This document shows positions 1 to 64,000 of a DNA stretch of 64,000 nt, in pieces. Each line of letters starts with the position of its first letter. Within the stretch, counting starts at the first letter, position 1. The notes beneath the pieces are model-generated. The model saw only the letters and a list, made by a program, of their open reading frames with translations. It was not told where the DNA came from and made no database searches. Origin of the DNA: Euglena gracilis (taxonomy: Eukaryota). The stretch spans positions 20,570,642 through 20,634,641 of the forward strand of contig CP154954.1 in NCBI GenBank assembly GCA_039621445.1, in the 5' to 3' direction. The translations under genes were made by a program, and so were the position numbers.

Positions 1-209
1 CAAAAACTGAGGGTGCCCCGTAATTGGAACCATCTTTTTCGGCCTGCCTCCTGCCCCGTTATTTGGGCACTGCCCACTCAAAGGGCACTGCCCCGTGATT
101 TGGGGGTCTTTACGTATAACTAACTCTATGGTCACTGTGAATTTTTCTTGACCTCATTTTTTCAATTTCCCACGGCCACCCTGAATACTGCGGCTGCATG
201 GACCCCAGA

Positions 210-231
210 CTCCCTTCCCCCCCCCCCCCAG
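210..231 (+). promoter_or_regulatory. Putative spliced-leader trans-splice acceptor (poly-C pyrimidine tract + CAG)
   Basis: ctcccttccccccccccccCAG lies 2 nt before ATG 234. SL trans-splicing is established in Euglenozoa. Confidence 0.55.
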
Positions 232-233
232 CG

Positions 234-3200
234 ATGGCTTGCGTGGCCCTGCAGGAGGCGGTGGACGCCATCCACCGGTTCGGGGCCCTGCAGCAGGGCC
301 GGCTGGACCGGCTGGCGGCCGCCAGCACGACCGGCGGCTTCCCCTCCGTCCCCCCTCCGCTGCCGTCCCCCGGCCAGGGGAGGGGCCGGACGGAATGGGA
401 ATCCCGGCAACCCTGGGGGCCAGGGCAGAACAGGAATCGGCCAAACAGTGGTGGGTGGGGGGGGGGTCGACCCCCCCCCCAGCCCATATTTCCGGAGCAC
501 CAATTTTCGACCCAATTTTTTTTCCCGGCGTCAAAGGCGCCAGGGAAAATTTGTTTGAAAAATCCGTGAAAATGCTGTGGTGGGTGGCCCCCCATCTCCC
601 GGGGGGGGGTCGACCGACAGAAGCCAAAGTGCATCTAAGGGGGGGGTCGACCGCGGTAATTGGGGAGTTGACCCCCCTACCCCAGTATCCTGGTGGGCGG
701 TTGGGTTACTTGACCATAGCCCCAAACTGTGAGTTTTGCTGGCGACCACCGCCCGCCAGCAAAACTCACAGTTGTGTGACGTTGCCCAAGCCGAATCATG
801 AAACTAATTCAGAATTCGGAAATATTGCAAAGCAGGATGACTCGAGCGGGGACGGGAGTCACGGCAAATGTATGTCGGGCAGGGTGTGCCGAATGTGGAG
901 GGTCCGACCTCACACATCACCTCATCAATATTTAGGTTAAAATTTTCGTTTGGTATTGAAGGAATGATCTGCCCCCCCCACCCTCCAAACAGAGTGGGAG
1001 AGGGCGGTGGAATTAAAGGTCTAGGAGCGTAGACTCATTTGACACCTGTGTTACCCTTCCCCAGGGGTGGATGGTGGGTGTTCTAGAGTGGGTGAGTTTT
1101 GCCCGGCTGAAGCCGGCTGAAGGCTGATGATTTTTTTTCCAGGGGTTCTGGCTGATTTTGGGTGGGTTTTGGGTGGGTGGGTGGGTGGGTCGACCTGGTC
1201 ATGCGAGGGCCGATTTTTTTTTAAAGAAGTGGGTGGCAGGTTTGGGCCCTGGGAAAAGTGCCCCACGCCCCAGGGATCACTAGCTATTCCATGCCTGAGA
1301 GACGACGTTGCGGACGGAACACCCCTGGCAAGCCCCAATGCGGTGTGAATGGACTCCCCCCAATGCATAGTTGTGTAAAACGTTTCGCCATGCGAAACGT
1401 AACTGCTGGCCTGGCTTGTCGCAGTGCCAGTCGGCAGTGCCACAGCCCCGGCCCATTTGTCAAACCGCCGCCCTCCCACTCCCTGGCCCCGCTCGGCACC
1501 GGTCGGAGGAGCAAGCCCGGGCAGCGTGGGACAAGGCGGAGTGGGAGCGGGCGGAGAAGGACCGGCCGGGCCAGCCTGGGCTGCCACCTGGATCCCCAAG
1601 CGCGGAGGTGGTGTCTGAGTGCCTTGCGAGGGGGGGGGGTCAGAAACCTGGACCACCAATCGGTGGTGGTTTGGGCACCCCACCTCTCTCCTGCACTTGT
1701 GGTCAGCCCCCGAGTTCATCATTTTTGTGATTTGGATAATCCCAAAATCGCCTAAAAAAACCCCAAAAAATCAACTAACCCCCCCAACAGGGCCCACGTT
1801 TCCCGATATTTTTTTCGGGATCCGATAAATTCAAGATCGTCGACAAGGCCCAAATGGGCCGATGTCCAATACAACGATTCTTGCTCTGGGGACGATGGGT
1901 CGCTGCCAGCCACCGCTGACGCCGACATTTTTTTTTGGGAGGCTTTGTTCTAAAAAAAACGCCCCAGCCGGCGGGCCACAGGACCGTGGTGCGGGCGCCG
2001 GCCTTCTCCCGCGACAGTCAGCGGCTGGCCAGTGGTGACGGTGGGGTCAGAGCGTGCGGTTCTGGGAGGCTGCTGGGGATGGGCTGCCACAAGCAGGCCC
2101 CCGCCTGGGTTTTGGGTGGGGGAGTGTGGGTGGGTCCGAACCCTGGTCATGAGGAAGCGGGGCGGCCCGATTTTTTTTTAAAGAAAGTGGGTCCTGGGAT
2201 TCAGCTAGCTATTCCAGCCTGAGAGGACGCGTGGCGGACGGAATAGCAGGCCCCCGCCTCGGCTAAGCGTAAGGAAATCTCCCGAAATCCGATCCTCCTG
2301 AAATTGAACCCTGGACAGCGGCTGAAAGCAAGGAAGGGCGTTTTGGGGGAAGAGAGTCGGCCCCTGGACGGGCGGGGAACTGAGGCGGGCGGTTGACCAG
2401 GTGAGGCCGGGTGGCCCCTCCTTCCAGTGGAAGGGGCCAACATCGGAACACAGGAGACCTGCCTCGGTCCGGGTTGGAGGAGGGGGGGGTGCCCCCCACC
2501 CCCCCACTCCTGGACCAGAGGGGGGGTCCGGACCACCCCCCACCTGCCAAGGGGTCTGTTCCGACCCTGGGGGGGGGTACCCGTGACCCCCCAAAAGGTC
2601 AGTTTTTTCCTTCCAGCGCTTTGCGCCGAATTTTTTGAGCCTTTTTGACAATGTTTGCCCCCAAAAGTGCCCGAAATGACATTTTTGACACTTTTGGCTA
2701 TTTTGGGGGGGGTCAAACTTTGATTTGGCCATTTTGGGTCAAACCGCATCGCGCTGGCCGAATTTCGGTCACCCAGACCACGCCACTGCACAGGAGGGGG
2801 GGAGTCCCCTGCCTGACTGGGGGGGGGTCTGACGACCCCCTCCCGCCCTTTATTGAACCTTGGTGCTGTCGCGACTCTTCACGAAACCCACACAGGCGGC
2901 CCGCAGGGGACGGGACCGGGAGGCGGCGGAGAGGCTGCGGCTGCAGCGCGAGGAGGAGGACCGGGCGGCGCGGGAGCGGGCAGGATGGTCGTTGTGTGGG
3001 AGGAGGGCACGTCTGGAGTGGCAATGGCTGTGTTGGTTCCCTGCACTAACCCCCCCCCCACTGATAAAGTCCCGGGGGTTTATAGGATCTGGTTTGGCTG
3101 GTCAGCCGAAGGGGGGGTTTATAAGTCAAGGAATGTTGGTGAAAATCTGACCCCTCAAGGTGACCTAAAACCTCCCAAATTTGGCAATTTTCGGCAAATT

Positions 3201-6200
3201 TGGCCAAAAATGGCATTTTTGATGATGGTCGGTCTCAAAAAAAATTCCAAAAAAGATAGTTTTTGGGTGGATTGCGGCCGAAAAAATTGTCCCCAGCGGT
3301 TTTCATTTTACTTCTCCAGGGGTGGTTATAAGTCAAGGTTTGGTTGGTCAGCCCAAGGGGAGGGTTACAAGTTGGGGGGGGGTTCACTATTTACCCAGTG
3401 AACCGTTCATTAACACTCAGCACTCTGGGGCTGCCCGAGACCAATTACCCTTCTTAGTGCGGTGTGTATTATGTTCCCGGGTGCACTCCCACTCTGGTGT
3501 GCTTCCTCAAAGGACACCGGCCTTTCTGAAGCTGTGAACGCCGGATGCGGGAGGAACGTGAACAAGGGCAGGCCTCTTTTGAGGCTGGTGCGCAAATAGG
3601 TGGATTTGGGTGTTATTGATTTGGTGATTTGAGTTCTGAATGTCGTTCTTTTTTTGGGTTATTCTCTTTTTTTCTTTGCTCTTTGTGATGGACCACAGTG
3701 CATTTTTTTGGGTTGGGGACTCGAGAAAGAGCTGCCTGTGTCCGGGGGGGATATACAAGTTGGATATTTTGCATTTGCATTTTCTTGTATGATGCAAAGC
3801 TTTTTCTTGCAGTTTTTTTCCATGATGAAGAATTTGCAAAAACTCGCATTGTTTGCATTTTTTCATACTTTGCTTTCCAATTTTAGGGGCAATTGCGCAC
3901 ACCAATTGCTCTTCTGCCAGGATAATGGAGGTTGCACACCGCACATTTTGGCCACAAGTGGATGCCACTGGGCAAACCAAGCATGATATTTTTCAAGTTT
4001 GGACCACGTTTTTGATGTATGTCCTGGTAGAAATAAGTGCAAATGATTGTTCAAAGCATGCACCATGCTTCAGAGCAAATGATGTTGCAAAGCAAAAATT
4101 TACACGGAAGCGGCTTTTAATAAAATCATTTTTTTTTCAAAATATTTATTTTGTAAATCTCAAGTCCTCTCCACCGCCCTTGGACACCACAATTTTCTGG
4201 GGTCCCCGCTGGGAATCCGGAAAAGAAGCCAGGGCTGCACTTTTTACTTCAGGGGGAGCCAACCAGCAAGAGAATTGAACAACCCCCAAAAACGCCCGCC
4301 CCGGCGGGAGGAGGCGCGGAAGGCGCAGGAGGACAAGGAGAACCGCCTGAAGCGGCAGCACGAGGAGCCGGAGCGGCGGCTGAGCAAGAAGCAGCGGCAG
4401 CCCCCGCCGCCGTGCTCCCCGCGCTCCGCGGCGGCGCATTACGACATGCCGCCGCCCATAGATTCGTGTGTGACTTTGGGCCCGAGGGCGGGGGGGGGGG
4501 TCGTGCCTGCCTCCCCAGGCACTCCAGGGCACTCCGACACCCCCGCTCCCCTCCCGAGGTTGGTCAAATTCAGCCTGCGTTGGGGTGGGGGGGGTGGGGG
4601 CTTGGCCCATGGATGAAGTTCCCCTCTCCCCCCGAGGTCGCCACGTATCTATGCCGCCGCCCTCCTCCCTGAAGGCAGTGCCCCTCGGCAACATGACAAA
4701 CACCCAGGGCCTGTGGGTCGTCCATCCAGGTGCAGTGCGGAGGACCACAAATCTGCAAATGTTCCTTGTGAGTCAAGTGCCGTGCACGGCGTGGCAAAAC
4801 CATCGGTGTGGGTGTGGGTGTGGGTATGGGTGCCGCAAGAGACCCAATTATGAGGTCCGCAAAAGAAATACCCACACCCACACCCATACCCATACCTGTG
4901 CCGAGGCAGAGCTCATCACCAGCTGAGGGCACCGTCGGCTTCCAACTCTGCCTGGGGCCTCGGGGCCCTGCCTCCGCCCCGGCTCAGTCCCCCCGGCAGA
5001 CGCCCAAGTCCCCCCGGTCCCACGAGCTGCACGCCCACCCGAAGCCCGCCCCCGCCCAGCACGCAGCCCCGGCCCCCGCCAAGCCGCAGCCGCAGCCGGC
5101 GGTCGCCCCCGCGCCGCTTGTGGCCGCGTCGCCCGCCGACGACCCCAGCCGGAAGGCCCAGCCCCCCGCCCAGGGTGTGAAGTGACCATTGGTTTTGTAC
5201 AGGGGGGAGGGCCGGGATTTTTTTTTGTTCCGCGGCGCGTTGTGCTGGAATGTAAATGTTTTCATCATCTGGGTTTGCCAATTTGGTGAAAGAATCACAT
5301 TCCCGCGCGTTGCGCCGGCTTTTTTCCCCCAGCAGGAGGGACCCCCCTGGGCGTGAAGGGGGTTAGGGACCCCCTTAGTTGCACTAAGGCTTCTTGTCTG
5401 TTTATGGCCGGCGCTAAATTCGCTTCTGGCCCAGTTTGCTGTGTGGTGAGTGGCCAGGGACCCCTTACACCAGTCCTCTTTTGTTGCTCCCCCTGGCCGG
5501 GTGAGTAACTCTGGTGTAATTCCGGCGCTGTAGGGACATACACTCACCTTGTGTGGTTGGTGTGCTTCCCGTGGGTGGGTCTACACCCTTGCGCCCCAGT
5601 TCTGCTCTTGCCTCCTGCCCTCTTCCCACTTTTCTGTGTGGGGGATGCATGGCGCAGGCACAACGCCATGACTTGAAAAACTCCAATGTGGCCTCACAGT
5701 CCCGCGGCTTAGGTAAACCCGGGTCACCAAGTCTCGGCCTTAGGGCGGGTGGCGGGTGGGTAGTGTGCTGCTGGGCACCAGTAGTTCCTTACATACTGGT
5801 ACCTGCGCTCCATGCCTGTCCGGGGTTGGTTTGGGTGGTCCACTGCCTCGCGGGTGGGTCCCTCTCTGCTGGCTTCCCCTTTGGGGGTGGGTTGCTGGGG
5901 GGTGCGCTCCTACTAAGCCGGCGAGCCCGAAGGCCCCCCTGCCATGTCCCCCGGGCGGTCGCACGAAGCGCCATGCCCCCCTACAGAGGCATCGGAGGGT
6001 TAGGGACCCCCCCTCATCGCTGCTCACTTCAGACCCTGGCCCGCCTGGGCCCGGTCACAGGCCATCCACGACGCCCTCGCCGCCCAGAACCGCAGCCATG
6101 TGAATGCTTACGCCTCTTCTCCCTTTCGCATGCTTTGGTAGCTGGCAACTTTCCCCCCCCCCCAGGCGCCTGGCAAAGGGACTCGTTCAATTCATTTCTT

Positions 6201-8217
6201 GGATTGTGTTTCTGCCTTTTTTGATGGAATGAATCTGGCTCCGTCCCCGTGGTGCAAAGCATTTGCATTGCCGGGATCCTGATGAGATCTTCGCACCGCT
6301 GAACACAGGGTGCACGGCTCTCTGACTTAAAGGGGGTCTCTTCCCAAAGAATGTTTCTTGTGTACTGCCAAGAACTCAAACAGCACGTTGGAGTGTGGAT
6401 CATTTCAGTGCCCCCCTTTTTATTGATATGCTGTCATATTCCGCAAGCTCCCCAAATAATAACCCCTTCCCATTTTTTTTTTCACCGCGAAATTTTTGTT
6501 TCTGCATCATTTCTTCGTCGAAGGCACTGTCCAATGTGACAGTTTTAAAAAATAACTGCCAACACGGAATGAAAACAAAGAATTTAAGAAAACGAATGAA
6601 GACAAAGAAGTTTTATTAACGGAGCATTTGAAGTTTTTTTTTTGTGACCCAAAAGTCCAAATAATTGGCCCCTCGGGAACGAACATCCCTAAGTGCATAA
6701 AGTGCATGGACAATCTTCATTCTTTTTTTTTTGCTATGCAAAGGTTTGTTCCTTGAAAATTGTCCACAAGGTGTTTCATTCAGTGAACACTGGAATGGAG
6801 TAACAGGTTTTTTATTGTATTATATATTTGCATTATTTGGTAATGTCGGTGAAAAACCTTGCCACCCTGACATCCCTGAAATCAAACTGCTTTTTGCAAT
6901 TTGGGAGCAGAGGTGGCAACAGTGACAACGACCCATGAGCGACAACGACCAAAGAGCGGAAACCGATGGTGACCTTTTTCGACCTTGGGCATTTCTTTTG
7001 CTTTTTGTTTGCTGAACGTTTTCCCCTGGTAATTAAACCTCCTTCCTCATTTTTCTTTGCTGGCAATTTCCCCTGAATCGGTGATTTCCCTCCTTTATCA
7101 ACAATGGGTCCTCTCCACTGATTAACGCTGGTTTGTCCAATGGAAGCCGAGTAAGTGGAAGCTTATTTTTTTGAAGTTCAGCTTCCTGGGGGAAGGGAAG
7201 GCCCAGCCGCCAACCCCCCCCCCCCCGCTCCAGGGTGTGCTAGGTGTGGGTGGGTTAGGGCTGTACGGGAACCCCCACAACCCTATGGGTGGTGGGGGGT
7301 CGACCCCCCCCCCACCCTCATCCGGGTGGTAGGGGGTGGTTCTGACCCCCCCCACCAGGCCTTCCCGTATTTCCGCCGATTCTTTGGGTGAAAGTTTTCC
7401 TTCGGCGCTTTTGGCACTGAAGGAATTGTCTTTGAGCAGGTGCCATGGTGGGTGGGGGGGTGTCCACCCCGCGCACCTCCCGGGTGTGTGCCGACCCCCC
7501 CCCCCCGCCAGGGGATTTCTTAAGCCGGAGGACCATCCCCCCCGGGGGGGGGGGAGGGTCCAGCCAGCCAGCATCTCAAATCCAGCCAGCAGCTCGTTTC
7601 CAGCCAGCAGCCTCGCGGGTACTTACCCCCCCCCCCCCTATGTCCAACGACCCCCCTATGTCCAATGACCACCCCCCCGGTCAGAGGACACCTTTTCGGA
7701 GGTTTGACCAAATTTTTGGTCCCGGCGTGAAGCGCCGGGACGAAAGATTTTGCCCAAAAATTGCCCAGAAATTTGGGCAAAATGCCATTTTTGACACTTT
7801 TTGGACAAAAATTTGTCAAAATTGCCCAAAATTTTCGGCGCAAAGCGCCGGAAGGGAAAATTTGGGCATTTTTGGGTGGGTAGGGACCCGGGTACCCACC
7901 AACTTTCTTTCGACCCCATGTCCAACGACCACCCCCCCCCCCCGGTCAGAGGACAGAGGTTACTGGTCATTGGACATAGGGGGGGGGGGGGTAAGATATC
8001 CCCCGTCTCCCGCTCCTAAAAAGAAACCTCCGGTAGAACGCGTTCCCCGCCGCGGGTGCCCCCCGTGCCGGGGACCGGCGTGGACCTGGACCGCATCTTC
8101 GGCCCGACGTACGCGAAGCACAAGCGGCCGCGCACCAGCTCCGCCAACTGGCACATCGACCGCTTCACGCCCGCGGAGGAGCTGCAGTACAAGCGCGACA
8201 TGGGCTACTCCGCGTAG
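234..8217 (+). CDS. INCENP: INCENP-like chromosomal passenger protein, multi-exon. Exons 234-371, 1491-1568, ~2868-2977, ~4300-4457, ~4663-4672, ~4976-5167, 6043-6093, 6275-~6304, ~8074-8217; further small exons possible near 1965-2030 and 2355-2400
   Basis: Stitched C-terminus RKAQPPAWARSQAIHDALAAQNR|DPDEIFAPLN|TGVDLDRIFGPTYAKHKRPRTSSANWHIDRFTPAEELQYKRDMGYSA* has the IN-box motifs (PxWA, DPDxIF, RTSSANW, YxxxMG). Upstream exons encode E/R/K-rich helical and Pro-rich segments. ATG at 234 follows a poly-C tract and CAG; TAG at 8215-8217. Confidence 0.85.
372..1490 (+). other. Non-conventional intron (gene A)
   Basis: ggcCAGGG...CCCTGgcccc; phase-0 join SP|ARHRSEE. An extra small exon inside cannot be excluded. 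Confidence 0.6.
5168..6042 (+). other. Non-conventional intron with 15-bp terminal inverted repeat
   Basis: CAGGGTGTGAAGTGA (from 5171) pairs with TCACTTCAGACCCTG (to 6038), 14/15. The join gives QPP|AWARSQ. Confidence 0.8.
6094..6274 (+). other. Non-conventional intron inside the IN-box
   Basis: agcCATGTGAATGCTT...AAGCATTTGCATTgccgg; join QNR|DPDEIF. Confidence 0.75.
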
Positions 8218-9262
8218 CCTGTGCAGGCCTGTGCCAGCGCTGCTTCGCTGCGTCTGTTGGTCGTCCCGATTTTATGGTTGGTGACGTGGGAGGGGGGCTT
8301 GGAAACGTACCCGAGGAGGGGTGGGTCTCCCCCCCCCCCCCCCGCGAGGTTGGGTGCCGGGCTGAGTGAGCACCCTGAATCCCCCCCCCCTGGAAGAGTT
8401 TTTCCAGGGTTTCCAGGAAGGAGTGTTTCCTGCTTTTAAACTCCAAAATTGCCTCCCCCAACCATGTCCAAATGAAGTTCTGATCCTTGTCCCAGTCGAA
8501 GGCATGCTGGTGGGGTGTTCATTGTTGGGCGGGCTGACCTCTCATTTGACTCTATTTGTCGATTAAATCCGCCAAGGAACGGGCCACAGCAGATGGTACT
8601 CATGAAGGGTGTTTAAACTGTTTTATTTTTCAGTGCGGTGCTGAAAAACACATTTTCTAGAGCAGGATTTTTTTCTGATCCACGCAAGTGACCCCCAAAG
8701 AAGGCTCGATCCCCAACCCTCTGCCCTGACCCTCCTTGGTGACACTCCCCCGTCGGGTCCTGGAAGCAGCTTCTGAACTGCTCTTTGAATGTTACAGGCA
8801 GCCTAACCATATTCTTTTTTTTGCACCCATTATGGCAACGCTGTCCAGACTTGTTTTTTCCCCCGACGGCACTGCCCGGAAGGGTCTTCGCTGCCTAAAC
8901 CAGTGCTTCTCTTTCAGATTCAGTGCCATGGCGAATCGCCAATGCCATGGGGTTCTGTTTCCTGACGTCTGTTCTCACCCCAGGAGGTTCCAACAAGGCT
9001 CCACCATTGCACAATTTCCCCGTTACATGCCACCCCCGTTCTTTGGTGGACAAAGAAAGCCTGGGAAAGCCTTCCGCCACATCTGACCTCTCTTGTCCCT
9101 GTAAATTGTTGACCTCTCCGCTTTCCCAGAGAACCTCCTCCCGCCCAGGGCTGCACGGGAATCCCAGAAACCCTATGGCAGTTGGCGGGGTCGACCACCC
9201 CCACCTCCATCCTGGCAGGTGGAGGGAATCCCCACCATGTCTTCCCGTACCGTGTACCACGC

Positions 9263-9908
9263 AAATTTTCAGACCCTGAAAAATCGAAAAAAATAATGGC
9301 ACCCCACACTCCACAGTGTCATCCCGAAATCGCCTCCCAGAGCTGAGAGCACTGGTGGAGGGGTGCTTTGACAGGCAATTGTGATGGCACCAGCGAAGGC
9401 CTTTTGGGCATCATTTTGGAAATGGACGGCCTTTTCAAACCGCATTCACTGCAGTCCAGTAGGATCAGGCTTGCTCCATGCACAATTGCCGGTCCGGGTG
9501 GGGTGAGTTGGGTTGACAGCTGGAAATGGGCTCCCCAGTCATTTTTTCCTGCTGGGCTCTCAAACTGAGTTTTCCTGGACTGTTCACAGTGGATGGGATT
9601 ACAGTTTCACCAAAATTTGTGTGCAAGAAGTCCATTGAAATTCACCAAAGGCGATCCATTTCGATGTCCTCGTTTTGTTTGTGCAAGCCTGTACAACAGC
9701 AACTTTTACATCTATAACACTCGGTGCCAAATTGCATTTCTGCTGTTCTGCAATACCATGGTGGTGCCATCGGGCACTAAGCAGTCACAATTGCCTGTCA
9801 AAGCACCCCTCCACCAGTGCTCTCAACTCTGGGAGGCGATTTGGGGATGGCACTGTGGAGTGTGGGGTGCCATTATCTTTTTTCGATTTTTTCAGGGTCG
9901 GAAAATTT
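9263..9908. repeat. Long inverted repeat, ~120-bp arms (9263-9384 and 9785-9908)
   Basis: The arms are near-perfect reverse complements. Confidence 0.85.
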
Positions 9909-10725
9909 ACTTGGCACACTGTATTTCCGGGGCGCCAAAATTTAGGTCAAAGTTTTCTTTCAGCACCTTTGGCGTCGAAGGGAGGGGTTCTCTGCGCGGG
10001 TGGGTTGACCCTCCCGGGTGGGGGGGGTCGACCCCCCCCACCAGGCCTTCCCATACAGCCCGGCCCTCGCCTGTGTACGCTGTTCCGTCCTCCCCTGTTT
10101 TATTTGGGCCCCGACACGCTCGCACCGCCTCGCTCTCCTTTCCCTCCCCTGCCCCTGGCTTCCTTCCCCTATTCCGCCACCCCCTCACCCTCCATGCCTC
10201 CTTTCCTCTGGGCCCGGGGGATGAGGAGCCTCCAGGCATCGGGCAGCCTCCAGACCGAAGCACCTCACTGCTTCATGTGAACGCTCCCCCTTTTGGTGGT
10301 CTGGATAGGTCGGGCCTCATCCCCCCAGAGAATAGGGGCCGCCTCACAAATTCAACAACCGTTTTTTTTTTTAATCCTCATTAGTGATGCCCCCCCCCCC
10401 CCCTGCAGTCGGTGTCCTGCAGGGAACGCGCAGAGTCCAGGAGCGTCCGCAGAGCCAGGATACCCGGAGCCTACTGCCATTCAAAATGGCGGTCTGGCCG
10501 ATTTTTTTTTGTTGCCGTGAATACCCTTCTCAGAATTCCACTGGCCGATGCGCAGATGGCTGGAGCAGGGGTGAGCAAGCGAGTGGCTCAATGACGCAAG
10601 GATTCAACGCCAACTTCTGAGAAGGTCAGCCCCCGGGCAGTCCCCAATACACCCCAACCCAACCAGTTGAGCGCTTGGCACACCCAACGTAAGTAAGTGC
10701 TGTTGTCACACCATACCGATACCTA

Positions 10726-10840
10726 CCCCCCCCCCCCGGGAAACTGTCATGCCCGAGAACCTGTCAGGGTCCCGCCCGGGAAACTGTCAGGGTCCCCGGT
10801 GCCGGCCAACCTGTCAGGTGACAGTTTCCCGGGGGGGGGG
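10726..10840. mobile_element. TA-flanked MITE with (C)nGGGAAACTGTCA termini
   Basis: TA|CCCC..GGGAAACTGTCA...TGACAGTTTCCC..GGGG|TA. Other copies at 16114-16273 and 49588-49822; variants at ~45345-45468 and ~58934-59292. Confidence 0.8.
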
Positions 10841-13800
10841 TAGATAGAGGCAGCGACCACCGTCTCCGGGGGTTGCCGCCGGGGCATCCCCCGGCGCCCG
10901 CCCCGCTCGCATAGACCGTGCCCCCTACTCCTGGTCCTGTTGGAGGCGCACCTCGTGGCGCTGCAACGTTGTGGCTGTGCTGGCGGACCGCATCCAAGTC
11001 CATCCTTCTCCCTCCTTTGGCCCCGTGTCGACGTCGTGTCCACGAACACTTGTTCAGCTGCTCCAGCCTCCACCCCCCCTTCCCCTGCAGCCTCGTTTCT
11101 TCGCCTGCACCCCCCTGTTTGGCCACCAAATAATATTTTTAAGGTTTTTTTTCAAATCTTTCAGGCATTTTGAGTCTTTCTTTTTTTAAAGGCTTTTTAG
11201 GCCATTCTCAGGCTGTTTAAAGGCGCCATTTTCCAGGGTGGCCCAAAGGGATGTCCGGGCATCGAACCAACGTTTTTGATTTTGCATGTGGTCCAAGGTC
11301 AAAAAAATCGAAAAAACACATGTTTTGAATTTTCACTGGATGGACCAGCGATGCCAGGAATCTTTTTCTTCCCCAGAGTAGGCCTGTTTCAGCCAAGAGT
11401 TTGCGATTTCATTTTTGCTAGGTCGGAGAAAATCATGTTGGCCCGAATTTTGTTTCTTCAAAAAGGCATTTTCTGGCATTTTACGGTATCTTGGCACAAA
11501 AATTTAAGGCCCCCTTTTAAGGTTTTAATGTTTGTTTTTAAGGCGCCTTGAAAATTATGATTCCTGTGGGTGACATCGAACAGGGACGCCTGCAGTGTGA
11601 AGCGAACAAAAATAATTTGTGGGCAGAGGCATATTTTAGAGAAAGAGGTGCTGTTGTTGTGGGGTTTTTGGATTTTGTTGCTGCACACCCAAGAAAATAG
11701 ATATTGTACAATAAAATAAATATTATTTTCAAAAGGAAATTGTGGCTTAAAAATACAAGGATGCACACCGCATTTAAGTCTAGGTGTGTATCCATTAACA
11801 CAGAGTCTAGGTGTGCATCCATTAACACAAAGTCCAAAAACCAGCACCACGGAAATTCCACAAAACGTGCAAGGGAAATACGTAGATATTCATTCAATGG
11901 GGGTGATGGATGTAATTGATGGTATTGGATCGAATCCTTGAATACGGGTGGATGCACCTCCGTTCGTCAATGACCAATGCATCACAGGGAGGGGGAAACC
12001 GCAAGCAAGCTGTATGAAATGGCGATGGCACACACAAGAAATTTTTGGGAAACTGCAGAGAAGTTGGCTTTCCAGAGAGATCGCTGCCTCACAGAACTTC
12101 GTGTATTTTCCCAGAAGATCACTTATCTGCTACCAAATAATTAGTTTGACATTTAATTTAATTAAAATAATTTAATTTTATTTTTAATAATTTTTAATCT
12201 GGTTTCTGAAATCAGACTAACCACACACCAACCACACGTCATCGCCCCCTGGTGCCCAGCTTCCAACACAGGGCACAGAACCTCCCCTCCTAATCATAGA
12301 GACCACAACCACCCCCGGGAGCCACAATAACCGTCCAAAATTTCAAGAAAAGACTGGGACGGGGAGGGGGGTGAATGCGCACCTGCGCATTCACTGGGCA
12401 CCATAAAGCAGGGGGGACAGCGACAGGTGCAACGGCTTCATCTGACCAGGGTTCATCCCTGCGATACAGCGTTTCCTGTCGCACCTCCTGCGGCAGACAG
12501 GGGTTTTCCCTCGGTCAGCGGAAGTGGTAAACCGTCATTTTCAAAACGAAAAAGGCCGGTTTACCCAGGAAAAAACCCAGGGGTCGAAGGTAGGGGTACC
12601 CACTTCGGTATCACGGGTTTCAGCTGACAGGTGAGCCGCCCCGTGAAGTGATGGCAACACAATTGGTAAAAAAAGAATGCGCAGGTGCGCAAAAAACCAC
12701 CAAGAAAAGTGCATTCCCGGCTGTCTAAGAATCTACAACCCACCCACCCACCCAACCACCTGCACCTTCATGTCCACACACAAACAGGAGCCAAAAAAGG
12801 AAGAACCTCCGCAGCTTGTGGTGCCAGTATCTGCAGCCCAGACCCCATCCCAATCCCATATCCCCAGCGACGCCCACTTCAAAATGAAGGGAGTGCTAAA
12901 AGGCCAAAGTTCATTTCGAAACACCATGATTGGAAAACTAACTCACAAAGGACGGTCGTCTTAAAGAACTTTCACACGCTGTCACACAGGTGGTCCCACA
13001 GGGTGATGTGTCGTGGTGCCTATGAGAAGGCGAATGCAGAGCGGGCACCGTGCATGGCTGCTATGCCTGCGTGTGTTTTGGAGGGGGGCAGTGCACCGTG
13101 TGGAATGCAAACAGCAGGCTCCCTGAGGCAGGGCACCAATCCCTCCTTACAACACCTGGCATGGGTTTAAATACACCGTCACCCACCACTCTCTGGGTCT
13201 GACGGTTGGGATGGGGTGCTGGGTATGGAGGGGGGGGGGTGCTGGCTTGCACTCCTTTCTTGTGTGTCACTGGTTCCTAAAGCTCCGGAGCGGAACCCCG
13301 CTTCAACCCCTTTTGCCACAGACTGCACCCTCCAGAACAACCCCTCACAAACAATATAAAATGACTCCTCTCGAGGTTGCATGAGGCACAAGAGTGCGCA
13401 CGTGCGCACTCTTGGGGCCATTCCTTCGTTGGCTGGGTGTGATTCTATCTGCAGGAGAGCAGGAGGGGAGCAGCACTGGGCATCCACAAGAGTGCTCACC
13501 TGCGCATTTCGTGAGGGGGAGCGCGCATGTGCGCATTCTCTGTGTTGTGGGGAGCTGTGTCTCGCACTCCTGAACCCAGTGTTGTCATGGTGCACCGCTG
13601 TCCTTTTTGTTAGCGCATCTCATTACAGGTGGATGCCACCAGAGTAGGCTGTACGTCTCTTGGGCTGTCCCTCCACCTTGTATGCTGAATTGTTAGACAT
13701 GGCCTTGTGCGGCAATCTCCTGCCAGGGTGCATTAATGGGAGACACAAGACGGAGTATGTGGGCATTCACCCCAATGTGCTGTGTTTGACTGCAGCCATT

Positions 13801-16113
13801 GCAGATGGGGTGCATGGAGAAAGTGTGCGTATGTGTGTTCTCCTTGGTCTTCACAGCGGCCAGTGGTGGTGTTGTGTTCAGTGCTGGAGCGTCGAGTCTG
13901 AGTACATGATAAATAAGGGTTCTGTGTGGTGGGTGACATTTGCTGCCAGCAAGGCCACAGGTGGTGGTCCTCCTCTTCCGAGTTTCGCTCCAGGGCTGCC
14001 TCGTCCTCGGACACCATTCGATCCTCGCAGAGAGGTATACACTTCAGCCGTGTGGTTTCAAACCCAGGCCAGGCGGGGGGAGGTGGTGTGGTTGGTGGCA
14101 GGCCCACCTGGGAGTGCAAAAATTCAGCAGTGTGGTTGTAATTTAAAGAGAGCCACAGGACGCTTTTTTTTGTGCATGTGCGCATTCACCGGCTTTTTAC
14201 TCATGCCATGAACGACTGCTGACCGCAGTTGGGAATATGGGTGCCTGCCACTGAGGAATTTCTTCGGTCACTGAAGTCCCTTTCTCACCTGTTTTCCCAT
14301 GGTGTGACACAGTGGAATACACAGAAAAAGCAGAACGGCAAACATTATTGGGTTTACCCGGAGGTTTTTTTTATGATGTGCTTGTGCCTGACTCACGGTC
14401 TCAAGGACCTGGATAATTTTTTTTGGGCAAGGATTGACCAATGGTGTTCGCTTCTTTGAGTCCATTTGGATTGTGAAATAGTTCTGTGTTTACAGACCGT
14501 CTTTGGGAGCAAGGTCAAAGGTGGCGATGGGTGTCTTTCGCTCTCGAGGTGCCAACCCAGTGAGCACTGTGTATGTGGAACCAGACACAATCCCCTGCGT
14601 TGCCCCTCCTTGCACCGTGCACTGCAGTCCAACGTAAGGTTGTTCAGGGTGACCATTGGCTGTGTGCTGCCATGCATGCTCTGGGGCGTGGGGTTAAACA
14701 ACACTGGCAGCAACCGGCCCTTCACCTCCGACAGGTGGGGGACGGTTGCAAGTGTTTTGTTACATGCTCCACACGTTCATAAGAGCAGCGCAGGCTGGAC
14801 TGGGCAGTGGACTGCGTAGACAGGTGCGCATTCTGATTTGTTCAATGACTTGAGCTGCAGGGGGGCAGTTCCCTTGTCATTGAAGGACATGAATTGGTGC
14901 TTTGAGACCTGCTGTCACCGAGCCCAGGGTTTTCCACGCCGCTGCAGGTGTCGTATTTCACGGCGTGGCCTGGTACAGCGACATTGTTGCCAAGGGTGAT
15001 TTGTTTGGTTCATCTCCCCCTCACGCACCCATGTTCTGCAAGCCCAAAACCACATCATAGCGGTGCACAACTTGGATTCAAGGCAATACCCATTGCATCC
15101 TTCAACATCATGCGCGTGTGTGCATTCCCCCTTCCCACAGCCTGCGTCCATTCAAAAAAATGCACACCTGCGCATTCTTTTGGGTTTCCAAAAAATGCTC
15201 AGGTGCTCAGTGACACACTTGTTTTGACCTTGGGAGGACTGTCTCTCTATGGCTGCAAGGAGTTCCTTCCCATGCTCATCCCGGGTTCACCAGGCCCTGT
15301 CCCCCGGAAGCCATCAGGACACATCGGTAAACACAAGGTGGCACACTATGGTCCAGGTTGGCCTGCGTCGCCCGTGTTCCGCATGTCGTGTAGAGTGTGC
15401 CGAGTGTGTGTCCAGCCACGCACTGTACCACAGTCGTTGTGCAACAGCTGCAAACAGCATGATACACAGTTGAAGCAGTATACACAGGGGCGGTCCCTGT
15501 GGTCGTGTAACATCCAAAAAACTCATTTTTGGATTCAGACCGGTGTTTTCACCCAGTCTGGAAGAGGAACGGAACCGTCCGGAATGCGCACCAGGTGACT
15601 TCGCTTCCGGAATGCGTGGATGCACATTTTCACTAAAACTGTCAGTTCATTTTGTGACTGAACAAGAAAAGTGCATTCCCAGCCGTCCAAGAGATTTGCT
15701 TTTTCAGACTTAGTTTAGGTGGTCGATTTCATTTCAGCCTTTTCATCTTCCTATGTTCAAGTTTTCAAAAAAATTTCTCAGCGTTTGGGTCCAGATCCAG
15801 GGTTTTGAACTGCTCTCTCCGCGTGTCGATTTTCAAGATTTTCCCGACAGACCATTTGTGCAATTAGGACCGACATTTTTTTTTTAAATAAAAGGCACAG
15901 TACATGGTATTTTGTAAGGCTTACTCTCTTCCTAAAATCGTTCCAGAGACGTCCTGTATTGATAAAGCATGGGATGTCATGAGGAAACACATATGCCAGG
16001 TGTTTGTGCCTGTATGCTGTGGTGACACCCGGTCTAGCCGGTGTGGGGTGTCTTAACAGTCATTTGAACTTCCCTGGGCGGTTCTAGGGGCACCAGACCA
16101 CGCAACGTTATAG

Positions 16114-16273
16114 CCCCCCCCCCCCCCGGGAAACTGTCGTGCCAGAGAACCTGTCAGGGTCCCGCCCGGGAAACTGTCAGGGTCCCATCACTGGCCAACC
16201 TGTCACGACAGGAAGTTGTCAGGGTCCCCGGCACCGGCTGACCTGTCAGGTGACAGTTTCCCGGGGGGGGGGG
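16114..16273. mobile_element. TA-flanked MITE, second copy
   Basis: Same TIR and internal AACCTGTCAGG repeats as 10726-10840. Confidence 0.8.
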
Positions 16274-16328
16274 TATGGGCCCCTCACTGCTTCCTGGTGA
16301 CGTCTGCAGTGACTCCCGCACAACTGTT

Positions 16329-19300
16329 ATGGACGCCTCCATCCTGCACCTGCTGGCCCAGGCTCTACAGGGGCCGGCTGGTGGCCAGACTCAGCGCTTC
16401 ACGGGAAAGTGGACCTTCATCGACCGGCTGAAGAGCGTGGACTGCAACCAGGATGACACCGTGGCATGGTGGGCAACCACCGGCGGCCTCCCCTTTGATG
16501 CCTGTCCCTGCGGCAGTCTCAACCATCCATTTGTCTGCAATGAACACCAAATGGTGCCGCACAATGAATTCCAATTCGACACACCACACCACACCACACC
16601 GTATACTACTGTGATGTTGCTTGTGTTGACCAGTTTGCCATTCCCAACTTCAAATATCCCTCCCCAAAAAGAGGACCAGAAAGTCTCAGAACCACAAACA
16701 AAATTTTAATGTATTTCACCTTGGATGTACGTTTTTATTTCACCCCAAGAAGTGAGTTGCTAAGTGATCAAGATAAGGCATTTGGCCACCTGGTCACATG
16801 GTAGAATCTGTCACATGGTAGAATTTGTCACATAGTAGAATTTGTCACATGGTGGAATTTGTCACATGGCAGAATTTGCCACACGGTAGAATTTGTCACA
16901 TGGTAGAATTTGCCACATGGTAGAATTTGCCACATGGTGGAATTTTGTTGTCGAATTCACCCCCTCCACCCCCCGGTGCCAACCTGGAGGAAGGCCGGTT
17001 GGTGTTTTCGCCCGAAAGTTCCTACTGAAAAGGCAAAGAAAAGGCAAATGCCGGTGCTTGGCGCCGTGTCAAGTCCTGGGACTCCACCACCCCGACGCGG
17101 CAGGTCTTCCCGGCCAGCGGGCAGTACTCCATCCAGTGGGAGGTCCGCCAGATGGACTACGACCGGAGGTTCGCGGTCGGGGTGCTGCCCGAAAGCACGG
17201 CCCTGGACATGTGTGGCTTCCAGGGCAATGGGAAGAGTTGCCTCCTGTTGGCTTTCCATTGGTTCCCAGAATGCCAGGCGGATTCAACCAGTTCCAAGTG
17301 TGGGGTTCAGGAACACCCTGGACGATCAAGGTTTGTATCTCAGTTTTTGCCACAGAAATTTCACTCCAGAAATTTTTTGCTAGGCTAAAGTTTGGGGCAA
17401 ACCATCTCTGCTGTAACTATTGAGGTGGTTTCCCCTCCCCGGGCCCAGCGTTGATCTCGAAAGCCTTATGGGTGGACCTTCTTCCGCCTGCCAGAGGTCT
17501 TCAACCTTTTCCACAATTTTTCGAAAAGTTTCTTCAAAAAAACTACTTTTACTTGAATATTGTTAATATCATATACTGATTTTGTTAAAATCAGTATATG
17601 ATATTAACAATATTCATGCCAATTTTGGAGGCGATTCCTCAAATGATGCCTGAAGATTCAAGTTTCGTTGTTGGTGCCCCAATTTGATTCTAATATCACA
17701 ATGTTTACGGACAAAAAATCGACCCAGCGCCATCCTCTGTTGTTTTAATTTCAGCACCCTAATCCCACCCCCCACCAAATAGGACCCCGCATCAACCTTT
17801 GTGGTTGCTGATAATCCCAAGACGGTGATTTTTGGGGGGTGGGAGGGTCCACTCTTTGGATTTTTGCTGAAACTTCAGACAAAAAACATCTTCCCACAGG
17901 AGAGATCTCTCCAATTTCTTTTTTGGTTTTTTTTGCTTCCAAATATTGGTCAACCTTTGACCGATATCGCCGACTTTCATCTCCAATTTCAAACTCGGCC
18001 ATTTTTTAAGCCCCCTCCCCCTATGTCAGCTGCTGCTGCCGCCTCGTCCACCCGGCATTGCTCTGCCCCCAACAATTTCCTTGGCGCTGAGAGCCTGTCG
18101 GGTAGCATCGGTTTCGTGTTCACAAACGAGGGCGGGCAGTTCATGACCGCTGGCGAGGCTGAGACGTGATGTAAGCCATTCTCTGCTGGTCTGTGAAATT
18201 GCATAGAGCTGACTGGATTGAGTGACATGGTATGGTCCAAGACCTACACCCTGAGACGACTACACCCTTTCACCACTCTTTACCGAAATGCACCCTGACT
18301 TCTCAGAATCAATCTGCTTTTATTATTATTATTGAGCATTCCGTAAAGCCCTACCCAGGACGCCCCCAAAGATCGGGGTTTTTAGCACATTTGGCATTTT
18401 TGGGGGCAAGGAATGTGTCCAAAGCATTTCTGGGTCGATTACCCTCCCAAATAGATTTGCCCGCCTGCAAAGTTAGTGGACTGATCATTTTAGTCCCAAC
18501 CCCATGCAAAGTTATTTGGGCAGTACCAAAAACCATCGATGGACCGATTCTCCACGTTTCCTAAAACAAGTTTTTTGTTGTTGTCATATGGTGTTCATAA
18601 ATGTTTGTACATATGTGCTTCTATTCATCAAGTCATAGATTATTTGGCATTTCAGATCATTTTTTGTGCTTGCTACCTCCTCGTTTAAAAAAGATGCATC
18701 ATTTTTCACGATTGAAAAAGGGGGGCAAAGGTATTTGGACCGATCATCTTTGGCAGAATTCTCAAACACGCAAAGCTTTAGGGCACTGCAACGTCATTTG
18801 GCGGGAGTTTAGGCCATGCTGCTGTGGGGGAGGGGCTCCCCCCTTGACTGGTGGGGTCCAGACCTTGAACCCCCATCCACCAGAGTCTCGGCCTCTCTGG
18901 GGCAAGTCCTTCGGGCCCAAGGGCCCAGCAGTGAAGGCAGGCAGCACGGTGTCGGTGTCCGTGGCCAACGGCAGTCTGACCGTGACCGTGGATGAGGGCG
19001 TCGCTCAATGCGGGAGTCGGGGGCCTGTCACCCGAGGGCAGGGGGTGCAGTCAGCCAGCAGCCGTTTTTCAAGCCTTCGACCCCCCTCCCATCCACGAGG
19101 TTCTTTTTTTTGTTGTTTTCCGGCCGCCTGACGGTGTGCCAGGCAGCTGAACATCAGTGGATCATTTCCCTGCAGAGTGCACACATATGAACCACAAACC
19201 GGCAAACATGGGTCGGGGAACAGGGCTGCAACACGGCTGGCCAGGGCCCATGCTGGGTCAGCCTGCAGCCGGCCCCAACATTCCAGCCCCTGAGCTGCCC

Positions 19301-22300
19301 CCCCCCCCCCACTGAGCGCATGCCCTGCCGTGGACGGCAAGCCACTCCCGCCGGTGACAGGCAAGGCCAGGGCTGCGTGGCGGGGTTGCTTCCCCGTTGG
19401 GTTACACAGTACGCTCTCCAGTTTTCCGGACATGTTAACCGATCCCTGTTCTCCTGCCCCCCCCTTTCTGTGGGTGACCAATCTCTCAACGGAGCCCAAC
19501 CAGGGCCATGATTATTTAGACACACCACAGTGATTCATCCGAAGGCAGAAAACAAAGGGCAGCAGTTTTTTCAAATATCTGTTTTCCCCAGGTTTTTTTT
19601 GGTGATTTGTTGACCGACGTTTTTTTTTTAGGCCTAATTTCAAAATCTGTTCCATCCCACACAGCCTGCCAAAAAGGGATGGCTTTCGGGCCCAGCTTGC
19701 CCCCTGGTCGCGACCCAGCGCCATCCTCAGTTAATTTAACATAAGCCGGACCCCGGGACATCTTTTACATTTGTTGATAATCCCAAGGCGATGATGATCT
19801 TTTGTTGGGAGGGTCCACCCTTTGGATTTTTGCTGAAACTTCAGACAAAAAACATCTTCCCACAGGAGAGTCCAAGGCTAGGCTTTTCACTGGGGTCGTT
19901 TTCCTCTGAAAATGACTTCTTTCCGCAAAGGGGAAGAGTGGAAGGCAAGGAGGCTTTCCTCAAAGGGGAAGGCCAGTGGTACTTATTGCTTTCCTCCTTG
20001 CCCTTTGCTCTCTGCTACCCTCTGTAATCTGTCCATCATATCATCCTCGGCATCCCATCCCTTTCTGTGGTTTATCGGCCTTTGAGGTCCGTTAATTAGA
20101 GAAGAGGTTGCAGATGTGGGGCCGACTGGCACGCTGCACAATAACCCCCCCTCACTTATAAACCCCCGGGGTTTATAGGATCCGGTTTGGTTGGTCGGCC
20201 GAAGGGGGGTTTATAGGTGGGGGGGGGGTTATACGTGGGGGGTGGGGTTTATGTTACCGTCCTAGAGGCCAGGAGGATGATAAGCACTAGCAAAAAGTGC
20301 ATGCCTGCAACCTGCTGAAAGCTGGATTCCTGTGGTGTCTGCAACAAGGTGGGCCACAAAAACATGTTTGAACGGATGGGGCACCTAAGAGGACTGAAGA
20401 CGCAAGATTTTAAGATACTTTTTTTCCACAGTCCCAAAATGGCCGAAGAAATGGCCAATGCTGACCCCAACAATTCCAGAAAATGACTAGCAACTGGCCA
20501 AAGCTGACAAAATGGACAAAAACTTGACATCCTTCCAGAAGTGATTTTTTTAAAAAATCTGAAAAAAGCCTGCAAATTTTGCACAACTCAAAAAATGATC
20601 CTTCAAAATTCCACAGTATATTGCAAAATTGTTCTGCATTGTAAGTGTGTGGATGGATGTTTTCTGGAAAGGAAAAAATAAAATGACAAAACCGGACACT
20701 CGCTGAAAATCCGCCGAAAACGCTGAAACAAAATAGGTGGCGGGTTGGGCAGATTTGTGTGAACGCCGACCACAAGTCCAACTCGTCTCTGCTAGTGCGA
20801 AGCCCTGCTTGAGATGGCTGGAAGCTATCGCTTCGCTGTCTCCCTCTGTGCCAAAGACCAAAAGGTGGCAAACAATGTCCGGCCAGATCTGGTGTGACAC
20901 AAATGCCTGGATCAGGCTTCTTGTTCAAGGAAGCTCGCCCCCCCCCCCCCCAGGTGGGTTCTGTGGGCAGGCAGGGGAGGTTGGGCATTTTCGCCCCCCC
21001 CCCCCTCGGGGGTTGGGTTTTGGGGTGGGTAGTGCTATGGTGCACCCCGTGGCGCCGAAGGTGCCGGGGCTCAAAAATGGCCCTTTTCGTGGGATAATTG
21101 GCAGGCACTGGTGGCTGAAACCGACCCCCCCCCCTCCTGGGGGGGGTGGCTTCTATGGGCAGGCACCCCAGAGCACAAGGCACCCTCCCCCGAGGTTGGT
21201 AAAAAAGAAGCCTTATCTGGACACTTTCCAGCCGTTTTTTTCTTCCCCACCAACTGTTCCAAGGGTTCCACCATGGGGGCAGTGGTATCCTCTGGTGCCA
21301 AATTTTGCCTCCTTTCTGCCATTATCCCTCCTGTCTCCCAAAATGTCACTTAAAATGCGAAAGCCAAAGTTTTGTGTCATGATGGATGGGCCACGCTCCC
21401 GGGGATATCCTGACCCCAACCTGGTGCAACGTTCAACCCCACACCTACCCCAACGCCCCTAAACAGGAACAGGAAACTGATCCGGGAGGTCAAAACCATC
21501 GGGGGGGGGGCAGCCGGCCGGCCGTTGCGGGCAATCGCGGGGGGCCAGGGGGAGACGGGAGGCAGCCTGGAAGGGGCCGCACTGGTGGGCTGTAAGGTCA
21601 CAGCGAAGGCGGAGGCGGAGGTGTTTGCGGCGGTCTGCGCATTGCAGCCGGGCATCGGCCCGGCGGACCTGCAGAAGCTGCGGCTGTTCTCGGGGGCGGT
21701 GGCCAGCCAGGGGTTTATTCCGCTGGTTGCTCGCCGAGGGGTTGCGTTGGGAAAAGGCAAGGATGAGGATCATACGAGCTCTTTTTCATGTTGCCGAATA
21801 ACATGCATTTCCGTTCGAGGGCTGCCATTCCCTTTGCCTGGATTGCCTGTTCCAAGGGTTGTATTTCTCCAGTGTACTCGCAGATTCCTGAAATATTCAT
21901 CAGGGTCCGGTATGCTTCTCTCAGCTCTCCAGTAAGTTCAAAAAAATGTTGGCCTGCCGGGTGCTTGGGGGTTTGACAGCAGTGCATTGCATACGAAGAA
22001 CCCCTGGTCCTGGCAAGACTGGGGTGATCCGGAGGTTCGACGACTCTGACAACGCAAAGGCCCAAACTGCTCTCGTTGGTGGGTTGAGGTGGCTGATGGT
22101 TGTGTGCTGCACTGTGGCGGCAGGGAATTTCTTAAGCTGCACCCCAGCCTACCCCCCCCCCCTCTCTCTGGGTGGTCCAGCCTGCCAGCACCTTGTTTTC
22201 AGCCAACAGCCCCCAGCCAGCCTGCTTTCTTTCTCCCATCCCTCCCCCAGGTTATAAAGTTTTTTCAGGCAGGAAAAGCCAGGCTGGACCGAAAAATCCT

Positions 22301-25300
22301 GTGCACAAAGCGCCGCAGTTTCTCAAGACAGACAGAAGGGGTTTTGGGTTTTTTTTATTGGTCTGAATGTGTTGTTTTATTACTTCCCCATGGGGAAGGG
22401 TGATACCTGGGGCAGGCGCTTGCTGGGCTTATCCCCCTGGGTCGTTAAGAAAATCCTCGGCCAGCTCTGTTATTTCCCAATGCCAAAACCTTGTCATGGA
22501 TGCTTGCAGCCGCTCACTTCATCACGCGCGCGCATGTGTGTGTGTGTTGTGTGTGTGTGTGCGTGTGTGTCTGTGTGTGTGTGTTGTGTGTGTGTGTGTG
22601 TGTGTGTGTCTGTGTGTTGTGTGTGTGTTGTGTGTGTGTTGTGTGTGTGAGTGAGAGAGAGAGAGAGAGAGTGTGTGTGTGTGTGTGAGTGAGTGAGTAA
22701 GTGTGTGTGTGTGTGTGTGTGTGTGCAGCATGCTTGCGTGGCGAAGCGTGGGCCTTGCCCCACGTACCTGGTGGACATGGGATCACACGAGCAACCGTGG
22801 CTGCTCAGAAACTGCTTCACATTGTGTTCGGGTGACCAGGGCTCATTCCTTACCAAACTTTGTTGCCCCATGGCGAGTGGTCACCAGGGTTCGAAGTATG
22901 TATGTATGGATGTATGTATGTATGTATGTATGTATGTATGTATGTATGTATGTATGTATGTATGTATGTATGTATGTATGTATGTATGTATGTATGTATG
23001 TATGTATGTATGTATGTATGTATGTATGTATGTATGTATGTATGTATGTATGTATGTATGTATGTATGTATGTATGTATGTATGTATGTATGTATGTGTG
23101 TGTGTATCATACATATAGTATAGATATATATATATATATATACAGTATATAAACATGTATACATATATATATACACACACACACATATATATATATATTA
23201 TATATATATATGTTGCAGTTGAATTCTATTTGGCCCCAGGCCCAGTTGAAGTTCCAGAGAGTCCAAAATTTTTTTGTGTTATTGATGGAGCAGGGTTAGG
23301 GTTAAGAGTTCGGCTTTTCTTTTCTTTTGGCCTAACTTGTACATCCAACACGCGTCCATAAGTCCATAAGGCCGAACTCCTAACCCTGGCCTTTTTCCAT
23401 CCATAACCCAATATTTTTTTTTGCGGACCTCCCTGGAGCTTCTGCTTGCCCCCCCGGGGGGGGGGCAAACAGAAGCTTGCTGCCAGATATTTATGCATGT
23501 CTACACATATATTGCATCTGGAACGTTGATCTTTCGTTGCAAAGATGTTTGTCAGGCCGTGCCCCGGGGAGTGCCTGGGTCAAGGCCTCTCCCCTCTTCA
23601 CATGGGGAGGGCACTGGCGCTCGGGCTGAGTTGATTCTCTGGGACAGGCAGATGCCCTCCGTTATTGGGGCGATCCACTGAATTTTCGACCCCATAAGTG
23701 ACCCCTGAAGGGGTGCCCGCCCAGTCCCCCCTGCCTCCCAGGGTTCAGCGAATGGGTGGCTGCTGAACTCCCCGTCCTTCAAAACACCTTAGAGGGGATG
23801 GTCAGCATTGGATGATCCCTGTCGACCAATCGGACATGCCCGAAAGGGCATCCGCTTCAGGAGTTTGTCACGGCCACCAACTCTTTCAACTGCGATGCCT
23901 GCCACCGTGGGTTCCCGACTGGCACGCGTATGTTTGGCTGCCGCCAGTGCAATTACGACGAGTGTGAGGTCTGCATTGTCGGCAGCAGCCAGGGCAAATC
24001 CCTGGCTTTCCGAGCATGTAATGATTTTGTGTCCGAAGTTGGAGGTGGGAGTCAGGGAATTTCTTAAGCCAGACCCCGCCCCACCCCCCATCTTTGGGCC
24101 ATGGCGTGATGACGCTGTTCCCGATTTAGGAGATATGAAGGGGGAAATGGTTCTGAATGTCTTTCCAAGTCTAGCTTTGTTGTCTAATATTCTATCTCTG
24201 TGCCTTCGACCAAGGAAGGCAACCCTGAAGGGCTTGCTTGCTGCTGGCAGAGGCGCAATAAACTGGCTGGCACGGCGGGGGGGGGGGCAAATCACGGGGG
24301 GCAAATCACGTCAGTCGAAAATCAATTGTGGGTGTCGACCCAGCCACCCACAGGCACTACCCCAGGCGAGGTCGGTCGCGCCTTGAACTTCAACTTCAGT
24401 GCCGGCCAGTCTCAGGCTGTTGGGGGCATTGCTCAACCAGGGGAGGCGTGGCATACGGCAGGGCAGCCTTGTGGGCCCAGCAAGGTGTGCTTGAAGGGGC
24501 ACCCACTGATCGGGTTCAACACTGGCCAGCCTGCGGCTTGCGTGACCCAACGGGGTCCACGCACCCTCATTCTGTGACGTGCGGAGTGGGGGTTGCATTT
24601 GATGGTTTTGGCAGCCCTGTCAATTGTCCGCAGCCAATTGGATGTTATAATCTTTTCAATAGGTCATTTCAAGTGCGATTAACGGGGACCCTGGCGTTGC
24701 ACCGCCGCGCTGGGCGGCTGCGGGCCGTGGTCTGGTGTGTATCCTTGGCTCTTGCCCGAGGGGGCTGACTGATCGCACGAGATTCACGTTCGACCATCTC
24801 CAGCATTCCCCGAGGGGCCGTCCCGGAAGTGGCAAGGTGCTTAGACATTCTGTTCCACAGGTGAACCACAGAAAGAACACGGGAATCTTTCCACACAATC
24901 TGGTGCTTCCCGAAAGCTGTGTTATGTGGGACCAGGGGTTTTTTTTTAGTCGTGGATTCCCAGGGGGTGAGCCGACCAGGCCGAGCCCCCCCCCCCCCGG
25001 CCCCCCAGGGGGTGGGATGTACTTTTGATAAAGGGGTTATTTTTAGCATTTTCGCGATTTTTGGCCATTTTCAGGGGAAAATGGGTGGGTCCCCCGCCCC
25101 CCCCCCCCCCCAGGAGGGAGTGGGTGGGTTGGGAGGACCACCCCGGTCAAGCCGTCGCCCTGCCGCCGAAACTTCGACGTGGTCGTGTAGTGTCTGCGGG
25201 CAGAAGGTCCCGAAGGGGACGCGCCTCTTCGGCTGCCGGCCATGCGACTATGACGAGTGCGAGGCGTGCGTCCGCAAGGGCCTCGCGGCGCACCAGCCGG

Positions 25301-28300
25301 CCGCCGAGACCGCCTGGACCAGGGCCGTGCGGGGAACGGCGCGCCAGACGAACGGCGCGCCAGTCCACGGTTTGCAGTCCTGCAGGTATGAGGCGGGTAT
25401 GGTAAATTTTTTGAAAAAGGTGCTATTTTTTAAACATTTTCCGCGATTTTTGGCCATTTTCGGGGAAAGGTGGGTGGGTCCCCCTGTGTGCACTGTGGCT
25501 GTTTTTTTGTGGTGCCTTTTATCCCTTCTTCTGGCCTGGCGCTGTTGTTCGCCTCTGGCTCTTTTTGTCTGTGTGCGTGGAGGTGGCCGGAGCCTGGCGG
25601 GACTTACCTTGTTTACAACGCCGGCCACCAAGCGCCCGCCAGGCACATACTCCACTTTAGTTAGGGGGGGTCTCCTTCACCGTGACAACGCACTGGTTAC
25701 TCCTGTCCACGACCCCAGCAGGTGTGGTTCCCAACTCCCCCCAGGGGGTGGGTGGGTGGGGGGAACCCCCCTCCCCCCGGTCATAAGAAAACCCCTGCAC
25801 CAGAGTCGCACCCCGCCCACACAAGCGGTCACCGTTGCACTCCCGGAGATCACAAACGACCGAGCCCGCCCACGAACCTCGCCGGGCCGTGTCCGTGCCC
25901 GGCGAACTGCCGTGGCCCGCGCTGCCCTGCCCCCGGCGTTCCTGGACCGCCTGAAGAGCGTCAACTGCCCCCAGGGGAAGGCAGCGCGGCGTTCCCCATC
26001 CCTGTGCATGGCCGTTTTGCTGATTTGTCGGTTGAAGTCGCCCCCAACTGGCGACTGACCTTTTTTTTTCGGAGCGACTGGTTTCGGCTACGGCCCCGAA
26101 ACCTCCAGGCAGAAGTGATCCACCGAGTGCTGAGAGTTTGTTTATTTTGACCCGTTTTAGGTTTAGCTGCCACTCCCCAAGGGCAGGGGCCAAAGTGGCT
26201 GAATGGTTTCAGTGCCTGCACCACCTTCCTAACACATAACTCCACACTATCGCCATGTGCCCCACACACCTCCAGCCGGCCCCTGCCCGCGGGCAAGGGG
26301 GGCGAGAGGCGTGGTGTGTCACCCAGCGCGACTCCACCACCGCGGTTAAGCAGACGTTTGAGGCCGCCCAACGGGCATCTTTCCGGGCCGAAGGGCTCCC
26401 GGCACCCCGGTCCCGTCCCCGGGAGGGGGTGCCTGCTTGGAGGGGAGGGTGTGGGATTTCGTAGTAGATCTAGGAGCAGGTGTGGCACATTTGGCCAGAA
26501 GTACCTGTGTTCTTCAAAGGGACAGCTGGAAAGCCCTAAATGGCCATTTCAGACAATTCGACTCGACTGGGCCTGTTGGAGGTAGTCCCTGCCTGTCCAG
26601 GTACTCCACGAGTCCCCCCCCCCCCAGGGTTTGGTCAATACTCCACGAGTCCCCCCCCCCAGGGTTTGGTCAATTCAGCCTCGCCCCAGTAGCTTTCCCT
26701 TCACCCGCTTTCCCTCCCCCATCCCTCAACGGGTCCAGACCACCCCCCACCTGCCAAAGGGGGGGGTGTAGGTCGACAACCCAATCCGTTGGCCAACTGT
26801 CCAAGTCTATAGGTCGAGACGGGGTTGGGGGGGGGCAGTTGGTAGTCGGCTGATCAGTGGGCCAACTACCCCTCTAATGTCCCAATGGGTCAAATTCGCC
26901 AACTTTTAAGCCCCAAGGCACTCTGCCGCCTCCCCGACCCCTTCCCACAGGCCGCCCGGACTCCCTCGCGGGCGGTGCAGGTCGTGGCGATGAACCACGA
27001 CCGGCCCCTGGCGGTGGGCGTGTTCCCCGCGGCCACCGACCTGGATGAGTGCGGGGACCATGGGCCCCCCGCCCCCCCCCCCCCATGGATTTTGGGTTCA
27101 TTTTTCAAAAAAATTTCAAAAAATTTTTTCCCGGCCAAAATCCCCGTTTTCCCAAATTTGGTGAAAATGCTGTGGTGGGTGGGAGGGGGGGTGACCACCC
27201 CCTTCCCATTCTGCCCCCGCCCCCACATGGGCCCAGTGTGCTCGAACCGCCATAGTGGACCCGGATACTGCGAGCCCGAACTTCTGGCTTTTTCGGAAAG
27301 CAATTTGGAAAGGGGGCAGGTGGTTCTTGGCAGACCCAGCCCGGGACAAATTTCAAGGCATGGCGGATCGGCCTGCCGGCAGCCACTCCAGGCACCCAAG
27401 ACCCTCCACCCCCCCCCCCGGGGGGGCGGTTGAATTCAGCCCAGTCCAGCTCCCGCCTCGGGGGGGGGGGGGGGGGGTTCCCCGTGAAACGATGCTCTGA
27501 CCATTCTTGGAAGCAGCTGGAACAGGTGCCAATGAGGGGAAGAAGAGGAAGGGGTTCGAATGTCTGGTGTGTCTGCTATCCAAGTGGAACCCAGGGGGAG
27601 ATATTGATATCGCAATTTTCCCGCAATTTCCTCGTACCATGCATTCGATTTGCATTTCAAAAAGGAATGTGCAATGATTTCTGGCAATTCCTTGAATGGT
27701 CCACCAGGGAACCCAATTGTTTTCTGCTTGCTATTTTGTCACAAATTTTCCAAAATTGGCAAATTTTCCGAGTTTTGGCAAAATATGTGGGTTCTCATCA
27801 ATCGAATTCCATATTTTTGGAATCAATATGTTCCCTAAATGGCTTCTTGGAAGATGAAAAAATAAAGGGATTAATATTTTCTTAGTTCTCAATAAAATAT
27901 GTACCGCATTATTCTGGACTATATTGCTATTACCTGCAACCATTATGTATTATATTAAGGTATATGTATTATATTAAGGTATATTATATATGTATTATAT
28001 TAAGGTCATTACTATAATATACTTATTATTCATTACTATTATTGTTATAAACTGCATCATGTTATTTCCCCTCATTTTCTGGAAGGCCTCTGATATCAAC
28101 CTTCCCCCTGTCTAACCAAAGAATGGGGTTGCTGGGATCAGAACTCTGCTTGTTTTGGTTGGCGGTTGACATTAGGGATAAAATTTGCAGGTTGCTGATT
28201 TTTTTTGACTTTTTGACCTTCCTGCCCCTCTATATTACCCCATGCACATCACCCAGGGTGGGGGTGGGGGTGGTGGCACTTTTTGGGTGAAACCAACACT

Positions 28301-31300
28301 TTTTTCCAAGCCTGCTGGCTCGCCTGATTGAGCGACAGATGTTGGGGTCTTCAACCTTTCCTGCCAGCGACTGGGTTGCTCGTTCGGACGCCCATGCTGT
28401 CGATTATTACCTGGGCGAAAGAGGGTTGTCCGGCAGCATTGGGTTGGTGTTCTTCAACAAGAAATGCCAACTATATGCTTCTGCACGGGGTCCCACCATT
28501 CCCAAGTCCTGTTTTCCTTTTGGTAAACGTTGCACGTGTATTCATAAAAAATAAACTTTCAAAAAAAATGGTCTCAATGTTCTTTTGTTAGTTTTTTTTT
28601 GCGATTTTTGATTAGACTCATAATATCTACCATCTGCAGGTTCGTTTGGGACGCTGTGGGAGGCGGGAGATCCGGACCGAGCCACCAACTCCGGGTTGGG
28701 GGGCGACGGGACCCATTTGGGGCTGCGGTTATTCGTTTGGTGGATGGGCGACATTCTCAAAACATTTCAGTGCCTTGGAATAGGTGGGGACATTTGCTTT
28801 ATCTGGGCCACCTTCTTTTCTGTACATATTTTCTTTCTCTCAACGTCCACTACAGGGTTTCCACAGCACCCCTTTCCCTTTTCCTCTAAGAAATCCTGAT
28901 GATAAGGAATTCTGTTTTTTTTTGTATCCTAGTTTTGCAGCTAGTTTATCGCTCCTGAGTGAGACTTCACACACAACAAGACGGGGTTATGGTGTACGGT
29001 CAGATATTTTTTTAAAAGTGTTTTCTAAAGAATAATTTGTTTGATAATGTAGGGGGGGTCCACCCCCCCCCTCCACGGGGGTTGGAGGTCAGGCCAAGCG
29101 GGTTCCCCCCCCCGGAAGTTTTTTTTCGCACCGAAAATTTTGGAACCCCCTTCGAAAGGAACAACTATAATGAAACATGGGAGCTGGAAGGGAAATGCAG
29201 GGCCGCGTGAGTTTTTGTCAAAAATTTGCGCACCCCACTCCTCATGTAGCCATTGGATAGTACCTGAAAAAATTGTTCAACTTTTTCTGCAGGGCAGAAA
29301 CTTTTTTTTTCCACTCTTTTAACACTTTGCCTCGATTTGTTTGGCCAACTCCCCCTCTTTGAAAAAAGGAGTGGTTTTATATGTGTCTTCTTTGTCAATT
29401 GGGAAAACCATTGGAAAAAGACCGTAGCTTGTTAAAAGTGAGAAAAAAATTGTTACGAGTTCCCATGAAACGTTGTGTTGAATTTTCCCATCCTCACCCC
29501 CCCCCTTTGTCGAACAACCGGGCTTGTCCAAAGACCAAATGTGTTCTTTTCGGATATGCTTTTGGTTTCGTGAGGATGGGAAGAAAGTGTGTGAATTAAT
29601 TTCTTATCTTTTTTTTTAATTTTTTTCACTGCTGCATTGCTTTTGTATTTGTTGGGATGGTCACCATAAAATGGATGAGAATGCCAAAATGCGCTAGAAA
29701 GGCCAATGTCCCCCCCAGGCATTTGCTTAAGGGATTGCAGTACCCCCCCGGGGGGGGGGCTGGACTGCAGCTAGTCCAAATTTGGCTAGTGGGTTTTCTA
29801 GCAGACCCCCCCCCGGGGGGGTCTGCTAGCAGGGCTAGCTAGTGGAAAAAAAATTTTTGGGACCCCCAAAAATGGCCAAAAATGCCCGTTTTTGGCCATT
29901 TTTGGGAATTTTTGGAACAAAATCAGCCAAAAACCTGTTAAAAATTTTTTTCCAGTCCGGGGGACCCCCGGACCCCCCCCCCGGGGGGAGGGGGGTCTAG
30001 CTAGTCCACTTTTTCCAGTGTCTAGCCGATTGGCTAGCCAGTACCCCCCCCCCCGGGGTCCTTAAGCAAATGCCTGGTCCCCCCTCAAAAATGGTTATAA
30101 ATACCCCAAAAATGGCTAAAATTGATTTCAGCGTGCAAAAAGGTGCGAAAGGTCTGAAAATTGCGAGAAGTTGGCCCAAAAAAAGTGGCCAGAAATGAAC
30201 AAAAGTGCCAAAAAATATACGAAAAGTGGCCCAAAAAATGGCCAAATGTGCCCCAAAATGTGCCAATTTTAGGTCATAATTTCCCTGCCGTGCCAAAGGA
30301 GTTTTTCCTACTACACCGAAGGAATTTTCCGTTGTGCGGTTGCTTGGCGGGTGGGAGGTGTCCACCTCCCCCTGAACAAACCGTGATCAGAGGTCATTGA
30401 AAATCAATAGCCCCCAAGAGAAGCGGCTGCTCGAAGCACGGGGTTCAATGAAACGCACCCCCACGTTTGGCGGGATTCCCGAGGATTTCGAAAGAGATGG
30501 GCCCAGGGGCATATATCAAAAGTCGCCCCAAAAATGCCAAAATTAGCCAACACAGTCGTAGATCCCCTCCTGCGGCATTTTTTTTTGCCAACTTGGGGTC
30601 CCTCCCTGTACAATGACCGCCCCCCTCCTCTGTGATCCAAACGTCAATGGTTGTTGGACAATGGCGGGGTGGGGTAACTTTTTCAAATCCCAAACCAAAT
30701 TGTCTCATCATTTTCTCCTGTCATTTTAACTTTGTTGTTGCAGTTCCATCAGCGAATGCTGCCCCTTCCCAAAGGGCTGCTGCAGCAGTTTCAGCCAACA
30801 GTTTTCAGTAGCCTGGGACTTCAGTGGCCGGAACTTTTTTTTGGCCCACCAGTATGCGACTGTGCAAACATGGACAACCGTACGTTACCGTTTGCAGGTG
30901 GCATCCCCACCTGCCCCTTCCAGGAGTTTGCCGCCTGGGGAACTTGTCACCACAGGGCCAGCACCGGCCGACCTGTACATCGGAACGCCTGCCCCACACA
31001 GCCTCCCGGGGGGTCCATCCAAATTTGAACGTTGTGTACAGGCTGAATTTCAATGGTGCGGACCCTGCCTTAGGGGGGGGGGCTGCCTGCCTGAGGAGGC
31101 ACTCCAAGGCACCCAGATCCGACCCTGGGTAGGGCACACGGCCAAAAGTGCCTGGGCACAAGGCAAAGGCTCTCCTGGCGCCGAAGGCGCCGTAACCCAG
31201 AACAGGCCATTTTGAGGCATTTTTTTTTGGCCTACGACCAGGCAGCACCGACCCCCCCCCCCAGGGGGTGTAGTGCCTGCCTGCCCGGGCACCCCAGGGG

Positions 31301-34300
31301 CCCTCCGAGACCCCCCCCCCCGGGTTGGTCTACCTCAGCCTGATCGTGTAGGCTGGGGGTCGCTCTTTCCGGGGCCCCGCCGGCAACGACCCCATCGGGG
31401 CCCCCAGGGGCACCGTGGCAGCGGGGGACGTCGTGGAGGTGACGGTGGACTGCGGCACGGTGGCGTTCGCCGTCAACGGCCAGCGGCACGGCCCTACGGC
31501 GCGGGCGGCCGGGGGCCAGTGGCGCTTTGCGGCGTCGCTGTGCGGGCTGGGCCAGAAGGTGAAGGCCACCGCCCTCCCCATCCGCCTGGGGCAGGCCTGC
31601 CGTTCTTCTCCCGGGATCTCTAAAATCACGATTTGGACCAGGGGATTTCTTAAGCTGGAGGGAACCCCATCCCCGGGAGGAGGGTCCAGCCAGCCAGCAG
31701 CCCAAATCGGCGCTGGGAGCCCCCCCCCCCCTTCCCTGGGGTTGAGTGAAATAAAGTTGGATCCAGCCTGGCCGGAGGCCGGGCTAGCCGGCCGAAGGCC
31801 GGACCAGCTAGCCGCAGGCTGGCCAGCGAACTGGGCTGCCCAGCTCACCTATCCCTGCATTTTTTCTCTCATCACAGCCTCGCCTTAAATGCCTGGAGCA
31901 AATGTCTGGCACACGGAGGCAAAATTGTTTTTCCGAAATTGTTTCTCATCGACACAGCCCAGCACAGCCCCCTCCAGCCCCGGACCCCCCCCCCCCATTC
32001 CCCCGGGGGTCCAGCCAGCAGCTCGTTTCCTGCCAGCAGCCTTTTTTCTAGCCGGAGGCTGGACCCCCCCCCCCCGGGCCGGGGGTCCTTAAGAAATCCC
32101 CTGGTTTGAATTTTGTTGTGTCACCCAGATGTCCCTTTTTTGTTTTTGTTTTGCTACTTTTTACCTCGCATTTTCGACCTGTGCGAATTCTGTGGACACA
32201 ATCAGCAGGACTTCCATCAGCACAAGATTTCTTTTCGCATTTTTTTGTGGATATTTTATCATGTTCCAACATCCTGTGCTACTGAAATATCTGTGTTGAG
32301 TCAAATTCAAGTTAAAATCTCCGGGAAATTCAACTCCTGCTTTTTGATTTTGAAATCTCCGGGAAGGTTCAAAATCAAAAGCAGGAGTTTTTATTTTTTG
32401 AAAGGAAAAAAATTAACCTATGGGAAAATGCCACTTGAGTCTAGAGGCAAAAAGGTTTGTTGACAAGCTACCAACACAACGAGCAACAGATTGATTGAAG
32501 TCAGAGGGACACAAAAAATAACAACATGACGCGGATCCCTTTTGAACGTCTCTTGGTAGCAAGCTTTAAGGAATATAAGTGCTATGGGTATTTTCATACC
32601 CCCAAGGTAGCCTGTATTCGAGACATGGCACGAACCCGGGACCCCTACCCCTACCCCCCCCTACCAGGTTTTGAATAGTGCTGAGCTCTTAATAAGCGCG
32701 CCCCCACCCCTTCATTGACCCCCCATATATACCAGCCACTCCGTGGAGCTCTTTGGACTGAAATGCAAGGGTTTTGTGCCCGAAACGGGAGGCCAAGGGG
32801 TCAAAAAACGCTCATTTTTGGCTCAAAAACAGGGTTTCCGGGTGCGGGAGAGCAAAAAACATCGTTTTGGGCAAAAATTTTTTTCGATTTTTTTTGGACT
32901 TTTTTGACCCGGGTTTGGCCCGAAGTCAATGGGTCGGCAGCCCAAAACAGGGCGCCGGCGGGTCGAAAAACGCTCGTTTTCGGCTCAAAAACAGTTTTTC
33001 CGGGTCCGGGAGGCCAAAAAACATCGTTTCGGGCAATTTTTTTTTCGATTTTTTTCGACTTTTTTTGGCCGAAAACGGCTAAGTCGAACAGAGTGAAAAG
33101 TGTAGAAAATGGCCTAAATTGGCCGAAAAACGGCCGTATCTCGGGCTAGGCGGTGAGCTGCGGGGAAACCAAAATCCCAGTAGATAGAGCGTTCCAAGGG
33201 CTTCAATTTAGGTCTCCAGACATTTCCTTTGATTTTGCATCATTTTTGAGAAATTGTGAAAACATCGATTTTTTGACCCCCCACCCCCCCGAAAACGGCT
33301 AAGTCGAACAGTGGGAAAAGTGTACAAAATGGCCATCTGCGCCGAAAACGGCCGTATCTCGGGCTAGGCGGGGAGTTGCGGGGAAATCAAAATACCAGTA
33401 GATGGGACCTTCCAAGGGCTTCAAATTAGGTCTCCAGACATTTCCTTTGATTTTGCTTCATTTTGGAGATATTTTGAAAGTTGACATTTTTTGGCCGAAA
33501 TGGCAGAGTCTAAAGGGGGGGAGGGGGCTTATCCAGGGGGGGGGGGGGCGGGCCAATCCAACCCAGTTTGGACCCCTTCGCGCGTGAATAACTCGCGCCT
33601 GGCGGGGAGTTGGGGATCAACCCAGGTGATTCGGAAACTAGGAATCGCAGTCGACTGAAATTTTTTTTTTCGGGAACGGGGCCGGGATCATGGTGATAAT
33701 CCGCCAGTTCCCGAGGTGGCCCCGAGGGGGGGGACGGGGGGTTCAGGGGGGTTTTCCCCCAGGGGTAAGCTTCGCTCTTACCCATAAAGGGATAAGGGCT
33801 CAGCGACCCCCCCAACCCCCCCCCCCACCCTCACCCGGGTTCGTGCCATATGTGCTGTATTCAGGAAGTTTGGTTTCAACTCCAATGAAAAATTGTTTGT
33901 CAGGCAGCATTCAGAGGTAAGTTACTTTCCCACCTCACTGACCACTGAAGTCTCATCATCTTTTATATCTTTTTTTTCCCATTTCTTCGTGTGTCTTTTC
34001 GTTCTACACGTTCCGAAATCTGGAAATTGGAGGGACACCTTCAAAAAACCCCAAAAGAAGGTTTTTTTTTTAACAATCTCGACCCCTTTTTTTATTTTTT
34101 CGGCAAACCCGGCTGTGTCTGCCCACCCTAACTTTTTTTCCAGTAAACCCCTGGGGCAGCTGGTAGGAAAAAGGTGCTGGCTGCCCCTCCGGCGTTTGAT
34201 ATCCTCTGGTGTTGCTGAGTCCCTACATTGATATGAATGGGATCAGGCTTCTGCTTAAGGGATTGCAGTACCCCCCTGGGGGGGGCTGGACTGCAGCTAG

Positions 34301-37300
34301 TCCAAATTTGGCTAGTGGGATTTCTAGCAGACCCCCCCGGGGGGGTCTGCTAGCAGGGCTAGCTAGTGGAAATTTTTTTTCCAGTGCCCGGCGCGAAGCG
34401 CCGGAATTTTATTTGGAATTTTTGGAACAAATTCAGCCAAAAACCTATTTTGAAAACCTCATTTCCACCTCGGCGCGCGCCGGAGGAAAAATTTTTTCCA
34501 GTTGGGGGGACCCCCGGACCCCCCCCCCCCAGGAGGAGGGGGGTCCAGCTAGTCCATTTTTTCCAGTGGCTAGCCGACTGGCTAGCCAGTACCCCCCCCC
34601 CCCGCGGTCCTTAAGCAAAGGCCTGAATGGGATTGATCCTGACATGCTGAGGATACCTGGCCGCAAAGTTGTTGGCATCCATCAAACGTTTTTTTTTTGT
34701 TGAACAGACATCATCAGACGTCGTCGCCGAATATGAAAAAGAATGGCTGCGGCCCACTTTGTGAATTTCCAGACATTTCCTTGCGAAATTGCATTTGAAA
34801 GACTTCATTAACAAGTGCAGAAAATTTCGATCAGGACCTTGAAAGCAGCGAGGGTCATGGGGAAGACGTGAAGGGCGAAGAGACGTTTTTTTAGCTTGAG
34901 GTCCAAATCCCTCACATCAGCGACTTTAATTGATGAGGCTTGTTGAGGCAGGGGGTTCCTTAAAGGGGGGGGGCAGCCGGTTGCTGGACTTGACCTGGCT
35001 GGCACCCAGAAAACGGCAAAATGGCCCAAATCCAGTTTGTAGCTCGGTTGGGGAGATGGCTGGAGACAAACGGCTGGTTTGGAGTCAATCTTCGGCACGT
35101 TGTTTTTTTTTTGCAGATTCCTTCTCCCCCCCAAAGCACAGACATTTTCAGACATTGCGGGGGGTGGTGAGGTCGATTCTCTCCGGCAGCGGTGCTGTGG
35201 ACGGCGCCCCGCTGGCTGTGGGGACCCGAGGCGGTCCTATCCTTTGGCCGGGAGACTGATTTCCTGCCCTGATTTCCCGAGTTCCTGCGCTGGGATCCGT
35301 CTTCATTTGTGGCAGTTCGGTAAAGGAACGCTGCTGTGCATGCTGTGGTGGAGGCTTTAGCTTCAAGCCAAGCCCTCTGATGCTAATGGGATGGCTGGGT
35401 GTGAGGGTTTGCTTTGCACACAACCATCCCTCCGAACCGCTTGCCAAACGCAGAAACCTTCTAACGTCTCAACTTCATTTTATTCAATTTGGGATTATTT
35501 TCTCTTTGCTATTCTTCGGAAGTCTGTTGAAGGAAGTTTTCCTTCGTTTTCGACAACATTCGGTTGCCCAGTCCGGATTCTTGACGCCCGTCTTTTGGTC
35601 CGATTTTTCAGCGTCAATCATGGAGCAACATTGCCACTCCCAGTTGTTTCCATCCCCAATTGTGGGTGAAATTTTGCAAAAGTGCAAAAAAAAAAAACGC
35701 ACGAAGCGCCAGAAAAGAAAAGTTTAACCTTTTGGAGGGGTACCGGGTACCCCCAAGGGTCATTCCGGACCCCCCTTGGCAGGTGGGGGGTGTCCCCCAA
35801 CCCCCCTCCGGTCAAAGGGGGGGGATTGGGGGGACACTCCCACCTAAACCCCATACACCCTCCTTATATCGAACCCTGAGGTAGAAGGCACAGATGTGAC
35901 GTACACGAGACCGTCGCTGGTGTAGACTCCGGTCGTTGTCAGAAGCGAAGCGGAGGTCCGCGCTGCGCTGGCCGGTTCCAAACTCCAGGTCGAGCCGCGG
36001 CTGCAGTTCTGCCAGAAGCGCGGGGAGGTCTACAAGTATGACTCGCAGGATAATGAATGAGACCCTGTTCACATCCCCACGGGTGTGCCTCGTTGCTTAA
36101 CACACAACTTGTTTCCTGCGTTGTTTTGAGCATCCTGCTGTTTGTAGGCTTTATGATCCTTCATGCCCTTCTGCAGCGCTGTTGTGGCACAAAAGTTATG
36201 GGGCATAAAAAACAGCTTTTTTTGTCCACAAATGAACCACAAAATCACAAACTTGTGAATCGAAGAAAAAAAAACATCTGCAGAATCACAAAAAGTTTGT
36301 TGCACACAATTCCAGATACAAACCCGACGGACCCAGAGACAAATGGTGTGCTTTTCCCAAAACAGCTGCAATAAACGGTCTGGCCTGACCCGTTCCCGGC
36401 TTGCTCACTTGCCTGGTGGTAATTGTTGACCCTCCCTTTCCTCAACAGGGCCCCCCTTCCACCTATCAACTTGCCATTGGCAGCACTGGAGTGTGGTTCA
36501 CCCGCGCCTGCTTTGATGTAGTGGCCAACGTCCAGGCCATCTGTCCCACTGATGAGTCTCGAGCTCCGATGCTTGATATTGAGCACTTGTGATCTTTTTT
36601 TTTGTTCGGGTCGTTTCCATCCAGCCAGCACAGGCCACAAATACCTCACCCCTTTGTCATATGTTTGGCGATCATCCCCTCTTCTCTTTTTGAACCATCT
36701 TTTTGGGCGGTTGCTTTGCGCATTGGCTTCAAAGTGACCTATTCCTGCTGATCACCCGGCACAAATTCTCTCACACGATACCTGCTCCGCAAAAACACAC
36801 AAGAGCACAAGGGGTGTTGTGGTGGACCCTCACACTGGCGTTTGTCACACAAGTGTCACACAAGTGTCACACAAGTGTCACACAAGTGTCACACAAGTGT
36901 CACACAAGTGTCACACAAGTGTCACACCGCCACTGTGACACGCAGCGGCAGTCCTGCCTTGTCCTGGGACAGCCGTCGGGCAGTCCCCCCCCCCCCCTGC
37001 CGTTACCCGGTGGCACTGCCGGGGATGACTGCGGGACCCTGGTGGGCCTGCAGGTGCGGCTGCGCACGGCAGAGAAGTTGGAGGTCCTACCCAGGCCCGC
37101 CGGTGCCATTTGTGCGGGGCATCCAATGCATGCGCGCAAATCAGAGTTATTAACTGTTCGGCCACACTTCAGTGTAAATGATCACTGTGGAGAGATTGGG
37201 GCGGGGGGGGGGGGCTCAATGGGATTCTCCTGCATTGTTTCAGAAGGTGAATATTGAGGGGACAAGCATGGCACAGATAAAGAGATCGGTGCAGTGCGCA

Positions 37301-39925
37301 GGAAAAAGAAAGGGCAACGTTCCTTTCATTTTGCAAATATTAAGGGAACTTCAGCTTCGGATGGTTTCACCCACAATTTCTTCAACAAAGCCTGTTTCCC
37401 CGGGGGTCAAAACGCCCTGGGATGAAGTGCATGGCCAAGCAAATGCCCCAGAAAGAATCCTCTCCGGCAACCTCACCTCCCAGTAAAGCGCCTTTCAGGT
37501 CCTGCCCATACCATTAATTAAGGTGTGTCCGACCCCACCCCACCACCCCCATGGGGGGGGGGGACTGGCTAGTTTTTCCCCCGAGTGATTGACTGTTTTT
37601 TTTTCCCGGATCTGACTGGTTTTGTTTTCCCCTGGCTCTGTAGGGGGTTGGGTCGGCCAGGAATGGCTGAAAGTGGCCACCCAGTGCCGAAGGCGCCGGA
37701 GGCTTTTTTATATATAAAGGGTTTCGTCCAATATCCATTGGTTTTGGGCCATTTTTAGTTTAGTGGTATTGCCCTCACTGGCCAATGACCGACCCCGCCC
37801 TCGGTGTAGCAAGTGGGTGACTGGTTTTCAAGAAATTTGACCTTTTTGCTTTTTGCTTAGTTTTTTGAAAGCGGACAGTGACCCCCGGTGAGCAACGGTG
37901 TGGTGCCGCCCAGGACATGGTCCCAATTATGGCTGACCTGTTACGATGCAAAGCTGTCAGGTTCTAATGGTCATCCCCCCTGCCGGCCACCGAAACAACA
38001 AATTCTTGGCAGTGTTTTTCTGGTACCCCCCCCCCTAAATACCAACGCCCACCATAAACCAACCACCCCCCGGTCGGGGGTTGTAGGTGACCTGGGGAAT
38101 ATAGGTGTTTTTGGCACCTGGTTGTACGACTACCACCCGCTGGGTGGGTGCAGGTCAGGGGGTGCGTATGACCCCCCCCTTGGTCAGGGGTTGTTGGAAC
38201 CTGGTCGGTAGGCAAGGGGGGGGGGCAGTTGTAGAATCCGTGTGGCCAATCCTTGCATTTTGTGTGACATTGGTCTTGGAGTGCTCAGGGAATACCCGCC
38301 TACCCGCCTTTCAAGGGCTCAAAAAGTCATCGTCAAGTTGCAGTTGGCACGAATTTGTTGCGCCGCAAAAATTATTTCCCCCTCCTTTGCTGGCCGTGAA
38401 ATGATTGCCCTCCGGGGGGGTGCGAGTGGGGTAGGGTAGGTCTGCTTTCCGTCCTGGAGGTCCACCGGCCCAGACGTGATGCACTCTGGCCTGCCGGAGA
38501 GGTCGGCCACCCTGACCCCGGGGCCCATTGTGCCCCATGCCAACAAGACGGGCACCGTCCGGCAATATGACACGTCAGACAACACCTACCTGGTGGAGTT
38601 CACCGACGGCATTGAGAAGTGGGTGACGCGCGCCTGCTTCGACGTGGCGATTGGGCAAGGTGGGCTGAAGTGTTCATTCCCCGTTGACCTTGAGATGTTT
38701 GAAAGGGCGAGGTGTGGCGGTGGCCCATGCAACGCAGCCATGGTCTCTCCCTTTTATGGCTTCTTCTCCCCTGTTTTCCTGTTTTCCCTAAATATCCTGT
38801 TTTTTTTATATACGGTTGGCTTTCCCCTACTTCGATCCATGCCACTTTGCGACTGAGGGCGGCTTCACCCGCTGGCACATTGGCAATCAGGAAGCCCTCG
38901 GCGAAGGGAGCCCCGGGGCCCCAGGATTCAGGACAATTTCAGCATCCTTGGGCGACGCCATGCCCATGCAGCACCGGCACACGAATTCCGCCGCATTTCC
39001 GGTTTAGGGTGAGGGCCTGCTGCGCCGACCGGGTCGTCCGCGGCCCCACGTGGCAGTGGGGGAATCAGGACGGCGGTGCCGGGACCGTGGGGACTGTGGT
39101 GACCCTGGACTTCAAGGGGCCCGAGTTCGTCAAGGTGGCTTGGCCGACGGGTTCCAGACAGCAACGCCTTCGTCAGTCAAGAGGCGAATCCCTGTCAGGG
39201 AAAAGTATCCGACAAGTGTACAGCATTTGCCTGATTGGTCTCGAGAGGATGGCCGTACTGAACTACAAAATGTAAAAATGCCTGTTTTTGACAGGGAAGG
39301 ACAAAGATAAGAATTGGTGCCAAATTGGCCCCCACTTCAATCAATTTTTGCCCAACCATCGAAAGACCATCTTTTTACCATCTTTTTCACTAAAGCTGAA
39401 AGCTTTGCTGGACCCAATTCGACGACCACTGCCAATTACCGGCAAACTGACATCCAACTGAGCCCAAGTACATTCGACAAGCCCATCCCACCAAAGCCGG
39501 GGCAGATTGCAGCTTTTCTTGTAGCTTTGCGATTCTGTTGGTGTTGGTGGTGGTGGTGATGATGGAAATGCATGCCGGTGCCAGATACTCTCCTCAGCGA
39601 CAGACAGTGCACCATTGATTTTTTCATCAAGTGGGCAGCAAAGGTTTGTGCCAAATATGCTCAAGCCTCAAAAAATGCCACTCTAATTGTACTGGAATTT
39701 CCAAACCTCATTACCTGTTTGTGACAAGTCTCCATGTGTTTTTTTTTATGTGCCGAAGCGTAATGAGCTGCATGTTGAAATGGACGCTGACCCAACCACA
39801 AACCCTAGTGGCAAGTCTTCTGCCTTGACTCACAGGGCTTTGCAATAACCAATTTTTTGCTCGCTTTATCGTCGTCGTCGTCGTCGTCATCATCATCATC
39901 ATCTTCATCATCATCATCATCATCC

Positions 39926-39968
<43 letters not shown>

Positions 39969-42490
39969 CATCATCATCATAACCACCACCATCGTCAGCA
40001 CCTCTTCTTCCTCTTCACAGAAATAACTCATCCGTTTTGATGTTCCTTGGACATCATCCAGATGCAGCTGCCCCCCCCCCCGGCCTGCTAGAGGGTTTTG
40101 AGTCTCTTGGGGATGGAATGATTTGACTCCTCTTTGAAAAGCTGACTCCAGCTTGTCCAAACAAAGTGAGCGGAAACTGATTGTTGTGCACTGTCGACCT
40201 CCTACCAGCGGGAAGTTCTGCCAGCAGATCTGGCTAATGAGAATATATACATATACCATACATCAGGGGGAACAAACGCGTTTACAAACTTGTTTTCGGG
40301 GCGTTTTTTTTTTCTTTCGATTTTGGCAAAATTTGCTTTTTTTGCGGTTTTTTTTTGCTTTTTTCCCCGGCGGTTTTTGTTGGAAAATAACTATGAAGAA
40401 TCCCTCATTTTGGCCCTGATTTTCCCCGAAACCAAATTTTGGTCAAGAAGTTGCATTTTTTTTTGTCATATTTCATTTTCTTGCATTTTTTTTGTTGTGT
40501 GTTTTTCTTGGTCTCGTTTTTTTTTTGTGGGTCGATGTTGCATTTCCCCTCCCCTGCATGTGTACACACATGTGTGTGTATAAATATTTGCATGTGTGTG
40601 TGTGGGTGTGTGTGCATGTCTTCTTGCCAATCATCTGGTGTAAAAAAAATGTCTGTTTGACAGAAATTTTCTTTCGAAATTTATATTTTTTCTTAAACGT
40701 ATATTTTCAGGCTTTTTGAAATTCAAAGCCTTTTTTAAAAGCAATATGGAAGTTGCAGCAGAAATGTGTGCAGTGGTTCAAAAGGAATCCACATACAACC
40801 TGCATTCTTTGCACTTTTTGGCATTACATACTTTGAGGTTCTTTTTTTGACGTTTTTTTTCAGGTTGAAAAATTCTCCTGTACTCGACACATTTATTTAC
40901 TTTTTTTGTACGCGTTTTAAAATTTGCAGGGTTTGAGTGATATGCGTGATATATTTTGAGGGTATGTGTGATGGTTTGGGGTGGCCCTTTCAGCTGCAGT
41001 TTGTGGATACCCCAACATCCCCCCCCCTGTGAGACAAAAAGAGCAGGGAGGAGAGGAGAGGAGGACCTTGGAGTCCTGCCTCGCCAGGTTTCAGCCCTCC
41101 AGTCGGCTGGGCCCTGCTCTTGCCTGAGCTACAAAAGCTCCTAACGGAGCTGAACCTCTTCACCCCAGCCAACGTTGATATCCTGGTCGAAGCTGGATGG
41201 GGGTGCAGTTTGGACACACGCACACACACCTCACAAACGAGCTGATAATGTTTCCGTTCATTTTCCCTCACTGCCCCGATTGCCCTTTCTGACGTGCCTC
41301 CATCCCCAACCGGTGTTATGCCGTGTTGGGATATGTGCCATATGCCACCTGTCACATGCCCCCCTGGATGTCGTGTAACCATTCATCTGTCGATTCTATT
41401 CCCCCCCCCCCAGAAACTGTTCTTTGCCTCCTGTGCCCAGTTACCATATAGGGAGGGACCTGTCTCTTTCCTATTCTATTATTGACTCGTTGACTTCTCT
41501 GGAGACTCTCCTTGAGGGGGGTGGGTAAGTTGGTAAGGTTGGATTTTCAAATGGGGACCTGTGGGAGTAGTGGCCACAAACGAGGGGGATTTCGCCCCCT
41601 GCGGAGAGGGTCGGTGGTGACCCCCAGCGGCGAAGGCCCCCCATCGCTGTCAAACTGGACCTCCGGCCGATACGACTCCTTGCCGGCGTTGGTCTTCGCA
41701 GAGAAGGACGAGCTGGTGCAGCGCGGCATGAAAGTCCCCCACGCAAAGCTGAGCAGCTCCTGCCCGTTGGGTGCCGAATTAAGCTGATTGCTGACAGGTG
41801 GGAAGGATGGTGCATATTCGGGTGGATGGTACACGTTTGTCAGGGTATTTGTGGCATTGGATAGCATTTTGAAACCATGTGCAGGGGCATACAATTTTAG
41901 CGACCTCCTGAGGGGGTGATGTTCGGGAAATGGGTTTTGAAAAAAAAACCAACATTTTCAACCCACGTCATGCCTGGACCAATTTTGGTTAATTTTTCTC
42001 GGTTTGATTTTGGAATCGACAATTCCTAAAATCTATTCAAAATATGTATCCAAACATAATCAAAAACCCGAAAATTTGCATTTTTTGAATACTTTTGCGT
42101 TCTTTTTGCTGTTCTGATGGTGTTTATTTTTTTGTGTGAAAAAGTCTGAAGGATAGGCCAAAACATGCACCGCATGACACACACAGTCACATGATTTTGT
42201 GCGTAAACAAGTTTTCCTGGACGAGGAGAAAGTATTTCAGTCCTCTCCGGCAGAAAAGTGAGCATCCCGGGAAGCTCGTGACGCAACCTCCATTGTGTTT
42301 TGCCATCGTGCGAAACGTCTCTGTCCCCCCACTGCCGGGGGGAGTGCCACCGCTGCCTGCCCGCCCCCCCCCCTCCGCTCTGTGGCAGTCGCTGGCCGCA
42401 CTGCTGAGCAGTCTGCCGGGGGAGTCCGCGCTGAAGTTCAAACCGGGGGACCGCCGCCGGGACTCCCCGACGTTCGGCCCGGGGGTCCCT
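16329..42490 (+). CDS. Multidomain SPRY / Mind-bomb-type SH3-like repeat / ZZ-like zinc finger / MIB-HERC2 / SAM protein, about 27 exons, 3' end not resolved
   Basis: Exons read by hand: 16329-16445, ~17050-17217, 18071-18151, 18901-18990, 19333-19364, 20813-~20867, ~21528-21704, 22012-22053, 22762-~22833, ~23825-23986, ~24476-24523, 25168-25316, 25935-25968, 26291-~26385, ~26972-27055, 28402-28482, 31385-31588, ~35190-35229, ~35932-36054, ~36461-36530, ~37010-37088, 38499-38652, ~39024-39150, ~41122-41195, 41669-41750, 42400-~42490. Resolved joins keep frame, and the internal repeats align with each other. Confidence 0.75.
16405..20867 (+). CDS. Gene B, SPRY-like domain copy 1 (6 exons)
   Basis: [13 protein letters not shown]|...[131 protein letters not shown]-type motifs WEV, VGV, G..V.V, FAVSL. 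Confidence 0.75.
16793..16945. repeat. 17-bp tandem repeat, 9 copies (GTCACATGGTAGAATTT)
   Basis: Read directly; no spacers. Confidence 0.9.
17218..18070 (+). other. Non-conventional intron
   Basis: ttcCAGGGCAATG...CATTGCTCTGccccc; join MCG|NNFLG. Confidence 0.8.
18152..18900 (+). other. Non-conventional intron
   Basis: ggcGAGGCTGAGAC...GTCTCGGCCTCtctgg; join FMTA|GKSFG. Confidence 0.75.
18991..19332 (+). other. Non-conventional intron retaining an 8-bp TSD
   Basis: ccgtg|gatGAGGGCGTCGCTCAATG...CACTGAGCGCATGCCCTGccgtg|gac; join VTV|DGK. Confidence 0.85.
19365..20812 (+). other. Non-conventional intron, phase 2
   Basis: ggcCAGGGCTGCG...CGAAGCCCTGcttga; AA|G restores K-MAGSYRF. Confidence 0.8.
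21705..22011 (+). other. Non-conventional intron
   Basis: agcCAGGGGTT...AACCCCTGgtcct; join AVA|GKTG. Confidence 0.8.
22054..22761 (+). other. Non-conventional intron with AAG/CTT termini
   Basis: gcaAAGGCCCA...TGGGCCTTgcccc; join DSDN|TYLV matches the uninterrupted DTSDNTYLV at 38569-38595. Confidence 0.85.
22535..22725. repeat. (GT)n/(GA)n microsatellite
   Basis: Read directly. Confidence 0.95.
22897..23212. repeat. (GTAT)n followed by a TA-rich microsatellite
   Basis: Read directly. Confidence 0.95.
23825..25316 (+). CDS. Gene B, two Cys/His-rich zinc-finger repeats (ZZ/C1-like)
   Basis: [46 protein letters not shown] and [46 protein letters not shown] align with identical Cys/His spacing. 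Confidence 0.8.
24524..25167 (+). other. Non-conventional intron
   Basis: ggcCAG..CGGCTTG...CAAGCCG..CTGccgcc; join FNT|ETSTWSC. Confidence 0.75.
25315..31588 (+). CDS. Gene B, SPRY-like domain copy 2
   Basis: [35 protein letters not shown]...[90 protein letters not shown]...WRFAASLC is collinear with copy 1. Confidence 0.75.
25317..25934 (+). other. Non-conventional intron, phase 2
   Basis: gacCAGGGC...GCCCTGccccc; TG|G restores [10 protein letters not shown], matching [10 protein letters not shown] of copy 1. Confidence 0.85.
27056..28401 (+). other. Non-conventional intron with CAT/ATG termini
   Basis: gacCATGGGC...GCCCATGctgtc; join ECG|DYYLG. Confidence 0.8.
28483..31384 (+). other. 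Non-conventional intron with CGG/CCG termini
   Basis: gcaCGGGGTCCC...GGGGCCCCGccggc; join LYAS|NDPIG. Confidence 0.75.
29716..30076. mobile_element. hAT-like MITE, family 1
   Basis: Perfect 17-bp TIR CAGGCATTTGCTTAAGG; perfect 8-bp TSD GTCCCCCC on both sides. Confidence 0.9.
31639..32103. mobile_element. hAT-like MITE
   Basis: Perfect 16-bp TIR CAGGGGATTTCTTAAG; decayed TSD ATTTGGAC/GTTTGAAT. The same left end recurs at about 7509, 22121 and 24053. Confidence 0.8.
33071..33460. repeat. Tandem direct repeat with ~220-bp period within a larger repetitive block (~32780-33480)
   Basis: GAAAACGGCTAAGTCGAACAG...GGTCTCCAGACATTTCCTTTGATTTTGC occurs from 33071 and again from 33291. Confidence 0.8.
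34244..34625. mobile_element. hAT-like MITE, family 1, second copy
   Basis: Body closely similar to 29716-30076; TIR CAGGC..TGCTTAAGG; perfect 8-bp TSD AATGGGAT. Confidence 0.9.
36844..36927. repeat. 11-bp tandem repeat (GTCACACAAGT)
   Basis: Read directly. Confidence 0.9.
37089..38498 (+). other. Non-conventional intron, phase 2
   Basis: accCAGGCC...GGCCTGccgga; CT|G gives EVL-RSAT. Confidence 0.7.
39024..39150 (+). CDS. Gene B exon, MIB/HERC2 domain
   Basis: [25 protein letters not shown]...VKVAW matches the MIB-HERC2 signature RVVRGxDWxWxxQDGG. Confidence 0.88.
39868..39995. repeat. (CGT)n/(CAT)n trinucleotide repeat
   Basis: Read directly. Confidence 0.9.
41122..41750 (+). CDS. Gene B exons, SAM-like domain
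   Basis: [52 protein letters not shown] has the helical SAM pattern (L..L.L ... G.D.L ... L...G.K..H..L). Confidence 0.6.
41751..42399 (+). other. Non-conventional intron, phase 2
   Basis: gagCAGCTCCTGCC...GGCAGTCGCTGgccgc; join KL|LLSSLP. Confidence 0.7.
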
Positions 42491-44621
42491 TCGCCCTCCA
42501 TTGACCCCAGGGGCAGTCCAAGGGGCACAGACAGGTCTGGCCCCCCTCCCGGGCCTCCTCGTCTCCTCTTCCGCTTCGGGATTATTGTTCTCCGCTGCCT
42601 CTGGCCCCCGCTATTTCGAAGTCTCTTTCGTGGACGTTTCCCCTCGGGATTCCCCCCCAAACGTACTGTTTTTTGAATTCGTGTTTCTTGGGGGTGCTGC
42701 TTTTCCATGGCTGCTACTCACGGCTTGTACAGAGTTTTTGAGCTTGTACATGTTTTTGGTGGTTTGAAGAAGAAACAGACGCCGAACTGCCCCACTCCTG
42801 GTTGGAGGACGCGTTGTCAGGAGAACACTGTCGAAACTGCGCCTGCGAGCATCACCTAACAGTTAGAAAAATTTGGCAGATGCTGCAGTTCTCTCCAGTA
42901 AACAGCTGTAATTGCATGCCTGCTGGGCGTACTGGGCATCCCAGATGCACCAAACAGGGAAATTTTTTTTTGGCAGACCCATTCTTTCTGATGAGTTATC
43001 CGATCCTTGGTCCGGAAGCAGCAGTAGTGTCCATTTTTCATAAGTTCTTTTGATTTGATAACAGCTAATGAGCAGGGACAGAGTGGAATTTGCAATCGAT
43101 GTTGCATCAGGCTCAGGCTTCCTAATTTCATTTCAGAAACAACTCTCTTCCTCAACTATGTCTCCAGGCGGCCACTTTGCACTCTGTCCAGCATGTAATC
43201 ACAAAATGTGTTCGGTTGCATTCCTCGTGGCTTCCCTGGTTGTATTGGGCAGCCAAATTCCTGTACGTTCGTTCTCAGAAAAAAATGGTGAGTTTGCAGC
43301 GTGCCTCCATTTTCCAGGAAGGGAGCCTCTGCAACCATGTTGCAGCCCGGTCCCAATTTCTTGGAAATCATCGAGGCTTCCAGGTTTACGGAAAACCACA
43401 TATTTGACCAGTTGGCAGATGGGTCGGCTTTCAATTCTCAAATCAGAATAAATTTGATGCAGTGATTATCATGCTCGTCCCCATGCGATCCCCATACGGT
43501 TTTTATTCGTCGTTCATCGAGTGCTTTTGCTTTCTCAGGAACACCAAGCACACTTTGCTGTTGGTAGCTTCTCCTTTTATCTCATTTGTTTCTCATTTTT
43601 GATTGAACTCGCCAGTTTTTTGTAATCTGGGCGATGGATTCTGCCTCCTCATTTTTTTTGCTCTCTTTCTGATCATGACCGCCGCTCCGCTTCCATCATA
43701 CGCCAAAGAGGAGAAAATGGAAGCCCCAGACATTGCGGGCTTTCTGGAGCAGAAGGAGCGGTTTAGCCAAGGCAGGTCATCCAAGGTATGGCCAGCACCT
43801 TTTTTTGTGTGGAAATGAACATCCTTTCAATAGATCTGATGTGCTGAATATGACCCAGATTGAAAGCTTTTGCTAAAAATTGCTGATTTAGTTCCCCGCA
43901 GTCGCTTATTTGTCTCCATTTGGTCTGCCCCCCTTCTGCTTTTGAATTCAGAAACCAGGGGCATTGGACACACACCATTGCTAACTGACTCCTGACGGTC
44001 GCCTCAATAGTATCATTTGACAACGCTCATTTTTTTTGGCCAAAATGCTTTAAAATACTAGAAACCCTAATAAATTTATTCCGGCAAAATGAAATTCACC
44101 CGAGCAAAAATGACGTCGCAAAAATCTCCGTTAACAAAAGCCCAACCCCAGAGAAAAAAAGGATTCCTGGCATCGCAGGAACATTTCTGTCCCTCCCAAC
44201 CCCCCAAAATGAGGCTTTTTCTTCTTCTTCAAGGTTTCGACCCCGTTTGATGCCGAGTGGGCCCTGGGACAAACCTTGAAAACAGAACCTTAAAAACAAC
44301 TGTCAGAAACCTAATAAAAAGCAGTGAAAATGTCTTAAAAACCTTTGAATCCTTGCCGTCGAAAATTCCTTCGGTGCTGAATGGAAATTTTGCGGGGGGA
44401 GTGGGTGGTCCTATTCTTTGAAGGGTTTCCTCTCTCTCTATTTTCGGCGAAACACTGAAAAATTTTGGCCCCAAAATCGACACCCTAAGAGCCCCGAGAG
44501 CAGGTCCCCCGCCCCCCAAAGGGTGGAGGGTTGGGTGGGGGCCAACCCCCTCCTTCGGGTCCCTGCTTCTTTGCCCCCACAGCCAGCGGCCTGCTTTGGC
44601 CGACCGCCCTTCAGGCCACAG

Positions 44622-44934
44622 CAGGGCAGTCTTTAAGGGACAGGAAAGTTTTTTATTTCCTTAAGGGCCGCCCCCCCCCCCCTTTCGGCCAAAGGGCCGG
44701 CCAAGGGCCAGACTGGGATTTGAACAGGGGCAGAAATTTAACAGTCGGAAATAACAGTTTTTGATGATTTGGGTGGATGGACGATGGTCCAAGGGTGCCA
44801 GGAACCAATTTTTTTCCCGATGTCGACCTGTTCTCGCCGAAAAATGCCAAAATTTCTTGCCATTTTCTTGTGCATTTTTTATTGAGTGTGCTGGGACAGC
44901 GAAGTTGTTTTTCATTTGCTTAAGAACCGCCCTG
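44622..44934. mobile_element. hAT-like MITE
   Basis: CAGGGCAGTCTTTAAG...CTTAAGAACCGCCCTG; perfect 8-bp TSD GGCCACAG. Confidence 0.85.
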
Positions 44935-45588
44935 GGCCACAGAGGCCGGTGCAGCGGGCGCCCAGCCCCTCGTATTGCGCCAACGAAGGGGGCTCCGCAC
45001 CCGTCAGAGGCCCCCCGTACTCCTCAACAGATGGTTCTCGGCGATGGGCGGCGGCCTCTCTTTGAGCCCCTCTTTGCAAAAGAGTTTCATCGACTCACAA
45101 AGTGTCAGAGTCTCTTATGACCCCCCCCATGTCTAATTACCACCTCCCTGGTAGAAACATCCTTTTTCGAGGACAGTCCAGTCCGTGGACCTTTTTGTTT
45201 TTTTGACCGAAAGAACCCCTTCTAACGACAGAACCCCCCCCCCCCTGGCAGAGTGCAGAAACCATTTTCACCCAGAGAACCCTATGTCTAACGGCCACCT
45301 CCCCTCCCCAGTCGAAGGATAGAGATTGTCGGTCGTTGTACATTCCCCCGGGGAAACTGTCACCGAACCTTCGTGCTCGCTGACGTGTCATTGTGCCGCT
45401 GACCTTTCACCATGGGGACCTGACACCTACCTCTGTACTTGCTGACGTGACAGGTGACAGTTTCCCAGGTAAAAATATTTTGGCAGTTTGAATGAATTCC
45501 GCATTTTCCTTTCTCCACTGTCACGTCTGGTGACACTGTCGGACTCACTTCGCAGGTTTGCCTTATATCTTTGCCATTTGATTCTCCG

Positions 45589-45976
45589 CAGGGTTCGATA
45601 TAAGGAGATAGTGGTAGTACGGGGTTTAGGTGGGGGGTGTCCCCCCCACCTCCTCCTGGACTGGAGCGGGTCTGGACCCCCCCCCCCATCTGCCAAGGGG
45701 GGTCTGCACCGACACGGGGACCCCTCCCCAAAAGGTCAAATTTTCCTTCCGGTGCGTGTTTGCGTCGATTTTTTTTTGCATTTTTGACAATTTTTTTTGC
45801 CCCAAAAGTGCCCAAAATGGCACTTTTTGGCCGTTTTGGGTGGGTCGAATTTCTCGGCCCGGCGCTTTGCGCCGGGATGAAAATCCGTTACCTGGGCCGC
45901 TCCATTGTTCCCCCCCCACCCTCCCTACTAGGGGGGGGGTTATGACCCACCCCACCGGCTGTTATATCGAACCCTG
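45589..45976. mobile_element. hAT-like MITE
   Basis: Perfect 15-bp TIR CAGGGTTCGATATAA; TSD ATTCTCCG/ATTCCCCG (7/8). Related fragments end at about 2862 and 35878. Confidence 0.85.
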
Positions 45977-46654
45977 ATTCCCCGCCAGACTGATTTTTAT
46001 CGTGCCTGCAGCAATGCCAGTGACTCACGGTTCCACCTCACCGAACATCACTAAAAACCAAAGAAATGTAAAAAAAGACAAAAATCAACAAATATTTACC
46101 ATGGTCTCGGGGAAAATCCGAAATCGCCGGGAAAGAAAACACAAGAAAACGCAAAAAAAAAGCAAATTCTGCCAAAATCGAAAAATGCAAAAAAAAACCA
46201 CAAAAAAACATGTTTGCTCCCCCCCCCCTCCGGTTCCAGCACACCGATGCTTCTGTTTTGGACTTGGAGACTTCCACTGAATATGTCGGCCAGGAACGGA
46301 TCCCCAGGTGGGATCCTGGGGCATGGCAATTTCCTGGGGGGTCTGGGTATTTGATGCTAGGCCTCGACACCGTTAGTGTAACACTGGTGTAAAACCAATG
46401 GAACCGCTACATACAGGCTGGGTATTCCCCGAGCCCTGCCCTGGCGGCAAAGGGGACCCTTGCCCCACCACCAAGGCGCTGTTGTGGCTGTACACGCTGG
46501 ACTCCTGGGTGTACAAGCACTGCAACCTTGCCTGCCGGGAAGGCCGCTGGGGGTCCCACGCGGCATCATTTTTCTGAGCACTGACGTGGTCGGTGTGCCT
46601 CTCCATTCCTGCCCTGATATGTTCCGTCATCAAATTCTGAAAAGCTATCCATGT

Positions 46655-47075
46655 GCACGATAGCCCCCCCCCCCCAATTAGAAGCCCCCCGGGGCTATTA
46701 TTCGGTCACTCTGCGGAAAAACCCGAGGGGGGGGGGCTTCTATTTGGGTACCCTTTGTCTAAAGGAAAAACTTCGGCCGGCGGTCCATCCGGGGATCGAA
46801 CGGGGTCCAAGTTTAAAAAATTGCAAGGCGCATTTATTCTAGTTTTTGGGTGGATAGGCCATGTTTCAAGGATACTAGATATCACTTTTGTTCCCAATGT
46901 CGACCTTTTTCCGTGGAGAATTTTCGAGTTTTTCACCATTTTTCGGAATTTTTTTCGTCAAATTTCCCCCCGGCTTTGCCCGGGGGGGGGGGCTGTTATT
47001 TGGATTTTTGGCGGGAAACCTGAGGGGGGGGGGGCTTCTATTTGGGGGGGGGCTTCTAATTGGGGGGGTTTATGA
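46655..47075. mobile_element. MITE-like element with CCCCCCAATTAGAAGCCCCCC inverted ends
   Basis: 21-bp inverted repeat at both ends and an internal duplicated motif. Confidence 0.65.
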
Positions 47076-49587
47076 TGCCATGGCCTTTTGTTAGATTAGG
47101 GTGGAACTATTAAATCTGTTTTTTTCCTTGCCTTGAGGCCGAGTCCGACTTTGAGAGCGAGCAGATGCGGAACGATGTTGGTATTCCCAGAAGTGGGTTT
47201 GATTTTTTTTTGTGTTTGAAATGCTGCAAAAAGACTCCCCAAAATCCAGTCCTGAGCAACCACACTCCCGATGGCCCCAGTCCCAACCTTGCCAGGTGCC
47301 CCTCCCCACCAGGTACTCAATAAAATGTTCGTAAGATCTGGTGTTGTCCAAGCTTAAGCGACCCCTCTTGAGCCCCTCTTTGCCACCAAAAGAGTGGCTA
47401 AACTGCGACCTATTATCACTTTTTGTGCCACTCTGCTCCTCAACCTCCTTGTCTACCCACCGTCCTTAGAGATGGGGTGCCCCCCACTCCCCCCTGCAGG
47501 ATTGAATGGGTCCCAGGACGCTCATGTGTAAGGATTGAAATGGGTCTCCTGGCGTCAGTGATCGGAAGAGGAATCTGACGTTCTTCATGCCCTTCATCAA
47601 GGCGCTTATTATTGGGACCCGTGCTGTACTGCCGCCACCTGCGACATAAGGACCAACATCATTCACATTAATTGCAAATCAAGAGAATAATCTCATAATA
47701 AAATACTTATTGACTTAAGAAAATATCTCTTACTCTTTCTCCAATAATAATCTTTCATTGTGGGCTGGCGTTCAAAGAAGGGCGTGCCAAACGTTGCGAG
47801 GAATCAGAAAGCTCCTATTTCTTGGTTAATAAAGCTTCACATAGAGACCACTCCTGTGACGATTGGATGTACGCTCATCCACACTCAGACCCAATTTTGT
47901 TTGTGGTCGCTCTCTCTCTTGCACTACAAGCAATGAATGCAAGAAGAAGTGCTGCCGGAGGGCGGACGAAAGGCCCTAAACTTCCAGCAAATGCCAAAGC
48001 CTAACCAAATCAGCCGCATATCTGCCGCAATTTTACCCACATTTTTTGAAGGCATATGCTATCAATCCCCTCCCCTGTGTTTCCAACTGAGCCTCACCCA
48101 GAAAGGAATTTTTCTGCCTTTTTAACACCCCAGATATGAAGTCCCCCGGCTTTATATTTGGATGGGATTTCAAGACCCTCGGGGGGGGGGGGCTTTATAT
48201 TGGGGGGGCTTTATATTTGGGGGGGAATCAAACCTTTTTGGCTGACCTCTATAACCTTCGGCGGCCTTCAATTGTGGCCATATACCTGTTTTATACCAAT
48301 TTTTTGTTGTGTGCCTCCCATTCTTCGCAGAAATGTGCAGGTCTTATCCAATATGGAGCATATCTGGTTAAAAAAAATGTTGTATCCACCCAAAATCTTT
48401 CTTAGTTGTGGACCCCCGGGCCGGCCAAGCCCCCCCCCCCCCGGGGACCCCCTAGGGGGGAGTGGGTTATAAATTCATTCTGAAAAAAGTTGGATTGGAC
48501 CAAAATTTTGTGTGGTGTCTTTTTGCTTTTTGTCTTTTTTTGGCAATGGGTTTCTAGCCAGCACCTCTTTTCCAGCCAGCAGCTCCCATCCAGGGTTCGA
48601 ACCTCTGCCAAGGCGGGAATCGTTAAAATGAAGTTGGGGCCTTTACACAGCCGAGCGAAAAATTATCAGTGCAGAGGGCGAAAACTTAGAGCGAAAATTT
48701 TTGCAAAAAGGTTTTAAAATGGCCCAAAAGGTGTTTTTACCACAATTTTGGCTTTCCACTCACCAGAGTACGGCAGGTGTCATTTTGATTGCCAGTTTTC
48801 AAGGATGGGTCCAACTGGTATCCAGTTTACATGAATGTGCACAGTTCGCGGATGCGCAATGAAAAACAAATGTTGACACATGTTGTTATTATTGCGCAAG
48901 TGCGCAATCATCCCCCAAATTTAGAACAACAAAAAATAAATAAAAACATTGCGCCAAAGCGCAATGTGTTCAATTTTTTTTGTAATAAAAAATATGTTGC
49001 TCCCTGGGCAACTGCGCAATGGAGTCCCCTCGTTTCATTACCTGGCGCTTTGTGTTCAGGACCCCCCTTCCCCCAGGGTCCAGCCAGCAGTTTTTTTTCC
49101 AGCTGCCAGAACCTCCGAGACTCCTTAAGAAGTTTCTTCTGCTCGCCTGGCAGCTTCCAGGCTAACTACCCTGGGGGGTCTGGCTTCCCAGTGTCCTCTC
49201 GTTTCGGTTTTGGGGAAACATGTCCCATGAGCAAACTCTGTACAAGCAGGGTAAGTCCGGGTTTTTTGAGGAACAGGTTTTTGGTTAGGACCAGCGGACC
49301 AAAATATTGCCACATGCAGGGCAAAAGATCGGTGAGAAGTTTGGTTCCAAATTACAAATCATCCGAGGCCCAAATATTCTTTAAAATACTAAGTATTTCT
49401 AAATTCGGCCTAATTTTAGTCCTCATGGTCTGCGGGGGGGGGGGCTTTGGTCTGGACACGGTTTCTCATTTGTGTGAATGTTTTGGGAACAGGTGTACAG
49501 GAACTTTGTGGGAAGTTTGCGTTACTTCATGGAGTTCGGGTTAGGTTTTGAGTGGTTAGGGTTAAAGGTCAGCATTCGCCCCAAATA

Positions 49588-49822
49588 CCCCCCCCCCGGG
49601 AAACTGTCAAGCCCGAGAACCTGTCAGGGGTCCCGAAACTCTCAGGCTCCCCACTCCTGGCCAACCTGTCAGTGCACGAAGTTGTTAGGGTCCCTGGCAC
49701 CGTCCAACCTGTCATGGGTTTTTTTTCTTTCATTGCTCTTTCCTTGAAATGCCCAACCTGGGAAACTGTCAGGGCCTTTGGTACCGGCCGACCTGTCAGG
49801 TGACAGTTTCCCAGGGGGAGGG
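49588..49822. mobile_element. TA-flanked MITE, third copy
   Basis: Same TIR, TA on both sides. Confidence 0.75.
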
Positions 49823-50989
49823 TAGGCAGGTAGGTGAATCCCCCTCCGAGGAACCCGCGGGTTTCACCTCTTCGAAATATTTTTGACATTTTTATCCAAT
49901 CAATAAAGTCAGGTGCAAAACTGTTTGTGACGTGTTTCAAATTTTTGAGATGCTGTTGTCAGTATGTTTCCATTTTTTTTTTATCTGGTGGGAAGTTTTC
50001 GAAGGAATGGCCACTTTAGTGTGGACCTGTCAGGCTTGGGACGTTGGCCTCCAGGATTGTATTTCCGACCTGGTCTTAAAGGAAGCTGGCCTCCCCCTAA
50101 TCTTTTGCCAATTAGCCTACAACTCCAAAAGAAGAACATGGGATAAAATTTTTGGGAAACCATTGATTTTCTGAAGAAAATTTCCAAACAAGGACAATCT
50201 TTTCTAAAAAAGTTACCTGGTAATTTTTGTCCAGCGTGCCTTTCCCTCCCCCTTTGGGTTGTCATTTTTCGCACACCAGAAGATTATTTATAAAAAATAT
50301 TTGTGAAATGATAAATGAAATGAATGACAAATGAAAGAATGAAAGAAATAATATGATAAATGAAATAAATGATGAATGAAATAAATAAATGTGGGGTTAT
50401 ATGCAATCCATTTGCAATGCAAAATTTGCAAAAAAAACACCATTGGCCATTTTTTAAAGCTTTGAATTGCCTTTTTGTCAAAACAAAACTTGAAAACAAG
50501 TGAAAAAAACCACCATTTTTTCGTGAACCGTTGCATTTTCCAATATTTTTTAAAAATCAAAAAATTCTCGCAATTTTTGTTTCCAGGAATTCTTGTCTCC
50601 ACTGCAGGTCAACAAGGGGAGATTACAATTGAGGGGTGTTGATTTTTTCAAATCTAGTGTCTACCATCTCAATGAATTAGAAAGGCTGCCAGTCACACGT
50701 ACACCACGGTTCGCAATGCCGCAGTGTTCCAGGCAGGGCCGCTCCGTGACATTGGCCAACTCCAGTGCAAAACCCAGTCCTTCTGGTCCTGTATGTGGGC
50801 GTACCCTCCCCCAGAACACGTGGAGGTTTCCAATCAGTCAGTATTATTGTGAGAAGTTGTTTTATTTTCTTTATGATCTCCGTACGTAGGCACCTGCAAG
50901 GCTTATATCATATTGGTATATTGGTATATTGGTATCATATCATCTCATGTCATGTGATGTCATTGACATGTGATGTCATGGCATGCCAT

Positions 50990-51152
50990 GCCATATCATG
51001 TCGTATCATATCATGTCATATCATATCATATCATATCATATCATATCGTATCATATCATATCATATCATATCATATCATATCATATCATATCATATCATA
51101 TCATATCATATCATATCATATCATATCATATCATATCATATCATATCATATG
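50990..51152. repeat. (ATATC)n pentanucleotide repeat
   Basis: Read directly. Confidence 0.9.
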
Positions 51153-51559
51153 ATATCATTATTGTGTCGTGTTTCATTTTCGGTCAGCAGCACCAAAAAG
51201 TTTTAGATCCAAAATTGACCCCCCCCCAAATGTGCCCCCCCCCCGCCCCAAGGGTGGTTGAGTGACTGGGTGCCGACCAACGATTTGTTTGCCCCCCCCC
51301 GGGGGGTGGGTGGGTGGCTTTTGAGAGCGGATGGGTGGGTTGGGGGCCAATGGGTGGGCGAGTTGGGATCCAGGGGTGTGGTACACCCTCCAAACCCCCC
51401 CCCCAAAGTTTGTCTGATTTTGGGTGAATTTTGGGTGGGTGGGTGGGTGGGTGGGTGTATTCGGGGTAGTGTGGGTGGGTTTTCAAAAAAGTGATGGGTT
51501 GCAGATAAAAGTGACGGGTGGCCTGCAGATAAGTTCTTCCTTCCAAGGGAGACCTGTGG

Positions 51560-51817
51560 CAGGGGTTTTTTTAGTCGTGGACCCCGGGGGTGTGTGGGTG
51601 GGTCCGGCCGAGCCCCCCCCAGGGGGGTTCCCCCGGAGGGGGGTGGGATATACTTTTCGGCGCCGAAGGCACCGAAAATTTTTGAAAAAGTGCTATTATT
51701 AGCACTTTTCGCGATTTTTCGGCCTTTTTTTTTTGTGGGTCCCCCGGGACCCCCCCGGGGACCCCCCCCAGGGGGTGGGTGGGTGGGGGGACCCCCCGGA
51801 CTTTAAAAAAACCACTG
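51560..51817. mobile_element. hAT-like MITE
   Basis: CAGGGGTTTTTTTAGTC...GACTTTAAAAAAACCACTG; perfect 8-bp TSD ACCTGTGG. Relatives at ~24933-25145 and 59850-60121. Confidence 0.85.
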
Positions 51818-52367
51818 ACCTGTGGTGCCGACCCCACGTGTGTCCTAAAAAGCCCCAACAAGCGCACGTGTGGACGCCCAGCTGGTGCGGCCCTTGCCCC
51901 GACCTCCTCCTTATCCAACGGATGAAGGCCTCCGACAAGTCCTTCACCCTGTACCGGCGGACGCTCCTGTCCTCGGCCCAACTGCAACAGTACGCCGAGA
52001 AGAACAGGGCCGGGCTTTCTTTCGGCTCCAGTTCGCCAAAACTCGGACTCAGTGCCAGAGACCATATCACTATCTGCCATTTACGGCACGTGGCCGGTGA
52101 GTTCCAAGGTCCTGGTGGTTCCCGCCCCCAGAAAGTTGTCACCTTTGTCCCGTATCACCTGACTTGTGATGTTGGAAAGTCCACTTAGAAGCCTCCTTGG
52201 GCACTTATTGACGGACCTGTCAGGTGTAATGTACCAGGTCAACTTCCTCGAAATGGTTTCCCTGTGCAGTTTCATACCCCCCCCCCCGTCAAAACACCAG
52301 CCACCCCCTCCGGTTCTCATCATTCCGGGGGTCGAGGGGGGGGGGTCGCGGGGGGGGGGGGGTCGAT

Positions 52368-52630
52368 GGGCATCATGGATCATGATGGGCATCATGGGTC
52401 ATGATGGGCATCATGGGTCATGATGGGCATCATGGGTCATGATGCGCATCATGGGTCATGATGCGCATCATGGGTCATGATGACCATCATGGGTCATGAT
52501 GCGCATCACGGGTCATGATGGCCATCATGGGTCATGATGGGCAGGATGGGTCATGATGGGCATCATGGGCCATGATGGGCATCATGGGCCATGATGCGCA
52601 TCATGATGATGGGCATCATGCGTCATGATC
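52368..52630. repeat. 19-bp tandem repeat (GGGCATCATGGGTCATGAT)
   Basis: Read directly; degenerate copies. Confidence 0.9.
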
Positions 52631-55600
52631 CCTCTCTTTTGGTTCTTAGGGTTCTTAGACAAGGGGAGGGGGTAACTTTCAGTGTGCAACCAGGATGTTG
52701 GAATTGGGTTGGTGGCGGCCCATCCCTGGCGCCAAAGCAGTTCATCTGGTCGGGCTTCACGTCCACCAGCCTCCAGGACAGCAATCCAACCTTCGGACCT
52801 CATCTCTTCGTCATCACGATCCCACGTGATCAAGCAACCACTTTTCATTTTCCCATTTTCCTATTTTCCTGCCTCGTAATTCATCTTTTTGACAAATTTC
52901 CCACAAGTTTTCTCTCCTGTAGCATGTTCACTTCCTCTGCAATGTGCACCGATGTGTGATGCCTTTCCCAGTGATATTTTCCTTACCCAGATCTTTCCTT
53001 TGTTATGCGGACAGATTTCAAAAGAAAGTGGGGTCCTCTCCTCGCCCAGGGGGTTTCACTGAATCTCCAGTACATGCCCCTGGTCTGCATCCCACCGATT
53101 TGATGAGAGTCGCAGCACGTGCCCGTAGTGGCGCACGTCATTGCTGTGGAGGCTTGCTCTCAAATTCTGTTGCAAGTTGGTAATGCTGAGCACAGTGAGC
53201 TGCTTCTCCCAGGAGGAGGAGGTCTTACTCCCGCCCAGTCAGCCAACCACCACCCAGTCCAAAGCCTGTCTTGGGGAGCTTTGACAAAGGAAGGCTACCA
53301 TTTTTGCATAAAATAAGTGGCCTTGGGTGCGTGGTGTCCGTGATTGCCGTAACCCTGCGCAGCAATGAGGTTCACGGACTGCATGCCAATGACGGTGATA
53401 TGAACCCATCTCATTGCCCTCTCCATTTCAAGCTCTTCAGTTCTCTCCAAGCCCATCTTCAACGTCCCCCTTGGGATGGGATACCAGGTGGGTGGATAGG
53501 TGCCGCCTTCCCTTCTTGGGTTCCCTGCCTGCTTGGGTGCAACCTTGGTTTCGTCGTGACGAGCAACCAGCCCAGCAAGTCCCCCGGAACAGAGGTGCAG
53601 ATCTCCATTTCGATGCAGTATGAGGTGCAGGTCAACTGTTCATGAATTGGTGTCCTTGTCAACCTATGCCCGGTATTTCCCCCATCAGGATAATGGCTTG
53701 TCGTTTGCAATCATTTTCCTTGTTGCCATTTGACTTGACGTGTCAACGTTCAGAAGTAACTGGCACCAGTGCTTCAATGATGACATTTGAAAGGATGGGC
53801 ATGGACCAATGGGGTGGTGCCTAGAGAATGCTGGGATAGGGAGGGAAGGTAAGAGTGAGGTGCTGCTAAAGCAATTCCACCTTGAATGAAGGCTCCAGAA
53901 GTTCTTTGTTTTGAAAGAATGCTTATGATTCATAAAGTTCAGCCGTTTTGTGTTTAAACGTAGCAAATCTTCCGGGTCGGAGGTGCTGGTTGGTTTTCAA
54001 AAAGTGAACCTTGCTGGAGGAATGGTATGCCACCAACCAGGTCAACACTATAATATAAGCTCCGCGTCTGTGGTCTGTGCCAGCCTTTTCCGCTACCCAG
54101 ACCAGGAGATGGGGCCTGGGAGAAAAGGCCGCTCGATTTTTTTCCAGTCCCCTCTCTATTCCTTGATCCATCTGATTCGGTCCAGTGTCCTTTGAAAGCC
54201 ATTGGCTACATTTACCCACCGCACAGAGCTGTGAAAGGCAGCTGAAAGACAATTTGGACTTCCTGAGCTGTCCATTTGTGTTTAAGTTCTTCAGTGGTTT
54301 GTTGGGGCTTCTGTAGGGGCAATACAAAATGACCCAAATGCTGGATTCTGGTTCAAGGTATACCCTTCCTAGTTCCTGTTATTTCCCAAAGCTCCAACAC
54401 CCTTGATAACAACCACCCCATAATTCTTGCCCATCCTGGAAACACTTTTTGGTTCATTTCCATTAAAAACCTTCAAATTCGATGTTATTGAACTTCAACA
54501 GGTTGACTTGGTGACATTGCCAATTTTTTTCATTGTAATGCCTTCAATTGGAACAATGATCCCCGAAAAAAAATTTCCGATGCAAGCGTAGTTTTGGTCC
54601 TTAATTGGCTGAATATTTGTGTAAACTCAAGAAAAAGTTGGGTTGGACAGATAAGGTGGGAAAATTTGGAACAAAGTCGAAGAAGAGGAAAGAAAAGCCG
54701 GTAAGGAGAGAGGCAGCAGGGGGGGTGTCGGAGGGGTGAGCAGGGGGGAGGGGGGGGGGGAGCTGGGTAAGCAAATGGGAGTGAAAGGAATTTCTTGCTT
54801 TTTGTAGGAAAAACTTTTTTTTCTTTGCGCTTCACAAGCCTGGTCCGAACCCGAAATTGCCTGTGTTTTTGTGCTCCCCTCCAGACATGATCCAACAAAT
54901 GTTGAGGAGTGGTGTTCGATGTTCTTGGAATAGTATTGGGGTTAACCCTACACACAGGTTCAGAATTTAGCTCATTTGTGTTTAAAGTTAGACCTAAATT
55001 TAGCCTGAAATTTGGCCCAATTTTGGTCTTAATTTGGCTGAATATTTGTGTAAACTCAAAGAAAAAGGTGGGTTGGACAGACAACTTTGGGGATATCTGT
55101 TGTTCTCAGGAATAGCGCTGGTTATGGTTAAGCCAAATGAACAATCAGGTCGAAGTTAGAGAATTAGATCCCTCACTAAAACATTAGTACCCCGGGATAT
55201 TTTAGGGGTGCCATCTTTTTTTCTTGTGTAACATTTATTTACATCTTTTCTTTCTATACAATCCTCTTCCCCTGGGGTTAAGGCCAATTAGCCTCTTTTT
55301 GATAAATGTCACAACAAATATATTTCTTTCGGCCTGAATTGACAAATTCGGTCTGAGTCTTGCCTAATTTCGGTTTTGATAAAAATGGACCGAAAGTTGG
55401 TTCGAAATTGTAGCCCTAACCCCAGGTCCCACAAATAATAGACTGCAACATTACCCTCCCTCCCTCCTCCAATCCAGACATCCATACATCCAGACCTTTC
55501 CTTCTGCAATAAGGTTATCCTTGTGTTAAAAGTGTCACCAAATATATCCACTCGTTTTCGTTTACGTTGAAAATTCCTTGTCCGCATTATGCAGTACGAC

Positions 55601-56721
55601 GGCTTTCCCCAATGAAGGTTCCCCATGGTCGTTTGGCTGCAGTGACTTCTTCCTTTTTTGTTTCTGGTTGAAAACTCCCATCCTTGTTCAGCATCCCTGT
55701 GCGAAAATGAATCCAACGCACTGTTTGCACCAACAATGCAACACGTGCCCCTGTTGTACCACTGTTTCCTTTTACCTTCATCCACCTGTTACGCACTGCT
55801 TCCGTTTTTTTGCTCTGGTTCTGCTCCTGAAATGGGAGGCCAGAGAGTCTGCAATGGGCAGCAATTCTACACAGTACATGTTATCGCTGTCAAATTGCCA
55901 GCCTCCCCAGAAGATTACAAACCCCAAATATTTTTTCAACCGAAGAAATATAAATATGTATTGCATATACACATGTAATGCACTATATGTGTGTGTTATA
56001 TTTTCGGGACCCACTCTAAACCACTGCACCTGGGAGACCGAAGAGTGTGTGGCTGGTCAATGCATACATATATACATGTATGTATGCATACAGAAAGACA
56101 GACAGACAGACAGACAGATAGACAGACAGACAGACATACGTACGTACGTATATACGAACATGTATTCATTCGGCCAGAAACATATTCATATATGTATGTA
56201 TAGCTATGTATATATACAATATGTGTGTATATATGTATGGCTGCAAGATTTTACTTGCCCCCCCCCGGGGGGGCAAATAGAACCTCCGGGGGGGGGTCCG
56301 GGAAGCATCCTTGTCCGACCTTTGTGGGAAAGTCGGGATTATTCTTTGGGATAGGGTTAGGGTTCCCGCCAGATTCCCAGAGGGCTCCCCCTTTTGGGAA
56401 TTTTGGGAGACGTTAGGCCGCATTTCAGACCGGGTCCGGCGGAATTTGGGTCGAATTTCGAATAAATCACGACGGAAATGCGACCCAAAATCTTCCCCAA
56501 ACAGCGACCTAAGTAATATATATATATATATATATGTATATATGTGTGTGTGTATATTGGATATATATACATGTATATGTGTGTAAATTTATATATACAT
56601 ATATATATATACATACATACATACATATATATGTATATATACATATACATGTATATATACATATATATGTATGTATGTATATACATATATGTATATATGT
56701 ATATATATACATATATATATA

Positions 56722-57228
56722 TACACTTTACTTGGGCCCCCCGGGGGGGTTCCAAGTAAAGACTCCAGGGGGGGTCCGGGTAGTATACCCCGGGTCCGAC
56801 CTTGCCCCCGTTTCGGCCCGGTGGGGCCCCGGAAGGGTGCGGATCCGAACCGAATCGGTCGGATCCGGGGAGATTTAACCCTTAATTTGAGGAATAGGGT
56901 TAGGGTTCGGATCGGCCGCCAAAAATTGGCACCTTTTCGGGACGAAGTTCGGCCGGAGGTTGGCTCGCCGTTTTCGGAAGATTTTTGGGTCGCCCGTTCG
57001 GGGTGATTTTACCGAAAATCCACCCCCATTCGGTCGGAAACCGTCTGGAATGCGGCCGAACCGCCCCCTAAATTCCCAAAGGGGGCCGCCGGGGGTCCGG
57101 TCGCTCACCTAACCCTATTCCCAAAAATAACCCCGAATTCCCCCGCCGGCCGGACCCGGGGTATACTACCCGGACCCCCCCCCCCTGGAGTCTTTACTTG
57201 GACCCCCCGGGGGGCCAAGTAAAGTGTA
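56722..57228. mobile_element. Foldback MITE with ~75-bp TIR inserted in a TA-rich microsatellite
   Basis: 56722-56798 is the reverse complement of 57151-57228; TA-rich tracts on both sides. Related sequence at ~23215-23490 and ~56240-56510. Confidence 0.85.
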
Positions 57229-57404
57229 GCTGCCATGTATATATATGTATATATACATGTATACATATGTATATATACGTATATATATATATATACGTAT
57301 ATATATGTATACATATGTATATACATATGTATATATATGTATATATATATGTATATATTTATATATATATATGTACACACGCACACATATATATAAACAT
57401 ATAC

Positions 57405-57445
<41 letters not shown>

Positions 57446-59849
57446 GGAGTGGATGCAGTACTGGAGTGGACAGAACTGAAGTGGACGCCGCTAATGGGCA
57501 GCAGTACTGGAGTAGACGCCATATTGGAGTGGATGCAGTACTGGAGTGGACAGAACTGAAGTGGACGCCGCTAATGGGTAAACCGTGGCCAACCGGACCC
57601 ATAATGGAGGCTTGGGGTCATGGGCGGGGCAGCCGAGGGGATAGTTTGTCCTTTCCCTGCTTCCCTGCCAGGCCGCCCATTCCATCGTCGCTTCGTTTGC
57701 ACTGTACTCCCCCCCATCGTCCGATCGCACTGCAATCGTTCAGCCCCCACCCCATCCGATGCCTTGTCCCTGTCCCCATCTGTGTTCCGTTCATGCTGCT
57801 TCTGTGGACCAAACAAATCCGTTGAAGCTAGATTCACCTCACCCTGGGGAAACGTTGATCTTTTGGACCGAAAGAAAGGTCCAGGATTCCACCAAAAAAC
57901 CGACACCTCAAACTTAGGTGTGTTTTCAGAATTTCACCAGGCACATCCAATTGGGAAACCTGGCTTTCCCTTGAGGAACTTTTTAGACCCTGCCCCAAAG
58001 TAATTAATAGCCATTGCCGCTGTGGACTGCTGGTCAAAGTCTTGTTGCCTGGCATTATTCATTCCATGTGGAAATGTGCTCAAATTGTACCCAAAATTAT
58101 TACCTGTTTTTTTTTTGAATCCCACTATCATCAGTGCGCTTTTTTATTTTGACGAAAAAACCGTTGTGTAAGTTTCACAAATATTTGCGTTCTAACAGAG
58201 ATGAGGATCTTCTTCAGCGCGGAGGGGGGGTGAGCAAAATGTCCATGTTTGCGGTCATTGTCAGCTGCAAGGTTGCAATTTCTGCTGTTGCCTCCTTGGT
58301 ACCCGCCATCATACACCTCTTTAAGGTTTGCAGATACCCCCCCCCAGGGTGGGGACTGTTGCAGCCAGCCCCAATTTTGGCCCAGCCCAGCCGCACCACC
58401 CAACTGGACGTGTTGCCAAGCCTCCGAAGGTGTTCGTGACTCCTCCGCCCAAAGAGGCAGCCAGGCAGCCTTCTGCCTCGGGAATGCCGAGCCGCAGGAT
58501 GCTGCAGAGATCCACACTAATCCTTCCGGAGGACACGCCTGGTGGCTCCTTCCTGTGGGACGGCCCAGCTTGGGGTGGGGAAGTGCAAGTTGGCAGGGAA
58601 CGTTCAGGCTAACAGCAGTTGAGCTGCACAGGTGGGTTCTTGCGCTGGGCTGTGCTGGAATTCTCTGGTGTGGCATTATCTCGGAAGCAAAAGAGTCCTC
58701 CAAACAGATATTCAGTTGTGTTTATCACCGTCACGTGCTTCACAAAAAACTTTTGGAGTATTATATGTTTATCACCAAATTTTTGCGTAGAAGGCTCCAA
58801 CTTGAAACCCCCTTTCCGGCGCACAATCAAAAGAGAAACACCGAAAATCCAAATTGCGCCGACAAAAAAATGAATAAACATGTGTAAGTGTATGTTTAAA
58901 GCATTGTTTGAATTTTCAATCAGAGCATTGCTACCCCCCCCCCCGCCGGAAACTGTCCTCCACCCCCCCCCCATACCCGCTAACCTGTCCTCATGGGGAC
59001 TTGTCTCTTTCCCTTGTTTCTGCTGACCTATCTCCGAAGAGATTCTTTCTTTAAATTTTTCGAATTTTTTGTTTTTCAGAGGCAACTTCCCGTGTGGAAA
59101 AGAATTCCGAACATTTTCCAGGTTTCTGGTGACATAGTGTGAAAAAAAAACTTTCCAGATCTTTTTTTTGTCAAAAGCGGCCAAAAATGCGGACTCTTTT
59201 TCCTCGGACCCGGACCCACCCGGGAAACTGTCCTAAACCTCAGGTACCCACTGACCTGTCTTTATAGGGACCAGTTTCCCGGGGGGGGGGGTTAGGTACA
59301 CCTTTTCTACATGTCAATAACATCAGACCCAAATTTGTGCTGTCCAGCCCTCCCCAATGTTTTTTGAGCTTTGCCCCCTCCGAGGGCTATCACGGTGGTA
59401 ATCCACCCACGTGGCCGTCTGAACTGTGTGCGGGCTGTGCTATGGCCTGCTTCCACTGCTGTGCACCATTTTCTTCCGACCATATTTGGATGTGTTGTTG
59501 CATCTCCATATGCGCGCAAATGATTGTGGCCCAAGCTCAGCTGCAGCCAAGGAACTTTTGGCTGGGGGGGATGCCTGACGCGCCCTCCTATCCCCCCCCC
59601 CCCGACTCTTGCCCAAGCCCCAAACTTTGTTTAAGCACCTACCGGGTTCTTACCGATGTTTTATTTTTTAAAAAAAGAAATACCTTTTGGAGAAGCATTT
59701 TCATGTGCGTTGCTGTGAGATGATTTTCGAAAATGTGGACATTTCAGAAACGCCTGAGGACTCATTTGAGGATTTTCTCCTGATCTAAATGACCGTAAGT
59801 GAAATGGCTGGCCCTCGAAATTAAGCCAATACCACCCTTGGTTCAGCTG

Positions 59850-60121
59850 CAGGGGGATCTTTTTTTAGTCTTGGACCCCCCGGGGGGGGTAGGGTGGGTG
59901 GGTCTGGCGGAGCCCCCCCCCCCCACCCCTGGGGTGAGGGTCCCCCCAGGGGTGGGATATATATTTTCGGCGAAGGCACTGAAAAAGGTGCTATTTTTGG
60001 CATTTTCACGATTTTTTCCATTTTCGGGGGAACGTGAGTGGGTCCCCTGGGACCCTCCCGCCCCCCCCCCCCTCCAGGGATGGGTGGGTGGGGAGGACCC
60101 CCGGTCTTAAAGGTGCCCCTG
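59850..60121. mobile_element. hAT-like MITE, older copy of the 51560 family
   Basis: Similar body, CAG...CTG ends, decayed TSD TTCAGCTG/TTCAGTCA. Confidence 0.7.
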
Positions 60122-60144
60122 TTCAGTCACCGGCAGGCACCTAC

Positions 60145-60950
60145 GGCCGACCGGGGCCGACCAGGGCCGACCAGGGCCGACCAGGGCCGACTATGGTTTT
60201 CAGGACCCCCGTAGGTGGGGGTTCCGACCAGGGCTGACCAGGGCCGACCAGGGCCGACCAGGGTCGACCAGGGCCGACTTGCATGTGGTTGGCCGACTGA
60301 AGGGGAATGGATGAAGGAATTCGGCAGCTTTGCCTCTGGACCAAGCACCCCTGATGCTGCTGGGCGATGCAGGGCGATGCTGGGTGATGCTGGATTTTTG
60401 GAGACCAGAGGTGGGGTTCCGACGCTGGGCGATGCTGGGCGATGCAGGGTGTTGCTGGTCGATGCTGGGCGATGCTGGCATTTTTTTTTGTATATTTTGA
60501 AGAACTAAACCCATTTTTGGATAATTTTCTCACAAATCTCCAGTTTTACACCCATTTTGGCCATTATGGATCAGTTTTTGCTAATTTGGGGGCTATTTGT
60601 CACTGATTGGGCAAATATTGGGCTAATTTGGGTCAATCTGAGCATTTTTTATGGAATTTTGGCCATTTTGTGCCCTTTTGGTAATTTTGGGTCATTTTTC
60701 ACAATCTTTTGTGGATTTTGTTGGCGTTTTTGGGTAATTTTTGGTTATTTCAAGCCATTTTAGGTCATTTTGGTTGCCTTTGGGGAGCCAATGGAGGCTT
60801 TATGGGGCATTTCTTTTTGATCTTGGCGAAACAATTCAGAAAATCATTGCATCGCTTCACAATTTTTCTGTGACGGATACCCCCACCTATGGCCGACTAT
60901 TTGCCGACCAGGGCCGACCAGGGCCGACCAGGGCCGACCACGGCCGACCA
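60145..60950. repeat. Element carrying clusters of the 10-bp repeat GGGCCGACCA at both ends
   Basis: Clusters at ~60145-60277 and ~60890-60950. Confidence 0.7.
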
Positions 60951-61731
60951 GAGCACCAAAATGGGAGGTGACCATAGGTGCCTGGTCACCGGTTCTTTCC
61001 CAGCAAGGACCTGCCCATGATTGCCTCTGTCCGTCGTGTTCAGTGCGTCACCGATTAGAAGGTGCCATGCTTGAACGCGGATGATGAAAACCTGCAGCCA
61101 TGAAGCCTTCAGCTGCCTGGTCCTCGTTCAAGCAGTCTCGTGCAAGCACATTGATTGTAAATCGATCTTTTTTTTTGGAAAACCGACCGAAACAACACCG
61201 CATTGGATGATCTTAGGCGTGGAATTGTGTATTTCTGCCAAGGATGGAGGCTGGACTCCCCTCCTTTGGGGGCTCCCAGTCCGATTTTTGGGCTGCTGGC
61301 TGGATTTGAGCTGCTGGCTGGCTGGACCCCCCCCCCAGGGATAGGGTCCCCTTCAGCTTAAAACGTCCCCTGATCAGCATGCCGTTGCAACATTTCAGCC
61401 TGGGGGTGACTGACTGGTTTTTTTTCAGAGTGACTGACTGGTTTTCTGGCCAAGAACTCCCAGGGGGTGGGGTAGGCCCAAAAAATGAAAAAGTGGCTTG
61501 CCTGGGAATTTTTTTGTGGTTTTTGAGACTTTTTGGCAAATGTTCATTGCCTCCTGAAGAGTGACCGATCCCCCACCGGGGGGTAAAGTGACTGACTGGT
61601 ATTTTCAGAGTGGAAAGTGACCCCCCCCCCGGGGGGGGTCGCTAAGCAATGGCATGGGCCAGAGCTTCTGAAGAGGTTCAGAGGGCCAGTTCTGTTCTGA
61701 AGCCAACCCAGCGTTGCCCAGGGGTGGGGCG

Positions 61732-61733
<2 letters not shown>

Positions 61734-61764
<31 letters not shown>

Positions 61765-61767
61765 CAG
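61734..61767 (+). promoter_or_regulatory. Putative trans-splice acceptor of gene C (poly-C + GCAG)
   Basis: About 30 C followed by gCAG (61765-61767), 32 nt before ATG 61800. Confidence 0.55.
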
Positions 61768-61799
61768 GCCGCGGCCGCTGCAAGTGATCCCGAGCCCCA

Positions 61800-63467
61800 A
61801 TGGACGCCGCGCTGCTGACGGCCCTACAGAGAGCCCTGGCGGAGGTCAGCGCAGATCAGGCGTCGTTTGGCCCGGTGCCTTTCCCTGCACAACCTCGTCA
61901 AAAGAGGTCCGCGGGCCGTTCTGGGATGGTGACCGCGAACCAGCGGGGGCCAACCGGGCAAGGGCGTTGGCAACGTGTGGAAACAAGGGACCCTGGACCC
62001 TGGGGGGCACAAATAGGAACTAGAATCAATGCCAGAAGGGAGGGGGCGAAGTGCCGCCGTTCCCTCACGTCATTTGGCATTTGAATGTCTTAAGCGCAAT
62101 TTCCATTCGCAACATCAGATTTCCCGGGAAAGGTTGCTCAGTCAGGGAGGGATATGCAACAAGGCCCCTTAAAATATCCAATGCAAAAAAAATGCAAAAA
62201 AATGCAAAAATCACGACCATAGCTGCACTTTTCCTACGTTCATTTGTGTTTCAGATGGTGTTCTTGGTCATTTGGTTTAAACGTGGCTTACATGGGTTAC
62301 CAATTGACGCCCCTGGGCAATTGTCACCCCCCCCTGTGCTGCCCAACTTGTCACGCGACAATTGCCCGGGGGGGGGGCGAGTATTCCCCCCCTGCAAGAA
62401 TCACACACACAGTTCCAGGGTGCCATCCCCATCCCGTTCACACCGGCCCAATGGGGCCTGGCGGTGGGGGCAGCGACCCGAGCGAGGGGGCGGCGCTGGT
62501 TGGGCGGCCGGTCACCATCAAGGCCCCGGAGGAGGTGTGGGCGGTGCTGAGCTCCACCGTGGGGTTCGCGCTGAGCGACGGCGACAGGGAGGACCTGCAG
62601 CTGATGTGCGTCGCGGTGGGGGACCAGGGGTCGGCAGGCTTCGCCTTGGCCGGGGCATTTCCTTCCTTTCTTCGAAGCTGTTGCCTGCCACCATAGGGCA
62701 CAAAAAATCATTTCGTTCATTCCTGTGAATATCCGCACATGCGAATAAGAACTAATGGATAATAATTTTCTTGCATTTTTCTCTTCATTTTAGCACGCCC
62801 GACTTTCACATTCGGAGCCAGGAAAAGCTCTTGGAGAGTGTGCCGATGAAATGGTTTCATTTGGTCTGCAATATGGTGGCTTTATGGGCGGTTTTTCTTA
62901 ATTTCTGGTGATTTGGGCAAGAACCAAAAGGGAGTTTGCACAACAGTGTGGAATTTGAATGGGGGGAAATCGGTACCCTGTATAAGTTAAATTTTAGGAA
63001 TATCTTGCGGTATAGTCCAGAATCTTTGCACACCTTTTTGGGTTTTTGACGTTTCCACTAAAATTGAAAAAAATATCGTCAAACGGCTGAAAACCAAATT
63101 TCTTAACGAATTCTGACCGAAAGCAACCCAAAACAGTGATCTTTTGAACCCATGCCTCTCAATCAAATTGCTGGTCAAAATGGTCCAATTCAGCCTAAAT
63201 GACATGAAGTGCCAATGTCCGGAAATTGCAAGTTCAGCTCGGGCCAGTTTGAAGCATTTTAGTCCAGTATTGAACGCCAAAATGGCACTTCTCTGACCTT
63301 ACAAGATTGCCAACAGCAACCGTTTTTGGACATTCTTAATGCGCTTTTTTCTTACTAATACCGCATAATCCTGCATAATTTGGAAAATATTTTTGTCTGT
63401 TTGTCTTGTCTAGGCCCCTGTCGCCGGCCAGTGTGGTGAGGTTCGGACCTTCGACAGTTCTGATGGT
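61800..63467 (+). CDS. Gene C, 5' part of a paralogue of gene B (exons 61800-61853, 62466-62621, 63426-~63467; probably continues past the window)
   Basis: MDAALLTALQRALAE resembles gene [33 protein letters not shown]...AVG|GQCGEVRTFDSSD resembles gene [19 protein letters not shown]...[16 protein letters not shown], with the intron at the same codon. Confidence 0.8.
61854..62465 (+). other. Non-conventional intron (gene C)
   Basis: gatCAGGCGTCGTTTGGCCCGGTG...CACCGGCCCAATGGGGCCTGgcggt; phase 0. Confidence 0.8.
62622..63425 (+). other. Non-conventional intron (gene C)
   Basis: gacCAGGGG...CCCCTGtcgcc; same codon position as intron 21705-22011. Confidence 0.8.
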
Positions 63468-64000
63468 CTTCTGGGTCCTGCAACTGCATTGGCAAATGCT
63501 TTGGGACCGATTAATTTGTCTCCCTCCAATCAGTATCCATGTTTATTAGATGGTGGCCCCAAGAGGGATATCAATTTGAAGGGTTGGCCAATGTCCTTGG
63601 GTTTCTTGAAAGGATTTGGTTACAGTTAGGGTTGTTCGGCCGAAGTTAAGCCCACTCCTGTCGATCCTTTGGGGGGGGGGGGCAGCGCGTTCCCAAAGGC
63701 GGCAGAGGGACAGGGGAAGGGAAAGATAAAGGCTGCCGTATGGCTGCACCTCACAAGGGGGACCGGCAGCCCCTTTCTTCAGTCACGTCAAAGGAGCTCT
63801 GGGGGTAATGGGATTTGGGTTTCGGTATTAAGGATTAGTTACGTCCGTTCTGATGTTGACAGAAATTAGCCAATCGAGTTAGGTCCTATTTAGGTTGAAC
63901 AGTCTGAACCTTCATGCTGCTCCTTCAACAACCAAGGACTCGACCGAGTGTCAAGCTTGATATCCCCCAGGGGCAGAGGGGTGTAAAAATTAACTTGCCA

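Follow-up and report, generated by a model that had tools for sequence, protein, structure and literature searches.

Within the window, by which we mean the whole stretch of 64,000 nucleotides of Euglena gracilis nuclear DNA analysed here, free MITE-like elements bounded by 8-bp duplications (TSDs) occur together with introns cut 3 and 5 nt outside a helix of inverted ends (TIRs), and in one coding intron the RNA lacks an element together with exactly one copy of its duplication. We consider it probable (roughly 0.6) that hAT-like MITEs with 8-bp TSDs, combined with an excision measured 3 and 5 nt from the helix, constitute a route to scarless introns. The observation as a whole is plausibly a sharp variant of the MITE-origin hypothesis. 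Since the 1990s it has been asked how euglenid nonconventional introns arose and what removes them, and their origin is still called unclear in the 2025 study of their cis code (PMC12501133). The specific link, consisting of a transposon superfamily, a TSD length and a split of the TSD by the spacers, would sharpen the loose "MITE-like" idea into a claim checkable in the assemblies that exist for E. gracilis and for E. agilis, as well as with the published knock-in reporter. If true, it would account for the same pyrimidine-purine (Y-R) consensus at both junctions, for the "slidable" nature of most introns and for the harmless spread of such introns to most genes.

Introns defined by RNA

RNA was mapped over window bases 1-20000. 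The sample takes 15 of 72 joints, from which one was removed and to which one (16470 to 17066) was added from alignment pieces, giving 15 introns; the joint 4569 to 7549, found within repeats in a single contig of a single run, was left out. The bounds of introns 11 and 12 were re-derived from the RNA letters, which show small indels relative to the window. The features are as follows.

234-8217, + strand: gene 1, ORF of 304 codons in 10 exons, ATG at 234, stop at 8215-8217
234-371, 1491-1563, 2909-2977, 3534-3563, 4306-4453, + strand: gene 1 exons 1-5
4659-4701, 4976-5167, 6043-6093, 6275-6300, 8073-8217, + strand: gene 1 exons 6-10
372-1490, + strand: intron 1, 1119 nt, CAG/CTG, slide 5
1564-2908, + strand: intron 2, 1345 nt, helix CGGGCC/GGCCCG at +4/-6
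2978-3533, + strand: intron 3, 556 nt, CAG/CTG, almost no slide
3564-4305, + strand: intron 4, 742 nt, GGC/GCC, weak helix
4454-4658, + strand: intron 5, 205 nt, with a 197-nt element at 4457-4653, slide 12
4702-4975, + strand: intron 6, 274 nt, CAGGGCC/GGCCCTG
5168-6042, + strand: intron 7, 875 nt, TIR 13/14 CAGGGTGTGAAGTG, 6-nt direct repeat CCCGCC; the RNA takes out element+7
6094-6274, + strand: intron 8, 181 nt, no slide, helix present with its first pair mismatched in the 3/5 register
6301-8072, + strand: intron 9, 1772 nt, CAC/GTG
8230-10899, + strand: gene 1 3'UTR introns (10-13)
8230-8782, + strand: intron 10, 3'UTR, outside the geometry, offsets total 11
8843-9068, + strand: intron 11, 3'UTR, CAG/CTG, fits
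9143-10068, + strand: intron 12, 3'UTR, CAG/CGG, fits
10145-10899, + strand: intron 13, 3'UTR, outside the geometry
16309-18187, + strand: start of gene 2, exons 16309-16470, 17066-17217 and 18071 onwards, ATG at 16329
16471-17065, + strand: gene 2 intron, ends CAACCACCGGC/GCCGGTGCTTG, 10/11
17218-18070, + strand: gene 2 intron, CAG/CTG

These introns are members of the euglenid nonconventional class. A GT/GC-AG placement is possible for 0/15 of them at any allowed slide (bases 1-20000), and pairing summed over 7 helix positions peaks at 78/105 for a 5' offset of 3 and a 3' offset of 5, against 36-55 off the diagonal. Positions +4..+6 are complementary to -8..-6 within the slide range in 11/15 introns. 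The non-GT-AG junctions with 3+5 geometry claimed by the preliminary description are thus recovered for these 11, but introns 7 and 8 only approach the geometry and two 3'UTR introns, 10 and 13, do not fit it. The acceptor-side exon begins with a purine in all 13 geometry-placed introns (12 G, 1 A).

The same description saw CAG...CTG stems in most junctions, which was generous since exact CAG/CTG triplets end the helix in just 5/15 introns (7 if intron 7 and the CAG/CGG of intron 12 are counted); CGG/CCG is found in 1/15 and the rest are CAT/ATG, CAC/GTG, CAA/TTG and GGC/GCC. It was mistaken in limiting the introns to phases 0 and 2, those of gene 1 being 0, 1, 1, 1, 2, 0, 0, 0 and 2, and correct on frame restoration, as removal of the nine gene 1 introns gives the single 304-codon ORF. 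The ORF of gene 2 also stays open across its two introns, and for the last junction proposed, ending at 63425, position 62622 is, judged from the sequence, a plausible 5' partner, and the frame is open. Searched singly against Pfam, the gene 1 exons matched no family. A highly expressed repeat lies at 5371-5997, within intron 7.

Free MITE-like elements

Eight free elements of 258 to 851 bp were delimited in the window.

29716-30076: 361 bp, 17-bp perfect TIR CAGGCATTTGCTTAAGG, perfect 8-bp TSD GTCCCCCC
31639-32103: 465 bp, 16-bp perfect TIR CAGGGGATTTCTTAAG, decayed TSD (5/8)
34244-34625: 382 bp, perfect TSD AATGGGAT
44622-44934: 313 bp, TIR CAGGGC..TTAAG, perfect TSD GGCCACAG
45589-45976: 388 bp, 15-bp perfect TIR CAGGGTTCGATATAA, TSD 7/8
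51560-51817: 258 bp, TIR CAGGGGTTTTTTTAG, perfect TSD ACCTGTGG
59850-60121: 272 bp, diverged copy of the 51560 family, TSD 5/8
60134-60984: 851 bp, TIR CAGGCACCTA, perfect TSD GTCACCGG

The four already known (29716, 34244, 44622 and 51560) have the CAG...CTG inverted ends and perfect 8-bp TSDs attributed to them; of the four that we add, 60134-60984 has a perfect TSD, 45589-45976 one at 7/8, and 31639-32103 and 59850-60121 show 5/8 each. CAGG(G/C) opens 15 of the 16 element arms, the remaining arm opening with CAGTG, and a subterminal TTAAG motif is common to several of the eight. The element at 34244 belongs to the same family as that at 29716 (76.5% identity along its whole length), and folding of 34244-34625 as RNA predicts a closing helix formed by its TIRs. 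Partial copies of the 45589 family lie at 2467-2697, 7714-7880 and 35669-35878, and other copies of the 51560 family at 24933-25146 and 59850-60121. The interior of 60134-60984 contains 10-bp tandem repeats.

The length of the duplication was compared with chance in 1200 CAG..CTG pairs at most 3 kb apart with TIR matches of at least 8/10. Perfect direct flanks numbered 6 for k=4 (5.5 expected), 1 for k=5, 0 for k=6, 1 for k=7, 5 for k=8 (0.025 expected) and 0 for k=9-12, so that the excess over chance is confined to length 8. Shifting the right flank by 1, 2, 3, 5, -1, -2, -3 and 20 nt left 0, 0, 0, 0, 1, 0, 0 and 2 perfect 8-mers, respectively.

An element removed with one copy of its duplication

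The element of intron 5 has a TIR CATAGAT.CGTG matched at 12/14 and a perfect 8-bp TSD CCGCCGCC. The RNA skips 205 nt, that is 197+8, within coding sequence and with the frame kept; the skip is supported by 36 reads at 30 starts in X21, 10 reads in X24 and contigs of X1 and X2. Against this perfect pair, 8/8 identity occurs in 0/156 non-self flank pairs. The intron has CAT/ATG as its terminal triplets in place of CAG/CTG, and the window contains a single copy of it. It is a direct example of the arithmetic put forward earlier, in which the element plus 3 and 5 nt equals the element plus one 8-bp TSD. As in introners, splicing removes here the element with one TSD copy and leaves the mRNA length unchanged, in this one case.

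Partial repeats in register are seen in introns 1 and 9 (5/8 each) and in intron 12 (6/8). Total flank identity is 50/104, compared with 33.5 ± 4.8 for shifted flanks. When flanks are paired between different introns the mean is already 42.9 ± 4.2, so most of the excess reflects a shared junction consensus; 50 is reached by 6.7% of 5000 permutations, and identity of at least 5/8 is seen in 5/13 introns versus 21.8% of non-self pairs (binomial tail 0.13). With the consensus controlled, the intron-specific excess of 8-nt flank identity that had been anticipated is therefore not significant among the window introns (p about 0.07). The consensus, C then G at 8-mer positions 5 and 6, is common to both junctions, with C at position 8, and an origin of the two junctions from a single duplicated 8-mer would lead one to expect the same C-G at both.

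Within the 64-kb window, none of the introns matches a repeat family or another element from end to end. Donor families and derived introns, said earlier to lie side by side, come down to nested pieces of the 45589 family in introns 2 and 9. Introners are recognized by many near-identical copies that make up whole introns of unrelated genes and by further copies outside genes; these 64 kb, far too small a sample for that comparison, show nested fragments only.

Proposed route and alternative readings

Whichever way round it had inserted into an exon, a MITE of this kind would be lost from the RNA with exactly one copy of its duplication, because 3+5 equals the 8-bp duplication, and its removal would restore the original message. 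The nonconventional pathway would read the helix of the intron's inverted ends and cut 3 nt upstream and 5 nt downstream of it, and the published code adds the condition of a purine as sixth base of the duplicated 8-mer. This purine is present at TSD position 6 in 2/8 free copies, compared with 13/13 introns; the majority of insertions would therefore not yield a scarless intron immediately, and the statement that any new exonic insertion does so was too strong. Many nonconventional introns may have begun as such insertions and lost their duplications later. The mobilising enzyme would be a hAT transposase, and the cutting may be performed by a protein endonuclease/ligase system measuring from the helix, as suggested by the circular intron products that have been reported. 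Tentatively, we extend the proposal to most of the roughly 70% of Euglena introns that are nonconventional, which could possibly be one hAT-like MITE lineage with 8-bp TSDs and a co-evolved non-spliceosomal cutting system whose 3 and 5 nt distances sum to the TSD.

It is unlikely, although the chance is a real one, that the MITEs are merely co-resident, the helix and the likeness of the junctions coming from demands of the splicing machinery and 3+5=8 being numerology. The partner permutation, which assigns most flank similarity to the shared consensus (C-G at the cut and C at 8-mer position 8), speaks for this reading, as do the 0 introns found in a window repeat family, the two introns ignoring the geometry and the varying triplets (CGG, GGC, CAT, CAC, CAA), which agree with the loose published code CD'G-CH'G (PMC12501133). 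Against it, the perfect duplication of intron 5 abuts its 12/14 TIR exactly and the RNA removes element+8, the TSD length of free elements equals what two spacers, each measured independently, add up to, their termini are the CAG/CTG preferred by the code, and flanking repeats are found at 84.4% of E. agilis introns (PMC12501133). The direction could also be reversed, the free elements being excised nonconventional introns re-inserted through an RNA or circular intermediate. Free elements do resemble introns and full-length circular intron products have been reported (cited in PMC11282704 and PMC12501133), but the 8-mer flanks differ from element to element and each copy has its own on both sides, as a staggered cut in the target DNA would leave them and a spacer carried along would not; the long perfect TIRs (15-17 bp) and the family structure are in addition typical of DNA transposons, and we regard this direction as highly improbable.

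Superfamily of the elements

The general hAT TIR consensus begins YARNG, (C/T)A(G/A)NG, and a weak TSD consensus is nTnnnnAn. Mobilisation requires a transposase with an RNase-H-like DDE core and a C-terminal hAT dimerisation domain, supplied by an autonomous element whose ends match. An 8-bp TSD is not exclusive to hAT. The window elements have such TSDs (5 perfect, one 7/8, two 5/8) and short TIRs starting (C/T)A(G/A)NG; among only 6 well-kept TSDs, T is at position 2 in 3/6 and A at position 7 in 2/6. No transposase domain was found when the 10 longest ORFs of the window were searched against Pfam. The hAT label given in the preliminary description agrees with the TSD length and the CAGG(G/C) termini, and membership proper, which the transposase defines, is putative. 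From their sequence, the elements are plausibly non-autonomous cut-and-paste DNA transposons (MITEs) that bear the structural hallmarks of hAT.

That they belong to another superfamily with 8-bp TSDs, Merlin or P-like, appears quite unlikely to us, and the link with introns could hold even so. The DNA transposon on record for E. gracilis is Merlin, of which two families with 8-bp TSDs have been described (PMC8101967), the sources searched yielded no hAT transposase in this organism, and intron 5 begins with CAT. All Merlin TIRs, including those of E. gracilis, start however with 5'-GG (PMC8101967), whereas 8/8 window elements start with CAGG, and CA/TG, being inverted and not a direct repeat, must belong to the element; the CAGGG start agrees with Ac (PMC3260210). 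Judged by the Merlin definition of a 5'-GG TIR with an 8-9 bp TSD (PMC8101967), the elements fit in TSD length but, with their CAGG start, fall outside it.

Comparison with known systems

Earlier publications already cover a MITE origin of these introns, their ends resembling TIRs and TSDs, and the 3+5 spacer code. Knock-in established for Euglena the spacers of 3 and 5(-6) nt, CAG/CTG, the helix and the purine rule, with a typical helix-end motif CD'G...CH'G, most often CAG...CTG, and a wholly artificial 50-bp intron is spliced (PMC12501133). The window introns are alike in lacking GT-AG and in their +4../..-6 helix, which in that class is often CAG/CTG (Milanowski et al. 2014, PMC3935182; PMC12501133), and likewise share the 3-nt 5' spacer, the 5-nt 3' spacer and the frequent flanking direct repeats (PMC12501133). 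To this class the window adds, next to the introns, free elements that combine TIRs with exact 8-bp TSDs, and a single intron that keeps a TSD of this kind.

The idea that inverted ends and boundary repeats betray MITE insertions has been proposed in PMC3935182 (2013), at a time when no transposable element was known in euglenids, in the 2024 review PMC11282704, which labels CAG/CTG as TIR and boundary repeats as TSD-like, and in the discussion of PMC12501133. Unlike the present analysis, the passages of these texts that treat it give no superfamily, TSD length or donor elements. Neither "hAT" nor "TSD" occurs in the main text of PMC12501133, nor does "hAT" in the review, and the step from 3+5 spacers to an 8-bp hAT-type TSD with candidate donors was not found in the main texts of the papers searched.

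Among transposons, Ac/Ds is the type hAT element, with TIR C/TAGGGATGAAA and an 8-bp TSD (PMC3260210). Maize Ds and the window elements share the 8-bp TSD, short TIRs starting (C/T)AGGG, a short heterogeneous interior and copies nested in other repeats (PMC3260210); those of the window differ by longer TIRs (15-17 bp) and the TTAAG subterminal motif. In maize, Ds copies that lie in exons are spliced out by the spliceosome (Giroux 1994, as cited in PMC3935182), whereas a non-spliceosomal pathway is proposed here. The Merlin elements of E. gracilis are likewise DNA transposons with 8-bp TSDs from the same organism group, with GG in place of CAGG (PMC8101967).

Introners (PMC9860276; Amoebophrya, PMC7789003) also combine TIR/TSD elements with the removal of one TSD copy and a usually unchanged mRNA length; "euglen" has 0 occurrences in the survey PMC9860276. 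They are defined by near-identical multi-copy introns, whereas no end-to-end copies were found among the window introns. Should the single lineage and its co-evolved cutter be real, the introner system of euglenids would exceed all others known in size, and it alone would have its own dedicated helix-measuring RNA excision machinery. Introners of algae, dinoflagellates and others use spliceosomal GY/AG sites or co-opt them from the TSD; in Euglena, unlike in these, the cut sites would follow the distance from the TIR helix and split the TSD into 5 and 3 nt.

Free MITE-like elements

The preliminary description had listed four free MITE-like elements, and all four proved to have exact coordinates, CAG...CTG inverted ends (TIRs) and perfect 8-bp direct repeats on both sides (TSDs). 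A scan of all CAG..CTG pairs provided a fifth element with a perfect 8-bp repeat and another one repeated at 7/8, and a motif search added two older copies. These elements, named by their start, and the relatives found by family comparison in the window are the following:

29716-30076, free element, perfect TSD
34244-34625, free element, perfect TSD, one family with 29716 (76.5% identity end to end)
44622-44934, free element, perfect TSD
51560-51817, free element, perfect TSD
60134-60984, free element, perfect TSD (CAG..CTG scan)
45589-45976, free element, flanking repeat 7/8 (CAG..CTG scan)
31639-32103, older copy, TSD 5/8 (motif search)
59850-60121, older copy, TSD 5/8 (motif search), 51560 family
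24933-25146, copy of the 51560 family
2467-2697, fragment of the 45589 family
7714-7880, fragment of the 45589 family
35669-35878, fragment of the 45589 family

The window has a base composition of 46-58% G+C and is rich in C/G-run repeats and microsatellites. Unanchored scans for inverted repeats with TSDs were swamped by the C/G runs and by TA microsatellites and missed elements with one TIR mismatch, and were therefore replaced by an anchored test, in which perfect direct flanks were counted per length around 1200 CAG..CTG pairs of the window having a TIR match of at least 8/10. Perfect flanks of 4, 5, 6 and 7 nt occurred 6, 1, 0 and 1 times, which is the expected rate, none was found for lengths 9-12, and length 8 was seen 5 times versus 0.025 expected; sliding the right flank as a control gave 0-2 perfect 8-mers.

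The TIRs, among which are CAGGC.TTTGCTTAAGG, CAGGGGTTTTTTTAG and CAGGGTTCGATATAA, are 15-17 bp long in the best-kept copies and start with CAGG(G/C) in 15/16 arms, the remaining arm being CAGTG; a subterminal TTAAG is common to several elements. When each element was removed in silico with one repeat copy, none of the flanks was convincingly coding. Metagenome pattern scans with a MITE end returned 0 and 5 loci, and these 5 match in a 20-mer alone and are therefore unrelated to the MITEs. The Rfam search of the window gave 0 families.

Two arrangements around the free elements were also observed. The 851-bp MITE 60134-60984 sits only 12 bp beyond the older element 59850-60121, which suggests that insertions of these elements are clustered or nested. 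Adjoining the 29716 MITE, an all-triplet scan showed an A-rich inverted-end pair (30179-30840) with a perfect 8-bp flank, TTGGCCCA, which may be due to chance or be another type of element.

Transposon superfamily

By their structure, the free elements fit the hAT superfamily, since they combine an 8-bp TSD with a TIR start of the CAGGG type, as in Ac (PMC3260210). Merlin is the one DNA transposon family with 8-bp TSDs that has been described in E. gracilis, and a GG start is common to all its TIRs (PMC8101967); the window elements start with CAGG, the CA/TG being part of the inverted repeat, so the start that defines Merlin is absent. A P-like origin is also conceivable. The 10 longest ORFs of the window, mostly repeat-derived, contained no transposase domain in Pfam, just a weak sub-threshold match to a C1-type zinc finger. 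The accessible part of the E. gracilis chromosome-level paper gives DNA elements as 4.6% and names no superfamilies (PMC11252322).

Introns and genes defined by RNA

RNA data were aligned to positions 1-20000, chosen because transcript-like contigs were present there, and consisted of two contig runs (X1 and X2, presumed to be RNA) and two raw RNA-seq runs (X21 and X24), all with the same species label. The intron set comprises the best 15 of 72 joints, minus 4569 to 7549 (set aside, as it came from one contig of one run and lies inside repeats), plus 16470 to 17066 from the pieces table, that is 15 introns. Among these joints, GT/GC-AG placement was possible for 0/15 introns across the whole slide range. 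RNA evidence and intron type assign the window to the nuclear genome of a euglenid. The stranded run placed the RNA on the + strand, and two genes were delineated:

234-8217 (+), gene 1
from 16309 (+), gene 2

In gene 1, nine introns (phases 0,1,1,1,2,0,0,0,2) join 10 exons into an ORF of 304 codons, from the ATG at 234, directly after a pyrimidine run and AG, to the stop at 8215-8217; its 3'UTR holds four further RNA-supported introns, between 8230 and 10899. For introns 11 and 12 the bounds were reconstructed: small indels distinguish the RNA from the window there, and the mismatching letters were reported as "between" the joint sides. Gene 2 has two introns at its start and its reading frame is open across both. 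An impression of a SPRY-like domain in gene 2 was dropped without Pfam support; eight single exons gave nothing above the Pfam cut-off, and protein searches with exons 25147-25386 and 17068-17217 gave 0 matches. For the last junction of the preliminary description, ending at 63425, a plausible 5' partner exists (62622..63425), with which the frame would be open. Two ab initio approaches were of no help: exon finding by GC3 bias passed 3/676 ORFs, and combining CAG/CTG stems with open frames yielded 554 candidates on the + strand alone and was non-discriminating.

Most RNA records on 1-20000 match the window at 95-99%, not 99+% (e.g., 1179/1839 in X1), and show numerous fixed differences as well as small indels. 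The RNA was therefore derived from a different strain or allele, or in part from paralogous repeats.

Some stretches had a very high RNA depth. Gene 1 holds, in intron 7, a repeat of about 625 nt (5371-5997) that reaches contig word depths of 5516 and 8769, versus about 100-150 in neighbouring exons, and strand depths of 86.9 versus 10.2 in the stranded run, with many reads ending precisely at 5370/5373 and 5997. On both sides this repeat has the direct repeat GGTTAGGGA and then CCCCC; it has no inverted ends and looks like a retroposon-type or other non-TIR insertion transcribed from many loci. Four intron or UTR stretches (2669-3335, 4670-5336, 7338-8004 and 10673-11339) have an RNA-contig depth 10-70 times that of exons and are located at C-run/G-run palindromes, one example being GGGGGGTCGACCCCCC; these C(n)G(n) palindromes are also present inside MITEs.

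Splice geometry

To locate the terminal helix, we scored pairing over 7 positions at every 5' offset of 0-7 and 3' offset of 0-11, with each intron allowed its own slide and the 3/5 rule of the preliminary description not assumed. Summed over the 15 introns among the joints listed for 1-20000, pairing formed a single ridge where the 3' offset equals the 5' offset + 2, with a peak of 78/105 at (3,5) and 36-55 elsewhere. The proposed geometry, in which the helix starts 3 nt after the 5' cut and ends 5 nt before the 3' cut, thus holds for most introns, +4..+6 being complementary to -8..-6 in 11/15, but not for all. The 3'UTR introns 10 (8230-8782) and 13 (10145-10899) do not fit and use either another rule or another helix; in intron 8 the helix is present with its first pair mismatched, and intron 7 has a TIR of 13/14, yet the RNA removes the element + 7. 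The helix ends with CAG/CTG in five cases, the other triplets being CGG/CCG, GGC/GCC, CAT/ATG, CAC/GTG, CAA/TTG and CAG/CGG, and the first exon base on the acceptor side is a purine in 13/13 introns. This geometry is the published Euglena code, consisting of CAG/CTG or CD'G/CH'G, spacers of 3 nt and 5-6 nt, a purine and a helix, and demonstrated with knock-ins and synthetic introns of 50 bp (PMC12501133).

Possible route from element to intron

The arithmetic of the preliminary description is sound: with a helix from +4 to -6, excision takes out the element + 3+5 = 8 nt, and therefore, if the TSD is intact, the element with one TSD copy, in either orientation. Intron 5 (4454-4658) shows this removal directly. 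It contains a 197-nt element with the TIR CATAGAT.CGTG (12/14) and CCGCCGCC on both sides, and the RNA skips 205 nt in 36 X21 reads (30 starts), in 10 X24 reads and in contigs of X1 and X2; a slide of 12 is possible at the joint, consistent with the TSD prediction. Partial repeats in register were found in introns 1 (5/8), 9 (5/8) and 12 (6/8), and a 6-nt repeat in intron 7 is shifted from the register by one base. An end-to-end intron copy of another element was not found in the 64-kb window, itself too small to decide family membership; nested fragments of the 45589 family occur inside introns 2 and 9 only.

The flank evidence in this sample is not strong. For 13 introns, the two 8-mers are identical at 50/104 positions, versus 33.5 +/- 4.8 for shifted flanks (maximum 47 in 64 shifts) and 42.9 +/- 4.2 when the 5' flank of one intron is compared with the 3' flank of another, at least 50 being reached in 6.7% of 5000 permutations. 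Identity of at least 5/8 is present in 5/13 introns versus 21.8% of non-self pairs (binomial tail 0.13), and the single 8/8 alone exceeds the non-self range (maximum 7, 156 pairs). As non-self pairs are already near the observed identity, most of the similarity is a consensus common to all junctions, namely C|G across the cut together with a C at position 8. A common consensus at both junctions is predicted if the flanks derive from a TSD, and likewise by a pure splicing requirement. The same ambiguity concerns the purine at TSD position 6, present in 2/8 free copies versus 13/13 introns (Fisher p = 0.0005): selection on exonic insertions would produce this contrast, and a bare splicing rule equally. 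Because of it, the claim that any new exonic insertion would be a scarless intron at once was overstated. Flanking repeats reported for 84.4% of E. agilis introns, in a main text giving no length breakdown (PMC12501133), point in the same direction as derivation from a TSD.

One possible whole-MITE intron is the 24933-25146 copy, although its right end differs from that of the 51560 family and its flanks match at 2/8 only. It is directly followed by an ORF piece, 25147-25386 (+), with a cysteine-rich zinc-finger-like motif (C1_2 22.6 bits, FYVE 17 bits, both below the Pfam cut-offs), which ends with CAG|GTATGA, resembling a conventional 5' splice site. Judging from the sequence, this piece may be an exon between a MITE-derived intron and a conventional one.

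Proposed mechanism

At the intron ends, both cuts are positioned by the helix, 3 nt and 5 nt away from it. The MITEs of the window form a helix of this kind, with the preferred CAG/CTG, and excision is exact for an element that has kept its 8-bp TSD intact. Exonic insertions would be neutral at targets with Y|R in positions 5|6, and would therefore accumulate. TSDs and TIR interiors would later decay, under selection that preserves the helix end and both spacer lengths. Proteins measuring from the helix would cut and join, yielding circular introns, for which PMC11282704 and PMC12501133 cite earlier reports.

Comparison with known systems

The observation of the preliminary description is largely right, and one example is better than it had recognised. 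Searches of freely accessible main texts found no mention of hAT, of an 8-bp TSD, of 3+5=8 or of euglenid genomes with free donor elements, and euglenids are absent from the introner survey. So far the refinement has the backing of structure, arithmetic and one clean intron, but not of statistics, of repeat families or of a transposase. A MITE origin of nonconventional introns was already proposed in 2013, 2018, 2024 and 2025; a figure legend of the 2024 review labels CAG/CTG as "TIR" and the boundary repeats as "TSD" (PMC11282704), and the spacers of 3 nt and 5 nt were published in 2025 (PMC12501133). The reading of these introns as an element with one TSD copy is a sharp, testable refinement of this known hypothesis.

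Follow-up and report, generated by a model that had tools for sequence, protein, structure and literature searches.

The question raised by this locus of Euglena gracilis is whether a 342-nt segment, lying within the coding sequence of the first of two SPRY-like domain copies, is a genuine intron, to which class of introns it belongs, and when and how it entered the exon. For the nonconventional (NC) introns of euglenids both MITE insertion and double-strand-break repair have been put in print as the source; only the young introns of this kind still bear the scar of their origin, and one of them, gapC intron 4, was found described in the literature. Positions refer to the window, i.e. the whole stretch of 64 kb that was analysed, and a slash in a sequence marks a splice junction.

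Removal of the 342-nt segment from the transcript

The segment 18991-19332 is a real intron, and it is excised without the usual GT-AG signals. Transcript contigs of two runs (X16, one contig with a depth of 15.3; X15, one contig with a depth of 129.6) and one RNA-seq read (X21) skip 342 nt at the joint 18985>19328, which can slide by 7 nt and which was absent from the DNA run X1. Within 18991-19171 the depth was 0 in X16 and 0.43 in X15, against the exon depths of 15.3 and 129.6, respectively. The spliced mRNA reads ...ACCGTG/GACGGC..., exactly the joint of the original prediction, and removal of the segment restores the SPRY-like reading frame (TVTV/DGKP). The X16 contig skips five further segments as well, and the joined exons of 17066-22053 give a single open frame of 208 aa, two junctions of which were placed from loose ends. 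A protein search returned no hit.

The RNA allows intron borders from 18986+k to 19327+k (k = 0-7), and in none of these 8 registers is the segment bordered by GT or GC at its start and AG at its end. For diplonemids a flexible spliceosome has been put forward (PMC12621601); nevertheless an ordinary spliceosomal intron whose splice sites are odd, or an artefact of assembly or alignment, is very improbable here: besides the missing borders, the junction is identical in three runs, the frame is restored, and a DNA contig (X1 record 5, 18720-19111) continues from the exon into the intron.

Table 1. Positions of the intron, its neighbours and the corresponding site of the second domain copy
Feature	Position	Strand	Basis or remark
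Upstream exon, SPRY-like copy 1	18901..18990	+	ends ...ACC GTG; RNA end 18985 plus 0-7 nt (X16 record 17, piece 18901-18985)
Left direct repeat, CCGTGGAT	18986..18993	+	sequence
Intron, 342 nt	18991..19332	+	register matching nonconventional architecture: GAT-GAG...CTG-CCGTG, next exon G-initial
Terminal helix, 5' arm (AGGGCGT + CGCTCA)	18995..19007	+	pairing, fold
Internal stretch around GCCAGCAGC, like a short dispersed repeat	19041..19075	+	window motif count
Terminal helix, 3' arm (TGAGCG, bulged C19319, ATGCCCT)	19313..19326	+	
CTG at -8..-6, 3' half of the Euglena CAG/CTG code	19325..19327	+	followed by the 5-nt spacer
Right direct repeat, CCGTGGAC	19328..19335	+	sequence
Micro-exon of 32 nt between the 342-nt intron and the next nonconventional intron	19333..19364	+	joints 18985>19328 and 19363>20812
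Next nonconventional intron (GGC-CAG...CTG-CTTGA/G)	19365..20812	+	joint 19363>20812
Previous nonconventional intron (GGC-GAG...CTC-TCTGG/G, 11-bp helix)	18152..18900	+	position common to copy 2
Copy-2 exon spanning both copy-1-only intron sites unbroken	31385..31588	+	start backed by predicted intron 28483-31384 (CGG...CCG)
Copy-2 site homologous to the 342-nt intron (GTC/AAC)	about 31474/31475	+	

Nonconventional architecture and terminal pairing

All eight introns of the transcript are built alike: 3 nt, a terminal helix, 5 nt, and then an exon that begins with a purine; the exact CAG/CTG code is found in three of the eight. On the basis of this shared architecture we assign the 342-nt intron to the euglenid NC class, and we consider it highly probable that it both belongs there and arose by an insertion which duplicated its target after the duplication of the domain. 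That every intron of the gene is of this type (8/8 fit the architecture) had escaped the original prediction.

Knock-in mutagenesis in Euglena has defined the splicing code of these introns experimentally (Nomura et al. 2025, PMC12501133). According to that report, excision depends on terminal inverted pairing, short direct repeats usually flank the introns, any single substitution within the CAG or the CTG left the test intron unspliced, the spacers are free (synthetic introns lacking the repeat still splice), and the strict code is satisfied by 61.2% of the NC introns of E. agilis. Excision as a circle, independent of U1 and the spliceosome, is known for the tubA intron of E. gracilis from literature cited in PMC12501133 and PMC11282704, and such introns were found in hemistasiid diplonemids as well (PMC12621601).

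The 342-nt intron shares with the published code the lack of GT-AG, a helix reaching from 3 nt inside the 5' end to 5 nt before the 3' end, the CTG at -8..-6, a purine as first exon base (G19333, after the spacer CCGTG) and a direct repeat that makes the junction 'slidable'. It departs from the code on the 5' side, where +4..+6, read in the sole register that positions the CTG correctly, is GAG and not CAG, CGG or CTG (CDG); because of this GAG, membership of the strict subclass N3-CDG...CH'G-N5-6/R was rejected. The first helix position is consequently a G.G mismatch (G18994, +4, opposite G19327), and a long helix stands behind it: 18995-19001 pairs with 19320-19326 (7 bp, including one G.U), and beyond the one-base bulge C19319 another 6 bp join 19002-19007 to 19313-19318. 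The efficient removal of an intron that bears GAG in place of CAG has a bearing on the strictness of the published code.

Among segments of equal length a run of at least 7 pairs at the equivalent position occurs at 271 of 63,400 positions (0.43%). When 18976-19347 is folded, the intron ends come together in the MFE structure and in the centroid alike. The overall stability of this fold does not exceed that of shuffled sequences (z = -0.67; 25 of 100 shuffles were equally stable). In the proposed course of splicing, the pre-mRNA would fold so that 18995-19007 pairs with 19313-19326, and the NC-splicing machinery of the host would make its cuts 3 nt ahead of the helix at the 5' end and 5 nt past it at the 3' end, then join ...ACCGTG to GACGGC..., by which the SPRY-like frame would be recovered. 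By analogy with the Euglena literature, the intron may leave as a circle without the participation of the spliceosome.

The flanking repeat, the second domain copy and the age of the intron

The 8-mers CCGTGGAT and CCGTGGAC stand at an offset of 342 nt, enclose a segment of 334 nt and are identical at 7 of 8 positions; as had been predicted, the splice junction divides them 5+3, which is the exact register of the splicing code. The following base is also shared (G18994 and G19336), which makes 8/9 an equally valid reading of the repeat. In the DNA run X1 position 18993 carries C instead of T (depth 42.5 of 42.5, one contig); the left repeat then reads CCGTGGAC and the match is perfect, 8/8 (9/9). 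At the same offset and in fixed register, a match of at least 7/8 occurs at 73 of 63,640 window positions (0.0011), and the binomial chance is 0.00084 at a per-base match rate of 0.281, a value obtained with 624 control 8-mers at displaced positions. Repeats at the remaining seven introns of the transcript are far shorter, of 0-5 nt. Judged from sequence, the near-intact 8-base repeat marks the segment as a probable recent insertion, and we infer a duplication of the target as the origin of the repeat.

Comparison with the second copy of the domain places this event in time. The stretch 31403-31561 is 40.7% identical to the spliced copy-1 protein over 54 aa with one 1-aa gap away from the site, and in this alignment no interruption occurs at the homologous position: the copy-2 exon runs across it unbroken, as the original prediction held. 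In the codon alignment of the two copies 22 of 53 amino acids are identical, and so are 24 of 53 third codon positions, where 0.37 is expected by chance; the silent sites are near saturation. Two other introns occupy identical positions in both copies and their flanking repeats are degenerate, with matches of 2/8 and 4/8 in copy 1 and of 3/8 and 1/8 at the copy-2 junctions, which are predictions from DNA, the form in which copy 2 is known here. Since the repeat of the 342-nt intron is near-intact, the copies are near silent saturation and the repeats of the shared introns have decayed, the intron is very probably younger than the duplication, and the gain after duplication that had been proposed for it agrees with these data. 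An empty site was found solely at the diverged paralogous domain; no empty-site allele was present among the contigs of X1, one DNA run of the 14 listed.

The intron might instead be ancestral and have been lost from copy 2 together with 19365-20812, e.g. by cDNA recombination, the repeat then being due to chance or selection. Copy 2 indeed lacks both of these neighbouring introns, which are 32 exon nt apart (the micro-exon between them encodes 11 residues, and the 8-mers flanking 19365-20812 match at just 2/8), so that a single loss would cover both sites, an account equal in parsimony to two gains; the persistence of other NC introns of the gene in both copies also agrees with it. However, with silent sites near saturation an 8-mer with one unconstrained member per pair should match at about 2/8, as the old shared introns do (1-4/8), a match of at least 7/8 has a chance of about 0.001, and splicing does not demand a repeat, the spacers being free in the published code. 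We therefore regard an ancestral intron as improbable.

Recent gain of an NC intron has been documented before, and the 342-nt intron is a clean new example of it. The described case is gapC intron 4 of E. agilis strain ACOI 323, a strain-specific, recent NC intron with direct repeats of eight nucleotides (Milanowski et al. 2016, PMC4770533). In both cases an NC intron is judged recent and its 8-nt repeat exceeds the repeats of older introns. The grounds differ: for gapC intron 4 recency is shown by absence from other strains, whereas here it is deduced from a paralogous domain that has diverged, from how well the repeat is preserved and from the T/C polymorphism within it. The present intron adds a second young example, verified by RNA, and the locus is useful in three respects: the 8(9)-nt repeat lies in the exact 5+3 register of the splicing code, two older introns common to both copies and with decayed repeats provide an internal calibration, and in another DNA run a polymorphism brings the repeat to a full match.

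Possible nature of the presumed insert

In the model that we propose, an insertion into ACC GTG GAC GGC, made after the SPRY-like domain had been duplicated, would have duplicated 8 (possibly 9) bp of the target, and in consequence the RNA would lose precisely the insert together with one of the two target copies. We favour, with a confidence that falls just short of even, a short mobile element with inverted-repeat ends, inserted by a transposase making 8-bp staggered cuts. Tentatively, this could have been a member of a MITE family from a hAT- or Merlin-like superfamily with 8-9-bp duplications, which transposed into the exon and was tolerated as a substrate of NC splicing. DNA transposons of the hAT and P groups make 8-bp target duplications. 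Merlin transposons do so as well and are reported in E. gracilis (PMC8101967). With these groups the intron shares its putative target duplication of 8-9 bp and, in imperfect form, the inverted ends; it lacks the terminal GG of Merlin, and in the window neither a transposase nor a family nor a second copy was found.

The state of the repeat (7/8 or 8/9, perfect in X1) and the presence of inverted ends speak for a MITE, and so does the sum of the two code spacers, 3 + 5 nt. The ends are imperfect, however, the 5' end starting with GAG instead of CAG. The terminal inverted repeat of the original prediction is indeed there in imperfect form (7 + 6 bp), but NC splicing needs inverted ends whatever the origin, so they do not count independently as evidence for a transposon. 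The connection that this prediction drew between MITEs and introns exists as an old published hypothesis (PMC3935182, PMC11282704) and is not new. Its transposition claim is further weakened by the finding of 0 other copies of 18986-19335 within the 64-kb window. In X1 the initial half of the intron (18991-19171) is covered to a depth of 110.6, its flanks to about 50 and the true repeats nearby to values from thousands up to 181,622; an excess of just about twofold over the flanks argues against a high-copy family at 90% likeness or more. Moreover, in 9 other introns examined the matches between flanking 8-mers cluster at 4 junction-adjacent positions, which looks like a preference at the junction and not like decayed 8-bp duplications.

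Two observations could nevertheless point to a family. A 180-nt contig of X15 matches 19137-19309 (173 nt, 94%) with 10 differences and might represent either an allele or a further copy. Counting both strands, the motif GCCAGCAGC has 10 occurrences where 0.6 would be expected, and the internal stretch that contains it resembles a dispersed repeat, with similar loci at 7585, 31693, 32014, 48575, 61318(-) and 24248(-), although the length they share with the intron is just about 22-35 nt.

The insert may also be unrelated filler DNA, captured at a staggered double-strand break whose 8-9-nt overhangs were filled in, and kept solely because its ends by chance paired sufficiently for NC splicing; this we hold possible but rather unlikely. 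It would suit an element that is apparently single-copy (by the window and by X1 depth) and whose inverted ends are imperfect, with the key +4/-6 pair mismatched, and Milanowski et al. proposed it for the gapC NC intron with the 8-nt repeat (PMC4770533). On the other hand, two independent young NC introns with repeats of about 8 nt suggest a fixed, transposase-like stagger, and a 13-bp terminal helix is unlikely to arise by chance in filler, unless selection filters the insertions.

The favoured mobile element also recalls the introners and transposon-derived introns known from Micromonas, dinoflagellates, Amoebophrya and Fritillaria (reviewed in PMC11282704). Alike would be the insertion of DNA with inverted-repeat ends into an exon with duplication of the target, and its departure from the RNA along with one copy of the duplication. 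Introners, however, form multi-copy families and mostly create spliceosomal GT-AG sites, whereas the 342-nt intron is single in the window, has no GT-AG available and would be excised via the pairing of its ends. The identity of a spliceosomal introner was rejected, as the element plus duplication supplies no GT/GC-AG sites (0/8 registers).

A wider reading, which we regard as doubtful but worth stating, is that an 8-bp target-site duplication, cut in two, supplies the 3-nt and 5-nt spacers of the Euglena code and that NC introns are inserted DNA transposons with CAG...CTG ends, from a superfamily that makes 8-bp duplications; the NC machinery would then have evolved, or been recruited from the transposon, to clear the RNA of the element and of one duplicate of the target. 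In the accessible parts of the literature on Euglena introns, hAT and target site duplications this 3 + 5 = 8 correspondence was not found stated; PMC11282704 draws inverted repeats at +4/-6 together with duplication-like repeats. If the reading is true, the locus, with its 8-mer divided 5+3 by the junction and perfect in one DNA run and with its site empty in the paralogous domain, would be a snapshot taken shortly after insertion.

Splicing and identity of the SPRY-like gene

The 342-nt segment at 18991-19332, located in the first of two SPRY-like domain copies (copy 1), is almost certainly a nonconventional (NC) intron. Public runs were aligned to 17000-22400: raw RNA-seq reads (X21), two small contig sets behaving as transcriptomes (X15 and X16) and a DNA contig set (X1). 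Six segments, the studied intron among them, are skipped both by a 2,079-nt X16 contig (depth 15.3) and by an X15 contig (depth 129.6); single X21 reads cross three of the six joints, that of the studied intron included, and none of the six is present in X1. Depth within the studied intron (18991-19171) is 0 in X16 and 0.43 in X15, so its retention is negligible. The join ACCGTG|GACGGC, as given in the original prediction, was recovered in the RNA. The exons joined over 17066-22053 form a single open frame of 208 aa that resembles a SPRY domain, and the loose ends of the transcript contig place the end of the previous exon at 16470 and the start of the next one at 22762. Two hand-drawn alternatives were rejected, an upstream intron at 18156-18889 and a downstream junction in a GGCTG repeat, since the RNA places these introns at 18152-18900 and 19365-20812, respectively.

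Coordinates of introns and repeats in and around the SPRY-like gene
Feature	Coordinates	Strand	Location or borders	Evidence or depth
Skipped segment	joint 17216>18070			X16 and X15 contigs
Skipped segment	joint 18151>18901			X16 and X15 contigs
Skipped segment, studied intron (342 nt, 7 nt slide)	joint 18985>19328			X16 and X15 contigs
Skipped segment	joint 19363>20812			X16 and X15 contigs
Skipped segment	joint 20866>21530			X16 and X15 contigs
Skipped segment	joint 21704>22012			X16 and X15 contigs
Predicted copy-2 intron	27056-28401		CAT...ATG	
Predicted copy-2 intron	28483-31384		CGG...CCG	
Dispersed repeat around GCCAGCAGC	7585, 19054, 31693, 32014, 48575	+		
Dispersed repeat around GCCAGCAGC	61318, 24248	-		
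Very high-copy short repeat, palindromic core TATAAACCCCC/GGGGTTTATA	20145-20230		in intron 19365-20812	summed X1 contig depth 181,622 (bin 20077-20257) vs ~50 for unique sequence
Repeat	20982-21343		in intron 20870-21532	X1 depth 27,000-34,000
Repeat	18448-18809		in intron 18152-18900	X1 depth 2,000-5,900
127-bp direct repeat, one copy	17782-17904			X1 depth 520
127-bp direct repeat, other copy	19748-19870			X1 depth 113
17-nt x 9 tandem repeat	16793-16945		in intron 16471-17065	
(TG)98	22535-22725		in intron 22054-22761	
(GTAT)53	22896-23107		just past exon starting at 22762	

The designation SPRY-like rests on motif-level resemblance and on a sub-threshold Pfam match of the copy-2 exon 31385-31588 (E = 0.04, 14.4 bits against a cut-off of 26.3), because six further single exons, too short to score, gave nothing relevant in Pfam. 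A protein homology search with the copy-2 exon among longer proteins gave no match at E <= 0.001, none of the 597 pattern matches to a 57-aa query in a metagenome scan was confirmed, an exact 32-nt exon stretch had no metagenome match, and Rfam had none in the whole window. Weak protein-level matches to the region of the copy-1 protein past its SPRY-like domain were noticed at 38539-38583, 62445-62618 and 63420-63464 (e.g. ...GKTG.[IV]R.[FY]D.SDN); the window may hold further repeats of a larger module, possibly in one very long multi-domain gene.

Intron class and splicing code

GT/GC..AG borders were found in none of the eight registers that the flanking repeat allows for the studied intron, and the neighbouring introns likewise lack them, except for 19365-20812, which is readable as GC..AG at one slide position (+2) and follows the CAG/CTG code at slide +1; such a 'hybrid' could in principle be removed by either system. 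In the best register all eight transcript introns have a common architecture, with a 3-nt spacer, a helix starting at +4 whose partner ends at -6, a 5-nt spacer and then an exon that begins with a purine. This is the architecture of the nonconventional introns of euglenids, and introns of a similar kind are described in hemistasiid diplonemids (PMC12621601). The code 5'-N3-CDG...CH'G-N5-6|R was defined via knock-in mutagenesis (Nomura et al. 2025, PMC12501133); according to the same study this pattern is found in 61.2% of E. agilis NC introns and short flanking direct repeats in 84.4% of all introns, the pairing behind the CAG/CTG motif is required for splicing, and the test intron was no longer spliced after any single substitution in CAG or CTG. 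Exact CAG...CTG occurs in three of our eight introns, the others having GAG...CTC, GAG...CTG (the studied intron), CAA...TTG (twice) and AAG...CTT.

The only register of the studied intron with CTG at -8..-6 is 18991-19332; it reproduces the join of the original prediction and places the splice junction so that the flanking 8-mer is split 5|3. Since its 5' triplet is GAG and +4 faces a G, the intron falls outside the strict code; it is efficiently spliced despite this, and we infer that the mismatch in the first pair is made up for by the length of the helix (7 + 6 bp). It is a naturally occurring case that departs from the strict CAG rule.

Flanking repeat and age relative to the domain duplication

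The predicted 7/8 direct repeat could be confirmed, with CCGTGGAT at 18986-18993 and CCGTGGAC at 19328-19335, offset by 342 nt (3 x 114) and extendable to 8/9, the next base being identical too (G18994 / G19336). An X1 contig over 18720-19111 has C at 18993, which completes the repeat to 8/8, or to 9/9 when G18994 / G19336 is included. At this offset and in fixed register a match of at least 7/8 is found at 73 of 63,640 window positions, and the binomial estimate is 0.00084 (per-base match rate 0.281, from 624 displaced control 8-mers). Inside the repeats 18995-19001 pairs with 19320-19326 (7 bp, one G.U), and past the bulged C19319 a second helix segment is formed by 19002-19007 and 19313-19318; a run of at least 7 pairs at the helix position, for segments of the same length, occurs at 271 of 63,400 window positions. 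The intron ends are paired in both the MFE and the centroid folds of 18976-19347, the overall fold of which is no stabler than shuffles (z = -0.67). A window scan for a repeat of at least 7/8 plus a helix of at least 7 bp at any length returned 8,326 matches, mostly of low complexity, and was uninformative. The imperfect inverted ends, earlier called a TIR, are present, but terminal pairing is needed for excision and thus cannot be counted as independent evidence for a transposon.

Local tblastn placed copy 2 at 26978-27061, 28408-28503 and 31403-31561, and its introns were predicted by combining reading frame, alignment and NC architecture. They fall at the same codon boundaries as the copy-1 introns 17218-18070 and 18152-18900, that is after ...CG| and after the 11th residue following F[T/F]N; these two introns, sharing their positions with the predicted junctions of copy 2, therefore predate the duplication. 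The copies themselves are old: identical residues make up 22 of the 53 aligned, and the third codon position matches in 24 of 53 cases, the share expected by chance being 0.37. Between species, NC introns are described as changing position rapidly, and against that background the retention of these two positions across an old duplication deserves attention.

Neither the studied intron nor 19365-20812 has a counterpart in copy 2, where exon 31385-31588 continues through both sites, as had been claimed for the former. With the flanking 8-mers taken in the 5|3 register, the shared introns show matches of 2/8 and 4/8 in copy 1 and of 3/8 and 1/8 in copy 2 (predicted); the figure is 2/8 for 19365-20812 and 7/8 for the studied intron. 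One member of every repeat pair lies in a spacer that is left free by the published code, so the repeat would be expected to be gone from any intron dating back to the duplication; gain after the duplication, proposed originally, is thus well supported by the near-intact repeat (8/8 in X1, versus 1-4/8 in the shared introns), and the studied intron was probably acquired then through an insertion duplicating 8-9 bp. That it is ancestral and was lost from copy 2 would be parsimonious by event count, two adjacent introns disappearing in one event, but demands a 1-in-1,000 coincidence or some constraint on the repeat, and we consider it highly improbable. As a dated case, the locus is of use for the question of how NC introns arise.

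Flanking 8-mers of the other seven RNA-supported introns show a weak excess of matches (22/56, P = 0.046), and in nine other introns (these seven and the two predicted in copy 2) the per-position matches cluster next to the junction. This looks like a junction preference rather than decayed duplications, which are therefore not claimed for the other introns.

Origin of the putative insert and repeats around it

The fixed repeat length of about 8 nt, as well as the 3- and 5-nt spacers of the code, which sum to 8, would suit a transposon, and a tentative likeness to hAT termini was counted towards the same origin. That the insert was a mobile MITE is a tentative reading, which we would place somewhat short of probable. 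A repeat of about 8 nt is also present in gapC intron 4 of E. agilis ACOI 323, the only further NC intron published as young (PMC4770533), and E. gracilis is reported to have Merlin families with 8-bp duplications (PMC8101967), but the ends of the studied intron are imperfect and lack the terminal GG of Merlin. An internal stretch of 22-35 nt resembles the dispersed repeat around GCCAGCAGC, but no second copy of the intron was found within 64 kb, the matches of 18986-19335 in the window being poly-C and a 22-nt motif only. The original prediction had proposed looking for such copies and for an empty site; no empty-site allele was seen in one DNA run (X1). Over the intron's first half X1 depth is 110.6, compared with about 50 in its flanks, whereas true repeats in the introns nearby have depths of 2,000 to 181,622. 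An X1 depth of 794 in 19172-19352 was not taken as copy number and is best explained by the poly-C run 19297-19311. Relative to the window, X1 contigs have other bases at 19229, 19271 and 19321-19324, and a 180-nt X15 contig matches 19137-19309 with 10 differences; differences in X1 and X15 are denser inside the intron (10 in 173 nt in this one X15 contig) than in the flanks, the level elsewhere being about 1%, which could reflect allelic diversity or a second copy.

Filler DNA captured at a staggered break is another, rather unlikely source of the insert; in 2016 the gapC intron with the 8-nt repeat was suggested to stem from double-strand-break repair (PMC4770533). For NC introns in general, a MITE-like origin was put forward in 2014 (PMC3935182), repeated in a 2024 review, where inverted repeats are drawn at +4/-6 with duplication-like repeats (PMC11282704), and again in a 2025 Discussion (PMC12501133). 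Both origins are already in print, so the studied intron, though well documented, is no new phenomenon. By itself it does not provide the link between MITEs and introns that had been seen in it: the high-copy repeats observed lie inside introns and do not form them.

The repeats at 20982-21343 and 18448-18809 do not coincide with intron ends; many joints and replaced stretches in the DNA run (e.g. 18522>18770, 20977>21156) suggest variable or nested repeat copies there. The repeat at 20145-20230 has loose ends at 20160/20163 and 20209 and is abundant in RNA runs too. The dispersed repeat around GCCAGCAGC has 10 occurrences on both strands of the window against 0.6 expected, its copies having 45-80 nt in common at 78-96% identity; two stand just downstream of the copy-2 exon and a partial one within the studied intron. 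Additionally, the two copies of the 127-bp direct repeat, with 83% identity, are found in two different introns of one gene.

Follow-up and report, generated by a model that had tools for sequence, protein, structure and literature searches.

Nonconventional introns with paired ends at a fixed distance from their splice sites in an internally duplicated gene of Euglena gracilis

The window analyzed here is a stretch of 64,000 nucleotides from Euglena gracilis, and it carries an internally duplicated gene with numerous introns (Table 1). The encoded segments are zinc-finger, SPRY-like, small β-barrel-like, MIB/HERC2 and C-terminal helical: the MIB_HERC2 match exceeds its cut-off (E 1e-12), and the other domain matches lie below theirs. 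Splicing the exons of 23828..42500 at the RNA-supported joints gives 612 stop-free codons, and the first mates of X24, a set of raw stranded RNA-seq reads from a separate study, are of the minus strand at this gene. Two transcript proteins of Euglena gracilis (52-62% identical) are the closest protein relatives of the gene, and such transcript proteins are also the nearest to exon 17080-17217 in a search of 1.84 billion representatives; the window's own protein has no entry in the large protein collection searched. A scan of the whole window against Rfam yielded 0 matches at gathering scores, whether to group I, II or III introns or to other curated RNA families.

Table 1. The host gene and the 22 introns examined, with positions in the window
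Feature	Coordinates	Strand	Ends and motif	Evidence and remarks
Host gene	16392-42500	+		bounds provisional; RNA-supported joints, paralogy, domain matches
Predicted intron	17218-18070	+	CAG/CTG	paralogy; residues 98/99 of P0005 on 17217/18071; position homologous to 27056-28401
Focal intron 1	18152-18900	+	GG..GG; GAG/CTC	arms 18155-18165 / 18885-18895; an alternative join, 18157/18907, lacking end pairing, is compatible with the protein evidence alone
Focal intron 2	22054-22761	+	GC..CC; AAG/CTT	arms 22057-22064 / 22749-22756; (TG)n microsatellite inside, at 22535-22725
Intron	23986-24477	+	register pairing at best 2/3	RNA
Intron	24524-25167	+	CAG/CTG	by inference from contig coordinates in record 8 of X16
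Intron	25317-25934	+	CAG/CTG	RNA
Intron	25969-26290	+	CAG/CTG	contig arithmetic; missing in the paralogous first gene half, paralog 16410-16478 being contiguous
Intron	26386-26973	+	CGA/TCG	RNA; missing in the paralogous first gene half
Focal intron 3	27056-28401	+	GA..TC; CAT/ATG	arms 27059-27065 / 28390-28396
Focal intron 4	28483-31384	+	GC..GC; CGG/CCG	arms 28486-28494 / 31371-31379
Intron	31564-35174	+	CAC/GTG, 11-bp helix	RNA; contains a 218-bp tandem repeat and a dispersed repeat
Intron	35223-35924	+	CCG/CTG, mismatch at middle pair	RNA
Intron	36055-36460	+	motif unpaired	contig arithmetic and paralogy; same protein position as 22054-22761; by eye, a deeper 5-bp helix on the same diagonal, +9..+13 / -15..-11
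Intron	36530-37023	+	CAG/CTG; starts GT, ends GG	contig arithmetic
Intron	37089-38498	+	CAG/CTG	RNA contigs, with 3 extra letters directly upstream
Intron	38653-38854	+	CAA/TTG	RNA
Short intron	38884-39025	+	CAG and CTG off register	RNA
Intron	39156-39415	+	CAG/CTG	RNA
Intron	39500-39782	+	CAG/TTG, G.U at +6/-8	RNA
Intron	39830-41121	+	CAG/CTG	RNA; unslidable
Intron	41196-41668	+	GGG/CTC	RNA
Intron	41751-42399	+	CAG/CTG	RNA; unslidable

Four of these introns, termed focal in Table 1, have paired ends whose spacing from the splice sites is constant; two of the four are confirmed by RNA and two are predicted. An earlier note on this DNA had claimed that they lack CAG/CTG yet keep complementary termini at the +4/-6 register, and this is what we find: positions +4..+6 and -8..-6 form three Watson-Crick pairs in 4/4 cases, and none of the four begins with GT. 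Inward from the motif, the helices of focal introns 1 to 4, read directly and by script, run uninterrupted for 11, 8, 7 and 9 bp respectively, with one G.U included in the first and one in the last. At random window positions with the same four intron lengths, helices of at least 7 bp at this fixed register arose in 477 of 200000 cases and of at least 11 bp in 32 of 200000. Focal introns 1 to 4 have 3, 1, 2 and 0 further placements that leave the mRNA unchanged, and the earlier note had picked the placement giving the register; the junction of 28483-31384 is thus fixed, with no slide possible.

Actual removal from the transcript is seen in RNA for 27056-28401 and 28483-31384. The joint 27055/28402 is supported by a single contig in each of X15 and X16, which are contigs from runs presumed to be RNA, and by 3 raw X24 reads with 3 different starts; the joint 28482/31385 likewise has a single contig in each of these two sets, and 7 raw X24 reads with 5 different starts. 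In X21 zero reads cover either. These joints match the two introns exactly, being identical to the junctions previously read from the DNA, and the gene has 12 other RNA joints that are likewise not GT-AG. Fifteen joints are listed in the joint table, with 162 more beyond these, and junctions other than those listed for this gene may exist. Among the 15 listed (162 more lying beyond), back-joints between intron ends are absent. The joins 18151/18901 and 22053/22762 are predicted from paralogy and from collinearity with Euglena gracilis transcript proteins: the former lines up with its paralogous counterpart 28482/31385, which RNA confirms, and residues 125/126 of P0005 fall on it gaplessly; the latter yields the peptide SDN/TYLV, which stands uninterrupted in the RNA-confirmed exon 38499-38651, and residues 240/241 of P0003 fall on it, again gaplessly.

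This signature extends to the RNA-shown introns of the gene as a whole. With each intron at its best allowed slide and for the joints listed, full pairing at the +4/-6 register is present in 11 of 14, including all three that cannot slide, vs 38 of 182 mismatched combinations of 5' and 3' partners; none of 20000 permutations reached 11 fully paired introns. The helix has a sharp onset at this register: across the 14 introns the numbers paired are 11 at (4,6), 11 at (5,7), 9 at (6,8) and 10 at (7,9), and one step outward, at (3,5), only 2. Along the diagonal from +7/-9 to +12/-14, 7-10 of 11 introns remain paired, where about 4 would be expected; the spacers of 3 and 5 nt show a depletion of pairing (1-2 of 11), and the exon-exon diagonal shows no enrichment. 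The pairing rule is not absolute, as 23986-24477, 35223-35924 and 38884-39025 among the RNA-shown introns, and the inferred 36055-36460, lack full pairing at the register. The borders are nonconventional, with neither GT/GC-AG nor AT-AC at any placement giving the same mRNA; GT/GC-AG is reachable by an allowed slide in 0 of the 22 introns examined, the four focal ones included. Most junctions carry a direct repeat of 1-4 nt (overall range 0 to 4 nt), and three RNA-shown joints, 28482/31385 among them, have none.

The earlier note had further held that pairing and spacing, not sequence, define the splice sites. The helix at the register and the unpaired spacers uphold its positive half; 'not sequence' is overstated, given the base preferences observed at +4/-6, at +5 and at the exon start. 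Of 18 fitted introns, 15 have C-G as the +4/-6 pair and all 18 have a purine at +5; a purine also opens the downstream exon in 17 of 17, all four focal introns included. For the RNA-shown introns this exon-start purine accompanies 11/11 chosen placements and 10/16 of the other allowed ones. The first intron base is a purine and the last a pyrimidine in 14 of 17 each. Measured against the experimentally derived code of Nomura et al. 2025, N3-CDG ... CH'G-N5-6/R (C at +4, non-C at +5 and G at +6; C at -8, G at -6 and a complementary middle base; a purine at the exon start), only CGG/CCG of 28483-31384 fits among the four focal motifs, and AAG/CTT, CAT/ATG and GAG/CTC fall outside. By class of evidence, the code fits 5/14 RNA-shown, 4/5 contig-inferred and 1/3 paralogy-only introns. 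Compensated non-consensus pairs are present at each of the three motif positions, and in the RNA-verified introns +6/-8 takes all of the Watson-Crick pair types, while +4/-6 has compensated pairs other than C/G.

We consider the four introns to be, with high probability, ordinary nonconventional introns of a euglenid nuclear gene. Their signature of paired ends plus spacing is already known for this class: complementarity at +4,5,6/-8,-7,-6 is reported as conserved where the sequence is not (Milanowski et al. 2016), and the anatomy seen here is described in PMC4770533, PMC3935182, PMC6221363 and PMC12501133. In the last of these, knock-in tests of motif, spacer length and pairing (Nomura et al. 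2025) led to the conclusion also reached here, that spacer length and pairing matter; the CDG/CH'G signature is given there as covering 61.2% of the nonconventional introns of E. agilis. The only nuance relative to this published picture is a small one, namely the three focal motifs outside that signature. In these introns +4..+6 pair with -8..-6 and the pairing runs inward, bringing the splice sites together and leaving unpaired 3 nt on the 5' side and 5 nt on the 3' side, with a purine opening the downstream exon. Going by the literature, the machinery would then read the helix and the fixed spacers, cut both ends, ligate the exons and free the intron as a circle; in Euglena, excised introns are reported to be circular rather than lariat and to be removed later than conventional ones (PMC11282704, PMC6221363).

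The earlier note's own reading is recognition by structure alone. In its strict form, any Watson-Crick triplet at +4..+6/-8..-6 with spacers of 3 and 5 nt would suffice and a ruler from the helix end would set the cuts, for instance through a nuclease that measures the duplex and leaves a 2-nt 3' overhang, after which the ends would be ligated. The RNA-shown splicing of CAT/ATG, CGA/TCG, CAC/GTG, CAA/TTG and GGG/CTC introns speaks for it, as do the sharp helix end, the unpaired spacers and the better fit of pairing alone (11/14) than of the CDG/CH'G code (only 5/14); the unequal spacers would amount to a 2-nt 3' overhang on the intron stem, and RNase III plus a ligase is offered as one option in PMC12621601. 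Against this stand the strong orientation bias of the base preferences, four introns outside the focal set that are spliced without motif pairing and the knock-ins of PMC12501133, in which most complementary middle-pair swaps failed and CTG-CAG alone was still spliced. On this balance we regard the strict form as rather unlikely. A softer version, which we offer tentatively while leaning against it, is that the Euglena C-D-G / C-H'-G code is too narrow and the machinery reads only the helix end plus a 3-nt/5-nt ruler with the geometry of a 2-nt 3' overhang, CAG/CTG being preferred or ancestral but not required. The longer uninterrupted helices of non-CAG introns (mean 7.6 vs 5.5 bp for CAG; one-sided p = 0.048, 8 vs 10 introns; p = 0.18 among the RNA-shown introns alone) give a weak hint in this direction.

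Removal by a normal spliceosome, with the terminal helix merely joining the ends in place of a splice-site consensus, appears improbable. PMC12621601 gives it as the third possibility for diplonemids, which retain a full spliceosome, and one intron here, 36530-37023, does begin with GT; however, all 22 of 22 introns are without GT/GC-AG at any allowed slide, and the circles and late removal reported in Euglena (PMC11282704, PMC6221363) also count against it. The earlier note's phrase 'rather than U1/U2' is an inference from the absence of GT-AG. It is very improbable that the joints are artefacts, arising from reverse-transcriptase template switching at short direct repeats, from assembly errors or from transcripts of an intron-less copy. 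Such an origin would suit the direct repeats at most junctions and the presumed RNA nature of the X15 and X16 runs, but the same joints recur in the raw stranded reads of X24, three RNA-shown joints are repeat-free, and together the joints leave the 612-codon frame open. Moreover, 14 DNA-type runs contain 0.80-0.83 of the sampled words from 22000-31999; the intron-bearing form is therefore genomic, and an intron-less retrocopy would imply the same splicing anyway. Wrongly placed junctions that hide conventional GT-AG introns have next to no probability: nothing speaks for them, none of the 22 introns can be slid to GT/GC-AG and the joins are fixed by RNA or protein collinearity. For the RNA-confirmed 27056-28401 and 28483-31384 the conventional reading is directly contradicted.

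Nonconventional introns make up the majority of introns in Euglena genomes. The locus brings no principle beyond those already known. As a clean textbook case it has 22 examined introns, all of them nonconventional, and its use lies in a small natural data set of compensated pairs beyond CDG/CH'G that are spliced in vivo.

Among known systems, MITE-like DNA transposons have terminal inverted repeats and border direct repeats, as here, and presence/absence between paralogs is also observed (22054-22761 vs the uninterrupted exon 38499-38651); a MITE-like origin is a hypothesis given in PMC11282704 and PMC12501133. Unlike a target-site duplication, the direct repeats here vary from 0 to 4 nt, and 3 and 5 nt separate the inverted repeat from the ends of the excised unit. 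Sequence repeated elsewhere in the window is present in just one of the four focal introns, and the focal intron interiors show no similarity to one another's positional homologues. The tRNA and archaeal bulge-helix-bulge introns, processed by the tRNA splicing endonuclease, share recognition by structure and distance, protein-only cleavage and ligation, and circular introns. A likeness to them is proposed in PMC3935182 and PMC12621601, and a structural likeness to tRNA introns is denied in passages of PMC12621601 and PMC6221363; they have a second, exon-side helix, and there is no bulge-helix-bulge here because the exon-exon diagonal is unenriched. The noncanonical introns of hemistasiid diplonemids likewise lack GT-AG and have extensive end pairing that joins the splice sites (PMC12621601). 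A fixed CAG/CTG motif or a 3/5-nt register is not described in the passages of PMC12621601 that treat them, and the closest protein relatives of the present gene are from Euglena gracilis, not from a diplonemid. The introns reported here are essentially identical to the euglenid nonconventional introns (Tessier et al.; Milanowski et al. 2014, 2016; Guminska et al. 2018, 2021; Nomura et al. 2025). Common to both are the lack of GT-AG; the pairing of +4,+5,+6 with -8,-7,-6, mostly as CAG/CTG and with complementarity kept otherwise; an inward helix with 3-nt/5-nt spacers (in the class, the 5' motif is preceded by 3 nt and the 3' motif followed by 5, or 6, nt) and a purine at the exon start; junctions slidable through short direct repeats; and frequent gain and loss between gene copies.

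The ends of four introns of the host gene (approximately 16392..42500, + strand), numbered 1-4 here, are base-paired at a fixed register. The earlier note had these introns lacking CAG/CTG while keeping complementary ends at +4..+6 with -8..-6, and reading of the sequence together with a script bore this out letter for letter. In each case the pairing extends inward as an uninterrupted helix. When the four intron lengths were kept but placed at random in the window, a helix of at least 7 bp at the exact register arose in 477 of 200000 trials and one of at least 11 bp in 32 of 200000.

Introns 1-4, with the paired motif at +4..+6/-8..-6 and the uninterrupted helix running inward from +4/-6
Intron	Coordinates	Strand	Motif	Helix (bp)	G.U pairs
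1	18152-18900	+	GAG/CTC	11	one
2	22054-22761	+	AAG/CTT	8	
3	27056-28401	+	CAT/ATG	7	
4	28483-31384	+	CGG/CCG	9	one

Simple and dispersed repeats occur in and around these introns. Intron 2 contains a long imperfect (TG)n at 22535-22725; some 135 nt beyond the end of intron 2 follows a near-perfect (GTAT)53 (22896-23107), probably in the next intron. Intron 4 shares a dispersed repeat with intron 31564-35174 (29716-30076 and 34244-34625; 76.5% identical over 400 columns), the first copy of which has a high contig depth, 4176, in X15, a set of contigs from a run guessed to be RNA. Intron 31564-35174 also carries a tandem repeat, 33069-33479 (218-bp unit, 1.9 copies, 88% matches), whose bins have by far the highest contig word depth of 23110-43109 (20335/14553 in X15 and 6111/4393 in X16, a comparable contig set); such depth suggests an element that is present in many copies or strongly transcribed.

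The splice junctions of introns 3 and 4 come directly from RNA. The run search listed no RNA run among the indexed runs sharing sequence with the stretch, but gave six small runs that are RNA by guess, besides four runs of raw RNA-seq; RNA-type reads or contigs from X15, X16 and two of the raw runs, X21 and X24, were placed on 23110-43109. The joint 27055->28402 is carried by one contig in each of X15 and X16 and by 3 raw X24 reads at 3 starts, and the joint 28482->31385 by one contig in each and by 7 raw X24 reads at 5 starts; X21 has no read across either. These joints coincide exactly with the junctions proposed earlier for the two introns. The first mates of X24 map to the - strand, which is the orientation that a + strand RNA gives with the common type of stranded library. 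Fourteen DNA-type runs contain 0.80-0.83 of the sampled words from 22000-31999, and the genomic form is therefore the intron-bearing one. The joint listing, which stops short of another 162 joints, has twelve more of the host gene, none with GT..AG ends, and contig coordinates yield five additional introns: 24524-25167, 25969-26290, 36055-36460, 36530-37023 and 37089-38498. With these contig-derived introns also removed, the exons of 23828..42500 join into 612 stop-free codons.

Several details of this exon structure required a choice. A single exon 36955-37088 following 36054 was rejected, having no pairing and failing to fit the paralogs; two exons, 36461-36529 and 37024-37088, take its place and agree with the contig arithmetic. 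The X15/X16 RNA contigs have three extra letters relative to the window just before this exon end (37084-37088), which may be an allele, paralog or assembly difference; a 7-nt micro-exon between 37084 and 38499 was discarded in favor of the simpler combination of an exon end at 37088 and the three-letter contig difference. In X24, 23 reads fit from 38616 on but have other sequence before it (agreement 0.89); they probably stem from transcription of a paralog with this part of the exon in common. In X21, 218 raw reads show a joint going back 126 bases, from 25111 to 24986, their loose ends being C runs. Similar loose ends are seen at 27084. The long C/G homopolymers in these introns probably gave rise to the backward joint as an artefact.

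Introns 1 and 2 are predicted from paralogy and protein collinearity. The joins were earlier said to be supported by paralogous repeats, and both indeed appear collinear with RNA-confirmed paralogous exons: 18151/18901 matches the RNA-confirmed 28482/31385 of the paralogous half of the gene in column, phase and spacing, and 22053/22762 yields SDN/TYLV, which runs uninterrupted within the RNA-confirmed exon 38499-38651 and is split at the same site by the inferred intron 36055-36460. Searching exon 17080-17217 against 1.84 billion representative proteins gave 5 matches, two of them Euglena gracilis transcript proteins. In tblastn these two align collinearly with the window across the joins, without a gap: P0005 with residues 98/99 at 17217/18071 and 125/126 at 18151/18901, and P0003 with residues 240/241 at 22053/22762. 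The window's own protein was absent from the large protein collection with exon 31385-31561, and among longer proteins with exon 17080-17217, as queries. On the protein evidence alone the join of intron 1 might also lie two codons further, at 18157/18907; the intron ends so placed do not pair. A CAG/CTG splice for intron 1 found by eye, 18134-18904, was dropped since it breaks the frame.

The host gene product is a multidomain protein with a MIB/HERC2 domain above the cut-off (E 1e-12); its zinc-finger and SPRY-like matches fall below it. The list of gene parts leaves out the exons between 19036 and 21500. The paralogous parts 16392-17217 and 25935-27055 do not share all their intron positions: introns 25969-26290 and 26386-26973 have no counterpart in the first half of the gene. 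The DN/TY site is interrupted in two copies (22053/22762 and 36054/36461) and uninterrupted in a third (38499-38651). These differences agree with reports that nonconventional introns are often gained.

The junctions can often be slid without altering the mRNA (3, 1, 2 and 0 further placements for introns 1-4), and the slide fitting the register had been picked by the note's reader; hence controls were given equal sliding freedom. Full pairing at +4..+6/-8..-6 is seen in 11 of the 14 introns shown by RNA, in nine of them with Watson-Crick pairs alone. When each 5' end was instead matched with 3' ends from different introns, 38 of 182 combinations were fully paired, and no permutation out of 20000 reached 11. 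All three RNA-shown introns that are unable to slide are fully paired. Along the diagonal from (4,6) to (8,10) the number of paired introns is 11, 11, 9, 10 and 8, against 2 at (3,5); thus, the helix end is sharp, 3 nt from the 5' cut and 5 from the 3' cut. Spacer positions are paired in 1-2 of 11 introns, a depletion if anything. The motif is not fully paired in the RNA-shown introns 23986-24477, 35223-35924 and 38884-39025 and in the contig-inferred 36055-36460; one of these four has CAG and CTG off register, and another has a helix only from +9/-11 inward.

Pair types were tallied over 18 register-fitting introns (11 shown by RNA, 4 from contig arithmetic and 3 from paralogy). Position +4/-6 has C-G in 15, G-C in 2 and A-T in 1; +5/-7 has A-T in 15, G-C in 2 and G.T in 1; +6/-8 has G-C in 13, A-T in 2 and T-A, C-G and G.T in 1 each. 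Changes away from CAG/CTG are nearly always compensated, in keeping with the covariation proposed earlier. Positionally homologous introns showed no interior similarity, so the covariation is across independent introns rather than within one lineage. The further proposal that pairing and spacing, not sequence, define the splice sites is supported in its first half by the proportion paired and the sharp helix end, and overstated in its second: C occupies +4 in 15 of 18 introns, a purine +5 in 18 of 18, and the downstream exon begins with a purine in 17 of 17. With so strong an orientation bias, sequence is not irrelevant. Uninterrupted terminal helices are longer in the non-CAG introns (mean 7.6 vs 5.5 bp; 18 fitted introns, 17218-42399), which is a hint and no more (one-sided Mann-Whitney p = 0.048, 8 vs 10 introns; p = 0.18 for RNA-shown introns only).

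An Rfam scan of the whole window gave no match. For exon-exon pairing as in a bulge-helix-bulge, no diagonal was enriched; one cell, -2 with +4, pairs in 10 of 11 introns, which over 462 cells is not significant. None of the 22 introns examined can be slid to GT/GC-AG. The sequence features that define nonconventional introns of euglenids are also all present: pairing of +4,5,6 with -8,-7,-6 and a helix extending inward; 3-nt and 5-nt spacers; a downstream exon that starts with a purine; borders with short direct repeats; and introns carried by some gene copies but missing from others.

The interpretation of the earlier note, a ruler-like activity recognizing structure, is partly supported and already published. 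A structure-recognizing endonuclease like those of tRNA splicing has been proposed (Milanowski et al., 2014; PMC3935182), and circular excision products are attributed to Guminska et al. (2021), as cited in PMC12621601, PMC11282704 and PMC12501133. The experiments suggested in that note are those of the knock-in study in E. gracilis (Nomura et al., 2025; PMC12501133): one change in CAG or in CTG is enough to abolish splicing; the required spacers are 3 nt at the 5' and 5 (or 6) nt at the 3' end; function is lost when pairing is removed beyond the motif; synthetic introns designed on this basis are spliced, as are introns with CGG-CCG and with CGG-CTG; and among complementary swaps of the middle pair only CTG-CAG is functional. 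Compensation tests in its main text concern only the middle position, and its supplementary figures may hold more. Its code, N3-CDG/CH'G-N5-6 and a following R, fits 61.2% of E. agilis nonconventional introns. Three of the four motifs considered here, AAG/CTT, CAT/ATG and GAG/CTC, fall outside CDG/CH'G, as do the RNA-shown CGA/TCG, CAC/GTG, CAA/TTG and GGG/CTC; of the 14 RNA-shown introns of the host gene, the code accommodates 5 and pairing alone 11. That complementarity rather than sequence is kept was already stated in general terms by Milanowski et al. (2016), and CAG/CTG in 33 of 55 introns, together with the border preferences for purines and pyrimidines, is also given by Milanowski et al.; the motifs outside the code are thus a nuance to this published picture, not a discovery.

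Follow-up and report, generated by a model that had tools for sequence, protein, structure and literature searches.

Can a transposon that lands between two exons of a Euglena gene bring with it the signal for its own removal from RNA? Two members of one MITE family, copies A and B, raise this question in the 64-kb window (the whole stretch of Euglena gracilis DNA analysed here). Nonconventional introns of Euglena follow the code N3-CDG...CH'G-N5-6|R and require a stem as well, and this code was sufficient in 50-nt synthetic introns placed in foreign contexts (Nomura et al. 2025, PMC12501133). The same source puts these introns, which were also treated by Milanowski et al. (2014, 2016), at more than 70% of the introns in one sequenced species and describes their origin as unclear; that they arose from MITEs is an already published hypothesis, proposed since 2014. 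A preliminary description of the locus proposed that copies A and B, along with an element at 31639-32103, are nested inside the introns of one gene and could be excised separately. We estimate a probability of roughly three in four that copies A and B are independent insertions, between exons, of a MITE family with 8-bp TSDs whose termini match the nonconventional splice signal.

Re-examination confirmed the coordinates and sequences claimed for both copies (Table 1). They share CAGG...CCTG TIRs, which match at 17/17 positions in copy A and start there with CAGGCATTTGCTTAAGG, and they are flanked by different perfect TSDs, GTCCCCCC for A and AATGGGAT for B. The different TSDs and different flanks support the proposal that the two copies inserted independently. 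The description 'closely similar' holds for the arms, where 122/126 and 116/126 ungapped columns are identical (92–97%), but not for the whole elements, which agree at 313/412 columns (76%) and have centres that differ by indels; at 76% overall identity, A and B are not products of one very recent burst. Intact TSDs are the sole basis for calling the family recently active, and against this no empty site was seen in one DNA run. Both copies are predicted to fold as long RNA hairpins with their ends paired from CAG/CTG (-222.3 kcal/mol, z -11.2 for A; -200.6 kcal/mol, z -7.2 for B). They are without coding capacity: ORFs over the region gave no Pfam match, and no ORF bridges the excision point of copy A. 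The 8-nt flanks of the element at 31639-32103 agree at only 5/8 positions, and sequences partly related to its left end occur at 7509, 22121, 24053 and 61372.

Table 1. Features of the window discussed in the text (positions are those of the whole stretch).
Feature	Position	Strand	Details or basis
Nonconventional intron, same gene	24524..25167	+	Paralogue comparison
Copy of the 51560-51817 MITE family	24933..25162	.	BLAST and alignment; inside intron 24524-25167
Upstream exon candidate, N-terminal part of SPRY-like module 2	26978..27064	+	Paralogy, high GC3
Copy A left TSD	29708..29715	.	GTCCCCCC; same 8-mer at 30077-30084
MITE copy A	29716..30076	.	361 bp; perfect 17-nt TIR; CAG...CTG termini
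Copy A right TSD	30077..30084	.	GTCCCCCC; perfect 8-bp repeat
Exon candidate, C-terminal part of SPRY-like module 2	31353..31558	+	Weak SPRY match, GC3 signal
Older MITE, related TIR family	31639..32103	.	465 bp; perfect 16-nt TIR CAGGGGATTTCTTAAG
1.2-kb element, different family	32620..33854	.	Perfect 8-bp TSD CTGTATTC; 16-nt perfect inner TIR
Copy B left TSD	34236..34243	.	AATGGGAT; same 8-mer at 34626-34633
MITE copy B	34244..34625	.	382 bp; TIR 15/17; CAG...CTG termini
Copy B right TSD	34626..34633	.	AATGGGAT; perfect 8-bp repeat
Downstream exon candidate	35925..36054	+	GC3 signal
CAG...CTG element	44622..44934	.	313 bp; perfect 8-bp TSD GGCCACAG
CAG...CTG element	45589..45976	.	388 bp; perfect 15-nt TIR; TSD 7/8
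CAG...CTG element	51560..51817	.	258 bp; perfect 8-bp TSD ACCTGTGG
CAG...CTG element	60134..60984	.	851 bp; perfect 8-bp TSD GTCACCGG

Sequencing reads point to further copies of this family. In DNA run X12, a contig spanning 34590-35036 showed no differences from the assembly, and the right junction of copy B is thus present in independent data. In the same run, position 29989 is spanned by 81 distinct contigs, and more family variants elsewhere in the genome came to light at joints between contigs and at their loose ends. Summed word depth reached 481,448 in the bin of copy A versus roughly 50–170 in unique bins, a thousands-fold excess that is not to be equated with copy number. Together, these data suggest that the A/B family has many copies, supporting the multi-copy MITE family of the preliminary description.

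The length of 8 bp recurs beyond A and B. The TIR pattern CAGGNNNTNNCTTAAG, with at most one mismatch, produced 13 matches against 0.88 expected and a maximum of 4 in 100 shuffles. Among 46 CAG...CTG pairs with at least 12/14 TIR matches, flanking repeats agreed at 8/8 positions in four, 7/8 in one, 5/8 in one and at most four positions in the others. Exact flanking repeats combined with CAG at both termini occurred four times at length 8, and 1, 0, 0, 0 and 0 times at lengths 5, 6, 7, 9 and 10. Besides A and B, three CAG...CTG elements have perfect 8-bp TSDs and one has a 7/8 TSD; a partial copy of the latter element (45589-45976) ends at 35878. The repeat length is constant across at least five TIR types, including that of a 1.2-kb element (32620-33854) in the same interval as copy B whose termini are not CAG...CTG. 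Its TSD, CTGTATTC, has just two occurrences in the window, equally offset from the TIR pair; the element also contains internal duplications of 162 and 218 bp and is where summed DNA word depth peaks across the stretch. TSDs of 8 bp are made by hAT and a few other transposon superfamilies, and from this length we would guess at a superfamily such as hAT. Like hAT-type MITEs, the elements have 8-bp TSDs and short TIRs, measure a few hundred bp, are non-coding and apparently occur in many copies. Unlike them, they have no transposase partner in the 64-kb window (none of the 366 ORFs scanned gave a relevant match to a transposase domain), and several unrelated TIR types share the 8 bp. Rfam and tRNA scans found nothing.

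How well do the elements fit the nonconventional-intron code? As claimed, CAG and CTG stand at the termini of A, B and 31639-32103 with strong terminal pairing, in the form of TIRs of 15–17 nt directly inside the triplets. The junctions proposed for A and B, 29712|30082 and 34240|34631, are placed exactly N3 ahead of CAG and N5 behind CTG, and because 3 + 5 = 8, cutting there would remove the element plus exactly one TSD. The preliminary description also held that each element carries a complete signal. This is borne out for copy B and for 31639-32103, in which G and A, respectively, follow N5 so that the whole published code is present, but not for copy A, where C after N5 and also after N6 breaks the purine rule. 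A purine follows N5 in 2/7 complete elements, these same two; of the six whose TSD is perfect or 7/8, copy B alone has it. The full code is therefore not enriched among fresh insertions.

The resemblance to euglenid nonconventional introns extends to the position of CAG (+4 to +6) and CTG (-8 to -6) as counted from the predicted cuts, to complementarity directly inside the triplets, to boundaries made 'slidable' by direct repeats and to sizes, which for these introns run from tens of nt to kb. Unlike such introns, A and B are known from their DNA anatomy, as predicted excision units, and copy A is without the purine. They also differ from published examples in being identifiable members of a repeat family with intact 8-bp TSDs, a situation proposed but not documented in the literature we found.

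Both copies likely lie in introns of a large plus-strand modular gene, judging from sequence comparison of its modules. The upstream exon candidate at 26978-27064 is paralogous to 17140-17226 (15/29 residues identical, E 1.6e-5), and the exon candidate at 31353-31558, which lies between copies A and B, matches SPRY weakly (E 0.054, over positions 63-99 of a 121-position profile). As a pair, these two exon candidates are paralogous to 17140-17226 and about 18890-19010, which are likewise split. The SPRY-like exon candidate may end at either 31558 or 31635, and frame-compatible junctions fitting a splice rule lead from it to 35925-36054, which is similar at its C-terminal end to the module at 38515-38658 in translations compared by eye. 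This downstream exon candidate has no start codon and is preceded by an in-frame stop, and it must therefore join something upstream. A canonical GT-AG intron, 31559-35925, is available around copy B, and the outer intron there may be an ordinary one; if so, the problem of how introns defined by short stems are handled would not arise around copy B. The element at 31639-32103 starts ~80 nt past the SPRY-like exon candidate in the GT-AG model and 3 nt past it in the nonconventional model. The claim that the elements are inside gene introns thus gains from the flanking plus-strand exon candidates and the split paralogue, but the exons remain candidates and the placement is likely rather than certain. 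Among the seven elements tested, none bridges a convincing ORF and none was shown to be a sole intron.

RNA reads were sparse over this gene. Depth reached at most 3.25 over its unique parts, and plus-strand transcripts covered the exon candidates in stranded data (eight reads of run X24 cover 31406). Sense-strand RNA dominated bins 33903-36050, and bins around copy A had almost no RNA. With a flank depth of only 0 to 1.7 at the A and B junctions, neither 29712|30082 nor 34240|34631 was among the joints listed for three RNA runs. RNA reads map to the MITE family in both orientations; most of those on copy A carry a variant at 29989, indicating that they come from other copies.

An intron elsewhere in the same gene may link a MITE to a splice site. 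Joining 24523|25168 produces a 45-residue ungapped alignment, with 25 residues identical, to the single-exon module 23840-23980, which supports 24524-25167 as a nonconventional intron of the gene. It has GGC as N3, CAG at 24527-24529, CTG at 25160-25162 and CCGCC as N5, followed by G. BLAST mapped positions 1-98 and 121-240 of the 51560-51817 family onto 24933-25146, within the intron. The 3' CTG lies at most 2 nt from the expected right terminus of this MITE, a terminus placed by position, with the last ~16 nt outside the BLAST matches. Using the inner MITE alone leaves a stop. On the more speculative reading given below, the intron appears to borrow the transposon terminus next to the exon, and 31636-35924 possibly also uses a borrowed terminus as an outer intron end.

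In the model we favor, a non-autonomous DNA transposon would have inserted twice, each time making an 8-bp TSD, into non-coding stretches that separate exon candidates of the modular gene. Its CAG...CTG termini with their 15–17-bp inverted repeat match the cis signal of Euglena nonconventional introns, whose cut sites lie 3 nt upstream of CAG and 5 nt downstream of CTG, distances that sum to the TSD length. Such an element would be 'born spliceable', as its excision from RNA together with one TSD would restore the pre-insertion sequence. Copy B and 31639-32103 could be excised alone from pre-mRNA; separate excision of copy A is less likely because a pyrimidine follows. More speculatively, nonconventional splicing may be the precise RNA-level excision of transposons with 8-bp TSDs, with 3/5 spacers that exist because they sum to one TSD, every new insertion into a transcribed region erased from RNA at once, stacked transposons removed inside-out and outer introns borrowing the exon-adjacent terminus; we hold this broader idea only tentatively.

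Several alternatives bear on parts of this model. The 8-nt repeats could stem from double-strand-break repair during intron gain rather than from transposition, a reading that PMC4770533 gives for the 8-nt direct repeats of an E. agilis nonconventional intron that is newly gained. The 8-nt length of those repeats also speaks for the favored model. For the elements here the repair reading is very improbable: the same TIR-bounded sequence stands at unrelated sites beside different 8-mers, and its recurrence, the fixed length of 8 across TIR types and the many variant contigs in the DNA run are hallmarks of transposase-made duplications. One or both copies might instead occupy an intergenic spacer or an untranslated region of a gene cluster. 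Excising 31636-32108 alone, in the sequence read by eye, creates a stop codon at the junction, right behind the SPRY-like exon candidate, that could be a true C-terminus, and the scarcity of RNA around copy A fits this as well. We consider such a location improbable, given that the two parts of a SPRY-like module lie on either side of copy A and the paralogous module is split likewise, that 35925-36054 needs an upstream partner and that sense-strand RNA dominates bins 33903-36050.

If the copies are intronic, they may be passive passengers, transposon debris removed with the host intron, in which likeness to the code has no consequence at these loci. This is nearly an even bet. The elements sit in non-coding DNA and bridge no ORF, most of those with intact TSDs are without the purine, and copy B has a GT-AG outer intron at hand; against this, the sufficiency of the code in foreign contexts implies that a transcribed copy B should be recognized unless the outer intron goes first. 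Functional twintrons, in which A, B and 31639-32103 are cut separately, before or independently of the outer intron, and long introns are trimmed stepwise from inside, seem to us possible but rather doubtful. The full code on two of the elements, which suffices for splicing of 50-nt introns, speaks for them, as do local stems of 15–17 bp far stronger than any linking the distant outer ends and the RNA reads in both orientations on the family. However, the joints listed held no junction or back-splice read at the predicted places, a comparison of very low power, and most RNA on copy A derives from other copies. The C that follows copy A destabilized the transcript in one published test context (PMC12501133). 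The stops left by excising the inner elements at 31636-32108 and in intron 24524-25167 indicate that inner signals are not necessarily the productive ones. Finally, if the outer intron is 31559-35925, conventional introns go first, according to PMC11282704, which cites Guminska et al. (2018).

Two known systems offer further comparisons. Introner elements, described in PMC11282704, are DNA transposons that resemble MITEs and give rise to spliceosomal introns in Micromonas, dinoflagellates and other organisms; as in our model, part of the splice signal comes with the transposon, the TSD supplies the rest and excision restores the transcript. Introners use the spliceosome, GT/AG-type sites and, in the cases described there, 3–5-nt duplications, whereas the elements here have a terminal stem with CAG/CTG and an 8-bp TSD. 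Twintrons comprise group II/III introns within introns of Euglena plastids and nested spliceosomal 'stwintrons' of fungi (PMC12403724). In them an excisable element is placed within another intron, a nesting that the copies here may share, but they are defined by sequential splicing, and the elements here are known from sequence alone. Our literature search found no nuclear nonconventional twintron.

Stepwise excision, offered as a proposal only, would if true bear on the processing of very long, transposon-filled introns. The window supplies concrete transposon families of a kind not named in the literature we found, with intact 8-bp TSDs and with termini the same as the splice code that experiments have defined, and the sum of 3 and 5 would explain the asymmetric spacers of that code. 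If this holds genome-wide, the long-standing MITE hypothesis for nonconventional introns could be put to a direct test, since named elements, defined junctions and a knock-in assay are already at hand.

The anatomy that the preliminary description gave for positions 29708-34633, two related elements with CAG...CTG ends and different perfect 8-bp flanks, was confirmed. The arms of these two MITEs, copy A and copy B, are closely similar as had been claimed, with 97% identity on the left (122/126 ungapped columns) and 92% on the right (116/126), but the similarity does not extend to the whole elements, which agree in only 313 of 412 alignment columns and have centers that differ by indels. Folded as RNA, each copy is predicted to form a long hairpin (-222.3 kcal/mol, z -11.2 relative to shuffles, for copy A; -200.6 kcal/mol, z -7.2, for copy B) whose first pairs are the terminal CAG/CTG.

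Features of the modular gene, its introns and the repeat elements, with window positions
Feature	Position	Strand	Details
Apparent very large modular gene	16300-39200	plus	repeated units and MIB_HERC2
SPRY-like modules (two)	~17.0-19.0 kb; 26.9-31.6 kb	plus	
Cys-rich zinc-finger-like modules (two)	23.8 kb; 24.5/25.2 kb	plus	
Small Tudor-like modules (three)	22.0 kb; 35.9-36.5 kb; 38.5 kb	plus	
MIB_HERC2 domain	~39027-39161	plus	E 5.3e-12
Paralogous exon candidates	17140-17226 = 26978-27064	plus	
Paralogous exon candidates	23876-23977 = 25171-25272	plus	
Paralogous exon candidates	22000-22128 = 38515-38658	plus	
Nonconventional intron	24524-25167	plus	644 nt; N3 GGC, CAG...CTG, N5 CCGCC, then G
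Candidate in-frame nonconventional intron	25317-25802		486 nt; N3 GAC, CAG...CTG, N5 CACCA, then G
MITE copy A	29716-30076		361 bp; perfect 17-nt TIR, starts CAGGCATTTGCTTAAGG; GTCCCCCC flanking both sides
Third element, related family	31639-32103		465 bp; perfect 16-nt TIR CAGGGGATTTCTTAAG; flanks agree 5/8
Element of another terminal type	32620-33854		1.2 kb; perfect 8-bp duplication CTGTATTC; 16-nt perfect inner inverted repeat; ends not CAG...CTG
MITE copy B	34244-34625		382 bp; 17-nt TIR of copy A with 2 mismatches; AATGGGAT flanking both sides
Further CAG...CTG elements, various terminal types	44622-44934; 51560-51817; 60134-60984		perfect 8-bp flanks
Further CAG...CTG element	45589-45976		7/8 flanks

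Among all CAG...CTG pairs with a spacing of 60-4000 bp, 46 had terminal inverted repeats (TIRs) in which 12 or more of 14 end bases were complementary. The flanking 8-mers were identical at all eight positions in four of these (A, B, 51560-51817 and 60134-60984), matched at seven for 45589-45976 and at five for 31639-32103, and at four or fewer for the remainder; 44622-44934, with a weaker terminal repeat, is a fifth perfect case. Exact flanking repeats accompanied CAG-ended pairs four times at 8 bp, once at 5 bp and never at 6, 7, 9 or 10 bp, and shuffle controls (n = 20) gave 0 or 1 matches of any kind. The terminal motif has 13 matches in the window, compared with 0.88 expected. The duplication CTGTATTC occurs only twice in the window, on the two sides of 32620-33854, which has internal duplications of 162 and 218 bp and exceeds the rest of the stretch in summed DNA depth. 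Position 33303, inside this element, is a start or end point of RNA reads in both orientations.

The region 23700-39800 was compared with a DNA contig run (X12) and three RNA runs (X21, X22 and the stranded X24, ~5-6% of each RNA run sampled). In the copy A bin, the summed word depth in X12 was 481,448, as opposed to ~50-170 in unique bins (sums, not copy numbers); 81 different X12 contigs covered one copy A position, and contig joints and loose ends pointed to further variants of the A/B family. An X12 contig that covers the last 36 nt of copy B, the right junction and the adjoining 411 nt shows 0 differences, so this junction is not an accident of assembly. Metagenome contigs contained no exact match to the 27-nt core common to A and B, and within the window we found no empty-site paralogues of the A and B insertion sites, no transposase domain among the 366 ORFs scanned, no Rfam or tRNA matches, and no convincing ORF bridged by 44622-44934, 45589-45976, 51560-51817 or 60134-60984. 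From the enriched motif, the TIRs and the different perfect 8-bp duplications, we conclude that A, B and their kin are MITEs whose transposon group generates target-site duplications of 8 bp, and that, as had been proposed from the sequence, A and B inserted independently. The superfamily may be hAT-like.

Other repeats in the window are of different kinds. At 9314-9855, nested CAG...CTG inverted repeats with complementary outer flanks make up a long hairpin of ~540 bp, not a duplication-flanked element. Microsatellites and minisatellites lie at 23000-23172, 36843-36927, 39887-39980, 50947-51186 and 52308-52649, and include (GTAT)n, (TCA)31, an 11-mer repeated 7.7 times at 100% identity, and 10- and 19-bp arrays.

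The '3+CAG...CTG+5' signal named in the preliminary description is the one that Nomura et al. 2025 (PMC12501133) defined experimentally for the nonconventional introns of Euglena. In that paper, it consists of N3-CDG...CH'G-N5-6 followed by a purine, with pairing just inside the triplets; 50-nt synthetic introns bearing these features are spliced, making the 5' spacer one base longer or shorter abolishes splicing, a C after the intron gives an unstable transcript in one of two test contexts, and 84.4% of introns are bordered by short direct repeats. By arithmetic on the observed anatomy and the published cut sites, the spacers of 3 + 5 nt equal the length of the 8-bp duplication. Cutting at these sites would remove the element plus exactly one duplication and would restore the pre-insertion sequence.

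The gene that probably surrounds A and B provides an example of such an intron. Its second zinc-finger-like module is split, and joining 24523 to 25168 fits the code exactly; the joined product aligns with the unsplit first module over 45 residues without gaps, 25 of them identical. The 3' part of the intron, 24933-25162, is a copy of the 51560-51817 family, whose positions 1-98 and 121-240 align to 24933-25146, and the terminal CTG of the intron (25160-25162) lies at most 2 nt from the expected right terminus of this embedded MITE. This gene therefore appears to use a MITE terminus as a nonconventional splice signal; the coincidence of the two ends is judged from position, as the last ~16 nt fall outside the BLAST matches. 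The embedded MITE also has its own CAG end, the use of which alone would leave an in-frame stop, so that an inner 'complete signal' is not necessarily the productive one. The 3' end of the candidate intron 25317-25802 seems to resemble the right terminus of the 31639 family; the frame is open through this stretch even unspliced, which makes the intron uncertain. A single long element spanning 24053-25797 was ruled out by the exon candidates of the second zinc-finger-like module inside it. Nine bases (GACCAGGG plus G or C) recur before or at the putative 5' boundaries at 24930, 25317 and 31636; a longer terminal repeat or a preferred target could account for them.

The product of the modular gene may be E3-ligase-like. 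Third-position GC and paralogy within the window distinguish its plus-strand exon candidates, the minus-strand ORFs contain no Pfam matches, and X24 includes plus-strand RNA over exon candidates (e.g., eight reads at 31406). The match of the 31361-31600 candidate to SPRY is weak and lies in the domain's C-terminal half (E 0.054, profile 63-99 of 121). Because RNA depth on unique parts of the gene is at most 3.25 and searches of transcript-derived proteins with the SPRY-like exon candidate at longer and near lengths gave no matches, the gene model rests on sequence. From 38616 on, 23 X24 reads match the window, whereas upstream of this position their coding sequence is related but different; they derive from an expressed paralogous module or gene that is nearly identical downstream.

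Copy A separates the N-terminal part of the second SPRY-like module from its C-terminal part, and is likely intronic; the first module is split correspondingly. Copy B and 31639-32103 lie between the last exon candidate of the second module and a candidate at 35925-36054 that lacks a start codon and has an in-frame stop ahead of it. An ab initio junction search from 31.5 to 35.9 kb returned 22 frame-compatible options fitting a splice rule, among them a canonical GT-AG intron with a good donor (31559-35925) and a nonconventional intron (31636-35924) whose 5' signal would be the left terminus of 31639-32103. When the 27.0-kb candidate was joined directly to the acceptor at 31352, a strict search gave weak GC-AG options only; two GT-AG and several nonconventional options appeared once the purine rule was relaxed and the donor range widened. 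To the same acceptor, a possible small exon near 28.7 kb has two GC-AG options. All exon boundaries around A and B are candidates, and the possible 28.7-kb exon complicates the interval holding copy A. Placement of both copies within introns, as originally read, is likely from the plus-strand exon candidates that flank them.

It had further been suggested that each element carries a complete signal and might be excised on its own from within an outer intron. A, B and 31639-32103 all have CAG, CTG and a strong stem. The signal is complete in copy B and 31639-32103, where N5 is followed by G and A, respectively, but not in copy A, where C follows both N5 and N6; this breaks the published purine rule and makes copy A a poor substrate. 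Copy B is the only one of six elements with perfect or 7/8 duplications to have a purine after N5, which indicates that fresh insertions are not selected for a complete code.

Separate excision of copy B is about as likely as not. Ends 4 kb apart should pair far less readily than the local 15-17-bp stems of B and 31639-32103, and the sufficiency of the published code in foreign contexts also favors separate excision. If the outer intron were spliceosomal, however, it would be expected to go first, since conventional introns are removed first according to a review (PMC11282704), and excision of 31636-32108 alone would, on a reading of the sequence, place a stop codon at the junction. Separate excision of copy A is improbable, and a putative functional stepwise splicing pathway is doubtful. 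RNA depth in unique bins of the gene was 0 to 3.25, and the joints listed, at a flank depth of 0 to 1.7, included neither 29712|30082 nor 34240|34631, nor any outer or exon-exon junction. RNA reads over the A/B family occur in both orientations, and most of those at 29989 carry the base of other copies and so come from elsewhere. The only strong RNA joint, from 25111 back to 24986 (hundreds of reads, back 126, between C-runs), has poly-C loose ends and looks like an artefact of low-complexity reads rather than the junction of a circle. In the literature searched, which left most subscription journals outside, we found nothing on nuclear nested nonconventional introns.

A MITE origin of nonconventional introns was proposed in 2014 (Milanowski et al., PMC3935182), and Nomura et al. 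(PMC12501133) call their origin unclear, while noting that MITE-like elements may be the source. In 2016, Milanowski et al. (PMC4770533) described a recently acquired intron bounded by direct repeats of eight nucleotides and ascribed these to break repair, and the 2024 review draws TIRs and repeats resembling target-site duplications on these introns (PMC11282704). In the same literature, again with most subscription journals outside it, we found no work that names concrete MITE families of Euglena, links them to hAT or states a rule of 8-bp duplications. As the MITE origin is already published, the A/B family is a new concrete member of the proposed kind, and the points worth pursuing are the 8-bp rule, the agreement of that length with the 3+5 spacers, and the apparent use of a MITE terminus as a splice signal.
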